Source of the DNA: Rhizaria sp. SCN 62-66
Lineage: Eukaryota
Length of the DNA: 64,000 nt
Assembly: GCA_001724265.1 (NCBI GenBank)
Contig: MEDY01000076.1
Span: 62,001-126,000, forward strand
Direction of reading: 5' to 3'
Shown here in pieces: positions 1-64,000 of the stretch. Below the pieces are notes generated by a model. It ran no database searches. It saw nothing but the letters and a program-made list of their open reading frames with translations, and had not been told where the DNA came from. Made by a program: the position numbers and the translations under genes. Position 1 is the stretch's first letter. Every line of letters starts with the position of its first letter.

Positions 1-50
1 CCTGGCTGGCTCGAGTCCGCGACAGGCGCTCAGTGGGTCAGTCGGCTCAT

Positions 51-587
51 TTACTTGGTGGACTTCTTGGCGGCAGCCTTCTTGGTCTTGGGGGCAGCCT
101 TGGCAGCAGCCTTGGCCTTGGTGGCCTCAGCGGACTCCAGGGCAGCACGCTCCTTCTGGACGGCCTTGACGGGCGCGGACGATGCTAAATTGGGAGACAA
201 AACCAGGACGGGAAGAGAAAGCAAAATAGAGAAAGATAGAAGATGGTGAGTGACGCGTATATATGACAGAGCGGGGTCAGGAGGTTGGCGTGGGTGAGAG
301 AGCGAAAGGGCGGGAGGAAAGGGACAGTTGGGGTGAGAAGAGTGAGCGGTCCAGCGAGGCGTCTAGAGAAGGTTTGAAGGGAACGTACCGCTGGCGGACA
401 GCGGAGGCGCAGAGGGAGCCACCGTAGGCGCGGGAGACGGAGCGCTTGCGCTTGGCAAGGGACTTGTACTCGAAGGGGTGCCGAGGAACTGCATGGCGAG
501 GCGGCCGCCGGGGGTGCGGACGACGCAACGCTTGTTGGAGACGGTGTTGTACGACTTGCGACGGAGGAAGGTGATGCGCTGAACCAT
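51..587 (-). pseudogene. RPL34: 60S ribosomal protein eL34-derived copy with two internal deletions (duplicated pseudogene or frameshift-remodelled paralogue); exons 587-389 and 184-51
   Basis: N-terminus MVQRITFLRRKSYNTVSNKRCVVRTPGGRL is eL34. The conserved VSRAYGGSLC...VRQR block is in a different frame after ~479. Intron 388-185 (GTACGT...TTTAG) joins R|IVRA. The CxxC-containing segment and the FLIEEQKI-type segment are absent. Lys/Ala tail ends in TAA at 53-51. Confidence 0.8.
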
Positions 588-1085
588 TCTGACCTAAGCG
601 CGGGACAGCAAGCAACGACGGAGTAGCGGGGCGAGAAGAGTGGGGTGTAGGGCGGTGAGCGAGGTGGACTCCGGGGGTCTCAAGCGAGGTGTAGCGCGTC
701 TGCGCGGATTTGTCTTCCAAACGCAGGAGAATATGTTATCATAACAATGCGATACATTAACCACATCTTTAAAAGTCGATCGATGCCCTCGGGAGGAACA
801 CTTTTCGTGTCGCCCTCGACCCCGCAACTCCCACCCGCGGCCTAACTTCTGGGACCTCACGGTTCCTAAAAAGTCGGTCGCGAGTGACCGCGACATCACA
901 ATTTTGACTCGCATCAAACCGTTTCTAACTTGACCCTGCTTTAAAATCTACTTATATGAAAATGATACTATTTCTTCCAGAATATCAATTGAAATTAAAG
1001 TCTGCAGCAATTTGTGTTATTGCATGAACGGTCTCAAATGTGAAGATATACGCCCTGATTTGTATTGACCCAGGGACTTAAAGCG

Positions 1086-2989
1086 ATGCTTCGAGCCTCT
1101 CTCAGAAGGCTCTCTAGTCTCTCACCAACGCTGGCGCAGGCAAAGAACGCAACAAACCCCAACGCGTTGCGCTTTCTCGTAGTCGACAGCTACACCAAGG
1201 CAGGTCGCGACGACTTGACTCGGCACGGGGCTTCAACAGCAGGTACGCATTAGAGTCTTCATTCACTTGAACTCAACTTGGACATAAAACAATACAGCAA
1301 AGATAGGCACGAATCAATCTGATACTCACAAAGCTATTGTTTTACTGCGTCCTCTACACCATAGGCGAGTTATACGCTCGTTTGCTCAGGGATGTCTCGC
1401 CAATTGCCCCGATCATCGACATCTACTACCCCTCCGACCTCTTCGAGTCTACTACAACAAACAACAACAACAGCACGAACATCACAACTAACACGTCGAC
1501 CGCTGGGATTACTTCCAGCAGCATTGGTTCTGCTGCGAACGCGTCGTTTTGCTGCCCGACAGCGTCCTACACCAGCTTGAACACCGCCGCCGCCTCGAAT
1601 AGCCCCACTGTCCCTGGCTCTTTCTCCGCCTCAGCCTTAGCCTCAGCCTCTCCCAGCCTCTCGCAACACCCCGCCCCCGCGCTGCCCGACCTCTCATCGT
1701 ACGCCGGCGTCGCGTGGACGGGCTGCTCTCTCAGCATCACCTCCGAGCCGCTCGACCCCCGCGTGGAATTCCAGCTCTCCCTCGCCCGCAAGGCCTTCGC
1801 CGCCGGAGTCCCGCAGTTCGGATCGTGCTGGGCGCTCCAGGTCGCCGCCGTCGCCGCGGGCGCGCGCTGCCGGCCTGCGCGCAAGGGCCGCGAGATGGGC
1901 TTCGGCCGCAGTGTCACGCTGACTGCAGCCGGGGCGCGACACGGCATGTACCAGGGCAAGAAGGAGATCAAGGAGAAGTCTGGTGACACTGCAACAACAG
2001 CAGCAACACCATTACCACGAACAACAACAGCAACGATAACGGCCAAAGAGGGCGCTGCTGACTGGAGTGACGGGCGGAAGACTGTGTTTGACGTCTACGA
2101 GAGCCACGAAGACGAGGTTGACCCACAGTCACTTAGCCGTCTAAGTACCACTTCGGGGCCCGACCACGCCCGCGTGACCGTGCTCGCCGGGAACGACTGG
2201 TCGCCAGTTCAGGCCGCCGAGGTGACCGTGGGCAGGGGCACGTTCTGGGGCGTCCAGTACCACCCCGAGTATGACCTGAAGGAGCTGGCGATGCTGGTCA
2301 ACGCGCGCGTCGATAAGCTCGTGAAGATGGGCTTTTTCGCAAACCGCGCGGGCGCGGAAGAGTACATCAGGGAGCTGATGGCCGTGTATGAGGTGGCGGA
2401 CACAACGGCACCGCTGGCGCAGGCCGTGCGGAACGAGCTCGCACTCAGCCTTGTGCACCATAGCCCAAACCATAATAACAGTAACAACAACAGCAACGGA
2501 GGCCACATCAACAACAACCACGGCACGCTTGCTGCTCATGACACGGCTGCGAATGCAAATGCGAGTGCTAGTGCGAATGCGGGTGGCAGTGGTCGCAACG
2601 TGAGTGTGAGTCTGGAGGAGAGCGAGAGGATGGCCCGCAGTGAACGGCTACGGGTGGTCAAGCACTTGCTGTGGAAGTACGGCATCAGCGAAGACGTGCT
2701 CGATCACAGTATCCGCACGGCTGAGGTCAAGAACTGGGTCAGCAAGCTCGTTATCCCGCATTATGAGTCCATCAACAACAACAACAACAACAACAACATC
2801 AGCAACGTCAACAAGAGCACTTACACCAACTCAGAGGGACAGAACCAGAGCGTCAAGCCGAGAGTGTTTGCAGGTTCGGCAACGGGCACAACAAGCGGCA
2901 GGGCAACTGAAAGCGGGCGCGGCAGCGACGGGCGGGACCAACAGCAGCTGCTGCAGCAGCAGCAAGCAATCAAGCGGACGGGGTATTGA
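1086..2989 (+). CDS. Class I (type 1) glutamine amidotransferase-like protein, ~593 aa, with mitochondrial-type N-terminal presequence; exons 1086-1242, 1365-2989
   Basis: Nucleophile elbow FGSCWALQ, GREMG, ESHEDEV and catalytic His-Glu in WGVQYHPEY. Intron 1243-1364 (GTACGC...ATAG) joins HGASTA-G-ELYA in frame. N-terminus MLRASLRRLSSLSPTLAQAK is Arg/Ser/Leu-rich with no acidic residues. Confidence 0.85.
2774..2797 (+). repeat. (AAC)8 coding microsatellite, poly-Asn in the amidotransferase C-terminal tail
   Basis: Eight perfect AAC units read directly. Confidence 0.9.
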
Positions 2990-3338
2990 GAGACAGCGAG
3001 GTCACTCAAAGCGGGAAGATACACACTGATGGATCATTTGAAGAAGACTAATAACGACTAGATAACGAAAAGCACAATCTAAAACCGGAATACACAACTT
3101 TCACCGCGATTGATGATTTACACGTAAAATTGTGCCTGGTTTTGTTAAAAACTGGGTCGAGCCGTTTGCTGACGAGTGGGATTCTGCACTATGGCTGACT
3201 TAGAAGATATGTACAGCCTCGTATCATTTGCCCCAGAAGATATAATTAAAGAATTATGCTCATAATAGAACTTAATATTTGGTGTTGTTTGTACAGTTTA
3301 AACCAACGAGTTATTTGTAGTTTTCCAGTGGTTTTCAC

Positions 3339-5702
3339 ATGGACTCGTTCCTCTCCGCCTCGCACCCGCGTCCGGCTGCCCAGGCCTCGCTGCTGCCCTT
3401 CCACGCATCCTCCCCGTCCCACGGCGCGCTCTCCGATGACGCCCCGCTCACAAAGGACGAGCTCCTTGCGCAAATTCGCGCCACACAGGCGGAGCAGAGC
3501 CGCATCGACGATGATATCGCGCACCTGCTCCTTGACAAGGCGCAGCTAGACCGCGCCGTCGAGGTCCTGGCGCTGCAACGGCCGCTCACGGCCTCAGAGG
3601 CCGCCGCGGTCCACGACGCGCCTTTTACGCCACCCGCTGCGTCTGCCGGCGCGGCCTCGGCGGCCGCCCGTGAGACGACCGTGAGCAGCAGCAACGCGGA
3701 GCTGTTCCGCGACCTGCCCCCCGACGAGGCCTTCTCTGCACTGCACACGGCCGCGCTGCGCGTCGCGCGCCGCGTGGCCACCAGCAGCGCCACGGCCAGG
3801 GAGCTCTCGCGCAAGGTGCGCGACATCGACCTGGCGCAGCTGCGGCTCTCGGCCACCGTGACGCGGGTCGAGGCCGTCCTCGCCCTACACAGCCTCATCC
3901 AGGTCCGTCATTTCTTCCTCATATAAAATAACACGAGATATCTCTCTCGAACTAATATCTACAAGTCTATAACTTGACAAAGAAGTATTTTGTTATACTT
4001 TGATTTTATATTTCATGTTTTAATTTCTAAATCCTCTTTTTGTACTCACAAATATTCTCTTTAATTCTTTCTCTGGGATCGTATCTTCCAGGACACGCAA
4101 GACGCGTGTGCGCGCAACGATTACCCGCGCGCCGCCATGCTCATCAACGAGGCCCTGCGCGAGCGCACCCCTTTGCATAACGACCCCACGTACGATGTTT
4201 TGCTCACGCTCGAGCAGCAGGTCAAAAAGGCGCTGCAACAGCAGTTCCAGGCGGCTGAGTCGCTGTTTCTGCAGTGCCACCACTCCGACCGCGAGAAGGA
4301 GGCCAAGTGCGCGCGCGTGCTCGAGGCCTCCGCGTTGCTGCTCTACGTAGACCTTGCGCATGACGGGTTGGAGGCCTACTGCCGCGCCGTGGCCCGCTTC
4401 ATCGTCCTGTCGCTGCGCGAGCGCGGCTTGACTTTGGACAGCCTGCCCGCGGACGCCGTGATCAACACCACCGACGTGCTCTCGTCGATCCTCCAGGAGG
4501 TCCTGTCCTCCCTCGAGAAGCACCAGGGCGCGGTCCAGCAGTGCTTTGGCCCCGGCGCGCATTATCGTCTCTCTGTCGTCTTGATGGCGCTTGCGGACGA
4601 GGTTGGCGCGCCCGTGGTCAAGCGTTACATCGATCAGCGCGAAGTCGCAACGCTGTCTACGCGTGCGCGCACCAAGCCTGAGGGACTGGCTACTGCGCTG
4701 CGACTCAACGAGGACCCTGCGGCGGCGGCGCGTGCGAGCGCGGCCGTACAGCAGTCGGTCGCCGGTCTACTCGTGCGGCAGTATCCGTCGATGGCGAGCG
4801 TGGACAAGCTCGTCGACGAGCTGGCGTTCATGTCCTGCGAGTGCGAGATCTTTAAGCTCAACTTTCTCACCGTGCAGGAGCGGTCAAAGGTCAGCTTTAT
4901 CAAGGCTGCCAACGCTGAGGCGGCCGCCAACGCTCAAGCCGCCAGCAACAGCAGCAGCAACAACGCAGATACCACGAACACCACGGCGAGCGCGAGCGCG
5001 ACTAACAACAATGATGACGCGTATCAGCCGCGGCCTGGCGACAGCTCGCGGCTGCGCTGCCTGCCGCCCCAGGCGTCGACTCAGGTGCAACGACTCGCGG
5101 CGGCTTACGGCTTCGGCCCTCTGGCCACTGCAGCCAGCGCGCGCGCGCAGCAACAGCAACAACAGCAGCAGCAGAACGGCGCCCTGAGCGCGTGCGTGGA
5201 CGACTTGATGCTGCACTATGTCAGCATCGAGAAGTGGTTCCTCGAGAGCAACATCGTCCGCGCCATCAAGACCGACAAGCACCCCGGGACTTTCCCCTTC
5301 ATGGCGGCGGCGCAGCAGCACCAGTCAGGTTCGCAGTCAGCACATCAGCAGCAGCAGCAGCAGCAGGTGCAGGCGGGCAACCTGACTCGCGAGTCGCTCA
5401 TCGCCCGGTTCAGCCAGTCTCTGACCTCAACCGTGGCCGAAGACGTGTTTTACATCCTGCGCAAGTGCGGTGAGCGCGCCGTCAGCACGTGCTCGGTCCT
5501 GGCCGCGGGCGCCGTGCTGGAGGACGTCAATACGATTCTGGCGACACAGGTGCAGCAGCACTTCCTGGGGGTGCTGGGTCGGTACGGGACGTACTACGGA
5601 CAGGGCCGGCCCGCCGAGGAGCTCGCGAACGCCATCGGGCTCACTGTCGGCGGCGCGCTGCCCCCGCCGGAGCCCGGGACCACCGCCAACGCCGGGCAAG
5701 CG

Positions 5703-5734
<32 letters not shown>

Positions 5735-6706
5735 GGGTAGCGCGGGAAGCGGGATGAGTGCGCTCGTGCGCGATGCGGCGCTGGCGTTGACTGCGGTGGA
5801 CGACAGCATGACCAAGACGCAGCTGATCTGGGAAGGGCGCGTGCTCGTCTGCATCAACAACGTTGCCGCGTGCGCCACACACACCAGCACACTGCGTGAG
5901 CACTTGCTGAAGCTGTGCCAGATCATGGCCGACACGTCGCGCACGGTCATCATCAACTCGCTCGACGCGCTTACGAGTAGCGCCAACGAGTTTACAGCGC
6001 TGCACAAGAAGGCCGTGCACATGGTGGCCGCGACCATCACGCCCAGGCTCAAGCCGCTCATCGAGAAGCTCGCGAATACCAACTATGCAGTCGACGAGAG
6101 GCAGTTCCAAGGTACGCTCGCTTCACAACACACAGTTTACTCGCGATTTATATGTTGGTGTTTGTTTATATCAACTGTGACTAACGTTGTATTGATTTAT
6201 TTCCTTGTTTTTCTGTTTTGCATTTGTTTTGCTATCGATCTATAGCGCTTTCGATGTCGGACCCGTGGGTGGGCTCGTTCTTCACCACTCTCTCGGCGGA
6301 GACATCCATCTTGCGCGCGTGCCTCGGCGACCTGTCCCTCGAACTCTTTCTCTCCGCGATCCTCAACTTCACCGTGCGCCGCGTCGAGTCCTGCGTGCTG
6401 CAGAAGCGTTTCTCGCTCTGGGGCGGGCTGCAAATCGACAAAGACATCCGCGCCCTGCTGTCGTTGTGCTCCCGGCACCTCGAGTCCAACATCGGTGTGC
6501 GCGACAAGTTCGCGCGCCTGCTGCAAACTGCCAGCGTGCTGCAGGTCGAACGCGTCGTCGAGCTCTCGCAGCTGCTCTCGGACGGCGCGGGCGGCTTCGG
6601 CAAGGACTGGCGGCTCACCGAGGCTGAGGTGCGCAAGGTGTTGGCGCTACGGGTTGACTTGTCGCAGGCGGAGATTGCGCAGTTTAAGGTCAGCAGGCAC
6701 ATGTGA
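3339..6706 (+). CDS. COG4: Conserved oligomeric Golgi complex subunit 4, ~1014 aa; exons 3339-3902, 4092-6111, 6246-6706
   Basis: LSRKVRDIDLAQLRL, HYVSIEKWFLESNIVRAI, STVAEDVFYILRKCGERA, DPWV, KRFSLWGGLQIDKDIRAL, VRDKFARLLQ and WRLTEAEVRKVLALRVDL match COG4 motifs. Introns 3903-4091 (GTCCGT..CAG) and 6112-6245 (GTACGC..TAG) keep the frame. Confidence 0.9.
5703..5732 (+). repeat. (GGC)10 coding microsatellite, poly-Gly insertion in COG4
   Basis: Ten GGC units read directly. Confidence 0.9.
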
Positions 6707-7013
6707 GTGCTGAAGTAAACAAAGCTCTCTTCAGTTGATTGACTGCTTTGCTGTGCATTTATCAGGCAGATGCGATTGACGACTGTGCATCTGCATTCTA
6801 TTTCATATCAGAGTCTTTTTTATATTAGATATTGTATTAAGCTTACAGCTATATGTGGCATTGTTTATATTGTACGCACATTATTACAAAAAAATTACCA
6901 TCAACAGAATACAGAACTACATTACACGACATCTGAATATCCCATTGTCACCCTACGGTTATGAACACGAACTGAACGGCGATTGCTTTACGGTGATTGC
7001 TTTGCTTGATTGT

Positions 7014-9175
7014 TTACTCAGAGCATTTACTGGCACAGCCACTGTTGGCGTCCATTGAGGTCAAGTCCTGAATGATGTGCTCAAACACTTCGATGCCACG
7101 CACAAACGTGTACTTGTTCAGCCTGCGACAAGACAACAGTAGCGAAGAACGTAATACATTCGAGTATAAATGAGAAATAGAATATGGAAATTGTACCAAA
7201 AGCGATCGATCAAGAGATGCAAATGGGATCATGTTATGATTAAGAAATATGCCAACATATAACCGCTTATGTGTTGTTTTGTGATGATTATAGCATACCT
7301 CTCGTCGTTCTCGTGGAGCAGAATGGGCTGGTTGACGATCGGACTGAAGCCGATCACCGGCAGCCCCGCGACGTTGCGCAGATACCGCCCGTCGGTCGCC
7401 GCGGGGAAGATCTGCGGCTCCAGCGGCATCCCAGCGCGCTCGCAGGCCTGCTGGAACACCCCCCAGTAGGGGTTCTTGGTGGGGTCAGTGGCCGTGGCGT
7501 TGTTGACCTTTGACTTGACCACGAACTGGAACTCGACGCCCGGTTCCAGCCAGCCGCGAATCATCTCCTCGAACTCGTCCAGGTTGATGTGCGGGGGGAC
7601 GCGGATGTCAAAACCGGCATGGGCTTCGGGAGGGACGACATTAAGGGCAAAGCTAGCGCCGTTGTCGGTCGTCATGCCGGCGCGAAGCATCGTCAGGTTC
7701 AGCGTCACCACGTCACCCAATTTCTGGAGGATATTCGCATCAAAGAAACAGGAGTTATACAGAGTGAGTAAATATTCCTCCTGCTATCATGCCAGACTTA
7801 AGGATACAGTCAAATCATACATTATGGTCCGCAGATATAACGAAGATATATCCCTTCTAGTGTTATGTTCAAGTGGACAAATTCACGATCTCAAAGCATT
7901 CGCAGACAGTCATCACGTTTTTGGAATATTTACTGCGACTCTATAGAGAAGAAATACGTACGACCGCGGACCCGTGCTTGCAGCCCGCGTGCCCCTTGAA
8001 CACGGCCTCCTGCTCACTGCGGTACTGCAAGAACTTGGTGACCGTGGCCAGCAACCTCTCCACGGCCGTGTTCTCGATGAACCGCGACGCGTGGCCGGTG
8101 CTGCCGGTAGCCAGCAGCCGCAGCCACCACACGGCGCGCTCGCCGTAGAAGGCAGTGGCCGTGGCGCTCTCGCTGGCGATGCCCTCGTCGAGCGCGAAGC
8201 CGATGTTGAGGGCTTTGAGCTCGTCGCTGACGACCCACTTGGCCATGCCCAGAGTCCCGCCCATCTCTTCGTCGGGCTGCAGCGCGAAGTGCAGCGTGCG
8301 GCGCGGGACAAAACCGCGGGCCTTGAGGCGGCGCGCGGCCTCCAGGTGTTGGACGCACACGCACTTCATGTCCTGATTGTTTGTTGAGCGCAGTCACAGA
8401 AAGGAAGATAGAAAATTCGTGAAATAGAATAGAAACCAGGTAACATGAACGTATACAGAATATATATTTGCACAGTAATATTTTAAAACTATAAAAATGA
8501 CGAATATACATGGTACTTCGTATTGTCATTTGAATTAGTTGTTATATCTCACAAATTGGACGTTTTGATTAGAAGACGTACCTGGGCGCCGCGGGCGACG
8601 ATATCACCGTTATCGAGCTCCGTGGCGTCAAACGGGGGCAGCGACCAGCGCGAGGCGTCCGCGGGCACGACATCGTAGTGCGAGTTGAGTAAGATGGAGG
8701 GAAGCTCGGGCTCAGTGCCCTGCCAAGTTGCGACGAAGACGGGGTAACCCTTGGTGAACTCGTGGGTCTGGTATGTGAGACCGATGGCCTCGCACTGGGC
8801 GGACAGAAACGCCACCGCGGCGGCAGAGGGGCCCGACGGGCCGTCGGAGGTGACCGTGGGGATGCGCAGGAACGCCTTGAAGTTGTCGACGGCGGCGGTG
8901 TCGTCTGCGGTCAGGGTCTTGACCGGAAGCTTCGCGTCGAAGTCGGCCTGCGTGAAGGCGGATGAGGCCATGTTGATCCTGAAGTCTTTGATACTCGGTG
9001 CCTTGGACAAGCTGGATGACGAGAAAATGCGCTTTACGACCGCGGTTGCTGTGGTCGACGTGTGCAGAGCGTTTGATGACGCGCTTGCAGAGATTTGGAA
9101 AGGGGACGTGAGTGCGAGCGAACGCGAAAAGATACGGTTCAGAGAGTGTGTGGCAAGCTTCTGGGTACCGAGCAT
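7014..9175 (-). CDS. ACY1: Aminoacylase-1 (peptidase M20A family); exons 9175(or 8971)-8582, 8372-7962, 7723-7299, 7122-7014; ~512 aa (444 aa from second ATG)
   Basis: Motifs LLNSHYDVVP, ARGAQ|DMKC, PDEEMGG, ALDEG, GHASRF, FPAATDGRYLR and LLHENDE. Three GT-AG introns (8581-8373, 7961-7724, 7298-7123) restore one continuous frame. Confidence 0.92.
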
Positions 9176-9871
9176 GCACAAGGTGTCACGCTAAAGCTAA
9201 CACGCGGCGCTGTATGCCAGGTTGGAATCGTGGTAGGCGTTTGACGACGGTTGGAAAAGGGTTTATGAGGAGGGGTGTGAGAAAGAGCGACGCGCTTTGG
9301 GAACGAGAGGATATCACGAGCCCAACGCGGTTTGACGGTTTAACATCATCGACATACGATACACGGAAGCTCATTTGCCGAGTTTGTAACCGAGTATGAA
9401 CTGAATGCGAGAGTTGGCGGATTGGAGGTGAAGATACTGGAAAGCCGGATGTGTTTGGTTGGGGCTGGGCGACGTCATCTCTCAAGGCTGTTTCGGTTTA
9501 TCATATTCTCGACTGACATAGGCCAGGTTACCCAGTGTTATTTTGCAACAAAGAATTCGCGCGATGCAAGTATGAATATAAAATCCGAACTTCTGTTGAC
9601 GGTCATTTGAGTGGAGATCGGCCGATGCCTTTGCTGTTGAACTCAGCCGACTCAGCCAGCCACAAAGCGAACGCTCTTCGAATGGCCCACTTCTATCCAT
9701 ATTTCACTTGGAAAATGGCCTACATTGAGGGTGAAAATTTGATATGTTGTAGAGACGTCTTGTAGCTACCCACTACCCACTGCTTACGCAACTATTCTTT
9801 TCATGTATCTGTCTGTTGTAATCCCAGAACCAAGACCCCAGCTTTAAACGCGTGCACATCGTTGCCGAGCT
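9176..9871. promoter_or_regulatory. Divergent (head-to-head) intergenic region between ACY1 and nicotinamidase, possible bidirectional promoter
   Basis: Gene orientation only: ~0.7 kb between two outward-facing start codons. No specific motif identified. Confidence 0.35.
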
Positions 9872-11202
9872 ATGCAAGCTGTGCCGCAGCGTCGAGGTGT
9901 TGCCTTGATCGTTGTTGACGTGCAGAATGATTTTATGCTGCCATCCGGCGCCCTGTCCGTGAAGGGCGCTGAAGAGGTACGCAGTTATGCATGTCATTAT
10001 TCCTCTTTTCCCACCAGTGAATGGCGACGTGGACAGCAATGTAATGTTGTCTCTCGGCCTCTCTGTCTCATCTATGAAACAACTGCAGCAAATCGTAAGA
10101 TATCGTTTTATTAACATCACATATGCGTTAATTTGCCCTTGGTTTGTTTTTGCGTCTAGATCTTGCCAGAAATCAAGTCTATGCGTCAATTGCCGTTCAC
10201 CACCGTGGTATACACCCAGGACTTCCACCCGCCAGGCCACGTCTCGTTCGCCGAAACGCACGGTATGCAGCCGTTTACAACCAAAAAACTGTGCAACGGC
10301 AGCGAGCAGATGCTGTGGCCGACGCACTGCGTGCAAGGGACCTACGGTGCCGAGTTCCACGCTGCGCTTGGCCTTCCGAACAATGACAGCGGCAACAACA
10401 CGACTACGAGCGACGCTGACACGGCTGTCAACGCAAGCACAGCTGTGAACGATGCCAACGGCAACGATAGCTTGATTGCGCTGCCTCCGCTTGCAGTGTT
10501 CTGTCCTCGCCACGCACAGTCACATGAACGTCAGCATCAACAACAGCAGCAACAACAGCAACAGCTGCAGCAACAACAGCGGCATGATGACGAGGATGGG
10601 AGTGATCACAAGACGTCTCGGAGCACGTCACAATGCGAGTACAGCTCACTGCCACGAGTCACGACCGCAGAGGTCTGCTGTGTGAACGTCAGCGCGAAGA
10701 AGATTGAGCTAGCGCACTCCGTCGTAGTCCGCAAAGGGCTACTTCAGCATGTCGACTCGTACAGGTACGACGGATAATTAATCACAATGATAGCCAATCT
10801 TGAACCGAACTCTATCCATGCCATTTTACTGAGAGTTGCGCACTTCTATCATCATTGGCTCACGTTATCGATGTTTAATGTATTTTTTGTGTTATGTTGC
10901 TCTTGTAAAGCGGTTTCTTCGACAACGACAAGACGACAGCGACCCCTCTGCAGTCATACCTGCAGTCGTCGCAAACGCCTATCTCCGCGTTGTACATCTG
11001 CGGCGTTGCCCTCGACTACTGCGTCGCGTACACGGCCATCGACGCAGCGAGTCTGGGCTACGACACGGCGGTCGTGCTCGATGCCTGCCGCGGAGTGAAC
11101 GAGGCCACGGTCGCCGCGATGCTCGCTACTATGAGGGAGGCGGGGGTCCGCGTCGTCACGGTCGCTGACGTCAGCAAGGAGATGGCCGCGGGACACGTGT
11201 GA
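9872..11202 (+). CDS. PNC1: Nicotinamidase/pyrazinamidase (isochorismatase superfamily), ~333 aa; exons 9872-9976, 10160-10764, 10911-11202
   Basis: ALIVVDVQNDF (catalytic Asp), TQDFHPPGHVSF and LWPTHCVQGT (metal ligands), VRKG (Lys), DSYS|GFFDN, and GVALDYCV (Cys). Introns 9977-10159 and 10765-10910 keep the frame. Confidence 0.92.
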
Positions 11203-12652
11203 TAGTTCCGTCGCCTGAGAGCTTGCTACACTGTGACTTCAAAAGTTGTCTCCTAGACCTCCATTTTCTAAGTTCACCCCAAACGCTATCTTCTGCTATC
11301 AGATCGCTGCTTTGTATATTTATTGCACTGTATAACACTGTTTTTCTTCCAAGATCAATTAAAATGTGTTGTTTTTATTTAGTTTCGTTTTTGCTACCCG
11401 GCTCTATTCAGTTCCTTTCCTGTACTCTTGCTGTGATGCGACATGTTACAAGACACGTATGTGTCGTCACAGACGATAGGTTTAGCACATCCGCTCACAT
11501 GTACAACAATTATAGATAACCACTATACACGATACACATGAAGTTGTTGTTCATTTTTCAAATGTTCATTATTATCATGGGTCAAGCTCGTCTAACTGGT
11601 TGCTTTGACATCATCAAACCCAATTGTGGTGAGAGAAATAATCGACGAACAGAGAGTCAAGATACACACACCGGTCGGTAAAGCATATATATTACATGCA
11701 ATAATAAAGTGTAATTGTTTTGAAAGTAATCTTTCTATGAAATGAAGTCGCTACAATACAGTAGGTGCCATTGAATCGACAAATGTTTATTCTCCCCCTT
11801 TTTCGCGAACCGCTGCCCATCCCATTTTGGAGGTCTGTCTGGGTGAGATCTAGCCATGTTTAATACGGTTGACTGTCCGTGGTTGCAACGTCTGCAACGG
11901 CTTATTGCGTGTATGTGATCACAGTATCTTGTTATTGGGCGCTTTGTTGGAAAAATGAGTTTGTGGGAGCGTGTGTGTCTTCCCGGGAGACTTGGATGTC
12001 CCGGTCTCAGTCGCCGTCGGCGCTTTGCATTTTGCCTCGCGACGATCTGGATGTGAGCTCACACGCCGCTACGGCGAGACCTTATTTTGCAACTCGCGTT
12101 GACAGTGCCAGATTGACGTGATATTCTGCTTTGCACTTTGTTTCACTCATACCTTGCCTTGCAATTCCCTCCGCCAGTCTTCAGCACACCAACAAGCAAC
12201 AAACACGCCGGTCTCACCTCTCCCCCTCCTTTCTCGCCGCCTCCTCGCTTCTGCAGACTTCCTCCAAACCTCGAACCTCGACAGGTAGTTCACCATTGCC
12301 AAGGTTCACCACCCCATCTTGCCTGCTCCCGAGCTCGTATCATCTCACGGTCCCGGCCTATCCGTTTCCCCTCCGCACCCCTCCCACGTGCGACACCAGA
12401 CTGGCCTCTGACCCGCATCCTGCCCTCACACACTCGCAAACGCACTAAGTCCGTGCTCTCGGCAACAGTACGCCGCTTCTGCGCCCGGTTTGCTCCTCTC
12501 AGTTACGCTACAGTAGCCACGCTCGTTTTTCTTGGTGCAGATATCTGCCCTCGCGCGCGCGCCTTGTTGGACTGTCACGTGGCCCTCCAAAGTCGTATCC
12601 TCTCGTGAGTCGTGGAACAAGAGAAGACAAAGCGTTGTGTTTTGCCTTTGAT

Positions 12653-13143
12653 ATGTTTGTCGCGTCTCGGGATCCGACACTAGCGCCACCGACACCGCCA
12701 ACCGACAGCAACAACGCCAGTACGACTGCTAACAACACTAGCACGCGCCCGACTCAACAGCAACAGCAACCGCAGCAGCAGCAGCAGCAGCAGCAGCTGC
12801 ATCAACTGCAAGTGCAGCCGCCACCGCGCCAGCGACAGCTTTCGCCGTCGCCGTCGCCCACTGCAAGCGCTGCCGCCGCCGCCGCCGCCGTTGCCTCCGC
12901 CGCTGCCGCCGCCGCCGCAGTCGCCTCCTCGATCAGCAGCCTCCACCTCCAGACTCAGCCGCAGCAGCAGCCACAGTCGTTTCTGCACTCGCAACCTCCA
13001 TCCCAGTCGCAGTCGCAGGGACAGACACAGGGGTTGGCCCACCACCCGCGCATCCGGGTCGACTCGCCGGCCGTGCCGCGGGCGGCGTCTCTCGTGACCA
13101 CTCTGCTGAGCAAGGGCGGCGCCAGTCCCAGACACAGCGCGAA

Positions 13144-13174
<31 letters not shown>

Positions 13175-16100
13175 ACCGGCGCTGGCACGGGCACGGGCAC
13201 GTCTGGCGTCGTGTTTCCGGCCGTTGCGAACTCGGCCGGCGGCGTCTCGCCGAGGCCCCGGTCCAGCTCGAGCACCCTCATCGGCGGCAGCAGCGGTCGC
13301 ACCAGCCATAACAACAACAACAGCGGCGGTGTCAGCGGTAACTTCTCGCCGTCTCCACAGCAGCAGCCGCAGTCTCCGTCGCAGACACAAGCTCTTCTGA
13401 TGCAGCAACAGCAGCAACAACAGCAACAACAGCAACAGTATGGCTCAGGCGCAGGCTTTGTTGCGCCGCCCCAGCCTTTGACCATCAACACTGGCTCCGG
13501 CTCTGGCTCTGGTCAACACCAGTCTATGCAACAGCAGCAGCAGCTGCAGCAGCCGGGTGGCAGCGCCGCCTACCGCCAGAGCCCGCGCAGCCAGACCATC
13601 TCCCCTATGGCGTCTCCAGTGGCCGCTGGGGGGAGTAATCCTTTCAGCAGCGCGCGCGCGACGTCGCCCATGTCCTCCGCCGGGAGCACGGCGTCAAGCG
13701 GTGTGAGTAATCCTTTTATCGCGCCACACTTGGTGCAGCAGTACCGCGATCAGCAGCTGCAGCTGCAGATGCAGCACCAGCAGCATCTCGCGCAACAGCA
13801 GCAGCAGCAGCAGCAGCAGAGGCAGAACCTGGCCCTGTCGCTGCGCCCTCCCTCTCTGTCCCCCATCCCCTCGGACGTCTCCGTCAACATCAACGTCAAC
13901 AACAGCAACAGCGGCGCAAGCTCCCCCTATCCCCTGCCCACGCCCAACTCCGCCGCGGCCGCTGCGGCCACGGTCGCCGCGGCCGCAGAGAAGGCGGGCC
14001 ACCAGGGGCCCCAGCCGTCGCCGCTGCCGCCCGCGCCGGACGCGCTGCCCCCGCAGGTCCGTTTACTAAACGCACAGTTTGAAGACATTAACAAAAGGAG
14101 AATGAGTTTAATTTCAGTTCTACTATGGTTTAATGGAATTTATTACCAATTATTTATTTTTTTAACTTTCATCGGTGCTCATCTAGTCTCTTTACATATA
14201 TTTTTTGCGTACGTCACTCTTGTAGGATGCTTACTACTCGTCGGCGACAGTGGCTCCGGGCAGCGACGACACCTGGCCAGTCCTGCGCTACATCCTCAAC
14301 AAGGTCGAGAAGGAGTGCCAACGCCGCCAGAAGCGCCAGCGTCGCTCGCACTCGGCCCCATCGCCCTCTCCAAACGCCTTCGATGGCGAGAACAACACTG
14401 GCGACGGCTCTGCGTCGTCAGTCATGTCGACCGCTGCGGCGGCGGCGGCGCTGGCGGCCAACACGTCGCTGCCGACGTCCTCGGGCGTGCCGCTGCCGAT
14501 CCCGCCCTCGGCGGAACAGGAGGCGCTGTTCGTGGCGGCCGAAGAGGGCCGGTACGCGCAGCAGCAGCAGCAGCAGCGCGAGCGCCTGCACCGACTCATC
14601 TCGGACCCCGCGGGCGGGCTAAGTAGCCACTTGCCGGGGCAGAGCAGAGACGAGGCGCTTGGCGGCGAAGGGGACGATCCGAACATCTACCTCGTGCTGG
14701 ACCTCGACCACACGCTCATCCACACCACGGACCTCTCGCCAGGTACGGCTTTTAGCAGAACATAACACAGAAAAGAACCAAGATATTCACATTGCATTGT
14801 TATCGTGATGATCTCCTGGAAATCTAAACCATAGTTCAATTTATATTGATTGACTAAGATCTTGTCTGATTCTATTTCATATATCTTTTTGTTTTCTGTT
14901 GCTCTAACTCAACCAACCCCAGGCATGAACGACTTCGTGGCCCGCTTCCGCGCGTTGACGATGCTGCACAACCCGTCTCACCCGGCGCACTCGCGCACCC
15001 ACATCAACTTCTACGACCCCGCCGTCTCGGACGAGGTCATTGAGTCTCTGCCGCACGTGCTCGTGTACCCCAAGTCGCGCGCGGGCGGCGCCGACGGCGG
15101 CGACGACGGAGCCAACCTCCAGGGCCGCGAGAAGGGCGCCGGCGGCGGCAGCAGCAACAGCAACAGCAACGTGGCCCCTCTGACGGGCGTGGGCAACAAC
15201 GCGACGCCCACGGCGCTGGCCGTCGCCGCCGTCGCGCAAGAGATGGTCGCCGACGTGCTCGCGCGCCAGCAGCATCTCGAGTGGCAGCAGCAGCAGCAGC
15301 AGCAGCCGCAGATGGGCAGTCTGGGTCTGTCCCCGCGGCCGTCAGCCCTGCAGACGCCGCAGCCGCGCTCGGTGCAGACCACACCCCGTACCCCTGCCCA
15401 CGAGTCCGGCAACGTCATCGGCAACGCCAACGGTAACGGTTTGATGAATCTCAGCGGCGTCGCTGCCGCAGGCTCCAGCTCCAGCGCCAGCTCCAGTGTG
15501 TTTGGGTTGCCGCCGCTGGTGCCGACGCCGACGGCCTCCGGCCACAACACGCCCCGGCCCTCTACTGCTGCCAGCGGCTCTCTGAACGGCGCTCTGAACC
15601 CGTCCGCGCTCACGACGACCGCGAGCGGCGGCGCTGCGGGCGCGCGCTCGTGCCTATTCCCGACGCACCTGGGCGCCAGCACCAGCGTGGCCGCGGCCGC
15701 AAGCAGCGGCGGCGGCAGTGCGGCGAGCGGCACGCAGAGCGGGAGTCAGAGCGCGGCGCACAGCGCTTTCGCGACGCCGATCCACACGAGCATGCGCGCG
15801 CCCCCCGTGTCGTCGCCGTCGCCGCTGCCCACCATCCACGGTGGCCTCACGCTCAACAGCACCTTGCAGATGTCCTCCACCGCCGGGGCCGCAGTCGGCA
15901 ACGGCGGCTTGACATTCTCCGACAACGCCGCCTCGTCCTCGTCGGCAGCTGGTTCGGTCAACTCGAGTATGGTGATGATGAACTTCAACAACGTCAGCGG
16001 CACCACCAGCGGTGTCAGCTCCGTCATCCATAGTGCGCAGCCCTCCCCCCGCTCCGCTGCCGCGCAGGGCCAGAGTCAGTTTCAGCAGGCGCAGGCGTAC

Positions 16101-18884
16101 GCGCAGGCGGCTGCGGCGGCGCAGAACCCGGCGCTGATGCCCGTGCCGCGCAGCACCGTGTTTTCGAACCCGCACATGGTGTCCAACGGGTCCGAGGACG
16201 CGCAGTTCAAGCAGCGGTGGATCCTCTTCCGCCCAGGCGTGTTCCGCTTTCTGCGCCGCGTCATCGCGCTCAGCCGCGCGCTGCAGGCCAAGCACAACCA
16301 CCTCGACGACGCCTCGGACTCGGACTCAGACGCCGGCTCCGACGTCGGCGACGACGACGATGACGACGACGACGATGGTAATAACGTCGCCAACGGTGGT
16401 GACGTCAGCGTCACTGGCTACCTCAGCAACGTCGACATCCGCTCCGGCAGCGCCGGCATGGGCGGCGTCGGTCTCGCGCTCGACCCAGAGGACCCCGCGG
16501 GCCACGGCGGTCTCACGCACCGCATGCTCTCGCCAGTCGTCACTAAGAGCGGCGGCGGCGGCGGCAGTGGCGCTGACGGCAAGGAGAGTTCTCGCAGCGG
16601 CAGCGGCAGCGGCAGCGGCAATTCCGGCAGCAAGAAAGCCAAGTCCGCCCGCCGGCGCGCCACGAGCAGCACCAGCAACAGCAGCACTGCGCGCAGCAAC
16701 AACAAGCAGCTGCGCGGGACGATCAAGCTGGCCGTGTTCACGCTGTCCTCGCAGCACTACGCGGCGGCCATCATCGACATGATCGAGCGCCGCCTGGGCG
16801 TGCCGTCGGGCTCTCTGTTCGAGACGCGCGTGATCGCCCGCGAGAGCAACCACCAGCCCGAGCAGACGGTGTTGTACACGATCCCGCCCGAGGGCGTGAT
16901 GCGCTACCTGGCCGAGCAGTCGGGCGACGGTGAGACGGCCAGCGCGATCTTCTCGCAGCAGCTCGCCTCCCCGCTGGGCTCGCCCGTCAACGTCGCCGGT
17001 CTGGGCTCGACCGTGCTCACGACCCGCACTAACGCCGTGCTCGACATGTGCATCGAGTACGTGCACCAGCGCTGCTCGCATCACGAGATCGCGGGGCGGC
17101 TTAACTTGGTCTACGGCCGCCTCGCGCAGGGCTTCTACGGCGACCCGCGGAACCCTTCTTTGCGGCCCGTGCGGCCCTTCACGTACACTCGCACGCAGCC
17201 GGGCCCCGAGGGCGACCGCGAGATCGCCGCCGCCGTGGCCAAGGACCGCGTCTTTGACGTCGTCGACGCGGAGCTCGTGCGCCTCATCTACGCCTGTGGC
17301 GGCCTGCGCGCCGCACCCGTGCTGCAGGAGGCGCTCTCGGAGACACTGCTGACGACGCACGACTTGTTGTGCCGCAAGCATGCCAAGATTCTCGGCTCGG
17401 TCATCTCTGCGTCGCGCGAACAGGGGCTGCGGTTCGCGCTGACGACGCTGCAGAAGGGGCTCCGCGCCAACGGCTTGCCGCCGCACCGGTGCCTGATCCT
17501 GGACGACAATCGCGACTCGATCTGGAACCCGGTGGAGTCGGTCAACAACCTGATCAAGATGCCGCAGTTCATGCCGTTTCCGCAGGGCATGTTCACGCAG
17601 GCCGACCTGCCGCGGTTGGTGCTCAAGGCCGTCACGCAGCAGGAGAGTCTCGGCGTGTGCCCGCTCGAGTCCGAGTTCGAGCCTATCTTCGCGTGCCTGC
17701 AGTTCATCGCCGAGAGCAGCGAGGTGTTGCGGTCGACAGACTGCCACCAGTGCGCGCGCCGCATCGTCCGCCGCCGCGCCGCCTCTGACTCGGTCAGCAA
17801 CACGATCAGCAACACGGGCGGCGCCAACGCAAGTGCGAGCGCCGCGAGTGCGGTGGCTGGTGGGAGCAGCATCACCCCGCGCATCGGCGGCGGCGGCCTG
17901 AGCACGTGCGAGAGCGACGACGCGTTCGCCGTCACGGCGGCCGCCAAGCACGCGATCGCGACGAGCAAGACCAAGGCGCAGCTGCAGCAGCAGCTCTCCC
18001 CCAGATCGCACCCGTACTACTACTTCGCCGCGCCCAACAGCAGCAGCAGCGCCAGCAACAGCAACAACACGAGCGTGCTCACGGGCGCAGCCAGCACGGC
18101 GCCGCCCTCGGCGAACCTCAGCCAAGCGCTGGGGCTGCCGCCCACGCCCCGGCGCAGCGTCGCTAACAGCCAGGTATGTCATCTTTGCGCACTCACTCCT
18201 CACAACTCTCTTCGCTTCACTATGAATCCCTGAATATTTTGTCGATTTATTCCATGCTCTCATACGGTGATGTTGTTTTTGTTTTCTTGTTTTTGCATCC
18301 GAACTTAGACCGACAACGTCAGCGGCTCAAACAGCGCTCGCGGCAGCGCGCGCAACAGCGCCCGCAGCGGCGGCATTGCGACGGCGATGTCTGCGGGCAG
18401 CATCCTCCACGCGTCGACGACGTCGTCCCACGTGCCCGACCCCGTCGTCTACGGTTTCGCGCCTGACCGCGCGGTCGCGGGCGTGGGCGCGATGCCCAGC
18501 GACGTGGCCGACTTCGCGCACGCCACCGCGCGCTCGCTCATCGCCTACGATCATGACAGCAGCACGGGGGCTTCGGCTCACGGTCACCATGCGCACAGTC
18601 ACCATGCGCACAGTCACCACGGGCACGGTCACGGGCATCACGGTCACGGCCACAGCGGCAATGGCAATAGAGCGGCGGCCGCGGCGACGCACGGCGGCGC
18701 GCGCCTGTTGCGCGACGTGCGGCACATGTTCCACATCTTCGTGCGCAAGTACCCCGACGCACTGCCGACCTTTTTCGACCCGCGCGCGCCGCACAAGGTC
18801 GTGTCGTCCATCGCAGAGGCGCAGCGCGCGGTCAAGATCAAGCCCGCCGCGCCCGGCACGCAGTCCGAGTACAACGGGCAGTGA
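12653..18884 (+). CDS. FCP1/SCP-type (NIF/HAD) RNA polymerase II CTD phosphatase-like protein, ~1915 aa; exons 12653-14056, 14226-14742, 14923-18173, 18309-18884
   Basis: YLVLDLDHTLIHT (DxDxT motif I), ILFRPGVFRFL, AVFTLSSQHYAAAII, LFETRVIARE, QKGL, CLILDD and NLIKMPQFMPF occur in FCP1-domain order. Three GT-AG introns keep the frame. The start ATG is inferred as the first in-frame ATG. Confidence 0.8.
18578..18656 (+). repeat. His/Gly-rich imperfect tandem repeat (HGHHAHSHHAHSHHGHGHGHHGHGH), including a 15-nt unit GTCACCATGCGCACA
   Basis: Read directly in the last exon of the phosphatase gene. Confidence 0.85.
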
Positions 18885-19149
18885 AGCAAGACGGGGAAGA
18901 GAAACCACCGGCTTGCTGGAGAAAAGCACTGCCTATCTGCTGGGATGTCTGCGTGTGAGTCGAACAAAGTGATGTTGCGTTAACAAGAAAAGAATTGCGC
19001 CCAATGGCATTTGGATATTGTGCCATATTAGTTGGCGCGCCTTTCGCTTCATGAAGTAGAACAGCAAGGAGCAAAAATTAGTCAGACTGTAGACGTCGTA
19101 CGGAATGTGATCATGTACTCTACACAGCGATGACGCTCGTTGCAACTGT

Positions 19150-21450
19150 TTGGTTATACTTCACTGTTTTTCTAGTAATGGTAATGTCTATTCCCTAAGT
19201 CTGTGTTTGTCATTACTTCAACTTTCTCTTCAACTTTACGTATGAACCTTTTGTGTAAGGCCATCAGCACAAAGAGCTTTTATAGCTCGTTTGTTGCCGA
19301 TATTTGTATGTGCTTATGAGGTGTACCTGCATCTTGAATGTGACCAGTTTTATTTTTATGTTTTGTTGCGTGTTTTTTTTAATACGTATTCAGCCTTTGC
19401 TTCATTCTCTTTTGTATTTTCGCGTCTTGCGTTGTGTGTTTGATGCCTGTTTTGTTTTTGTCTTCATTGATTTTGACATCACTCCTGTTGTTTTTAATGT
19501 TGTATGCCTCAGCCATCATGTGTCTTTTTTTATATTGCTATGTGTGCATTAAGGCTTACTTGTGTGCCGGCAACGCAGTGTCAAGCAGCTTCGTGTACAT
19601 TCCGACATTTTTAGTGATTCACACTCCTCAAAAAGCTGCATCTGCGTGTTGGGTTTCGTCGTGTCATTCTTCTGTTGTTGCTTCTCCTCCACGTGTTCAA
19701 CTCAATCACATTTGCAACAATGTTCACGTTTCGCCCTTCATCGCGGTGAAAACCACTGTTTGCAATAGTATGTGTTTGTTTGAGTAACATATATGTACAT
19801 GTGAGTATGTGGGTAATTTGTTTTCTGTACTACTAGTCTATTTTGACTCTGTTTTGTTCATGAGTAATAGTACTGACAATAATTGCCCTGTTGCCTCCAC
19901 TGTTTGTTCTTGACCCCCCACTGCACGTCGTTCTCATCATCTTTCCGTCGCTTCACTCGCCTCGTCTATACCGCACACAACTATCGTATGTTGTCTGCGT
20001 ACATTATGTCTGTTCGTCTGGTGTTATTGTTCTCTCGACGAAGAAGGGCATGCGTTTGCCTTAACTGCGTTTTGAGTTATAACACATCTCTGTCTCGCTC
20101 TCCAAAGCGTGGTTCCTGTGCCAAATGGCTGTAGCTGTGGTTGTCAACACTTCGCCGTTCCGCAAAAGTTAGAAAGAGAGACTCTAGAAACAGAGACTCT
20201 ATCTGTCTGCGGCATATGCCAAAAACCACGCGTTGTTGCTCAGTTTTGCACATTATTTACACTTTTTGACACCAACTACTCATACGTAGCCATTTTAGCT
20301 ATTTCATGCGTTCTTGTTCGTTCTGTCTCATATCACAGTTTCTGCCACTGTCACATTATCAGTTACAGCCACTGTTGTTTGGTGCCGTCTATGCCAACTT
20401 GACAGTGACTAATGTATTTCCATCGTTGTGTCGCATTGTGTTGTAAGTACTGCAATATTCTCCGTATATATTTTCTTTTTTTCCTTTCGTTTTGTGTTTC
20501 GTCACTCTATAGTTACACGTCTTTTGTGGCAGTACGTTGATTTAAATTGTCCTCTTTGTTTCAAAAATTCGTTTGTCATTTCGCCTTCTTTTTATTTGTT
20601 TCGTCATTGTCGGTGTGTTGTGTGTTCACTGGTATGTCACCTGTGTGTAACATTATTTCAATAAGACATGCTTGTACAAGCTCTGAATGTTGTATTGCAG
20701 CGTCGTCACTTGTTACACCACATCGACCCTCCAGTCGAAAGTTAAGTTCTCCCCTGCAGCTCTATCCTGACTGTATTTCGTCTTCGTTTGTGTTTTGTCA
20801 CTCATGATTTTATCAATTCGTGCGCGAGTTGTTAGTATGAGTGGCTGATGGCACATGGCTTTTCCATTCGCCCTCCTCTCCATCGTGGTGCCTCATGTTC
20901 ATGGCTTTCATCGTCTTGTTCATTTGTATCCCCTCGTTTTACACATTGTGTCCTACTGTGAATGTCTTTGCTACTTTGGTTTTGTTTATTGCTATTTTAC
21001 ATGCTCCAAAAAAGCACCTCATCCTTCTTCTGAAATGTGACCTCCCCTCCTATTGTCCCCAACCCAACGTTGGTTTTGCCCTGTTATTGCCTGCTTTCTT
21101 CATTGTGCACACTCCCTGCACGCTGTTAAAATCACGCTTTTTTGTTTATGATTTTGTTTTCTCCCGGCGTTCGATCATAATAATTACTATATTGCGCATT
21201 ATTTTTTTCTTTCTACACCAAAGGCCTGCTTATATGTTTGAGCATCATCTTTAACAATAGCAACAACCACACCGTACTAGTCGTGCTAATTGTTTTGTAT
21301 CAGCACGTTTGTATCGAAACACACATCTGCCAACAATTTGTGTGTGGTTTTCTGTCGTTCTCATTCTCAACAATACACTATTATTTTTTCGTTTCTGATC
21401 GTTACTTCGTAAGCTTAACTGTGTCAGGCATTGCGTCAAAAATAATAATA
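19150..21450 (-). mobile_element. Highly degraded non-LTR (LINE-like, APE endonuclease plus RT) retrotransposon relic; boundaries approximate
   Basis: AT-rich with an A-rich minus strand, many stops and frameshifts. Motif remnants in LINE ORF2 order: GVVVAI (~21275), DFN (21133-21125), RIDKI (RID at 20820-20812), SLFLTFA..SVD (~20180-20145), QLRQTHAL (~20067-20044; cf. GLRQGD.LS) and IMYADNI (YADN at 20001-19990; cf. YADD). Confidence 0.55.
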
Positions 21451-21635
21451 GAGTGCTGAGGTGAAGTTAATATTATGTATTGAAAGCAGCGCATTTACGA
21501 GCGCAGAGATTTGAGCTAGTGTAAAATATTAATGAATAAAATGTAATCACTCGATTTTCTGAAATTATTATGTGTAGAGATGTCAGAATGATCTTGTAAA
21601 ACAGTTTGGAAGTGTTTTAAAGCCAGGTATCAGAC

Positions 21636-24600
21636 TTACTGCATGCCATTGTTCTTCCTGAACTGCTTTTCGAGCGCCGCATTCTGCCTCGCTGCAGCCG
21701 CCGCAGCCGCCGCAGCCGCAGCCGCCGCGTTGTTGGCGTCGACCCCTGAGCGGTAGGCATCGTAGTGCGCCTGGAGCAGCGGGTGACGCGTCTGCTGTAC
21801 CCAGCCGCGTTGCGCGTGCTGCCACTCGAGCTCCATCGCCACGGCCAGGTCCGCCAGCTCGCCCACTACGACGCCCGCGCGCACCAGCGACAGCAGGCCG
21901 GCCGCGGCAAAGGGACCGCCGCCGCGGAGGTAGATCTGCTGCACCGTGGTGTCGGCGCCGACTGCGGAGCCCGCGCCGGCCGCCGCGCCGCCGGAGCCCG
22001 CACTGACGGTGCTCGCGGCCGTGGTCGCCGCTGTGAAGGCGCTGCTCGCGGCGCCCGCGTCGGCCGCGGACGGCGCCAGATTCGGCGACAGCAGCAGCGG
22101 CTGCAGCGGCGTCGTCGCAACGTACGCGCCGTGCGACATCAGTGTCACTGTGCGCACGAACCCGCGCCCGTCGCTGTTGCTCGCGCCGCTGGCCTCGATC
22201 TCGGCTGCGTCCGCGGCGGCGTCGGCCTCGGCCGCGGCGGCTGCGGCTGCGGCGAGACTGGCCTGCGTGGTGCGAGAACCGGTGTTGATGTCAAAGTTCT
22301 CAAACGTGCGCGAGAGCTTGCCGTTCAAGGTCGGCAAGGGGCCATTGCCGAAGCCGCTAGAGCTCGAGTTATTGCTGTTTGCGCTGCTTGCAGTCGCGTT
22401 CGGACGACTAAAGTCAAAGCGACCTCCGGAGAAGATCAAGCCGCCGCCTGGCTGCGACATTGACGACGACACAGCCGCAGCGGCAGCAGCTGAGGAGGCA
22501 GGCATCAACAGCATCGGTACGCGTCCCGATTTGTTGCCACGCGGCTGCTGACTGCGGCTGCTACTGTTGCCAGCACCAAACGCAAACGCAGGGGCATCAA
22601 AGGTGTTCATATTTGCGGTGATAGTGTGGGTGTCGATTTCATACGTCGTGAACTCGCGCAGATCGCTGATGTGCCGCGTATCAAGCACGGCAGCCGCGGT
22701 CACAGCGGCGGGCGACATGAGCCTCGCTGCCAGGGCCGCGACCGCACTCACCGCGCCAGCAGGGCCAGCGCTGCCACTCGCACTAGAGCCAGCGCTGCTC
22801 GCGAGAGCGTTGCTGTTCAGCGTCGAGTAGCGGTGGTACGCAGGCAAGAAAGCGCCCGCGACTGCGGACAGCACACTGGCGGCCGAGCCCACACCGGTGC
22901 CTTGTCCGGCCTTGGCGTCAAGCAGCGCGGGCGGCCGCAGCGCGCCGACGGCGCCGGGCCGCAGCTGCGCCACGGCGGCCGCAATGAGCTGCGACGCGCG
23001 CGCAAAGGCGCAGCGGCGCAGCGCGAGGCGCGTGAGCGTAGCGGTGAGCGCGGCGAGGCACGAGAGCGGGACCGCCGCGAGCAGCACCGCGCCGGGCGGG
23101 CAGTGCGTGGCGCTGTGCGCGGTCAAGTGCAGCGGCACGGCGGCCGCGGCGGCGTTGGGGCACGCCGCGGTGACTGCGGTCGAGAGCAGGATGTCTAGCG
23201 CGGCGGTCGAGATCGGCACCGAGTGGCGCTGCACGCGCGCCTGCGCGTCGTTGCGCGCCGCAGCGCCGTGTGTGCGCGCCACGGCAGAGCCGACGTTGCC
23301 GCTGACAAGCTTGCCGCTGGCGTTCCTCGCTCTGGCGGTGCTGTAGGGGCACGGCGCGCTGACATGCTCGGTGACAGTGGGAAGGAGCGACTGAGCGTAG
23401 TTCTCTTCCCACGTGAGCTCCTCGCAGTCGCTGCCATTCTGCGCGACTTTGTTCCGCACACCTGAGACGTTGCTCTTGGACTCTGACTCGGCAGCAGCGG
23501 CGTCAGCGGCAGTGGCGGCGGCCTCTGCCTCGGCGTCGGCGAGCTCTTCCTCCTCGTCTTCCTCCTCGTAGCGCGCCAACAACGCCAGAAGGTCCTCTTC
23601 CTCCTGGTCATCGTCGTCGTCATCGTCGTCATCATCGTCGTAGTCGCTCGCGCTGCTGTTCTCAAAGCTCGCGTTGGCGCCGCGACTCGAAGTCAGCGTC
23701 TTGTCGTTGTCGTGGTTGCTGTCCTCGATGGCTTCGTCGCCGTGGCGCGCCTGCGCGACTTCCGCATCGCACGCGTCGCCCTGGTCGAGCTGCGCGTCGT
23801 CGTCCCGGTCCTCGGGGAACTCAGTGTGCAGACCGCGGCGTGCGCCCTGCGCGGGGGAGCCGGAGACGGGGTTGTGCTTGCACTCTTCCGTGTCCGCGGC
23901 GGCGAGAGCGGGCATCTCGGAGAGGCCGGTCATGCGGCGACGGCGGCGCGTGTTCTGGGGGTCATTCAGCTGCTGTTGCTGCTGCAGCTGCTGCTCGTGA
24001 TTGTTGTCATCATCACCGTCCGCGCCGTCCATGACAAAGGCGTTGCCGCTCGCGTTCACATTCGCGTTCGAGAGAGGCTTGTTATTCATGGACACCGGCG
24101 TCGACGGCGCGGTCGGAGAGCCCTGCTGCTGCTGTTGCTGCATTAGCTGACGACGGCTCTTACTGTTGGTTCCAGACTGGCCCTGGGCGGAGGAGTTGCC
24201 ACGGCGACGGCGGTAGTTACCGTCGCTGTCAGGGTCGGATGACTCCGCGTTCGGGTTCGGGCTGTCCATGTACCCAGTGGGGCTCGAATAAATGCCTTCG
24301 GAGCTTGTGGCGCGGCTGGTGCTGTCGCCCGCGTAGTACACCATGTCGCCCTCGGTATAACCATAGTCGCCGTCAACCTGGTCACCGTCGTCGTCGTAGC
24401 CATCCTCGTCGTCGTTGTAATCGTCGTAGTCGTCGTCATCCATGTTGTCGTCGTCTTCTTCGTCGGTGAGATTGTCGAGCTCGTTGTCGTTGTTGCTCTG
24501 ATCCATATCGCCCATCATCCAGTGATCAGCCTCACCCTCCTCTGCGTCGCCATTCTTCGCAACGGCAGCGGCAGCGGCGGCGGCCGTGGCCATCACACGC

Positions 24601-27600
24601 TGGCGGCGGCGCCTGCGCGCGAGCCTGCGCCTGCGCTCGGCCTGTGCCTTGGCCTTGGCCGCGATCTCATCCTCCTTGCGCACCGCGCGCAGCGTCGCGC
24701 GCAGCACCTTCTTGGCGTACCGGCGCTCGCGGGCGGCACGGGCACGCGCGCGGCCGGCCTCGCGCTGCGCGATCTTCTCAGCCGCGGCGAACGCGCGCGG
24801 CCGCAGCAGCTGGAGCTCGGAGATGACCATGAGCAGCGCGGCGCGGGCGCAGACGAGGCAGAGCGACTGCGAGCACGGGTCGCACGTGTGCAGGGACTTG
24901 AGCGCGTTCTCAGTATTGACATCGATGACATTCGCGCTAGCGCTTGCGCCATTCTTGTTTGCATCAGCGTGACTATTGTTGTTGCTGTTCGAATTGGCAG
25001 CAGCGGCAGCGGCGGTGGCAGCGTTGATTGTCGTCGAGACCAGGCACGGCGGCGCGATGGGGACCGGTGCCAAGAGACCCACAGTCACCGGCGCGGTCGC
25101 GTGCAGCATCAGCGCGGTGTCCACCAGCACGGCCACGTTGAGACTCGCCGCGCCCGTGGGCGACGCTGACAGCAGCGACACCGCGGCGCCGGCGTCGCCG
25201 CCGTTGCCGCCCGCGCCGCCGAGTGCGGAGGCCGCGGCCTGCGCGACGCGGCGCGGCGGCGGGAGCGAGCCGATGCCGGGCAGTGCGGGGACGCCGGCGA
25301 GCGCGCGTACGCGGGCGGGCGCGTCCGAGGGAACGAGTGGGAATACGTGCCCGTTGGCGGCGAGCGCGGCGACGGCGGCAGCGACGGAGCCGGCGGAAAG
25401 CACGGGGGCCGACGCTGGGGGGAATGACGAGTCAATCAGGCCGGGCGCAGTGGTGACCGAGGCGTGTGCCGTGGCCGCCTGGCGATGCGCCATCGCAACG
25501 GCGGATGCGCTGGAGCTAGAGCTCGAACTGACCACCACCGCGTTCAAACTGCCGTTGCTACTGCCAGGATTGCTGGCGGCCGCGGCTGCAGCTGCGGCAG
25601 ACTCAGCGGCAAGCGCGGCGGTTGTGGCCGCGGACGTCGCGTTGTTGTGCTCAGTGAGCGCAAGCGTGTACGCAGACACGGATGTGACCGCGCTTGTCAC
25701 AGCGACGACATCGGCGCCAATCGAGCCAGACTTGTTCGGAGACTGAGCCAGCACCATCGACTGCTGCTGTTGCTGCTGTTGCTGCTGCTGAGAGGGCTCG
25801 ATCGGCAGCACGACGCGGTAGATCGGCGGGCAGTCGACGATGTCAGGCTCGAGCCACACCCATGACGGGAACACGCACGCGCCCACGCACGCCGCGCCAA
25901 CGCTCGCACTTGCGCTCGCGGCGGTCGCGTAGTGACCGCAGTCGCACTGGCTATGACCACCGTACGCGGCGTCGACGCCGGTGCGGAGCGCGTAGAGCCG
26001 CGCCGCGCCGTCGTCGTCGCTCGCCATCGCGCGCGCCTTGGCGACGACAATGTCGAGCGGACGGGGGTGCGTGGGCGCGCACAGAGACACGCAGAACAGC
26101 ACGAGCTCGTCCGGCGTGCTGAAGTTAAGCCGCATCGCGCGGAGCCGCGAGAGCAGCGCGTGCGCAGCGGCGGGGACGCCGCCGGCAAGGGTGATCAGCA
26201 AGGCGGCGTGGCCTGCGGTGAGAGTCGAAGGGAACGATGTAAACAGACTGTCGGAGTTGGCAGCTGTAGCAGCAGCCGAGGCAGCGGCAGCGCGCGCGGC
26301 ACGGATCCTTGCGAGCGTAGACGCTTGAGCGCCGCTACTACCGCTTACGTTGTTATTCGCGCTGCTGCTGTTGTTGTTCGAAGCCTGCGACTGCGCGCGA
26401 CGCGCGTTGGCGCGCGCGTTGAGGGCCGACACAATCGCGGGGTCAGCGTAACTCGCCTGCGCAAACACAGCGTCCTCCTCAGTCAGGTCAATCGCGCCCA
26501 CACTGTCGTCGTCAGCGCCAGCGCCGTCGGTGCCGCCAGCGCGCGAGCTCTGCGTCAGCATGTCGGTCAGCAGCGCCTGCAGCACGGAGGGCGTGAACCG
26601 GTCGAGGATGCTGCTATCCGCGGCGGCCACGGCGGCGGCGGCGGCGGCGAAAGCGGCCGAAGTCGAGGCAGAGCCGCCAGACATGTTAGTAGTTGTCAGC
26701 GCAGTGTTGTTTCTGCTGCCGCTGACAGTCGCGTTCGCCGCAGTCGAGGCTGGAGCCAAGTCACGTTGCTCACAGTCGCCACAGCCGATACCGACGAAGG
26801 CGGGGATGTCAGGGCGAGCTGAGGCAGCGACGAGGGTTCCCGCGTTGGTTGTCGCGTGGGCACGAGGAGGCTGTTGGTGATAATTATGGTGGTGGTGGTT
26901 GTGCGGCTGCTGTTGTTGCTGTTGATCACCGGTGGAATCATTACTGTTTGCACTGCTGTGGAAGATGCTGCTGCGAACTGCAAAGCTACTCATACGGTTG
27001 TTGCCGAGCGTGTTCACCTGATGCGATTTAGCGGCTCCAGCGGCTAGGTTGCCGCCGCTAGAGGGCACCGTGATAGCCGTCGAGGTGCTCGGCTCCGAGT
27101 TCGCACTAGCGGCAGGCGGCACGGACGTGACCGAAGCGACCGCGTACGCGTGCGTCGCGGGGACAGCAACGCGCGCAATATCGGTCGCTACCGCGGCAAC
27201 GAGCTGGCCCATCGTGGAGAACTGTGCGCGCGACATCGCCAGTCGGTTGAGCGTGACCGTCAGCGCAATGGGGTTGCCCGCGAGCGTCGTCAGGCGGCAC
27301 AGCCACGCCTCGAGCGCGTGCGCGAGCGTCAGCAGCAGCGCGGGCGCAATCACCGGCGTCTGCACAGTCGCGCTGTCAACGGCCGAGAACGCGTGCGTCG
27401 TCAGCTGCGCCTCGAGCGCGGCAGTCAGCGGGCCTAGCGCGTCCGCGTTCGCGGCGCCCGTGACGGTGGCGCTGGCCAGCGCGGCGGCCGCGGTGGATTG
27501 TGCGAGGAGGCGCGGCGCCGCGATGGTCATGAGCGGCGACTGCGGCACGAGCTCGAGCTGCGAGATGGTCAGCAGCACACTGCTGATCGCCAGCACGGGC

Positions 27601-30600
27601 TGCGACAGCGCCTTGTCGCGGCACCACAGCGGCAGCGACCACGCGGCGCCGTGCTGCGAGCCAAGCGCAAAGACGGGTGCCACGCGCGGCAGCGCCGCCA
27701 GAGAGGCCAGCACAGGCAGCAGCGCGTCCGACAGCGGCGCGGCGGCGACGAGGGCACTGGTAGGCACCGGCATCGGCGCCAGCTCAACGCTCTCGGGCTC
27801 GGCGGCAACCGTGGTGTCGACGGCGGACGCGACTCTCGCTCTAGACGGGGTGTTGGTGTTGCTGACTGATGCAGATGCGGTGGTGCTGATCGTGATCGTT
27901 GTCTTGGGGTAGGCCACAGGGATCGGGTGGTAGAAGTTGTTGCCAAGCGAGCCGATGAACACGATCGCTGTGGGGTCGATGCGGGCGACCCAGCTACCGC
28001 CCCAGCTGCCGCTAACGGCGGCGTTAGCGGGCTGCTTGCCAATTGTAGCACCGTTAGAAGTGGTGCTTGAAGCGGTGTTGCTGTTAATGGTGAGGTCGTT
28101 GAAAGAATAGCTCTCAGCATAAGAGTCGCCAGCATTCATGCCCGGTCCATACCCGTTGATCGACAGATTCGCAACAGAGACATCGCTACCAGAGGCAGCG
28201 GTGGTGTTGCTGGCCTGTGCAACGCGCGCGGGGCGCAGGCGCGAGACCTTGCGCAGCGCGCGGTCAACGGCGGCGTCGTAGTCGGTCACCAAGTCACGCA
28301 GCGCGCGCACCAGCGGCGTGCCGGTGACCGGCTCGAGCGACATGATCGCGAGCAGGGCAGGCGGGGGCGCGCCAGCGCTCACAGTCCCGCTGGCAGCAGG
28401 CAGGATGGGCTGGACACTGCGGCGGGCGCCGTGGGAGTTGTGGAAATCGTTGCCAGCGTTACTGCCGTTGTTTGCAGCAGCGGCAGCGGCGGCAGCAGCG
28501 GCAGAGGCGGACGCGTAGCCAGCCCTGCGCGCAGCGGCATCAGCCTGCTGCTGTTGCTGCTGCTGCGCCAGAAGCTGCTGCTGCCGGTGGTGCGCGCGCT
28601 GCTGCCGCTGCCACGACGCCAGCGCCGCGGCGTGGCCGTCGGCGGCCTCGACGAGAGCGCGCGCCACAGCGACGGTCTGTCGCTGGCGGCGCAGCGCGAA
28701 CGCCTCGTAGGGACCACGGGGCATGGCGCGCAGCTGCGGAACAGCTACACCAGCCCTGATGCCAGCGTTCGCGCCGGTGCCGTTGGGCGTCGCGTCGGCG
28801 GCAGTGTTGGCGGCGCCAGCGGGCGTCGCAGCGCGCGCGCGGTGCAGCGCGGCGCTCAGGTTCGTGGGCGTCGGGCCGAACGCGGGCGTGCCGACAGGGG
28901 TGTCCGCTGCCGAACCCGGCACCGGCGTCACCGCGGCTGTCGCGTTGGCCGAGGTCGCGCCCGTGCCAGTGCCTGTCGCGTTTGCCGCGGCGGCGTCGTT
29001 GCCGCCGGCTGCGGCAGTGTCGTCCTCTTCCTCGTACATGATGTCGGCGGCGTCGGACACGACCGAGGCCGCGATGTCCGCGGCCGTCGCGGCGGCCGCA
29101 GCCTGACTTAGGCAGAGGCGGATCAGGTAGGCCGCCTCCGAGGGCGCGGTGTGCGGGTACAGCGGGCGGCGCGACGGGGTTTGTAGGAACATCGACGACA
29201 CGGGGCACATGGTCTGTGCACGCGCCGAGGCCGAGAAGATCGAGTCGAAGAAGCTGCTCTCGTGCGGTGTGAGCGGCGCAACGCCTGACAGCGCGAGGAC
29301 TCTCGAGTCCGCACCGGCTCTCGCTCTAGAGTTCGCGTCCTCACGGTCGCTGCCGCCGGAGCCGCTGCTGCTGCTGTTGCCAGCGCGAGTGGAGCCGTTA
29401 GAAGTGCTATTGGAGTCGTCCTCAAGGGTCGCCAGCAAAGATGTGGCAGGGGGCAACTCGAGAATGAGTGACTGCGAAGCGACGATAACGCCGAAGCGCG
29501 AGGCCGCAGCCGCATTCATCATGATGTTGCCATCACTGCTGCCCGTCACAGCGTCACCATAAGGAGACGCTGACTTGCTCGCCTTGATCGGCACAGGCGT
29601 GAACACTGTCGCCGCCGCTGCCGCCGTGTCGGTGACGGTGTGTGTGACCGTGGCCCTGGTCATGCTGGTCAGCGGCAGCGGTACGGAGGGCGCCGGGCAC
29701 GCCGCGAGCGCGATCGCGACGGTTTGCGCGGACACGGCGCCCGTGGCCAGCGCGGGCGCGATGACAGGGCCCAGGGGCGTCGAGAACGGGTCCGACGCGG
29801 CGGGCAGCGAGAAGACAGAGCACGAGGGGTGGCTCAGCGCCGTGTGCAGCGAGCGCAGGTGCGCGGGCGCAGTCGAGGCCAGCTGCAGCAGGCGCAGCGC
29901 GAGCTGCTGCGGGCGCGGGGACATGAACCGCTGCATCGCGGGCGCCGAGAACACCGAGTCGTGCGCGGTCAGAGTGCGCGAGTAGCGCGACAGCGCCATG
30001 TGGCTCTGCTTCGCGGCGCTAGCAACGCCCACGGTCTCGGTGCCGGCCTCCACGGCAGCGGTCGCCGCGGCGTTGGCGGCGATGAGAGAGGGTAGCTGCT
30101 GCAGTGTCGGCGGCGTAACAGCAGAGCTGCTCGCTGACGCGGAACTGCTGTTGCTCTGAGCAAAGCGGCGGCCCAAGGCCATCTGCTTCGATAGAGCGCC
30201 AGCCATCTCTTGCACAAACCTCTTGGGCTCCGCAGCACTGACTACGTTGCCAGTCGCAGCCGATGCGGATGGAGGCTGAGGCTTGTGGCCAGACACGGGG
30301 CGCGAGTCTGCGCGAGCGGAGACAACGCCGCGAACCTTCGCCTGCTGTTGCTGCTGCTGCGTGTTCAAAGTCGCAGACGCTGCAGTGCCGTAGCTGCGCG
30401 ATGAGAGGTTGTTGTTCGCAGCGCCGCCGGCGTCCGTGTGCGCGTTGTCCGCCGCGAGCGCGGGCGCGACAGCCGACGTCAGATCGGTCAGGAGCCCGCG
30501 CACAGAGGTGGAGTGGTGCTGGAACCTGGCCCAAGCGACTGCGAGCGCAGCCTCGGTCATCATCATGCCCAGCGCCTGCGCCATAAGCACAGCCAGCCCG

Positions 30601-33600
30601 GGCGAAGGCGATGTCAGCACGATGTACTCGAACGCCGCCTGCGGCCACCGCAGCGCTGCGCCGTCAGTCAGCGGCGGGAACGTGAAGAGCACAAGGCGCA
30701 GCGCGTTGGCGTGCAGGCGCGCGCTGCGGCGCACCGTGGGTGGCGCGCGGACGAGCCAGCCCGCGACGGTGGGCTTGATCACGTAGTGCATCTCCGCCTG
30801 CGGGGACAGTGCAGTGCCGAAGAAGTACGTCGGCGGCGGCGTCAGGAACGGCAGCGGCGGCGGCAGCATCGACGCTGCGGCTGCTGCGAGCCCGGAGGTG
30901 CTGACGGCGGAGGTCGCGGCCGTGTTGAGCGCGTGCCAGAAGGGCGCAGGGGAAAGCAGCGCGAGGGTAGGCGCGGCGGTGGACGCTGCTGCGGTGGCGG
31001 AGGGACCGAGAGTCGAGACAATCGACGCGAACGATGCGGCCGAGGACATCGGGAACACGCCTGGAAGCGCGGCCAGAGACTGCGAGGTCGGCGGCACTGA
31101 GAACACCGATGAGTGGTCACGGTGCAGATACAACGGCAGCACCGTGTTGTTGTTGCTAATGGGGCCCGCCCGCGCAGTGAGAGCGCCAGCGCTGGCGGCG
31201 TTGGAGCGACTATGAGCGGATGATGACTCGGGCGTCGTCGTCGCAGTCGCTGTGAGATTGGCAGCAAAAGTAGCGTAGTCGGCCTTCATCGCAGCAACCG
31301 CAGGCAGCGGCATCGCGGCAGCGACGGCGCAGGCAACGGCGCAGCACGAGAGCCAGTGCGGCAGCGGGCGCAAACACGGCTGCTGCGTCTGCTGCGGCGG
31401 CTGGCCCTTGGTCATAGTGGCGATCGAGCCTGCAGGAGGCGCGAACACGCTCATGATGGCGCCGACAACAGCGTCAGAAAGCTCCCACGATTGTAACTCA
31501 CCGTTCGAGTCCATCGCGTTGCGACCGTTCTCAATTGCGAGTGTGAGAATGTCGACACCAAGCAAAGCTTGCGTCGCGGCAACGCAAGACACGAGACTGG
31601 GACCCTGCAGAGTGCGGTCGATCAGCGCGACCTTGAGCGCAGCTGCACGCGTGTACTGCGGCGCCTGACACATCTTCGGCAGTGCAATGCGGATCGCGGT
31701 TGACAACAGCACCGCAGTGGCAGGCAGCGGCAGCGCTGTGTGCGACAGAGTGCGCAACGGTGTGGCGACTGCGGCAGACAGCGTTGTAATCAGGTGGGCA
31801 ACCGCGGGGGCGGCCGAGGCGAGCGCTTGGTGGAGAGTGACCGAGGACGACTGCATTGCCGGAGGAACAACAACAGCAGCAGGGCGTGTGCCGCTGCCAT
31901 TCGCGCTCGCAGCTGCGTCAGAGCCCGATTGAGCGGTTGCAGCGTTGCTAACTTGCTCATCGTGCAGAGCGCCAGCGTTGCTCGCAACGGAGGCAGGGAC
32001 GACCGCTGTAGACTCGCCGTTACGGTTAGCCATCGCCGCGCTCGACGAAGAGATTGCAGCGACACCCGAGTCGGCGCTGTGCTCGTGAACATCAAACGCA
32101 CCAAACGCGTTATTAGATCCACGGCCGCGCGAGTGGTTGAGCGCAGCGTTGGCCGCAAAGCTTGCGCGGGCCCACTTGCCAGCGGCATCCGCGCGCGCCA
32201 CAGCGGTCGCCGCGGCGGCCGCGGTCGGGGCCAGCGCAGGGTGAACGGCGAGCGCGGTGCTGCTCGCTGTCGTCGCGACCGGAGAGCTAGCATAGGCACT
32301 GGACTTCGCGCTCGCTGAGCCCTGGTGGTGCTGCGATGCCGGCGGATGCGACTGCTGCTGTTGGGGCGCAGTGACGTGCTCCGGGTGGCTGAGGGCGAAC
32401 ACCAGCGCGGCTTGACTTTGCATCCCGCCGCGAGCCACCGTCGCAGCTGCAGCGCGCCGGGCGCGCGCCAGCGCAGGGTGGCTGCGTTCGAGCGACAGCA
32501 CCGTCGCAAGCTCGCGTTGCAGTGCCAGAGGGATGGGTAAGTCCCCCGCGCCAGCGATTAAGTGATTCGCGTGCGTGCCGCCGTCAGCGTTGTCGGCGAG
32601 CGCAGGCGCAGCGGCAACAGCGGGGGCGAGAGCAAGAGAAAGCGCGAGCGGAGTCGTCGCCAGCAGCGCGGCGGCCGCCTCGAGCTCAAAACCGCCCGCA
32701 GCGGCCGCTGAGACAACAGCGTCCGCAGAGGTTGGCCTAATGGCGAGCGATGCGACGGCAGAGTGCGTCGCGGCAGCGGCGGCGGCCGCAGCGGCGGCGG
32801 GCGACGGGTATCCAGTCGAGAAACTGTTGCGGCCGCTGCTCGCGCCTGGCGCCTGCTGTTGCTGCTGCTGGGGCTGCATCTGCTGCAGCTGCAGCGTCGA
32901 CTGTTGCGACTGCAGCGCCTGGTGGGCCGCCGAGCTCGCGCCCGCGATCACGGACGCCGCGGTGGCGCTCACGCCAGCGGGGCCGTGCGGCGTGAACCGC
33001 GCCAGCGGCAGCAGGGCGGCCGCCATGGTTACCGCGGCGGCCGCGGGCGACGGGGCGGCGCCGACGGTCGAGAGCAGCGCCTGCCGCGAGCGCAGCGCAG
33101 TCGCTGTGGCCGCCGCAAGGGCTCCTGTGGTGGCAGAAGCGGCGCGTGAGGCAGAAATCGCAGACTCAGTTGCAAGAAGCGACGGGAGCGTGATGACGTC
33201 AGCGCAGACAAGGGGCGGAAGTGACTGTGGGACGGGAGATGACCACAGTCCGAGCGCAGACACAGCCACAGGACTCGAACCCTTATTGGTACCATTGCTC
33301 TGGAGGCTAGCGATGAGCTGAAGAGCAACGGGCCGCAGTGTCGCGGCGGTGAGCGCGGGCGGCGGCAGTGAGTGTAGCCACGGCCGGTGAATGCTGCGCG
33401 TCATCGACAGCGCAGTCATTACAGTGACCACTCTCGGCTGCTGCTGCTGCTTCTGACTAGTGCCGGCGCTTGCATTGGGGTTGGAATTGCCAGAGGCATT
33501 CGCAGCGTTTTGCAGAAGCGCGATGGCAGTGCGAGTGACAGTTGCAAGGCACTTGGACTCTCCAGAGAAGAGTGCGTAGCTCGACGGGTGATGAAGCGTG

Positions 33601-36600
33601 CTCATGCTTGGAACACCCGCGAACGACGACGTTGACGTCGGTGAGCCTCCAATGGTACTCGCGTTCGACAAAACCGTGACAGACGCAGCAGCCGCGGCGG
33701 CTGAGGCGGCTGCAGCGGCCGCTGCTGCCGATGCTGAAGCAAAGGCTGACGCAGAGGCCGAGGATGACGGCGACAACGGCTGCGAGAACGACACGCGCTC
33801 AACGTTGTTGCTCACATTGCTTGAAAGAGAGTACCAGGTAAACGAGCCGTCACCGCGCATCGCGGGGCCAGGCGCGAACGGCAGAGCCGCCACAGAGGGC
33901 GCGGCGCGCGGGCCGATCGGAAGCGTCGTCGCGCAGGGGTTGTAGCCGGGCGTGGCGATGGCGAGCTGCGGTTGGCCCCATTTGACCGCGACGGGCACGT
34001 GCGTGCCAGCGATGACAACGCTCCCCAGGGCCGCAGCTGCAGCGCCAGGCGCAGGCGCGGGCGCATGTGTCGCAGGAGTGGCAAGCCCAGTCAGCGCGGT
34101 TGCAGCAGCGCGAGCAGAGTGTTGCGAGAGCGCGACGGGTGTGCTGTCAAAACACAGTGCGTCACCAGCAATCAGCAGAGCCGCCGAGGCCTCGCGCGCA
34201 CGGGCAGCGGCAAAGGCGGACCATTGCGCCACAGTGACGTTGCTGCTCACGGTCGCTGGCGCCACTGTGAGACTGGGCAGCAGAGAGGGCACGCGGCCAT
34301 GAGGCAGCGTAGACACAGGGCTGTCAAGAAGACGGTTTCCGAAAGAGTTAGCTGATGCAGATGCAGGAAGAGTGTAACGGTATGAGCCGGCGAAGTCGAG
34401 GGACGTTGTCTTTGCCTTCGTCGTTGTCTTATCCTCCGACACAGAGCTATTGCGTTCGCTATCAGTCTCCACGGCGATGCCGTTTGCGTCGGCCGCAACT
34501 AGGGCCGGGGCGCACTGCCATGAAAGCGCGTTGGGCACAGACGGAGACAGCGGGATCGTCGAGATAACCGCAGTCATCGTCGCGAGGCGCGACACGGGCG
34601 CAAGCTGGTACGAAGACGCAGCCGCGGCCGCAGCCGCAGCGATGGCGGCCGTCGAAGTTGCCGCGAGGCTCGAGAACATCTTCGCCGGGCTACTCTGCAT
34701 GAGCGAGCCGCGGCCATGGCCGCCTGCAGCACCGGCAGTGGTGCTAATGCTGGCGTCACTATGGGATGCGGACGACGATGATGACGACGACGCAGCGAAG
34801 ACTGCAGCAGAGGCCGCAGCAGAGGTCGCCGCTGCTGCAACGGCTTCATCTGCAGCAAGGTCAGCCTCGGCGATTGCTCCGGTGACCTTCTGCCGGGTCA
34901 GGTCAGCGGTTACCTCAGCGGCTACAGCGGCGGCGACTGTCGGCCACACCAGCGGCAGCACGGTCGGCGCGCGCGCGGCGGCGGCGAGAGCGCCAGGGGA
35001 CTGGAACCACGCGGCGCCGAGAGTCAACAGCGCGGGCGCGGCGGTCGCGCTCGCTGCAGCGCTCGTCGCAGCAGCGGCGGCGACTGCGGCTGCGGCAGGG
35101 TGCATTGTCATGCCGCCAGAAGCAGAGCCAACGTTCGCATTAGCTGCAGCACCAACGCCAGAGGCAGCAGATAGCGAGCCTCCACTGGAGTTGCTGCCAT
35201 TATTGACCAGGAACGCCGCGATGCCACCATTACCAGCCGCAGCAGGGTTCGCGACGCTGAACGAGGTCGAACCTGTCGCCGCGGCAGGCAGCAGAGCCGC
35301 TGCCAATGCGTTGGACGACGGCAGCATAACTTGCGCCGACTGAGCCCACTGACATGCGCGCGCAAGCCGGGAAACGAGAGATTGACGACGCGGCCCAGTG
35401 CCAGCGCCGACGTTCACGGCGTTCGCAACGGCCTTTGCCTTCGCGGCCGACGCGGCTGCGGCAGCTGCGAGGCGCTGCGACGGCGCCAGGCGCAGCTGCA
35501 CAGGCGCCAGCGTCGCTGGGCCAGATGCGACGACGCTGGCGCGCGCGCGGGACTCAGCAGACGCGAACGCCGCTTTGTCCGCCGTGATAGCAGCGCTGAC
35601 TGCGGGAGCGGAGTAGCTAAGGCGTGGCGGTGCGGCAACCCAGTGCGAGGGCCAGTCGCAGAGAGCGGAAGACAAACCACCTGCAATCGAAGCAGTTGTC
35701 TGCGGGAGTGCAGCTAACAGAGCAGGTGATGTAAGTGCAACTGTGAGCGAAACACCATCGTTGACCGTGTTTTTACCTGAGCTGTTGCGACTGCGAGAGC
35801 TTGTGGCGGTGGAAGCAGAGGCGGAGGCGAGTGCGTTGGTGAGTGTCGCGAGTGCTGCTTGAGCAGCCGCTGCGGACTGAGCGTAGGTTTGCGGACGCAC
35901 TAAACCATCGTCCTTGTTGTGGAAACCAGAGCTTGAACTACTTGTGCTGCTGGCATTGGCGCTCACTGCAGCGGTCTCAGGGAAGAGCAGCGCGCCAATA
36001 CGTTGCAGCGCGGGCTTCAGCGACTCAGCGTGCAGCTGCAGCAGCGGCAGCAGAGAGCCGGGTGCGGCTGCAACGGAGGCAATAATCGTGTCGTGGGGCG
36101 CCGGCGGCACATATACCGTGGATCCCGCTTGCACAGTGCCGAGAACAGCAGCAGCGCGCGCGCCGAGCGCAGCGGTGACGCTTGCACGGGCGCTAGAACT
36201 GTTGCTGTTGCCTTGAGAGCCAGCGTTGCCGTTGTTCGGGATAATGGAGTTGTTCAGAGGCAATCCGTAGCCGCCTGAATAACCCGTTCCCATCGACATT
36301 GGTGCAGTAGTCGGGGCGTTAGCGGCCGTCTGGAAGCTTAGCCGCATGCCCGAGACACTGAGACGTCCCTGCCAGTCCAGATAGCTGCGTCTAGGGCCCC
36401 GCAGCCCGCGACTTAGGTCGTCGCCAGTGTTGTTCCTGCCAGAGCCAGCAGTAGAGCTCGACGGCAACATGGCGCTGGCGTAGATGCCACTGCCGGTCGC
36501 AGTAAAGCCGGGGCCCGCAGTGCGCAGCAACACCTGGGTCGGCGGTGCGAAACGAAGCAATGCTCGGAGACGCGGGTGTGCATCTGCCATCGCGACAATG

Positions 36601-39600
36601 GCGGAGCCAGGAATGGCAGCGTCGTTCGCGGCTTGTAAAACAGCTGCATTGTTGTTACCGTTGCTGTTAGGCGGGTAACCATAGAACGACGTACGAGCAG
36701 GCAAAGCACCAGCAACTGGACCGCTGGTGCCATTGGCAAAGTCGCCAGAGTCGCTACTACCGGCCGGCAGTCCGCCAGCAGACGAAAAGCTGTTGCCGCT
36801 GTTGGTTTGCGGCAGGAACGCAGCCGCAGCTGCGGGAGTGCCGTTGGCAGCAAACAACAGCGGCAGCGTCGCACCGTGCGTCGCCTCGGCCGTGGTCACG
36901 GGATCGAGCGCGAGACTGGTGACAAAGCTAAGGGCGTGCATGCACTGCACGGCGGCGGCGCGGCACAGCGCGAGCACGGGCTCCTGCAGCAGCAGCGCCT
37001 CGAGCGCCGCGGGCGCCGAGTGGCGGCAGTAGACAGCCGTCGCGAGGTCCGCGGTGGACACAACGCGACGCCGCTCGTGCGCGAGTTGGTGCAGCACGGA
37101 GCCGAAGGCGCGGTGCGCGCGCGAGGCGGCGACCGCCTGCGCAAGCACGGCCGTGCTGGCGGTGAACGTGGCGAGGGGCCGCGGCGGGGACGGCAGCGCG
37201 AGCGCGTGGAGCTGCAGCTGAATCAACGCGGCGAGCTGCGGCGGCGCGGACAACAGCGCCAATTGAGCTCCACCGGCACCCTTGCCGTCGGACGAAAGCA
37301 AGTCAACCGCCTTGTCGACGATGATCTTGGTCGTGATCGCCATCGCGTTCGCGGCCATCGCAGCGCGGCCACCGGCAGCGGTGACAGAGCCAGCTGCGGC
37401 GCCTCCAGCGCTGCCGCGAGCAGTCATCGTGCCGCTGGAGCGAGGCGATGTGGGGCCGTTGGTTGACGGCGCACGCGGAGACAGCTTTGCCTCAACACCT
37501 GCACTGCCACGGGGCGGAAGCTTACGGGGTTGCGAGCTTGTGGACCCAGTGGACAGTGCGTTGCCGGTCAACACGTCTTCGGCGGCGGCCGCTGCGTTGG
37601 CAAGCGCGTTGCGCAGCTCGATTGCGCGGCGCAGCGCAATCTCAAGATCGGTCCGGAGCAGCGCAAGGCCACGGAGCACGGTGTGCAGGTTAGCGCAGAC
37701 GTTGCGCGAGACTGCTTCCTGCGAGAGCAGCCGCGACGTTCCTGGCGTGGCGGCGCCGCGAGCGGCCGCGAGCCCGCTTGATCCGAGACCGGCACCGCCA
37801 GCGAGACTGTTGCGGCGGTGTTGGGCCAGAGCGGCAGCGCCGGGAAGCGGAGACATGCTGAAGATAGAGGGAAGATGTGCCTGTCCGGGCGATTTACCTG
37901 CCTGCGGGATCAGGGGCTCGGCGGAGATTTCGCTCGTCGTGCCATCAAACAGCGGATCCGACTCGGCTTGATATGCCTCACTACGAGTCGCTTCGGTGGC
38001 AAACAGCTGTTCCACCGCATATACAGAGCCGAGCTGACCTGCACAGGCTGCGGCGTCGCGCGAAACAAGGGCGTCGTTGCCGCCTTCGCTTGCAGCGACA
38101 AGCTCGACGAGCGCGATCACGTGCGCGGCAACTGTCGTGATGTCAGACAGCGCCGAAGTGAGCGTGCCGATACGAGCAGAGAGATACGCAACGAGCGCGC
38201 GGTCCGAGGGGATGCTCACGGTCACCTGGACCGAGCCGGGGGGCAGCGCAGCGCCGGGGACGTGTGGGCGCACTCCAGTCAGCAGCGCGGCAGTGGCAGA
38301 GCCGGTCTCGCTAACAGCAGTTCCGGCGCTGGCGCCAATGCCGGCGCAGCCAGAAGAGGAAGATACGCTTGAGCTAAGCGCAGATACGATGTTATCGCAC
38401 TGTGCGTTAGCAAAACCAGTCAACAGGGCGATGTGCGGATGCAGTGCTGCAGCCACTTCGTCAACAGGATTGCTCTCAGCGGCGCCAGCAGCAGCGATCG
38501 CAGACGCAGCAGCGGGGCCAGACAGGGGAGTACCGGGGCCAAAGGCAACGCGGGTGGAGGCTTGCTTGCTGACAGGACGTGGCGTTGCGCTCGCGTTTGC
38601 ATTTAAACCAGCGTTTTTGTTCGAGTTGTCCAAGTCAGCTTCAGGGCCGGTTCTAGATACAGCTGCACCGACGGCGGCAGCAGCGGCGGCCACAGCGGCA
38701 AACGACGCCTTCGGTGTTGTCATTGGTGCCATGTACGGTGACGCAGCGATGAGTGCGCCGCCACCACGTGCTGCTGCATTAGCAGCCGCGGCTTGCTGCG
38801 CAACAGCAAACTCACCGACGCCGTAAAGGCGGTGCTTGATGACATCGTTACGCACTGTTGCGGCAACGTTAGACGTCATGACAACTTCGAGAGGATCCGC
38901 TGAGGCGGCGACGTCGAGAAGAGGACGCCTCAGGTGAACCAGACGCAGTGCTGCGAGCAGGTCAGCTGCGCAAGAGAATGTGAGGCCGCCAGCACGGAGT
39001 TCCCAGAGGGCGGCGCGCGGGTCGCAGAGAGGGCGCACCGGTAAAGGACGAACTCTCCGCGGCATAACAACGCTGGCAGGGCTTGTGGTGGAGCGCTTGC
39101 TGCTGCGAGGACTGCTTGCCGTTACGTTAGTGCTGACCAAATAGGTGTAAGAAAGGTGCACAACAGAATCCAAGTCCGAGTTGTTGTGATCGATGTTCGT
39201 GATTGATGTGATCGCAGTAGTGCTGAGCTTGGCAACGTTGTTGTCACTGCTGTCGTGACCCCACTGGCGCAGCGCGAGCGCACACAGCACGCGCGCGCTC
39301 ACGCAAGCACCACCGACGCTCTCGCTCACGAGCGCTGCGTACGCACGCGGCACAAGCCATCCAGCGACTGTGGCCTGCGGTGAGTGACCGTGGACAGATG
39401 GCTGGGCTGCCGAAGCACTGGTGGCAACCAAACCGGAGTAGGGCGCGGGATCAGAGAGCGGCAGGACAGACGACTCAGCGAGCAAACGACGACGGGTGCG
39501 GCGCAGCTGGCGACGGCGTTTATTCTCGCGTTCAGCAAGCGCAACCGGCGAGAGTAGTTGCTGTTGCTGCTGTTGTTGAGCCTGCTGCTCCTGCTCCTGT

Positions 39601-42600
39601 TGAAGCTGCTCATCACTATTTTGCGAGGCGAACGGTGGGGGTTGGGCGTTGAGATCCACCTTGCCATCTGGACCGTACATAATGTAACTTCTATGCTGCT
39701 TCTGCTGTTGTCGGGACTGTAATTGAGCCTGGCCACCGTTCATGTTGAACATGTAGATGTTATAGTGAACGTTGTTAGCGTTGGCACTCATCTTAGTCTT
39801 AACACCATCGCGGCCGTTGTCGTAATCATCATAATAGACCTCAGCTTCGTTCTCAGCTTCAACAGCGGCAGAAGACACTTGACCAGTGTACCTGCGACTC
39901 TGAGAGCCACGACGACTTAGAGAGCTATAAGCACCGTTATCACTGCCACCATCTTCGCTGTCTTCGGCGCCGGCGGCAACAAAAGCAGCATGATTCGCAG
40001 ACTCGTTACTGCCGCTTGCTGCGTTGACGTTAGAGTTACTATTGCTCATCGACAGACGGCGAGCTCCAATGCTGTCGCGACGGCCGCTGCCACTCGCAAT
40101 GCTCACACGGCGCTTCGCAAGCACGGAACTGTTAGCCTTCGAACTGTTACCACTGTTGCGCATACGATCCGTGCCGCGCCCGTGCGCGTCGCGCTCGCGG
40201 TACCGCTGCAGCATCGTCATCACGCCGGAGCCCTGCGCAACCGCGGCCTCGGTCGCCAGCCCGGAAACAGATGCGGCAGCGGCCGCAGTGGGCGCGGGCG
40301 CGGTGCGCGCGTGCCAGGCGCCCAGCTCTGCGAGGCTCTGCGAGGTCGGGGCGGCAGCGAAAGACATAACAAGGTGGCGCTTGAGCAGGAAGCTAGTGTG
40401 CAGCAAGCGGATGACGAGCGCTAGACCGGTCGCGAACGGCGTGAGAGAGCGCACGCGGACGGACGTCGTCGCGGGGGCCAACACAGCTGAGGCAACACCG
40501 GGGGCGTGGCTCGACAAAGAAAGCGTGCGGCTTAGTCCAGAGGGCTGCGTGGCGGTAGTGCGGGCTGACGCGGGCAAAGTGACTGTAAGCTTCGTACCGG
40601 CCGCGGTTAGCACAGTAGCGGAGAGATGCGTGAGTAGGGTTGTCACAATCCACAAGTCATCTGCGGAAAGACCCATCAATGCGGCGGCAGCGGCATTCTG
40701 ATCATCAGTCCCAGTCGAGTTAGCATCTGCATTGGTGGCACTTGCAGCATTGATCGGACTAAGCAAGGCAGGAGCGCGTTTGGCGGCCGTCGTGAGCGCC
40801 TGCGTGACCGTTGCCAGGTGGGTGAGAGTATATGCACCAGCGCCAGCGAGCGCCCAAACGCGACTAGCTTCCCAGAGAGACATCGAGCCTGCAGCCGCAG
40901 TGCCGGCCATCATGATGGTATTCGCACCTGAGTTCGTCGAACCGCTTGCAGAAGCAACACTCTTCGGGGACACAGCAGCATTAATAGCGGCAGTTAAAGG
41001 CGCAACGGCAGTATTGACGGATTCGGTGAATACCATCTTTTGCTGGGTAGTGTCGTGGGCAAGCTTACCAAGCGCTGTGGTAAGCTCAGAAAGCGTTGTA
41101 AAGCGCGCGTGCTGCTCTGCCAGGTGGACGAGCATGTCCGGAACGTCGGGAAGATACGCCGTGTCAGACTTGAGAGCAGCTGCATCTGCAGTAGCGGTAG
41201 CCGCTTGAGCGTTGTTGTTGTCGACAAGCTGGGCGGGTAAGGCAGTGTTGCCCAATGCGTGCGAAGTCAAAACTTGCGTTAGCGCCAACACGCGCGCTGC
41301 ATACCAAGGCTGTGAAAGCAACGCAAGAGATCGGTGAGATGACTGTGTTTGTGACTGCGTCTGCAACTGCAAAGTTGCCGCTGTTGCAGTGTTCTCAGAT
41401 GGGTAGCTGTCGGCGCTGTCATTGTTGTGGGGCTGTGAGCTTATTGACTGAGCTGCAGCGTGCATCAGCGAGGCATGAACGACATTAAAGGGTTGCAACA
41501 AAGGAACAGCGCGGGGGAAGACAGCAGCGGGCGGCAGAGCAGCCAAGTCAGCGACGAAGTCAATGCCTTCATCACCGCTGCTATCGAAGCCGCCCTCGTC
41601 ATCATCGTCATCAAATTCATCGTCATCGTCGTCGTAGACAAACTCGTCGTGAATAGCGTGGCTGCTAAAGTTACTTTGACTGGACGCGTTTCCGTCCTTA
41701 CTCTTCGCAGCACCAGAAGCCTTATTTGAGTCACGCGGGCGTTGCTGTTGTTGCTGCTGCTGAAGGTGAGCGCGAGCACGTGCACGCGCGCGCGCCTTGG
41801 CCATCGCCCTCTTGGCGTCGCGCCGCACACCAGCATTAGCCTCAGCCTCTGCCGCAGCTGCGGCTGCAGCGGCCTCAGCAGCAGCCTCTGCGGCCGCAAC
41901 TGCAGCTGGATTAGTGTCTTTCTCAGTGACGCGAGCAGGGAACAACGTACTCTCGGTATGCGCGTGTGGCAGCATTGACGCGAGAGAGCGCGGGCGCGGC
42001 AGCACGAGCGCAAGCGAAAAGTCGAGCGCGGCCGGCGGGTTCCATAATGGCAGCGCTACAGCGGCCGTTGTCACAGCGCGCGTTTCACTCTTGCTCTCTG
42101 ACGTAGATGCCAGCGCGAGTGTGTGCGGCAGCGCAGCCGCGTGAGCGGCCACTGCGGCGGCAGCGCGCGCGTGACTGAGCAGAGATAGCGTGGACTGAGA
42201 GGGAGTATACAGCATAGTGCCGTCGGGGGCAGCGCCATCGGGGGTGAAACGTGGCGAGAACGCGCTAATGTCACTGCCGCAGACACCGCTGCCGCCGTTA
42301 CTGTCAATCAAGGAACTCGCGCCAACTGCTGACCCAGCAGCAGCGGCGTTGCTATTGTTGTTCACTGTGGCAAAAGCAAAGCTAGAACCGCGAGCTGTAA
42401 GACGAGCGGTCGCGGCACGTGCAGTCGAAGCGCGCGCAGTACCTGCACTGGTGGCGCTGCTGTTGCCGGCAGCAACCAGTCCACCGTTACTAGCTGAGAC
42501 GATGACGATATGTTCGTCGTCAAACGACTGGCAACCCATGTTCGCGGCAACGTTATTCGCCGCGGATTCCACCTTGACAGTAGTCGTGTCTGCCAACCTT

Positions 42601-45600
42601 AAAGCGGCCACAGCGTCGCTGGCTCCAAGCTTGCTTTCAGAGTCGTTGTGCTGGGCGCTGTTGGCGGCGCTGTAGTGGCTGACTGCGTGTGTCGCTGCAG
42701 TAGGCAACGCAAACGGGTTCCAATGTACGGCCCTGCGTGTTGGCCACGGCATCGTGTAGTAGCGCACGCCGCGCCGGCCGAGAGCGACAGCGCCGTCGAC
42801 CGCCATGTCGTCCTTGCTAACGCTGCTGTAGACGCTGCTGCTGTTGTACAGCGAAGCGGCCTCGGCGCGCGCGTACCAACGGCCCAGGCGACGCAGCCTG
42901 CGCGCAGCGAGTCTGCGCTGCTGAGCATTTGAGACATCATGCACTCTCTCGAGAACGGTGCGGGCGAGACGGCCTGCGGAGGGACGCTCGCGCTCGCTCG
43001 CCGTGATCATGTTGACGATGGAGCCAAGCTCGCCGGCAAACAGGCGAGTTGGCGGCGCAGGGGGCTCGTCGGTCGTCAGATCAAACGAGTTGGGCTTGGT
43101 CAGACTCGGCGATTGCGGGCGCTGAGGCGGTGAACCGCCACTCTTTCCGTTGAAGCTTGTACCACTCGGAACCGGGCTGCGCGATGGCATCTGCGGTGAC
43201 ACTGACGCAATGAACGAAGCTGCGTGCGTGTCAGCTGCCGATGACGTTGTGCTCTTCGGCGAGCCCAGCGGAGATTGCGGCCTCGGCGGCGGCTGCGGTG
43301 GCTGCTGCTTGAGACCGGCAGCACCAGACCATGGGCGTGCCATAGCAGGGCTAGCAGCGCCAGTGTTAGATGAGGTTGCCGCAGCATTCGCAGCAGCAAC
43401 GGCGGCCTGAGCGCCCGCAGCAGCCGCGGCAGCGGTCCCAGCAGCTGCGGAAGAGTTGGCAGCAACAGTGCTACCACGGCGACTGCCGCCACGCCAGTCG
43501 CCGTCGCCACTATCGAAGTCGGCGTCAGTGGCTTCGGCCAAGCGCGTCAGGGCAACAATGCTCGTCGGCACCCGCGTGGAGAGCGCGACCAGCGCTGCAG
43601 GACCAGAGGCCGTGTCCGTATAGGCGGCAGCGGCGGCTGCGACGCGGGCAGAGACTGTGCGCAGTGCAGTAACACGGGGGCCGACTGAGGGGAGCCTGTT
43701 GTAGTGACCGTGGGCTGCGCCGCTGTGAGGCACGGTCGGAGTGAACGCGTACGTAGGCGGTGCAGCGTGGGGACCGGCCTTAGTGAGCTCGGTAAACACA
43801 GTGTGTGTGTGTGTAGCCAGCGCCGGTGTCACGAATGTGTCCGGAATCGCCAGATCAAGCGCAGTGATGGTGCGACTGGTGTACAATGACGCTGCGGTAC
43901 TGATGCTAAAAGTACTCTCAACACTAGCTCCTGCATTACTCGCTGGGAGGCTTGTCGCTGAGGAGATAAAGTCATCCTCACCTGTCGGCAAGCTATTGCT
44001 ACTGTTGCCATGGCTGTTGTTGCTCGAGGCTGTCGCAGAAGGCAAGAGAGCAACAGCACCTGCAATGCCGAGACCGGGGATGGCAACTGTGGGGTTCATT
44101 AGCTGCGGCAACAGCGCTGGAATCGAAAGCACCAGGACTGAGAAAACCGATTCATGCAGTGAGCGTGACTGCTGGGACAAAGCAGAATCGGTCAATAAGT
44201 CGTCATTCATGACTGATAGCGGCGAATATGCAGTCAACTGCGCATGAGGCGTACGGAGCGAGTGTGCCGTGATAGTGAGAGCGTCGACGAGAGCGGGCAA
44301 CGAGTCAAAAGTTAAGCCACCAGCAGTGAATAGCTTGATTGCAGCGGTCGCGGCTGCGAGAAGCTCGAGAGACGCATCCACATCAACAGTGGGGCCCACA
44401 CAGTTCATGTTGGTGGAAGCATGCTCAGTCTGAGAGCATGATGATAACGGTGAGAGAAGGGAATGAAGGGATTGCGGGAGCTTAATAGAGTCCATAAAAA
44501 CGTCCTCAATGTCAGGCAACTCTCCCCAAGTCTCGCCTTCGTCACCACTATCAGCTGCTTTCTCAGTATTCTCTTCAACGGTATTGATCGCCGCAGCGTT
44601 GATAGCAAAGTTGTCAACAATAGAAGGGACCCCTGCAAAGCTCATGTTACTCATCTCGGCAGTCATGTCCGTGCTGTTGAAGCTATCCGCGTCTCCGAAG
44701 CTGTTGTAAGCCTTCGCAGAGCTCTTGTTATTGCGGCGTCGGTTGCGAGAGCGCCTGCGCGCGCGCCTGTCGCTCATCGCGGACAGCCCACCGGCGCCGT
44801 AGCCAGAGCTGCTATCTTGCGTGAGCGCCAGGGCACGAGCGCGAGCCTCTTGCGTGGCCTCGGTCTCTCCGTTGAGATGCTCGTCTTCTTCACCTTCCTC
44901 AATTGTCGCGCCGAGAACGCTTGTGTTAAGACGACTAACGTTCACAGTGCTGTTGCCGCCGTTCATGCTTGTAGTCTGGTCGCTGCAATCGACAGAGAGC
45001 TTGGCGCGCTCTAACACAATGGCGCCGTTGACTGAAGACGCGCCATCGTAGTTGCGCACGCGAACGGAAGAGAGGCCGCCCGCCAGTGCGGGGCCTGTGG
45101 GTTGCTGCAGTGCCGCGTGGGCAGCAAGGGCAGCAGCAGGAGAGGAGAGAGGCACGGTGCCCTTAGCAAGAGCGAGTGAAAACCGTGTCGTGAGCAGAGT
45201 GGCATCCTCAGCAATTGCGCTTGCAAGAACGCTTGGCATCGCGCGACTGTCGCCGTTGTTGTCATTACTGGAGTCGCCAAGGGCAAGTATGACATGCTTC
45301 GTGGTATTGTTGCTCTTTAATTTCTGCGTGAATGCCTTCTTGCTACTCTTCGCAGAGTCGCCACAGTTGCCTCTAGTGAATGCAGGTAAATCGAGCCCAG
45401 TCGAGACAGAGAGTCCGATTGCTTCGTAGAACAGCTCAAGGAACGCGGCACGCGCACGAGAAAGCTTACTTTCACTTGATCGGGCGGCAGCATCAACGGC
45501 GAGTGCAACGCGAGTCAACGGCGAAGTAAGCACCGCGGTTGCCGAAAGCGGCAGCAAAGCGAGAGGTCGCGACCACAAAGGCGCCCCAGGGGCCGGCGCG

Positions 45601-48600
45601 GGCGCGGCGGTGGGCACAGCTGCGGTGACGGAAGCAGGGGCAAGGCGCATCGCCTGCGTCGTAAGAGCGCGCTGAATGAAGGTAAATGTAAGCGGAAAAG
45701 GAACGTCAATAACGCTGCTCGCAACAACAGATGCGATTGAGCTCACTGTGTCGGATTGAACCTTCCCGTCGTTGTTAAACTCCTTGTTGTCCATATGTTG
45801 TTTGTTACCGCTGATGGTGTAGGCACTCGGTGCAGGAAGCAAAGGAGTCTCACTCGTCCACGACAGCGCGCTCATTAATGAGCCACTCGCAGTCCGCCCC
45901 AAAGTGAAACTGCCTTGAAAAGCCACAATTGACTGCAGCAGTGACATCGCGCGCGCAACGGGGCCAACTAAGAGCGCGCCCACGGTCGCCGCAACATCCT
46001 TGTTTACGGTCAATGACTTGTTAAGTGGTGACACAGCAGGGAGTGCGGCCGCAACTGTGCCACGACGGCGGAGAATGCGGAGCAAGTTGCGCACGCGGTC
46101 AGGGTACACGCGCTGGCGTTCGAACGTGGTTTCCAGTCCGGTGCCGTGTAATGCGCCGCTGTGCAGCGGGGACGCGCGCAGGTGCGTCGTTGCAGTGGCG
46201 CAGAGCAGGATAAACCGGCGGTGCGCGGCGGCTACAGAGTTAGCAGCGCGGGAGAAAGCGATGTCGAGTGCAACCATAATGCTTGCCACATTGGCATTGT
46301 CATCCGATGCATTGTCGCTACTTTGGTCAGGGGCTTGAGCAAATGAGGCGCGGGGGCTACTAACAAACGTGTTGGGACTTGGGCTCCTGTTGTCGAGAAC
46401 TGACGAGCGGCGAGAACCGACACGAGAGCCAACACGGGAAATGCTTGATGTCGTCATAAAGCTTGATGCGCTGTTCGCGTGGCCGCTGGCTGTACTGAAG
46501 ACACGACGGTGAGAGGGAAAACTCGTATGTGGAGTCGCACCAGGTGTCAGCGACGGTGACTCTGCCCGAGAGCCGCCGGATCCTGTGGCCATCAGGCCTG
46601 TGCGACTGAGAGAACGCTTGTGGTGGGACTGGCTTGAGCTAGAGCTACTCGACATCCTGCGAGCGAGGATCTTGGTGCTCGCGAGCGAGTCGAGTGTCGG
46701 TGAGAGGCGACGGGGAGATGACGGTGCCGGCGAAGGACTTCGCGACTGCAGACGTGAGTGTGGGCGTGATCCGCTACTGCTGCGGGGGCTGTTGTTCGCA
46801 CTCGAAACCAAAGGGGCAGTTGTCATCACAGAGACCGACGGCATCGTAACCGTAAGGGTGACAACAGAGTTTGTTTGACTTTGATCGGTCGATTTACTGC
46901 TACTGTCCACTGTCTTAACATCAAACAAGGTCAGACCAGCAGCTAAGGCAGAGCGCAGGTGATCAGCAGTGTCAAGACCAGCCCCGGATAAAGTGACTAG
47001 CGCGCGCGCTGCCCGTTGAACCCACACTGCACCAGCAACAGACGCAGATGCGGCCTGATCTTGACCAAGCGCGTCACCGTCACCAGCGCTTTGCTGAAGC
47101 CGCTGCAATAGAGGAGCAAGCGCAGTTGAGAGGATACCGACAACCTCGGCAACGTGCTCGCTCTCCACGGCAGCGTGAATGTACATCAACGCACGCAGTG
47201 ACTGAGAGAGCCGCGCTGGCGTGCCGAGCGGCAGCAGAGGCGGCAGCGCCGGGGCTGCGGGCAGCGTGAGCGAACGCGGGATCGGCAGGTCAAAGCTCGA
47301 CTGCAGCAGCGGCAGCGAGAGGTAATGCAGCTGCGGCGTGCTCAGCAGAGGCAGGGAAAACGACGAAGCAGCACTTGCGGCCGCCGCGGCGGCAGCTGCA
47401 GCGGTGGTCATAGGTGCGCCCGCGATCGGCACCCCGGCGACTGAACGAAGTGTGATGCTTCCAATACTGGCACTGGGGTTGTAGCCGATGCTGCTGCCGC
47501 CACCAAAGCCAAAAATGCTGCCGCGCTGTGTCATCTGCTGCGGTGACATGAAGACAGAACCGCGCGAGTGCAGTGGCGACGGCATCGACATGCGCGGTGT
47601 CATTCCTGGGTATCCGCTTGTCACAGTGGGTCCGTAGCCAGCGGAGATTGAGCCCCCCCGGTTCAGCGACCGCTGGCCGCCGAGATAAGGCGAGGCCGGC
47701 GCAAGCACGCTGCCACGGGGACCCAGCGTAGCGCCCGCGCCCAGCAAGGCATCTGCATGTTGCTGTGAGAAGCTATGCGTGCCATAGCTCTGGTGCAGCG
47801 GGACAAAGGCAAGTGAGCCGCGTGCCGTGTAGTCGTTCGGATCGTAGCTCGTGAGTGTGGGGTCCTCGAAGTGCAGCTGGTAGGGCGCCTCTGCACTGGG
47901 CCCAGCATATGGAGACCTGAGTCCGCTCGCAGACTGACCGTGAGCAGATGGCGGTGACAAGAATTGGCCGGAACTGTTCGCATTATGCAAAGGTGTCATG
48001 GCTTCCGCAGCAGCAACGTTCGCGGGAGTGAGAGCAGGGGACAGATTCGGGAAGAGACTGGTGCTGCGACGGAATCCAAGCGACGGCGATGCAACCATGA
48101 TACTCCCGCGCTTGGAGATGCTGGACCCGCCAGTGCCAGTGAGAGGACTGAACGCGCCCAGTGGTGTGCCGTTGTTCGCGTTCATCTGGAGTTGATGCTG
48201 CTGGCCGAGCGCGTTATAGCCTAAGCCCGTGCCCGACCGGCGCGCGCCGCCTGGAGTCGTCGGCGTGAAGCTCACGCTGAGCCGGTGACTGGGGCCGGTG
48301 GGGGACGCCATCATCACCGACGGTGTGGGCTGGGTGAGGCCTGCGTTAGCGCCAGAGGAGCTAGCGTTGTCCAGAGAGAAATTACCAACGGCGTTGCTGC
48401 TGTTGTAGTTATAATTATAAGGTTCAACACTGCTAGCTCCCCATCCCCACGCCTCAGCCTCAGCTGCAGTAGCTGTTGCAAAGATTGTGTTGGATCTAGT
48501 TCTAGAGCCATTGATGTCGAGCGTGACAGATAGAGTGTATAATGGTGCCTTGGAGTGGAGTTGCGAAGATGCAGGGCCGTAAACAAAACCGTATTCGACA

Positions 48601-51600
48601 CCATAATCGTTGCTCTCGCTGGGCACGATGGTGCTGCGCGAGTTGCCGCCGGGACTACTGCTGGGCATCTTAACAGTAGTTGCGGATGCAAAGATATCAG
48701 GCGCAAACTCACAAAAAGGCACCGATAATGCTTCCGCAACCTGCAGAGTCAAGGAAGGGAAAGCGGCCGCAAACGCATGCGCGCTGTCGGTTGCGACTGC
48801 GGCAACTGCAGCTGTTGAGGCCGTGACGGCAGCGTCAGCGGCAGTGACTGCCGCGTCGACAGAGTTTGAACCAGCTACAGAATTTGCAAAAGACACGCGT
48901 GAAGACGCACGTGTAGCACGAACGGGTGTGAAGAAGCCACCACTGCCGTCATTCTCCGCCGTTGCAGCGGCGGCATCTGCCTCAGCATCTGCACTCGGGT
49001 TACCGATGATTGGCGTCGTGGCAGCAGCCACAGCGGCGGGAGTCGGAGAGGGCACGAGCGTCTTGCTTGCGCCACCAGTGTTGGCGCGCGCTGTCGCGCC
49101 TGACTCGGCACTCGGTGCAATCGGAAGGGCAAGCTCGGAGGCCGAGCGTTGCACCGGTGCCCGGCGTGGCGCGGTCGCAATCGCGTCTTGAGGCACCAGC
49201 TGGTACACGCTGCGCTCGCCCAGCACTGCGGCTGCGGTCGCCAAGGCCGCCGCGACCTCCGCGTTCAGTCCGTTCGCATGGCCATGGCTGTTCTCGGAGT
49301 GAGAAAGCAGGAGAGAGCGCGCCGAGTCGGACGCCAGTGCAGTCATGGTGTCGACGTCAGTCGGCAGGATGACAATGTTCATCGCAGCCGGAGCTCGCGC
49401 GGGAGGCGGCGGCAAGCTGGCGCTGGCAGTGGCAGAGCTAGTGTTGCTGGTAGTCTTGTTCCGCGCGTTCGCAGCGGCGGCGGATGCAGCCGTTGCAGCC
49501 GCGACGGCTAGAGAAGCAGGCAAAGCATTGGCGGACGGAAGGCCTTCCTCTTCGAGACGCTCGGTCAGCGCGCGCGAGAGCAAGTACAGGCAGTGCAGCA
49601 TCGTTTGCTGCGGGTAAGCTAGTGGTAGCGCTGCCTCATCCCACTTGGACGGGAGCTGCTTAGCAACAACGGCAGTATCTTGTTTGTTCTGAATAGCGGC
49701 GTCCTCATCGCTGTCGTCGTCACTCTCCGTATTGCACTTTATAGGGTCTGCGTTCGAGTTCATGCTGGCGCTAACATTGCTGCGAGCGCCGCCGCTGACG
49801 TATTTCATCTGATAAGAGTCCGCGGCCATCGGCAGCAGGTCCCACAGAAGCGTCGGGATTTTGGCCGCGTCCGCCTGCGACACAAGAGAGCACACAGAGC
49901 GGACCCGCGGGTACCGCATCGCCTCCTTGATGCGTGTCACTGACACACCGGCACCGCTGCCCGCCGCGAAACCGGTCAGCGAGCTGGATGCAGCAGCTGC
50001 GGCAAGGATGTTGCCCCACAGCAGAGCCTTGTCAGCGTCTGCGGAAAGGGCCAGCAGGGCGGCGCCGAGGGGGGAAGAGAGAGGCAAGGCGGAGACCGCG
50101 TTAACCGCTGTCTTGCTACTCTGCGGCGGGTTGTTACTACTGAGAGCACTGATGTTCATCATCTTGTCATGATTCTGAGTGAACATAGGAGCGAGGAGAA
50201 CGGCCTCGCCTGGTGCCATCGCGAACAACGCGAGGGGCGCAACGGCGAGCGCTGCCTCTGCTAAGTGCGAAGACTGGGCAAGAGCCCAGGATGGCACAGT
50301 TGTAGCGCTCGAGCCCGAACCAGAAGTTCCTTCGTTAGCTCCAGTACCCGCCCCTGAGTTAGCACTCGAGCCAGCGGCAGAAGCACTGCTACTGCTTGGA
50401 TTGGTGGTGCTTGTCGCATTGGTCGTAAGGGCAGCGCCGCCGAGCTCTTGCAGCAGCCAGGGCGCGTTGCTTGCGGACAGCGCTGCGAGCGCAGAGGCGG
50501 AGCCCCCGCTGAAGAGGTTCGTGACGGTCGCTGTGTAAGGCGCCATGAGAGCGGCCAGACGCTGCGACAACACACGGTTGTGAGGGAAGAGTGCAGCGGC
50601 AAGATCTTCGATCCGCGCCGTCCGCTGCAGCTGCTGCTGTTGAGGTGCAACAGCCGACGCACCAGGGTTTGCAGTGCTTGAACTCGAGCTCGAGCTTGAG
50701 CTGTTTACGCCCGCGCTTGTGAGAGGCGTGGGTGCTGGCTCGTGAGACGACAACAGACTCGCACTCGTCGTGTTGGCAGCAGCGGCAGCGGTAGCAGGCG
50801 CGGGCGGAGACAGCAGCACAACAGCCGGCGTCGCAGTGCCAGTCGCGGTGCCAGTCGCGGGAGTCGCGCCAGTTGTCGAGCTCGAGATCGAATTGGCAGC
50901 AGGCTGCGCAGCAGTACCGGCGACATTGGAGCTGCTGGCACCAGAGGCTACTGGCGTTGGGAGAGGTAAAGGCACCATCAGAGCAGCACCAACTCCGGAC
51001 TGCAACAGTGCCGCTAGCGGGGTGTTGGAAAGCACCTCAGCCACATTGCCTGACTGCAGATGTGCCTTATGGAATGCGCCAAATCCAAGAGCTGAGCCAC
51101 TTGCGTTGTTACTGTCGCTCCGTGATGTGTTCTTACCAGATTTAAAGCCAGAGCTCTTATTATTGTCAGTCTTTGAGTTTGCAGCGCTCGTAGTATCGCT
51201 CGCAGCACTTCCCTGCGTATGAATTTTAGCTGAAACTCCAGTCGAGAGCGTCGCGTTAGCATCGTTCACGGCAACAGTAGTGAGCGGGATGATTGCCCTG
51301 AACGTCGACTTGGTGTTGGCGCTAAGTTTTGTCGCACGAACAGCGAGCGCGAGATCGCGGAATGATGAAAACGCAACGCCCTGCGCGGCTAGAGACTGCA
51401 AGGTCGACAGCAACTGCACAAAGAAAAGCGGGCAACCAAACGCAGCGTTGGCATCGACCGTAGCAGCGTTGATTGTTGCAGGGAGCATGAGAGTCATGCG
51501 GGCACTCATACTGTGCAGCAGTAGACCGTTCACCGTTGCGTTGTGTTCGCTAGAGATTGACTGACGCAGAGTGCAGGCAGCGGAGCGCTCAGGCCTGAAT

Positions 51601-54600
51601 CCTTGACTCTGCTGCTCACCGCGCTTGCCCGAACCTTCCTGGCTAGCAGTACTGGTGCACTTAAACGCAGAAGAAGCACTAGAACCAAGAACCAAACCAG
51701 CGTCAAGTCCCGCGGCAGCGAAGAACATCTTGGCCGCGTCATCACTGCCCGAGCGTGCAGTCAATTCAGCAACTGAGCTGGGAATAGATTCAGCAAGAGA
51801 CCGCGGCGCAAGTGCCGTCCACACGGGGTGAACATAGTCGAACTCGCCAAAGTTCTCGGAGAAAAAGTCGTAGAATGCATGATCAGCGCGGGAGGACGCC
51901 CCTACGCTGTTAGATGCAGATGCAGTGCCCGATAATGTTGCGCGCAGAAGACGATCAGCGCGCGCGCGGGTGATGGCGCTCAGAGAGGGCTGCAACTGGA
52001 ACGCGATCAGCGCGAGCGAGTGCAAAAGCACCCGCGGCGAAACCGTTGCAACTGAGTTGGCAGCTGCGGGGGTCAACAGGATGTCAAGAAGGCTTATGTC
52101 GACACTCACGCTCTTGTTGAGACTAGCGCTGGAAGTCGACAGGCGAAGTGACGAGAGCAGCAGACGACGTGCGGCCGCGGCAGAGGCGCGACGCGCCCCT
52201 GAGCACAGGCGCTGTGTATGGTGCAAAATGCGCGCAAACACTAAGAACTGCGCGGTCGCAGCAACAGGGACGGACGGCAATGCGTTGGCGACTGTAGGCG
52301 CAGTGCTGCCAATGGAGGCCGGCAGGGAAGACTGCGCGGCCGACTCAACGCGGGAGAACGTTGGTGCAGAGCGCAACGAGACGCTGCGCATCATATGCGG
52401 CGCGGAGATCCCGCTACTGTTGTTGTCCGCGTTGCTTGCGATCGACTCAGGCGGTGGAACACCGGGCAACATCTCGATGCCACTGCTGTTGTGAGAATGG
52501 CTAGGGTCGCCGTCGGTGTTATCGCTCATGTTCGTGGTCAGACTGAGGCCGTACTTGGAGTGTTTAGGCTGGCTGGTCTGGATGTATTCGTCTTCGTCAT
52601 CATCATCGTCCATGACGCTCCGAATGCCACTGTTCCTTGCACCAACGTTAAAACTACTGTTTTTTGAGATGTTATTGTTGTCACCCCACACCGACGCGCG
52701 CGCAGTCTCAGCCGCTGTCTGAGCAGCAGCGTTCGCGGCAGCAGCCTCAGCAGCGGCAGCAGCCTCCTGCTCAGGGCTCGACTTGACGGTGACGACACCT
52801 CCAGCACGAGACAGCGCAATCGCGTGCGCAGTCCACGCGCGCACCTCGCCAGCCACAATTTGCGCGACTACAGGCGCCACGTGAGCGAGCTCGGCCTGCG
52901 CGCGCGGGCCGCCGCCGGTGGCGAGGAACAAAGCGTGCAGCTGGGCGCGGTCGAAGCGGAGAGTTGCCCGCTTGGAGCCGAACTCGGCGGTCACGCCGCG
53001 ACCAGTCGTGGTAGCGGGCGCGGGGGAGGTGAAGGCGAAAGCGTGCGATGCAGAGACCGAACCGGACACAGAGCCAGGCGCGGGAGCGGGGCCTAAGCCG
53101 GATGTTGAGCCAGTGACTGAACTGGGTGACGTGCTTGATAGAGGCGCTGGCATCGGCAGCGGTGCAGGGTTGAAGCCAGTGCTACCGATGTTGCTAGAGG
53201 CAGCGCGGGTGATAGGCGATGGGACACCGATCGCGTTGTTATTCTCCGTCTGCATCGCGTTGCCGCCACTGTTGAGAATGGGCATCGTGGAAAAACGAAG
53301 GATCTCGACAGGCGGCTTAGCTTCGGAACCGCTGCGGTCACGGTCGGGGAACATGCTTTCACGGTCACGAGGTGAGAACTGTGGCGGCGTGTGCAAGTTG
53401 AACATATGTGTCGTTGAATGAGGCGATGACTGCAGCTGCTGTTGTTGCTGCTGTTGCAGTTGTTGCTGCTGCTGTTGCGCGGTGGTTCGCGAAGACACGC
53501 CAGTGAGCCTAAGCATCGGCAGGAACGCCATGTGCAGTGCACGCAACTGGCTGTTCGCATCGTTGAGCGCACTGGTAAAGCCATCCCTGCGCCGTGCCGT
53601 GGCCGCTGCAACGACCCTCTCAAGCGTCGCCGCGAGCGCCGCAGGAGACGCGTAGCGGCAGCCGAGCTGTGAGAGCTCAGTGAGCAGGCGCAGCAACGAG
53701 TGGAACGGCAAAGGAGACTTGAGAGTCAGCAGAGGCAGCAGCGCGGCGCGGGTGAGTGCCGCGGGCGCGGTTCCGGCAGCGGACTCAGCCGCTGCTGCAG
53801 CAGCAGTTGCGGCGGCAATCGCCTCCTTGTTGCTGCTGTTGCTCGCACAGCACGCAGCGGCAGCCGCAGCCGCGCTGTCAGTGACCGGCATGCCCGCGAT
53901 GAGCGGCAGACGGTGCGCCAACACGTGCCGCAGCAGAGCGATTTGCTCTCTAAGCGCACGCGACGCGGCTGTCTCGCGCTCGCGGAGCTTGCTGAGCAGA
54001 CGGGGCAGAGATGGGATAATGCCGTCATCGAGCGGCAGGGTCAAAATGGCACCAGTGACAGGGCGGTCTTGCTTCGAACCATCGCTGCTCACGTTAAAGG
54101 TAAAACGAGCACTAGTGGCATTTGCGGAAGCCTTCGCGTCATAAGACGCAGTGAAAGGGCGAGGTGCTTCGTACAGCGTCCAGCGAAACAGCACAACGTC
54201 AGGGATAGCAGAGCCGACCGCAGCAGGAGCACTCAGGAGACCTAGGTGCGAGGGGGCGAAGGGGCGCAAAGAGGCTAATGAGTGGCTGTTGAGCAACTGT
54301 GGCGGGAGAGAACGGCGCGCGACAGACAGAGACTGCTTGAACGCACTGCCAAGAGTACTGTTCCCGGAGTCCAGATCACCGTGAATCGCGTTCAGGTGCG
54401 GGGCGACCGAGTTAGCGTAAGAGTTCTCTGCATCGATGGGCGGGTAGTCATAAAACACTGATGGCGAAACAAGTCCGACGCGGTAGTTCTCGTGCGCCAG
54501 CCCGCTCAGCAGCGTGACGTGGGGGCAAACACGGGCAGCGGATTCCGGAGCCGCAGCGTCAGCGTCGGCCTCAGCGTCCTCACCAGTGTGCTCTCTACTG

Positions 54601-57600
54601 TCATCGTCGTTGTCCTCGTCAGAGTCGCTGTCAAGAGACACCGAAGCAGTTGCCGATGAGTACGAAGTCAAAGGGAACTTATGGGTCTTAATGTAGACTA
54701 TTGCACTGGCAACGACCTGGGCAGTCAAAGAAGACAGGAAACCACCAACAGGATGGACAAGCTCGTTCGCGTCATCGCGGGTGCTACTTAGACCGGGGTA
54801 AGCGCCGGCCGCAGGCGCTGCGGAGCTGGAGTTTGCGTACTGCTGGTACTGCTGCGGGTTCATCAGGCCTGAGGAGCGGCGATCAAGTCGAGTGCGGGGG
54901 ATGCCGGCGTTGGCGTTGTTCGCATTGTTGTTCTCAGCTGCAGCCACAAGAGGTGAAGGTGAAATTTGCGTAGGGGACACACCCTGCTGCTGTTGAGTCG
55001 CAACTGTTCCTGATCCAGGGGTCACGTTTCCGCTCGTGTTGTTGCTCATAGACGGCGTTCTCGCAATCTTGTACGCGTTGCCGTACACAGCGTGCCTCGG
55101 CAGCACAGAGCCAGGAAACACCGAGAGCGCGAATGCAACTAACTGGGGCGGGCACACGTTGGACATCAGGTACCGCGTAACCGCACGCGTGTGCAGCGTA
55201 TCAGTCACAGCAAGGGCGTGTAGCGCACCGGCCAACGCAGCCAAGCTCGTGAAAGACTTGCCGCCTGTGTAAGTGGTCTTAGTGCCCACGTTAGTTCGCG
55301 CGGTCGCGCCCTTCGCCTGTGCGCCGCCACTGCCACGAACACGGCTGCGCTGGCCCCACTGCTGCTGGCGCTGCTGCTGCAGCTGTTGCTTCACCGCTGT
55401 CGACGTGAGCAACGCAACATACCACATCAACGGTGGACCCACCGGCAGGCCGGAGAGATGAGCCAGCCGCCGCACAATAGCAGGTGTCGCGAGGCGGCGC
55501 GGGGCCGGCGGCAGCCTCAACAGCGCGGCGACGGCATCGGCCTCGCCGGCGTCGCCAGACGTGACGTTCGCAGGAGCGGGGTCTGAGCTGAGGCGCAGGC
55601 GCGGGGACGCTGCGAGAACAGCGGCCGGGCTCAGCGTGGCTGGAATCGCCACGGGCGGGCGCCAGAGGCCGGCGAGGGCGCGGTCTTCCTCTCTACCATC
55701 CGCGGCAGCGTCTGTGTTGCGATTAGCGCTGGCTGCAGAGAGGCCGCGGCGCGTGAGTGGCAAGTCTGCCACGTCCTTGACGAGAGCCTTGGCGCTGTGG
55801 TCAGTGAGCATGCGCGCGAGCACCGCGGCGGTGCGGCGCTCAACGTCGAGCACGCACGCGACCGCCTTGGCCAGCGGACGCAGCGCCCACGCGGGCTTGC
55901 TGCCGCCGCCGGTGGTGCTCGCCGTCGCGGCCGCGGCCGCGGCGGCCGCGCCAGGCGCGGTGCCGGCGGCGGGCGGGCCCGGCGCGGCGGCGGGCAGCGG
56001 GATGCGAACCCACGCGCAGTCAATGCTCGCCAGCACACTGGCGCGGTCGCGGTACTGCCGCCACGCAGCGCGCGCCTGGGCCTCGCGAGCGGCCTCGAGG
56101 CTGTCGAAAGATACTGCGGAGGCGGGAGGCGCATCGCTATCGCTCTCGCTGTCACTGCCACAGTCACTGGCATCGCTGGGGGTCTGAGGGGGGGGCAGTT
56201 GGCCGCCGCTGTTGCTCTGTTGCGGCAGCAGCGGCAGAGGCGTCGCGGTGGCCGTGATGGCGTTCAAACTAGACGTGCGGCTGAGAGACGCTTCAGGAGA
56301 CGCGCTGGCGGGACGCTGATGGACTGAGGCAAAGCTCGCACTCGCGTCCGCGCCATCAATAACACCAGCGGCGACCGCAACGGGTGCCCTCGCCGCAGTA
56401 GCGTTGCTCTGAGTTGTAGTCTTGGAGCTCTGAGTCGTACTCTTAGTGCGGCCACGAGAGCCAGCAGCAGGGGCGGCAGCGACCGCCGGCGGCGCGGGGG
56501 GCGGCGGTGGCGGGAACAGAGGATGCAGAAGGCCAACCTCGAAGAACGTGTCTGCAATGCCATTCGGCTGCGCGAAAGTCGCGGTCGCGCCGGCATTAGC
56601 GCTATTAACGCCCGTCGAGGTTCCGTAGACTGAGCCCGCAGAGTCGGTGTTGGTGCTGGCAGTGCTCGCAGCGCCGTGGGCGGCGGCGCTCGCGTGGGCC
56701 TTGCTCGCGAGCGCGGCCGAGCCGTGCATGAGGTAGTTGTGGTACGTCGCCGCCGCCGCGGTGCCGTGGCGCGCCCGGGCCCAGCCGCGCGCGCGCAGCA
56801 GCGTGTCGATGGCGTTGATCGCCGTCACGGCGCTGCCGCCCGCGGAGTGCAGCAGCTCGAACACGTCCGCAGGGGCCCACACCGGCGCAGGCGCAAGGGC
56901 CTGCGGGGAGACGACGGAAATTGACGAGTAAGGGCCGTACGCGCCAGCGCTTGCGTTGGCGCTGGCGGCGGCGTTGGGACGCGGGGACAGGCCGCGGCCA
57001 GCAGCGTTCCCTGGGGTGTTGCTTGTAGAGTTACGGCTGGGGGAGCGGGCGCGGGTCAATGAGCCTGTGCTTGTCGCGTTCGCGCTGCTCGTGACTGGGG
57101 GGATCCAGCCGGGCACGTACAGCGACGGGTCGAATATGACATACGACTGGCTATTGCCGTTCGCACTCGTGTTACCCATGTTGGCGTTGGCGGCCGTGCT
57201 AGCGAGCGCTGACGACGGCAGGGCGAGGTACGCCTCAGCCGTGTTTGTCACGGTCGACCTACGGCGGCCGCCCGCAGCGCCCGGAGTCCCGCTCGGTCCG
57301 CCATTGGCGGCCGCAGCGTTAGCCGTGGCGGGGATGACCGTGGCCGCGGTGGAGCGCGTCTGCGTGGAGGAGTACACCGGCAGCAGCGACTGCAAGCCGC
57401 GGTAGCCCGCGGAGACGCCCCAGGGGTCGCGCGCGGCGGCCGCGGTGGTGTAGGTCAGCAGGCCGGCGGCAGTAGATGGGTAGAAGCGGGAGAGCCCGGC
57501 CCAGAGCGAAGTTGACGGGGACCGGTAGGCCGCGGAGAACGCGCTGGGGGCAAGGTTGCCGGGGGCCGCCTCGATGTCGCCAGCGTTGTTAGTGCTGCCA

Positions 57601-60600
57601 AAGTGTGGGGACGATGTGAAGGACGCGGTCGACGAAGACATCATCAGCGTGTGCTCCGCGAGTACGGCAGCGGCCCGGTCCGGGTCCGTGTCAGCGAGCC
57701 AGGCGAGGTAGGCCACGTCAGCGGCCACGGACGCGGCGTGCGACGAGGACGACGACCAGAGCGGAACCATCGCAGAGCTTACACTGGCGCCGTATGAGCC
57801 GTGGCTGGCGCCGCTAGCGCTCGAAAGCGAGCCAGCGCCGGGCAGGCCGTTCGACGTCCCTTGGCGGGTGAGCGTAGGCTGAGGCAGCAACATCGAAGAA
57901 GTTGTGTTGTTGTTGCCAATATTGCTGTTGTTGCCGTACGGCAGTGTGTGAGCAGGGAACAATGGAGCTGCGCTAGAGATCGCGTGCGACTGCGCATAGA
58001 TATATGAATCTGCTTCAGTCGCACTCGCCGCCGAAGCAGAGTTCGCATCACCGTTGGCGTTGTTGGGGTCGTTCTCCTGCTCTTCAGTCACCGCGGTGGA
58101 GACAATGGGGGCCTCGGGCCACAGCGCGGCCGCGGCAGTGAGCCATGAATAGGGCAGCAGCCCGCCAGCGGGGCCAGCAGCGCCGGTGGCCAGACCGGAG
58201 GCAGCGTCCCACAGACGGGCCATCGAAGCAGACCACGAGCACACGGAACCTGCGCTGGACGACGCGGATAGCAAAGCGCTCGGAGAAGCGGCGGCGGTGG
58301 CAGCAGCAGTGGCAGCGGCAGAAAAGGGTGTGAGACTGAGGTTGACGTTGAAGGAGGCAGGTGTGTAGTACAAGTGGGACTGCGATGCCGGGGAAGAGTT
58401 GGGACTAACTGCAGTGCTCGTGTTGGTGGTCGTGTCAGAAATGCGGTGAGAGAGATCCATGATGTTGGATAACAAGTCGGGCAACGATACACCCGCGCTA
58501 GCATCACTCTTCTCCGAAGCATTGATCTTCTTCTCAGCACTGGCACAGGATGCGTTAGTATTGGCGTTGTTCGCCTGCTTACTCGCGCGAGCGCGCGCGT
58601 TGTAAAGCTCGGTCAGTTGCGGGACAGTGAGCAGGACAGGGGCAGCCCACTCGTGCGATCCAGTGGACTTGACGCCGCTCTTGTTGTGACTCGCAGGAAC
58701 AGAGGCAGCTGCAGCAGCAAAAGTGACCGTGACGAGCTCGTCTGGAATCGCCCTTGTGTTCACCGGCTCCGGCGCAACGGCCCTGATAAAGCCAGTCTTG
58801 GCAACCCAATACCGACCGTACCAGCCAGCACCGTGCAGCAACACCGCCAGCGGCACTTGTGCGGTCAACACACCGACCGGTGCACTGCTAGCGTTCTTCT
58901 CCGCGTCTAAGCGCCTCGCTGTGGTAGTGTAAGGGGCTGGGAAGTGGAACGTGTCGGCAGTGGTCGCCGCACCCTGAAACGACGCCAGCGCAAGCTGCGG
59001 CTGCGCTTGCGCTGCGCCGGGCGCCAAGTGCGCGCGCACGAAGGCGTCGTCGCCTGTGAACTTCAGCAAGCGCTGCGCGCCGGCGAAGGCCAGTGACTGC
59101 GCGGCGCTGCTGTGAGGCTGAGAGGGCGAGCGGCCGTGGCTGATGGGCGACTGGCTGTGGGCGGTCGCAGCGGCAAGGGAGTGCACGATGGGCGACAGAG
59201 CAGCACTGCGGTCGCTGAAGGCACTCTTGCCGGCGCCCGCGGGAGCAAGGCGCGGCACCATGCCACGGAACAGGTACCGAGGGTCGAAGCTATCTGTGCG
59301 GGACAGCAAAGAGCCCCCTTGCTGCGCCTCGGACCCAGACCTGGCGCGCCCAGCGTCACCAGTCGCATTGGCGCCATTCACCACGTTTGCAGTGGGAACA
59401 GCGGTCACAGCGGGCCGAAGCGGAGGGTCAATGAAGTCGACAAAGAGGTAATCGCCCTTCGACACGACATACAGACCGGGCAACAATGAGTACGCACCAC
59501 TGTGCTGCTGCCTCTTGTCATTGCCGTTGTTGTTGCCATTGATGCGCATCTCAGCAGTCGACAGCGCACATGCCCGCGGGTCACTGTACACCGGCGACGT
59601 CAGCGACGCCAGCAGACCGTGGGTCAACAGCGAGCCGAGGCCGAAGAGATACCGCGACAAAACCAGCGCGTGCAGCCGGAAGCGCGCGCAGACGCCGATG
59701 TAATGGGTCGCCAGCGAGCGCCCGAGCGACGGCAGCGACGGAGAAGGCACGGACCGGGAGAAACCGGCGTGGGCAAGCAGGGACGGGAAGTTAAGCCGCA
59801 GCATTGTCGCAGCGGCGGATACCATCGCGGCCGCATTCACGTTACGAGTGTTGCCAAGAAGCAAGGCAGACGTCATGATCATCGTCGCATTCATGTTGCT
59901 GGGATTGTTGAACGGTGAAGGACCACGACTGTTCGAAGCACTGTTTGCATCCACCGCATGATTCAGCTGCGGTTGAGCTGAGGTGCTACCAGTGTTGTTG
60001 TTGGCGGTGGCACCCCAGCGCTGTTCAACGTGGGCGCCAACAAGCGCAGTCACCTGTTCAACCAAACTCGCCGTCAGAGTCTTGGTCAGGTGCGCAACGA
60101 CCCACTCGCCGCCCACAACGCCACCCGGGCTGCTCGCGTCAGAGCTAGTCAGCGCGGCGGTACGGCGAGACGCGGTGTGGTTGCAACGCGCGTCACGCTC
60201 GACGAGCGCCAGCGCGGCGACAAACGCGCGCGTGCGGGCGCCAGGAGCGCAGAGCCACGCGTCGGCGGCGGCGGCACGCGCAGCGGCCGCAAGCACCGGT
60301 GCTACGGCTCTGCGCACCGCGGCCGGCAGCGCCTGCAGCAGCGCAGTAACCGCGGTCGCCGCCGCCGTCGCAGAGGCGGCGCCGGAGTCAGCGTCAAGTG
60401 TCAGCGACTGTGTCTGGGACTGCAGCACGGAGGTCGAGGAGCCAAACGACGCCGCGTGCACAGCAGCTGCAGTGCGAGCAGCCAAGACTCTGGCAGTGTT
60501 ATGTGCCCAATCAGCCGCAGTACCGCTCGCAGAAGCGGAAGCGAGACTGGAGTCATTCGCGCTGCTCGCGCTGCTGTTGCCACCGGTGTGGTTGACCGTG

Positions 60601-62768
60601 GGGAACGACAGCAGTGTGTCGGGCGACAGCGACGACAAGTGACCAGGAACCACAGCAGGGTGCGACAAAAGAGCGAACGCTCCACTGTTGCCATTGAAGC
60701 TAGCAGAAGCTGCGGAGGCCGCAGCAGTGATTGCAGGCAACATAGCACGCGACCACCCGTATTCGCCGACACGCATATCCTTACGCAACTGCGCGTTCAA
60801 GCCGCTCAGCTGCTGCAGCAGCACGCCAATAACTTCATCAGCAGAGGAAATCGCGTCATCAACGTCACCGGAGATAGCAGCGGCACCGGGCAGCAGCGCA
60901 CTGGCGACCGCGCGCGCAATGGCAGATGGCACTAGAGCCCCGGCGCCGGTCTGCGGCGCGCCGACGCCGAGTGTGACCGACACAGCGGCGGCCGCGGCGG
61001 CCTCTGCGATGCGGTAGCGGCGCACGCGCGCGGCCACCGCGAGCGCGAGCGCGGATAGAGACGAGAAGATCGGCCGACGACGCGCGGCGCGGAGCCGGTG
61101 CTGAGTGATGGCGGGCAGCGCGCGCGCGAGGGCGTCGAGGCTGGGGACCGTGAGCATCACGAGTTCCGAACCGACTGCATTGCTCGCAGTCAGTGACTTA
61201 CTGTCAGCGCCCGCGTTGTTCGCAGGCGCGTTGTGCGTGTTATTGTTCGTGTTGGTAAAGCCTGTGGCGCCTGTAGCGGGAACAGAGAAGCTTCCGTCAT
61301 TGTAGATCAAGGTAGCCTCTGTTGCAGACAGCGGCACAGCAGTGGCCTCGTTTGCGCCAGCGGTAATCACATCGCCATTGCTCTTGTTGTTCCCGCTCGC
61401 AATCGTCGCCAAGATAGACGTGGCCTCATGAGGAGACAGAGGCAGATAAGCAACAGCATTTGCAGTTGTGCCGTCAACAGCGTTCAAGCTATTCGCGTTG
61501 TTGGTGTTGTTCAAAGAGCCACGTGCAAGGGCGTATGCGCCAGAAACGTGGCCGGCGTAAAACAGCAGCTGCTTCTCGAACTTCGCCCTCGCAGCGTCGT
61601 ACTCCTGCACGATCTCTGCTAGTATCTGCGGGATGATGGGGTCTCCGCCGCAGAAGTGGACGAACTTCGCCAGACGCAGCGCGCACGCAGCGGGAGAGCG
61701 GTCAATCATGTGGACACCGTTTGCACTGCGACTGAGAGGCGTCGACTCAGAGTCCGAGTCTGAGCCAGAGTCCGGCGGTGAATTAGTGCTCGATGCAAAC
61801 GTCGTCGCAGTGTTGGACTGCGGGATGTCCACCACATCATCGTTGCCCTGCTGCTGCTGCTCACGGTCGCTGCGGCCAATAGTGTCAAGACTCGCAGTGG
61901 TCGCAGCGCGGGCGCGGGCGCGAAGCTTGTCAGCCTTACGGCGCGCCTCTAAAGCGCGGGCGACGTCGGCTGTCGGTGAGCAAACGATGAGGTCGGAGAG
62001 ACCAAAGAACTTTGCAATAAAAATGTCCGTATTCTCAGCGTCGCTGCCGTAGTGATCTTTCCGCTCAATGTTTGCGTTTTCGGAGCTGTTGATATCTCCA
62101 CTTCTGGGCTGGTTGATTTCGTCGCCGATGAGCACGATGTCGCTCTTGAACGACTCCTCAGCGCGCTTGCTCAGTGCATCCAGAGAGAAAGAGCCTGAAG
62201 ACGGCAGCTGCGACTCCGACTGCGACTGTGCGGCGCCGGGGGCCGCAAAAAAGCTGTCACGTTCGCTACTGCGGACAGCGCTGTCCGTGTTGTTGTTCAG
62301 CATAATATGCTGAGTCATGGCGGCATCCTCAGCAGCAACACGTGTCGAAAAGACAACATTACGACGGCGACGGTTGTGCCTGGTATCTTGAGCGGCCTGA
62401 TCTTGACCCTGCGCAGCATTGTCATCAGAATCAGCGACAGAGTCATCGCTCTCATCACTGGCCTCTTCAGAGGAGTGGCTTAACTTACTGTTGTCTGACT
62501 TCTTCGGGACAAATGCAAGCCGAGCAAGGCCCAGGGGCAGCAGCTGTGCGCCGCTGACACCTGCAGTAACGCTCGTATTGAGAGTGGAGGAACTAAGGAT
62601 GATAGTCGCGACAGCCTGCTCGAGCACGCGCCGCGCGCCGGTCTGCAGAGCGGCCTGACTGAGATCCGCAATCAGCGCAGTCGGAGCCCACCAAGGGGAC
62701 GACTTGACTGAGCTCTCGACTGTCTCGGTCATCTTAGCAATCATAGTGACAATATCAGCCCCGGTCTG
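21636..62768 (-). CDS. Giant uncharacterised low-complexity protein, at least 13,702 aa, apparently one exon
   Basis: 41.1 kb stop-free frame with Ala/Ser/Gln/Asn-rich composition like the low-complexity regions of neighbouring genes. No AT-rich intron-like stretches. Ends in TAA at 21638-21636, where sequence abruptly turns AT-rich. No catalytic domain recognised. Confidence 0.85.
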   Translation of the reverse strand, partial: QTGADIVTMIAKMTETVESSVKSSPWWAPTALIADLSQAALQTGARRVLEQAVATIILSSSTLNTSVTAGVSGAQLLPLGLARLAFVPKKSDNSKLSHSSEEASDESDDSVADSDDNAAQGQDQAAQDTRHNRRRRNVVFSTRVAAEDAAMTQHIMLNNNTDSAVRSSERDSFFAAPGAAQSQSESQLPSSGSFSLDALSKRAEESFKSDIVLIGDEINQPRSGDINSSENANIERKDHYGSDAENTDIFIAKFFGLSDLIVCSPTADVARALEARRKADKLRARARAATTASLDTIGRSDREQQQQGNDDVVDIPQSNTATTFASSTNSPPDSGSDSDSESTPLSRSANGVHMIDRSPAACALRLAKFVHFCGGDPIIPQILAEIVQEYDAARAKFEKQLLFYAGHVSGAYALARGSLNNTNNANSLNAVDGTTANAVAYLPLSPHEATSILATIASGNNKSNGDVITAGANEATAVPLSATEATLIYNDGSFSVPATGATGFTNTNNNTHNAPANNAGADSKSLTASNAVGSELVMLTVPSLDALARALPAITQHRLRAARRRPIFSSLSALALAVAARVRRYRIAEAAAAAAVSVTLGVGAPQTGAGALVPSAIARAVASALLPGAAAISGDVDDAISSADEVIGVLLQQLSGLNAQLRKDMRVGEYGWSRAMLPAITAAASAASASFNGNSGAFALLSHPAVVPGHLSSLSPDTLLSFPTVNHTGGNSSASSANDSSLASASASGTAADWAHNTARVLAARTAAAVHAASFGSSTSVLQSQTQSLTLDADSGAASATAAATAVTALLQALPAAVRRAVAPVLAAAARAAAADAWLCAPGARTRAFVAALALVERDARCNHTASRRTAALTSSDASSPGGVVGGEWVVAHLTKTLTASLVEQVTALVGAHVEQRWGATANNNTGSTSAQPQLNHAVDANSASNSRGPSPFNNPSNMNATMIMTSALLLGNTRNVNAAAMVSAAATMLRLNFPSLLAHAGFSRSVPSPSLPSLGRSLATHYIGVCARFRLHALVLSRYLFGLGSLLTHGLLASLTSPVYSDPRACALSTAEMRINGNNNGNDKRQQHSGAYSLLPGLYVVSKGDYLFVDFIDPPLRPAVTAVPTANVVNGANATGDAGRARSGSEAQQGGSLLSRTDSFDPRYLFRGMVPRLAPAGAGKSAFSDRSAALSPIVHSLAAATAHSQSPISHGRSPSQPHSSAAQSLAFAGAQRLLKFTGDDAFVRAHLAPGAAQAQPQLALASFQGAATTADTFHFPAPYTTTARRLDAEKNASSAPVGVLTAQVPLAVLLHGAGWYGRYWVAKTGFIRAVAPEPVNTRAIPDELVTVTFAAAAASVPASHNKSGVKSTGSHEWAAPVLLTVPQLTELYNARARASKQANNANTNASCASAEKKINASEKSDASAGVSLPDLLSNIMDLSHRISDTTTNTSTAVSPNSSPASQSHLYYTPASFNVNLSLTPFSAAATAAATAAASPSALLSASSSAGSVCSWSASMARLWDAASGLATGAAGPAGGLLPYSWLTAAAALWPEAPIVSTAVTEEQENDPNNANGDANSASAASATEADSYIYAQSHAISSAAPLFPAHTLPYGNNSNIGNNNTTSSMLLPQPTLTRQGTSNGLPGAGSLSSASGASHGSYGASVSSAMVPLWSSSSSHAASVAADVAYLAWLADTDPDRAAAVLAEHTLMMSSSTASFTSSPHFGSTNNAGDIEAAPGNLAPSAFSAAYRSPSTSLWAGLSRFYPSTAAGLLTYTTAAAARDPWGVSAGYRGLQSLLPVYSSTQTRSTAATVIPATANAAAANGGPSGTPGAAGGRRRSTVTNTAEAYLALPSSALASTAANANMGNTSANGNSQSYVIFDPSLYVPGWIPPVTSSANATSTGSLTRARSPSRNSTSNTPGNAAGRGLSPRPNAAASANASAGAYGPYSSISVVSPQALAPAPVWAPADVFELLHSAGGSAVTAINAIDTLLRARGWARARHGTAAAATYHNYLMHGSAALASKAHASAAAHGAASTASTNTDSAGSVYGTSTGVNSANAGATATFAQPNGIADTFFEVGLLHPLFPPPPPPAPPAVAAAPAAGSRGRTKSTTQSSKTTTQSNATAARAPVAVAAGVIDGADASASFASVHQRPASASPEASLSRTSSLNAITATATPLPLLPQQSNSGGQLPPPQTPSDASDCGSDSESDSDAPPASAVSFDSLEAAREAQARAAWRQYRDRASVLASIDCAWVRIPLPAAAPGPPAAGTAPGAAAAAAAATASTTGGGSKPAWALRPLAKAVACVLDVERRTAAVLARMLTDHSAKALVKDVADLPLTRRGLSAASANRNTDAAADGREEDRALAGLWRPPVAIPATLSPAAVLAASPRLRLSSDPAPANVTSGDAGEADAVAALLRLPPAPRRLATPAIVRRLAHLSGLPVGPPLMWYVALLTSTAVKQQLQQQRQQQWGQRSRVRGSGGAQAKGATARTNVGTKTTYTGGKSFTSLAALAGALHALAVTDTLHTRAVTRYLMSNVCPPQLVAFALSVFPGSVLPRHAVYGNAYKIARTPSMSNNTSGNVTPGSGTVATQQQQGVSPTQISPSPLVAAAENNNANNANAGIPRTRLDRRSSGLMNPQQYQQYANSSSAAPAAGAYPGLSSTRDDANELVHPVGGFLSSLTAQVVASAIVYIKTHKFPLTSYSSATASVSLDSDSDEDNDDDSREHTGEDAEADADAAAPESAARVCPHVTLLSGLAHENYRVGLVSPSVFYDYPPIDAENSYANSVAPHLNAIHGDLDSGNSTLGSAFKQSLSVARRSLPPQLLNSHSLASLRPFAPSHLGLLSAPAAVGSAIPDVVLFRWTLYEAPRPFTASYDAKASANATSARFTFNVSSDGSKQDRPVTGAILTLPLDDGIIPSLPRLLSKLRERETAASRALREQIALLRHVLAHRLPLIAGMPVTDSAAAAAAACCASNSSNKEAIAAATAAAAAAESAAGTAPAALTRAALLPLLTLKSPLPFHSLLRLLTELSQLGCRYASPAALAATLERVVAAATARRRDGFTSALNDANSQLRALHMAFLPMLRLTGVSSRTTAQQQQQQLQQQQQQQLQSSPHSTTHMFNLHTPPQFSPRDRESMFPDRDRSGSEAKPPVEILRFSTMPILNSGGNAMQTENNNAIGVPSPITRAASSNIGSTGFNPAPLPMPAPLSSTSPSSVTGSTSGLGPAPAPGSVSGSVSASHAFAFTSPAPATTTGRGVTAEFGSKRATLRFDRAQLHALFLATGGGPRAQAELAHVAPVVAQIVAGEVRAWTAHAIALSRAGGVVTVKSSPEQEAAAAAEAAAANAAAQTAAETARASVWGDNNNISKNSSFNVGARNSGIRSVMDDDDDEDEYIQTSQPKHSKYGLSLTTNMSDNTDGDPSHSHNSSGIEMLPGVPPPESIASNADNNSSGISAPHMMRSVSLRSAPTFSRVESAAQSSLPASIGSTAPTVANALPSVPVAATAQFLVFARILHHTQRLCSGARRASAAAARRLLLSSLRLSTSSASLNKSVSVDISLLDILLTPAAANSVATVSPRVLLHSLALIAFQLQPSLSAITRARADRLLRATLSGTASASNSVGASSRADHAFYDFFSENFGEFDYVHPVWTALAPRSLAESIPSSVAELTARSGSDDAAKMFFAAAGLDAGLVLGSSASSAFKCTSTASQEGSGKRGEQQSQGFRPERSAACTLRQSISSEHNATVNGLLLHSMSARMTLMLPATINAATVDANAAFGCPLFFVQLLSTLQSLAAQGVAFSSFRDLALAVRATKLSANTKSTFRAIIPLTTVAVNDANATLSTGVSAKIHTQGSAASDTTSAANSKTDNNKSSGFKSGKNTSRSDSNNASGSALGFGAFHKAHLQSGNVAEVLSNTPLAALLQSGVGAALMVPLPLPTPVASGASSSNVAGTAAQPAANSISSSTTGATPATGTATGTATPAVVLLSPPAPATAAAAANTTSASLLSSHEPAPTPLTSAGVNSSSSSSSSSTANPGASAVAPQQQQLQRTARIEDLAAALFPHNRVLSQRLAALMAPYTATVTNLFSGGSASALAALSASNAPWLLQELGGAALTTNATSTTNPSSSSASAAGSSANSGAGTGANEGTSGSGSSATTVPSWALAQSSHLAEAALAVAPLALFAMAPGEAVLLAPMFTQNHDKMMNISALSSNNPPQSSKTAVNAVSALPLSSPLGAALLALSADADKALLWGNILAAAAASSSLTGFAAGSGAGVSVTRIKEAMRYPRVRSVCSLVSQADAAKIPTLLWDLLPMAADSYQMKYVSGGARSNVSASMNSNADPIKCNTESDDDSDEDAAIQNKQDTAVVAKQLPSKWDEAALPLAYPQQTMLHCLYLLSRALTERLEEEGLPSANALPASLAVAAATAASAAAANARNKTTSNTSSATASASLPPPPARAPAAMNIVILPTDVDTMTALASDSARSLLLSHSENSHGHANGLNAEVAAALATAAAVLGERSVYQLVPQDAIATAPRRAPVQRSASELALPIAPSAESGATARANTGGASKTLVPSPTPAAVAAATTPIIGNPSADAEADAAAATAENDGSGGFFTPVRATRASSRVSFANSVAGSNSVDAAVTAADAAVTASTAAVAAVATDSAHAFAAAFPSLTLQVAEALSVPFCEFAPDIFASATTVKMPSSSPGGNSRSTIVPSESNDYGVEYGFVYGPASSQLHSKAPLYTLSVTLDINGSRTRSNTIFATATAAEAEAWGWGASSVEPYNYNYNSSNAVGNFSLDNASSSGANAGLTQPTPSVMMASPTGPSHRLSVSFTPTTPGGARRSGTGLGYNALGQQHQLQMNANNGTPLGAFSPLTGTGGSSISKRGSIMVASPSLGFRRSTSLFPNLSPALTPANVAAAEAMTPLHNANSSGQFLSPPSAHGQSASGLRSPYAGPSAEAPYQLHFEDPTLTSYDPNDYTARGSLAFVPLHQSYGTHSFSQQHADALLGAGATLGPRGSVLAPASPYLGGQRSLNRGGSISAGYGPTVTSGYPGMTPRMSMPSPLHSRGSVFMSPQQMTQRGSIFGFGGGSSIGYNPSASIGSITLRSVAGVPIAGAPMTTAAAAAAAAASAASSFSLPLLSTPQLHYLSLPLLQSSFDLPIPRSLTLPAAPALPPLLPLGTPARLSQSLRALMYIHAAVESEHVAEVVGILSTALAPLLQRLQQSAGDGDALGQDQAASASVAGAVWVQRAARALVTLSGAGLDTADHLRSALAAGLTLFDVKTVDSSSKSTDQSQTNSVVTLTVTMPSVSVMTTAPLVSSANNSPRSSSGSRPHSRLQSRSPSPAPSSPRRLSPTLDSLASTKILARRMSSSSSSSQSHHKRSLSRTGLMATGSGGSRAESPSLTPGATPHTSFPSHRRVFSTASGHANSASSFMTTSSISRVGSRVGSRRSSVLDNRSPSPNTFVSSPRASFAQAPDQSSDNASDDNANVASIMVALDIAFSRAANSVAAAHRRFILLCATATTHLRASPLHSGALHGTGLETTFERQRVYPDRVRNLLRILRRRGTVAAALPAVSPLNKSLTVNKDVAATVGALLVGPVARAMSLLQSIVAFQGSFTLGRTASGSLMSALSWTSETPLLPAPSAYTISGNKQHMDNKEFNNDGKVQSDTVSSIASVVASSVIDVPFPLTFTFIQRALTTQAMRLAPASVTAAVPTAAPAPAPGAPLWSRPLALLPLSATAVLTSPLTRVALAVDAAARSSESKLSRARAAFLELFYEAIGLSVSTGLDLPAFTRGNCGDSAKSSKKAFTQKLKSNNTTKHVILALGDSSNDNNGDSRAMPSVLASAIAEDATLLTTRFSLALAKGTVPLSSPAAALAAHAALQQPTGPALAGGLSSVRVRNYDGASSVNGAIVLERAKLSVDCSDQTTSMNGGNSTVNVSRLNTSVLGATIEEGEEDEHLNGETEATQEARARALALTQDSSSGYGAGGLSAMSDRRARRRSRNRRRNNKSSAKAYNSFGDADSFNSTDMTAEMSNMSFAGVPSIVDNFAINAAAINTVEENTEKAADSGDEGETWGELPDIEDVFMDSIKLPQSLHSLLSPLSSCSQTEHASTNMNCVGPTVDVDASLELLAAATAAIKLFTAGGLTFDSLPALVDALTITAHSLRTPHAQLTAYSPLSVMNDDLLTDSALSQQSRSLHESVFSVLVLSIPALLPQLMNPTVAIPGLGIAGAVALLPSATASSNNSHGNSSNSLPTGEDDFISSATSLPASNAGASVESTFSISTAASLYTSRTITALDLAIPDTFVTPALATHTHTVFTELTKAGPHAAPPTYAFTPTVPHSGAAHGHYNRLPSVGPRVTALRTVSARVAAAAAAYTDTASGPAALVALSTRVPTSIVALTRLAEATDADFDSGDGDWRGGSRRGSTVAANSSAAAGTAAAAAAGAQAAVAAANAAATSSNTGAASPAMARPWSGAAGLKQQPPQPPPRPQSPLGSPKSTTSSAADTHAASFIASVSPQMPSRSPVPSGTSFNGKSGGSPPQRPQSPSLTKPNSFDLTTDEPPAPPTRLFAGELGSIVNMITASERERPSAGRLARTVLERVHDVSNAQQRRLAARRLRRLGRWYARAEAASLYNSSSVYSSVSKDDMAVDGAVALGRRGVRYYTMPWPTRRAVHWNPFALPTAATHAVSHYSAANSAQHNDSESKLGASDAVAALRLADTTTVKVESAANNVAANMGCQSFDDEHIVIVSASNGGLVAAGNSSATSAGTARASTARAATARLTARGSSFAFATVNNNSNAAAAGSAVGASSLIDSNGGSGVCGSDISAFSPRFTPDGAAPDGTMLYTPSQSTLSLLSHARAAAAVAAHAAALPHTLALASTSESKSETRAVTTAAVALPLWNPPAALDFSLALVLPRPRSLASMLPHAHTESTLFPARVTEKDTNPAAVAAAEAAAEAAAAAAAAEAEANAGVRRDAKRAMAKARARARARAHLQQQQQQQRPRDSNKASGAAKSKDGNASSQSNFSSHAIHDEFVYDDDDDEFDDDDDEGGFDSSGDEGIDFVADLAALPPAAVFPRAVPLLQPFNVVHASLMHAAAQSISSQPHNNDSADSYPSENTATAATLQLQTQSQTQSSHRSLALLSQPWYAARVLALTQVLTSHALGNTALPAQLVDNNNAQAATATADAAALKSDTAYLPDVPDMLVHLAEQHARFTTLSELTTALGKLAHDTTQQKMVFTESVNTAVAPLTAAINAAVSPKSVASASGSTNSGANTIMMAGTAAAGSMSLWEASRVWALAGAGAYTLTHLATVTQALTTAAKRAPALLSPINAASATNADANSTGTDDQNAAAAALMGLSADDLWIVTTLLTHLSATVLTAAGTKLTVTLPASARTTATQPSGLSRTLSLSSHAPGVASAVLAPATTSVRVRSLTPFATGLALVIRLLHTSFLLKRHLVMSFAAAPTSQSLAELGAWHARTAPAPTAAAAASVSGLATEAAVAQGSGVMTMLQRYRERDAHGRGTDRMRNSGNSSKANSSVLAKRRVSIASGSGRRDSIGARRLSMSNSNSNVNAASGSNESANHAAFVAAGAEDSEDGGSDNGAYSSLSRRGSQSRRYTGQVSSAAVEAENEAEVYYDDYDNGRDGVKTKMSANANNVHYNIYMFNMNGGQAQLQSRQQQKQHRSYIMYGPDGKVDLNAQPPPFASQNSDEQLQQEQEQQAQQQQQQQLLSPVALAERENKRRRQLRRTRRRLLAESSVLPLSDPAPYSGLVATSASAAQPSVHGHSPQATVAGWLVPRAYAALVSESVGGACVSARVLCALALRQWGHDSSDNNVAKLSTTAITSITNIDHNNSDLDSVVHLSYTYLVSTNVTASSPRSSKRSTTSPASVVMPRRVRPLPVRPLCDPRAALWELRAGGLTFSCAADLLAALRLVHLRRPLLDVAASADPLEVVMTSNVAATVRNDVIKHRLYGVGEFAVAQQAAAANAAARGGGALIAASPYMAPMTTPKASFAAVAAAAAAVGAAVSRTGPEADLDNSNKNAGLNANASATPRPVSKQASTRVAFGPGTPLSGPAAASAIAAAGAAESNPVDEVAAALHPHIALLTGFANAQCDNIVSALSSSVSSSSGCAGIGASAGTAVSETGSATAALLTGVRPHVPGAALPPGSVQVTVSIPSDRALVAYLSARIGTLTSALSDITTVAAHVIALVELVAASEGGNDALVSRDAAACAGQLGSVYAVEQLFATEATRSEAYQAESDPLFDGTTSEISAEPLIPQAGKSPGQAHLPSIFSMSPLPGAAALAQHRRNSLAGGAGLGSSGLAAARGAATPGTSRLLSQEAVSRNVCANLHTVLRGLALLRTDLEIALRRAIELRNALANAAAAAEDVLTGNALSTGSTSSQPRKLPPRGSAGVEAKLSPRAPSTNGPTSPRSSGTMTARGSAGGAAAGSVTAAGGRAAMAANAMAITTKIIVDKAVDLLSSDGKGAGGAQLALLSAPPQLAALIQLQLHALALPSPPRPLATFTASTAVLAQAVAASRAHRAFGSVLHQLAHERRRVVSTADLATAVYCRHSAPAALEALLLQEPVLALCRAAAVQCMHALSFVTSLALDPVTTAEATHGATLPLLFAANGTPAAAAAFLPQTNSGNSFSSAGGLPAGSSDSGDFANGTSGPVAGALPARTSFYGYPPNSNGNNNAAVLQAANDAAIPGSAIVAMADAHPRLRALLRFAPPTQVLLRTAGPGFTATGSGIYASAMLPSSSTAGSGRNNTGDDLSRGLRGPRRSYLDWQGRLSVSGMRLSFQTAANAPTTAPMSMGTGYSGGYGLPLNNSIIPNNGNAGSQGNSNSSSARASVTAALGARAAAVLGTVQAGSTVYVPPAPHDTIIASVAAAPGSLLPLLQLHAESLKPALQRIGALLFPETAAVSANASSTSSSSSGFHNKDDGLVRPQTYAQSAAAAQAALATLTNALASASASTATSSRSRNSSGKNTVNDGVSLTVALTSPALLAALPQTTASIAGGLSSALCDWPSHWVAAPPRLSYSAPAVSAAITADKAAFASAESRARASVVASGPATLAPVQLRLAPSQRLAAAAAASAAKAKAVANAVNVGAGTGPRRQSLVSRLARACQWAQSAQVMLPSSNALAAALLPAAATGSTSFSVANPAAAGNGGIAAFLVNNGSNSSGGSLSAASGVGAAANANVGSASGGMTMHPAAAAVAAAAATSAAASATAAPALLTLGAAWFQSPGALAAAARAPTVLPLVWPTVAAAVAAEVTADLTRQKVTGAIAEADLAADEAVAAAATSAAASAAVFAASSSSSSSASHSDASISTTAGAAGGHGRGSLMQSSPAKMFSSLAATSTAAIAAAAAAAASSYQLAPVSRLATMTAVISTIPLSPSVPNALSWQCAPALVAADANGIAVETDSERNSSVSEDKTTTKAKTTSLDFAGSYRYTLPASASANSFGNRLLDSPVSTLPHGRVPSLLPSLTVAPATVSSNVTVAQWSAFAAARAREASAALLIAGDALCFDSTPVALSQHSARAAATALTGLATPATHAPAPAPGAAAAALGSVVIAGTHVPVAVKWGQPQLAIATPGYNPCATTLPIGPRAAPSVAALPFAPGPAMRGDGSFTWYSLSSNVSNNVERVSFSQPLSPSSSASASAFASASAAAAAAAASAAAAAASVTVLSNASTIGGSPTSTSSFAGVPSMSTLHHPSSYALFSGESKCLATVTRTAIALLQNAANASGNSNPNASAGTSQKQQQQPRVVTVMTALSMTRSIHRPWLHSLPPPALTAATLRPVALQLIASLQSNGTNKGSSPVAVSALGLWSSPVPQSLPPLVCADVITLPSLLATESAISASRAASATTGALAAATATALRSRQALLSTVGAAPSPAAAAVTMAAALLPLARFTPHGPAGVSATAASVIAGASSAAHQALQSQQSTLQLQQMQPQQQQQQAPGASSGRNSFSTGYPSPAAAAAAAAAATHSAVASLAIRPTSADAVVSAAAAGGFELEAAAALLATTPLALSLALAPAVAAAPALADNADGGTHANHLIAGAGDLPIPLALQRELATVLSLERSHPALARARRAAAATVARGGMQSQAALVFALSHPEHVTAPQQQQSHPPASQHHQGSASAKSSAYASSPVATTASSTALAVHPALAPTAAAAATAVARADAAGKWARASFAANAALNHSRGRGSNNAFGAFDVHEHSADSGVAAISSSSAAMANRNGESTAVVPASVASNAGALHDEQVSNAATAQSGSDAAASANGSGTRPAAVVVPPAMQSSSVTLHQALASAAPAVAHLITTLSAAVATPLRTLSHTALPLPATAVLLSTAIRIALPKMCQAPQYTRAAALKVALIDRTLQGPSLVSCVAATQALLGVDILTLAIENGRNAMDSNGELQSWELSDAVVGAIMSVFAPPAGSIATMTKGQPPQQTQQPCLRPLPHWLSCCAVACAVAAAMPLPAVAAMKADYATFAANLTATATTTPESSSAHSRSNAASAGALTARAGPISNNNTVLPLYLHRDHSSVFSVPPTSQSLAALPGVFPMSSAASFASIVSTLGPSATAAASTAAPTLALLSPAPFWHALNTAATSAVSTSGLAAAAASMLPPPLPFLTPPPTYFFGTALSPQAEMHYVIKPTVAGWLVRAPPTVRRSARLHANALRLVLFTFPPLTDGAALRWPQAAFEYIVLTSPSPGLAVLMAQALGMMMTEAALAVAWARFQHHSTSVRGLLTDLTSAVAPALAADNAHTDAGGAANNNLSSRSYGTAASATLNTQQQQQQAKVRGVVSARADSRPVSGHKPQPPSASAATGNVVSAAEPKRFVQEMAGALSKQMALGRRFAQSNSSSASASSSAVTPPTLQQLPSLIAANAAATAAVEAGTETVGVASAAKQSHMALSRYSRTLTAHDSVFSAPAMQRFMSPRPQQLALRLLQLASTAPAHLRSLHTALSHPSCSVFSLPAASDPFSTPLGPVIAPALATGAVSAQTVAIALAACPAPSVPLPLTSMTRATVTHTVTDTAAAAATVFTPVPIKASKSASPYGDAVTGSSDGNIMMNAAAASRFGVIVASQSLILELPPATSLLATLEDDSNSTSNGSTRAGNSSSSGSGGSDREDANSRARAGADSRVLALSGVAPLTPHESSFFDSIFSASARAQTMCPVSSMFLQTPSRRPLYPHTAPSEAAYLIRLCLSQAAAAATAADIAASVVSDAADIMYEEEDDTAAAGGNDAAAANATGTGTGATSANATAAVTPVPGSAADTPVGTPAFGPTPTNLSAALHRARAATPAGAANTAADATPNGTGANAGIRAGVAVPQLRAMPRGPYEAFALRRQRQTVAVARALVEAADGHAAALASWQRQQRAHHRQQQLLAQQQQQQQADAAARRAGYASASAAAAAAAAAANNGSNAGNDFHNSHGARRSVQPILPAASGTVSAGAPPPALLAIMSLEPVTGTPLVRALRDLVTDYDAAVDRALRKVSRLRPARVAQASNTTAASGSDVSVANLSINGYGPGMNAGDSYAESYSFNDLTINSNTASSTTSNGATIGKQPANAAVSGSWGGSWVARIDPTAIVFIGSLGNNFYHPIPVAYPKTTITISTTASASVSNTNTPSRARVASAVDTTVAAEPESVELAPMPVPTSALVAAAPLSDALLPVLASLAALPRVAPVFALGSQHGAAWSLPLWCRDKALSQPVLAISSVLLTISQLELVPQSPLMTIAAPRLLAQSTAAAALASATVTGAANADALGPLTAALEAQLTTHAFSAVDSATVQTPVIAPALLLTLAHALEAWLCRLTTLAGNPIALTVTLNRLAMSRAQFSTMGQLVAAVATDIARVAVPATHAYAVASVTSVPPAASANSEPSTSTAITVPSSGGNLAAGAAKSHQVNTLGNNRMSSFAVRSSIFHSSANSNDSTGDQQQQQQPHNHHHHNYHQQPPRAHATTNAGTLVAASARPDIPAFVGIGCGDCEQRDLAPASTAANATVSGSRNNTALTTTNMSGGSASTSAAFAAAAAAVAAADSSILDRFTPSVLQALLTDMLTQSSRAGGTDGAGADDDSVGAIDLTEEDAVFAQASYADPAIVSALNARANARRAQSQASNNNSSSANNNVSGSSGAQASTLARIRAARAAAASAAATAANSDSLFTSFPSTLTAGHAALLITLAGGVPAAAHALLSRLRAMRLNFSTPDELVLFCVSLCAPTHPRPLDIVVAKARAMASDDDGAARLYALRTGVDAAYGGHSQCDCGHYATAASASASVGAACVGACVFPSWVWLEPDIVDCPPIYRVVLPIEPSQQQQQQQQQQSMVLAQSPNKSGSIGADVVAVTSAVTSVSAYTLALTEHNNATSAATTAALAAESAAAAAAAASNPGSSNGSLNAVVVSSSSSSSASAVAMAHRQAATAHASVTTAPGLIDSSFPPASAPVLSAGSVAAAVAALAANGHVFPLVPSDAPARVRALAGVPALPGIGSLPPPRRVAQAAASALGGAGGNGGDAGAAVSLLSASPTGAASLNVAVLVDTALMLHATAPVTVGLLAPVPIAPPCLVSTTINAATAAAAAANSNSNNNSHADANKNGASASANVIDVNTENALKSLHTCDPCSQSLCLVCARAALLMVISELQLLRPRAFAAAEKIAQREAGRARARAARERRYAKKVLRATLRAVRKEDEIAAKAKAQAERRRRLARRRRRQRVMATAAAAAAAVAKNGDAEEGEADHWMMGDMDQSNNDNELDNLTDEEDDDNMDDDDYDDYNDDEDGYDDDGDQVDGDYGYTEGDMVYYAGDSTSRATSSEGIYSSPTGYMDSPNPNAESSDPDSDGNYRRRRGNSSAQGQSGTNSKSRRQLMQQQQQQGSPTAPSTPVSMNNKPLSNANVNASGNAFVMDGADGDDDNNHEQQLQQQQQLNDPQNTRRRRRMTGLSEMPALAAADTEECKHNPVSGSPAQGARRGLHTEFPEDRDDDAQLDQGDACDAEVAQARHGDEAIEDSNHDNDKTLTSSRGANASFENSSASDYDDDDDDDDDDDQEEEDLLALLARYEEEDEEEELADAEAEAAATAADAAAAESESKSNVSGVRNKVAQNGSDCEELTWEENYAQSLLPTVTEHVSAPCPYSTARARNASGKLVSGNVGSAVARTHGAAARNDAQARVQRHSVPISTAALDILLSTAVTAACPNAAAAAVPLHLTAHSATHCPPGAVLLAAVPLSCLAALTATLTRLALRRCAFARASQLIAAAVAQLRPGAVGALRPPALLDAKAGQGTGVGSAASVLSAVAGAFLPAYHRYSTLNSNALASSAGSSASGSAGPAGAVSAVAALAARLMSPAAVTAAAVLDTRHISDLREFTTYEIDTHTITANMNTFDAPAFAFGAGNSSSRSQQPRGNKSGRVPMLLMPASSAAAAAAVSSSMSQPGGGLIFSGGRFDFSRPNATASSANSNNSSSSGFGNGPLPTLNGKLSRTFENFDINTGSRTTQASLAAAAAAAAEADAAADAAEIEASGASNSDGRGFVRTVTLMSHGAYVATTPLQPLLLSPNLAPSAADAGAASSAFTAATTAASTVSAGSGGAAAGAGSAVGADTTVQQIYLRGGGPFAAAGLLSLVRAGVVVGELADLAVAMELEWQHAQRGWVQQTRHPLLQAHYDAYRSGVDANNAAAAAAAAAAAAARQNAALEKQFRKNNGMQ

Positions 62769-63998
62769 CTAGCTCCCACCAGCGTGCTTGATGTTGCGGG
62801 AGGTGACGGGCGTTTGCGGACTGCTGTTGAATGAGAACGCAGAGCGTGGCTGAGACGGCTTGTTGTTGCGCGGGGACAGGGCAGCATCGTCAACAGGAAC
62901 AGCAGCGGTGACAGCGGAAGAGTTGTTCGTCTGCGTGACTGTGAGCACGAAGGGCAAACCGTTCGAAGCTAACGGCGACATGATAGCAGCTGCAGCTGTC
63001 GAAAAAGCAGGAATAGTGAGCATATGACCACGGCCAGATACGTCGTTGCTATTTTGACTGCCGTGGAGCGAACTGCTCGCAGTCGTCGAGGCAGAATATG
63101 GTATCATCGAGTTGCTACTGGACTGACCGACAACGAACGACTTGCCGGCCACAACACGCGCCGCGTCAGCATCAGCAGCAGCAGCAGTATTCTTATTGCT
63201 AGCGCTGATGTTGCCTGCGACAGGCAGCGGGGCGAGGCGCGGAAGCAGCAAGTCGACGACGCTCGCGTACAGTGCGAACCTCTGTGCGTGCGTTATGACA
63301 CCGGCCGAGGTTGACTGGAACGACGGCGGAGACACAGGGCGATGCTGGCTGCCGCTGATGCTGTTCGCGGTCTGAAGAGGCGCGAGTGCAAGTGCAGCCG
63401 CCACCGAAGCCGAGACGGGGGGTAGCGCGCGGACACTGGCCCTGAATGTGACAACAGCGCAGTCAACGTCAGTGCTAGAACTAGCAGTGCTAAGATTGTT
63501 GTGGCCGGTGGGCAGCACAATAGCAGACGTCGCGAGGAGGACGCTACGCGCGCTAGTCGCGATGCGGCGCAGCACTGCAGCCACAGCAGCAAGGTTGGTG
63601 GAGGACGCAGCGGCGGCAGCAGCAGCAGCAGCGCGTGAGAGCGCCTCACTGGCGTTCACCGTAGAGGTCGCACTGTTAGCGCTGTTAGCGCTGGCGGTGG
63701 ACAGGAACGCGTGCGAGATAGCTGCGAAGATGCCATCATAGCAGGGGGCAGAGACGGCGAACACGTGGTCAACAGCAGGAGCAGGCAGCGCCAACGTCAC
63801 ACAGTCACTCGCTGCGTTGCTCTTGTAGATGTGGTCGCCGCAAATAAGAGGAGCTGAGAGAATAAACAAAGGGAAGATGTGCACCTTGCGCTGGCTCGTC
63901 AGATGTAAGTGTCCCTCACCAGCGCCATTTGAGTGCGGTCCTTCGGAAGACAGTGGCTGAGATACGGGGCTTGGCTGAGAGACAGGGTTTGCCAGCGA
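62769..63998 (-). CDS. In-frame upstream continuation of the giant ORF, open to the window edge and ending at a single TAG
   Basis: Same frame as 21636-62744. Codon-by-codon reading finds no stop from 63998 to 62772. Amino-acid composition is the same on both sides of the TAG. Confidence 0.75.
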   Translation of the reverse strand, partial: SLANPVSQPSPVSQPLSSEGPHSNGAGEGHLHLTSQRKVHIFPLFILSAPLICGDHIYKSNAASDCVTLALPAPAVDHVFAVSAPCYDGIFAAISHAFLSTASANSANSATSTVNASEALSRAAAAAAAAASSTNLAAVAAVLRRIATSARSVLLATSAIVLPTGHNNLSTASSSTDVDCAVVTFRASVRALPPVSASVAAALALAPLQTANSISGSQHRPVSPPSFQSTSAGVITHAQRFALYASVVDLLLPRLAPLPVAGNISASNKNTAAAADADAARVVAGKSFVVGQSSSNSMIPYSASTTASSSLHGSQNSNDVSGRGHMLTIPAFSTAAAAIMSPLASNGLPFVLTVTQTNNSSAVTAAVPVDDAALSPRNNKPSQPRSAFSFNSSPQTPVTSRNIKHAGGS

Positions 63999-64000
63999 CA

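Follow-up and report, generated by a model that had tools for sequence, protein, structure and literature searches.

An apparently intronless gene of at least 42.4 kb from an uncultured sludge eukaryote and its putative megadalton orphan product

The polyketide synthases PKZILLA-1 and PKZILLA-2 of Prymnesium parvum reach 4.7 and 3.2 MDa and carry 140 and 99 enzyme domains, respectively, PKZILLA-1 being 45,212 residues long (10.1101/2024.01.29.577497). These synthases resemble titin in being chains of recognizable repeated domains. The gene analyzed here would share with titin and the PKZILLAs the encoding of a megadalton single polypeptide by a single gene; however, its predicted product is smaller than these proteins and features neither a Pfam domain nor a repeat above decoy level. 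Repeated, recognizable modules are also the building principle of giant adhesins, mucins and other megasynthases. Furthermore, taxonomically restricted giants rich in low-complexity sequence and annotated as 'hypothetical' are frequent in apicomplexan, kinetoplastid and dictyostelid annotations. Lineage restriction, homopolymer runs, the absence of a domain and very long single exons are traits that the present gene appears to share with them, but to our knowledge no protist 'hypothetical' giant of 14,000 residues lacking both repeats and domains is known.

The window, i.e., the whole stretch of 64,000 nucleotides analyzed, harbors a main open reading frame on the minus strand (21639–62768; 21636–62768 with its stop codon). 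According to the ORF listing of the window, it comprises 13,710 codons with zero stops; it contains no intron-like stretch and encodes a product of 1.388 MDa with a pI of 8.0. The whole visible frame, including its upstream part, extends over 14,121 codon positions, and the only stops occupy position 410 and the final one. Coordinates and codon counts thus agree with the preliminary description of this DNA, which had reported a single frame of 42.4 kb with one internal stop that is still open at the window edge. The gene end is clean: the terminal TAA (21636–21638, minus strand) is followed by AT-rich sequence with a GC minimum of 0.28 in 21031–21690. The corresponding 2.6-kb spacer (18973–21635, GC about 0.32–0.33) separates the giant gene from the plus-strand neighbor, the two facing each other with their 3' ends, and no further GC-rich exon-like block was found within it.

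Based on position-specific base frequencies, about 181 stops are expected in the 13,710 codons of the main frame, and none was observed (log10 P of approximately −78). When codon positions were permuted within blocks of 300 codons (n = 100), 148–206 stops resulted, as opposed to none in the giant frame. On the same DNA, the remaining five frames contained 251–564 stops and a longest open stretch of 346 codons, and none of the eight longest plus-strand ORFs beneath the giant gene gave a Pfam match. Moreover, the RSCU correlation with four neighboring coding frames amounted to 0.92 for the giant frame versus 0.42–0.73 for the other five frames, and remained at 0.84–0.95 when the gene was divided into thirds. 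Both the missing stops and the host-like codon usage support the earlier proposal that selection has held the frame open. Since the frame is open and uses the codons of the host's genes, it is a protein-coding gene at present or was one until very recently.

In windows of 120 nt, the introns and spacers of the neighboring genes dip to GC values of 0.25–0.41, whereas GC never falls below 0.44 inside 21691–63998. Hence, the designation of the giant gene as intronless could be confirmed insofar as it contains no AT-rich intron-like stretch, unlike its neighbors. For the neighbors themselves, to which one to three introns each had been ascribed, the check covered part of the genes: those for COG4, an M20 peptidase and an isochorismatase each extend over three frames with AT-rich gaps. 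Pfam recognized COG4_m (E = 1.5e-26) and GATase (E = 7.6e-10) among the neighboring genes, and the 291 positions of the COG4_m profile were found to be stretched over about 400 residues, representing an inflated protein. A 666-codon antisense frame over a neighboring gene (16326–18326) exemplifies the spurious long frames occurring in GC-rich DNA. Scanning the window for Rfam families and tRNA genes returned no matches.

The sole internal in-frame stop is a TAG with C as the next base (62769–62771, minus strand), situated in GC-rich, coding-like surroundings free of intron-like sequence. Upstream of it, the same frame continues for 409 codons (62772–63998, minus strand) up to the window edge. 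This extension is coding-like, with an RSCU correlation to the neighbors of 0.79 in frame, compared with 0.35 and 0.51 for the two shifted frames, and contains no window with a GC value below 0.48. As these 409 codons are coding-like and open to the edge, the giant gene probably begins beyond the right edge of the window. The first ATG after the TAG (62742–62744, minus strand; residue 419 in window numbering) follows eight codons past the stop and is a possible start or re-initiation codon; a second ATG is located four codons beyond it, i.e., 12 codons after the TAG. The TAG is shared by the window and run X1 and is identical in a contig of run X4, which originates from another study (62311–63365), and in a contig of the RNA library X7 (62532–62790). 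It is therefore real, and the frame as written is not one uninterrupted coding sequence. Reading of TAG as a sense codon was considered and rejected, just one TAG being present among the 14,119 in-frame codons. A stop codon followed by C represents a weak termination context in eukaryotes.

In sequencing runs, the DNA of the window was found in wastewater or bioreactor metagenomes. Run X1, which may be the source of the assembly, provided one contig of 33,237 nt covering 44000–61711 of the compared stretch and another of 16,614 nt, whose final 2,317 nt match 61682–63998, both without differences. The assembly thus probably extends for some 14 kb to the right of the window. Among the matches listed for X4 were eight contigs of 895–1,929 nt, likewise without differences. 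The polyA RNA library X7 contributed, among the matches listed, eight contigs of 212–457 nt with zero to one difference, located between 46021 and 62790; these contigs carry neither strand nor level, and the library may contain DNA. Depth was present in 29 of 30 bins for X7, where low-depth bins carry no evidential weight. The polyA-RNA contigs are therefore taken as a hint of transcription, with DNA carry-over as a possible alternative. In a second RNA run (X10), partial matches of 20–43 nt only were obtained, and no joints occurred among those listed for the RNA runs. X1 showed many such joints, with sides of 20–24 letters except for one of 36, sited at GC-rich simple sequence; they were read as cross-matches from other DNA and not as rearrangements. 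Runs X5, X6 and X8 cover small shares of the window (0.07–0.16), which have no bearing on habitat or range.

When the window was compared with the 2025 runs X4 and X7, the sole difference listed was a G>A exchange on the plus strand at position 55489, resulting in Ala2837Val in the minus-strand gene. With one listed difference over the 20 kb compared, the 2015–2017 and 2025 populations are practically one clone. The host may be an amoebozoan, a lead provided by a single gene of which one exon of 162 residues was used.

Regarding composition, Ala, Ser, Pro, Gln and Asn account for 6,698 of 14,121 residues (47%), and Leu (9%) and Thr (7%) are commoner than Pro, Gln or Asn. By a SEG-like measure, 37% of the main frame is of low complexity versus 16% after shuffling. 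The protein had been described as mostly Ala/Ser/Pro/Gln/Asn low-complexity sequence; the enrichment holds, but 'mostly' overstates it. Homopolymer runs of six or more residues comprise 22 of Ala, 10 of Gln and four of Ser. Charged residues are clustered, with five basic clusters versus 0.12 expected and six acidic clusters versus 0.005 expected (200 shuffles). A highly charged C-terminal region (23499–24761, minus strand; residues about 13,080–13,500) consists of an Arg-rich cluster at residues 13,120–13,137 followed by three acidic clusters. N-glycosylation sequons numbered 149 versus 114 ± 9 in global shuffles; as these ignore the local Asn/Ser/Thr-rich composition, the excess is given no weight. 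No strict transmembrane segment was found.

Internal repeats remained at decoy level. Self-BLASTP with windows of 400 residues gave one off-diagonal hit (E = 0.008), and 469 windows of 60 residues reached a mean best score of 25.2 bits, compared with 25.7 bits for reversed and 24.5 bits for shuffled sequence. A PSSM motif search exceeded its decoys (information content of up to 22.6 versus 18.9–19.0); the three top motifs were poly-Gln runs. Helix motifs glimpsed by eye were not confirmed, since the decoy-controlled search returned poly-Gln alone. At the DNA level, Tandem Repeats Finder detected nine short arrays of 35–78 nt in 43 kb. A mucin-like protein was considered as well, but tandem Pro/Thr/Ser repeats were absent and no protein-level repeats were detected.

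Two single-sequence AlphaFold2 models, together covering 1,561 of 14,119 residues, predicted alpha-helical islands between coil and no beta strands of three or more residues. Mean pLDDT values were 34.5 and 40.8, and a value of at least 70 was reached by none of 1,200 residues and by one of 361, respectively. The helical islands are tentative because both models are of low confidence. They lend weak support to the arrangement proposed in the preliminary description, in which small folded modules are joined by long disordered linkers; no recurring module was detected. Judged from its composition, the product may be a scaffold or structural protein, probably of the helix-plus-disorder type.

Membership in known families was evaluated by profile and sequence searches. 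Pfam returned no family at E ≤ 5 for three pieces of 4,570 residues and the 409-residue piece. When the protein was cut into 14 shorter pieces (1,000 residues or fewer), eight matches at E ≤ 1 were obtained, all of them (10.0–14.8 bits) far under the cut-offs. No match to PDB sequences was found at E ≤ 0.1 for any of the three pieces. An exhaustive HMMER search with residues 11,881–13,080 (1,200 residues) against 1.84 billion representatives yielded no hit at E ≤ 0.001; as the protein itself was not among the results, the proteins of this organism are absent from that protein library. The statement that no family can be recognized was thus upheld by the Pfam, PDB and exhaustive HMMER searches. 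Within the Pfam results, including the eight noise matches, the KS/AT/ACP and C/A/PCP domains of type I PKS and NRPS megasynthases were absent. Neither Ig nor Fn3 matches nor internal repeats, as in titin and obscurin, were detected, and no piece gave an AAA-type match as would be seen for dynein heavy chain or midasin.

Two further groups deserve comparison. The VPS13/BLTP1 family resembles the giant protein in its very long, largely non-repetitive sequence and is the only giant family with any Pfam signal. However, VPS13_N reached 12.1 bits in one 1,000-residue piece (E = 0.038), the cut-off being 80, which is noise; neither Chorein_N nor any other region of the family was matched. Members of this family form a beta-rich groove; the two low-confidence models of the giant, covering 1,561 of 14,119 residues, suggest helices only. 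FASTK/RAP/RESC6 proteins were suggested by ESM Atlas neighbors from Chlorophyta and Euglenozoa. They are Ala-rich, with Ala/Leu-rich helical hairpins set in disorder, and helix motifs of similar appearance seemed recognizable by eye in the giant. A period of about 35–40 residues is typical of the helical-hairpin repeats in proteins of this type, but no hairpin repeat was found in the giant, FAST_1, FAST_2, RAP and RESC6 gave no Pfam match at E ≤ 1, and the Atlas scores were at chance. In the Atlas, the C-terminal 581 residues (recognition 1625) gave no usable hit, and residues 7,540–7,900 (recognition 1467) gave chance-level hits of at most 0.82. Neighbors at 0.78–0.82 carried RESC6 or FAST_1 on 13–21% of members, and a score of 0.8 or above is also reached by a third of shuffled proteins. 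The results support the view that the predicted giant protein belongs to no known giant family.

Searches for relatives were negative as well. A 10,000-residue piece (region 1781–6780; candidates of 5,500–17,500 residues) was submitted to a k-mer search, in which 455 candidates were scored and none passed. This null result carries little weight, since the tool also overlooked the COG4 frame, a Pfam match at 1.5e-26. A metagenome pattern scan with residues 411–999 returned 296 matches and no relative. Scanning with the alignment of the neighboring M20 peptidase identified 23 loci, the best being a 21.3-kb segment (GC about 0.52) of a contig of 73 kb, in which the frames do not exceed 1,358 codons. 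Applying tblastn with the giant and five neighbor frames against these 23 loci (92,496 bases) gave nothing; hence, neither synteny nor an orthologue is present at these loci. In keyword searches of the open-access literature, no account of a similar gene came up. These searches, including the exhaustive one with 1,200 residues, are consistent with a real gene that appears to be lineage-restricted.

Taken as a whole, the explanation that we consider somewhat better than even is that the locus represents one real, intronless gene of an uncultured sludge eukaryote whose translated orphan product is a disordered intracellular scaffold. Its gene would span at least 42.4 kb, with the 5' end outside the window, and specify a taxonomically restricted protein whose mass is at least 1.39 MDa for the main frame, or 1.43 MDa with the TAG read through. 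Translation would either begin upstream and pass the weak-context TAG-C by read-through, or start at the ATG located eight codons past this stop. The product, Ala- and Ser-rich and without a detectable repeat or known domain, would consist of short alpha-helical islands with long low-complexity stretches between them and segregated Arg-rich and acidic clusters, and would act as a very long, mostly disordered intracellular scaffold. Because of the Arg-rich clusters, a compositional feature, it may be nuclear or nucleic-acid-bound. The GC3 value, which decreases mid-gene to 0.60–0.65 and thus under the 0.68–0.89 of the neighbors, counts against this explanation.

Alternatively, the gene may be freshly broken, in that a recent nonsense mutation to TAG became fixed in the clone, so that translation yields only an N-terminal fragment and the 13,710 downstream codons represent an untranslated relic too young to have accumulated further stops. 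The TAG is real and recurs in the window and in X1, X4 and the X7 contig, a young mutation could be common to all of these near-clonal populations, and the sole listed difference, Ala2837Val, is non-synonymous. Nevertheless, this is considered unlikely: with no further stops against about 181 expected, decay would have to be extremely recent, the ATGs 8 and 12 codons past the TAG could rescue translation, and the TAG-C context is weak for termination. The TAG could also mark the boundary of two genes in one frame, the upstream one ending there and the giant starting at the ATG at 62744–62742, 24 bases on. Such an arrangement would accommodate the ATG within eight codons of the stop and the coding character on either side, but it is regarded as very unlikely, as the other spacers of 120–1,140 nt are AT-rich (GC minima of 0.25–0.41) and none is found near the TAG, where composition and frame continue unchanged. 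Moreover, the RNA-library contig is colinear across the TAG, although a contig is not proof of a single transcript.

A known giant in disguise, such as an orthologue of a bridge-like lipid-transfer, AAA+, HEAT-repeat or FASTK/RESC-like helical-repeat protein, is quite unlikely; low-complexity insertions would have inflated it, and divergence would have hidden it from the searches. This genome does inflate proteins, as COG4_m illustrates, the k-mer homologue search was blind even to the COG4 frame, and the exhaustive search took 1,200 of 14,119 residues; the VPS13_N match and the RESC6/FAST_1 Atlas neighbors are leads at noise level. However, Pfam recognizes the inflated neighbors and fails to recognize the giant, whose matches stay under the cut-offs, with none in PDB and Atlas scores at chance. 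It is extremely improbable that the frame is no gene at all, having arisen by chance from the composition of GC-rich DNA or through chimeric metagenome assembly. GC-rich DNA does produce spurious frames such as the antisense one of 666 codons, the window is metagenomic, and the independent X4 contigs do not exceed 1,929 nt; on the other hand, the probability of the open frame by chance is vanishingly small, and this frame is the only open one of six and the only one with host codon usage. Furthermore, a single frame would not stay open over 41 kb in a chimera, and the 33,237-nt X1 contig matches without difference, although X1 may itself be the source.

Under the preferred explanation of one real gene with a translated scaffold product, about 1.4 million daltons without a recognizable domain, repeat or relative would be very unusual at such a size, and the giant would stand outside the repeated-module pattern of titin and the PKZILLA synthases. 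That it is the largest non-modular protein yet, translated at more than 1.4 MDa without a repeated module or known domain and both built and maintained by selection within a single, poorly sampled protist lineage, is a doubtful proposition at present. If true, megadalton proteins need not come from domain duplication, and giant helix-plus-disorder scaffolds would constitute a new class. Questions are raised on how such a gene was built and kept open and on what use a cell has for 1.4 MDa of mostly unique helix-and-linker sequence, and the TAG near its 5' end poses the smaller question of read-through or re-initiation. The case illustrates the extent of protein 'dark matter' in uncultured sludge eukaryotes and provides a concrete target for public wastewater metatranscriptomes and metaproteomes.

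On the minus strand of the window, a stop-free main frame of 13,710 codons (21636-62768) was observed, and a further 409 open codons in the same frame (62769-63998) extend it upstream and off the right edge. Scanning of all 14,121 positions located stops only at position 410 (TAG, counted from the right edge) and at the end (TAA), which confirms the preliminary description of a 42.4-kb frame with a single internal stop that is still open at the edge. Stops number 251-564 in each of the other five frames of this DNA, where no open stretch exceeds 346 codons. Based on position-specific base frequencies, 181 stops were expected in the main frame and none was observed (log10 P about -78); likewise, permutation of codon positions within 300-codon blocks (n = 100) yielded 148-206 stops versus zero. 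A chance effect of GC-rich DNA cannot account for the open frame, which is under selection. Moreover, it follows the codon usage of the host: relative synonymous codon usage (RSCU) correlates at 0.92 with that of four neighbouring coding frames (0.84-0.95 for each third of the gene), compared with 0.42-0.73 for the other five frames. GC3 is uneven along the gene: it starts at 0.65-0.78 over 3,000 codons, declines to 0.60-0.65 from about codon 4,000 to 10,000 and reaches 0.72-0.81 over the final 4,000. On the opposite strand, none of the eight longest frames beneath the giant gene matched Pfam.

The left 21 kb of the window encode a class-I glutamine amidotransferase, COG4 (3321-6706, plus strand, with N-terminal, middle and C-terminal Pfam regions in three frames), an aminoacylase-like M20 peptidase (7014-9190, minus strand, Peptidase_M20 and M20_dimer), an isochorismatase-family gene (9848-11202, plus strand) and a long Pfam-poor gene (12117-18972, plus strand). 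Each of COG4, the peptidase and the isochorismatase gene comprises three exon-like frames divided by AT-rich introns, which are T-rich with GT..AG ends, e.g., at about 3905-4090 in COG4. The gene at 12117-18972 represents a second large, mostly unrecognisable gene beside the giant one, with AT-rich gaps between its GC-rich open frames (725, 1,127 and 233 codons, about 2,000 in total); its sole Pfam signal, a NIF-like phosphatase, is sub-threshold (17.1 bits, cut-off 21.8).

Comparison of 1-21000 with 21700-63998 revealed a very strong contrast between coding blocks (GC 0.6-0.7) and introns or spacers (minima of 0.25-0.41 in 120-nt windows), so that exon-intron structure can be read from GC content alone. 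Within 21691-63998, no 120-nt window falls below GC 0.44. Since an AT-rich insert could hardly remain stop-free, an intron of the local type is absent over at least 42.4 kb, and the earlier claim of an intronless frame holds for introns of this kind. The gene ends cleanly with TAA followed by a 2.6-kb AT-rich spacer, in which no further exon-like block was found.

In order to place the host, one M20 peptidase exon (162 residues) was used as query. Its best matches were metagenome proteins (62% identity), and the nearest named ones originated from Dermamoeba algensis (55%) and Luapelamoeba hula (52%), both Amoebozoa, and from Aplanochytrium (47%), a labyrinthulomycete. In a quick maximum-likelihood tree of 64 peptidase rows, the window sequence fell into a five-row clade together with unnamed sequences (SH-aLRT 99), nested in a 17-row group (92) containing both amoebozoans. 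This placement suggests an amoebozoan affinity as a lead only. The 73-kb metagenome contig carrying the nearest peptidase relative showed neither synteny nor, up to 10 kb away from its peptidase gene, a giant frame; that peptidase is encoded in a single uninterrupted frame on a contig of GC about 0.52, and gene structure and composition are therefore unlike those of the window.

Public sequencing runs were screened for the locus. Region 54000-63998 is almost complete in three runs annotated as bioreactor or wastewater metagenome, which may be the source of the window DNA and hence are not independent. The same DNA was also found in a run of another study, P3, with shares of this region of 0.69 in run X4 and 0.13 in the polyA metatranscriptome X7 of that study. 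Contigs were compared over 44000-63998 for X4, X7, the metagenome X1 and the RNA run X10. Two X1 contigs matched with zero differences, one of 33,237 nt covering 44000-61711 and the other covering 61682-63998. They overlap by 30 nt at this assembly break, and only the terminal 2,317 nt of the 16,614-nt right-hand contig fall within the window, so that the X1 assembly probably continues the giant locus for about 14 kb past the right edge. In X4, at least eight contigs of 895-1,929 nt matched with zero differences (four plus and four minus among those listed). At least eight X7 contigs of 212-457 nt showed 0-1 differences, and 29 of 30 bins had at least some X7 depth, in an RNA library that may carry DNA and whose contigs give neither strand nor level; all eight of those listed (46021-62790) are in the minus orientation of the giant gene, which as such cannot show the RNA strand. 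X10 gave partial matches of 20-43 nt only. The sole base difference among those listed is shared by X4 and X7 (55489 G>A) and leads to Ala2837Val. Joints were listed for X1 only, not for X7, X4 or X10; their sides span 20-24 letters (36 in one case), and they are located at simple GC-rich sequence.

The predicted product of the main frame has a mass of 1.388 MDa (1.428 MDa with the upstream part) and a pI of 8.0. It is composed of Ala (20%), Ser (13%), Leu (9%), Thr (7%), Pro (6.4%), Gly (6.4%), Cys (0.6%) and Trp (0.6%), among others, with a low-complexity share of 37% (SEG-like measure) versus 16% after shuffling and homopolymer runs of at least six residues for Ala (22), Gln (10) and Ser (4). 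A strict transmembrane segment was not found. Charge is segregated, as five Arg-rich and six acidic clusters were counted versus 0.12 and 0.005 expected (200 shuffles), the densest charged region being located at residues of about 13,080-13,500. Asn-x-Ser/Thr sequons number 149 versus 114 +/- 9 in global shuffles, which may reflect only local Asn/Ser/Thr-rich stretches. AlphaFold2 without alignment predicted helices and coil only for residues 11,881-13,080 (mean pLDDT 34.5, no residue >= 70) and 7,540-7,900 (mean 40.8, one residue >= 70), and both models are too uncertain to serve fold searches.

Self-BLASTP of 400-residue windows returned a single off-diagonal match (E 0.008), and 469 windows of 60 residues, in a sensitive comparison with the real and the decoy sequences, showed no excess over decoys, with mean best bits of 25.2 (reversed 25.7, block-shuffled 24.5) and a maximum of 38.9 (40.8 for both decoys). 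A PSSM motif search exceeded its decoys, but the three top motifs were poly-Gln runs; at the DNA level, nine short tandem arrays (35-78 nt) were present. With no repeats above decoys, the giant protein is not assembled from modules that could be detected. Pfam was searched with three pieces of 4,570 residues and with the piece of 409 residues, and no family matched at E<=0.01 or E<=5; 14 segments no longer than 1,000 residues gave eight matches at E<=1 (10.0-14.8 bits), all far below their cut-offs, the lowest E-values being those of MCD_N (0.031) and VPS13_N (0.038; 12.1 bits, cut-off 80). PDB sequences matched none of the three pieces at E<=0.1, phmmer with residues 11,881-13,080 (1,200 of 14,119) found nothing at E<=0.001 among 1.84 billion representatives, and two Atlas searches yielded nothing usable. 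The absence of a recognisable family, as initially described, is thus borne out by Pfam and PDB for the whole protein and by phmmer for 1,200 residues. A known family diverged past recognition appears unlikely in the light of these searches; on its side, COG4 of the same window is enlarged by insertions (the 291 positions of the COG4_m profile extend across residues 96-497), and a k-mer homologue search with COG4 recovered no relative, which warns about negatives of this method in this lineage and makes the same search uninformative for the giant protein.

The remaining alternatives concern the internal TAG and the assembly. Sequencing error as its source is ruled out by identical contigs from X4 (62311-63365; a different study, 2025) and from the polyA RNA library X7 (62532-62790), both spanning the TAG with zero differences. 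As only one TAG occurs among the 14,119 in-frame codons, a sense meaning of this codon is improbable. Four readings remain, namely read-through (stops followed by C, as here, terminate poorly in eukaryotes), start or re-initiation at ATG 62744, two abutting genes and a very young nonsense mutation. The upstream part shows host-like codon usage (RSCU correlation 0.79; 0.35 and 0.51 in its other two frames). ATGs occur 8 and 12 codons downstream of the TAG. The surroundings of the TAG are GC-rich and coding-like with nothing intron-like nearby. A freshly broken gene is unlikely, and two abutting genes are slightly less probable still. The 13,710-codon frame stands under any of these readings. 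An artefact is very unlikely.

A real, lineage-restricted, intronless giant gene is the best-supported interpretation. A literature keyword search, judged from result entries, found no description of a comparable gene. Titin and the PKZILLAs are larger but modular, the latter with 4.7 and 3.2 MDa and 140 and 99 domains (10.1101/2024.01.29.577497). The lack of detectable modules sets the giant protein apart from these. Giant low-complexity 'hypothetical proteins' of protists represent a known but little-studied kind, among which the present one is distinguished by its combination of large size with a lack of repeats, domains and relatives. The frame is presumably translated, and its product would be a scaffold of great length, made of helical islands and disordered linkers, which may be nuclear in view of its Arg-rich and acidic clusters.
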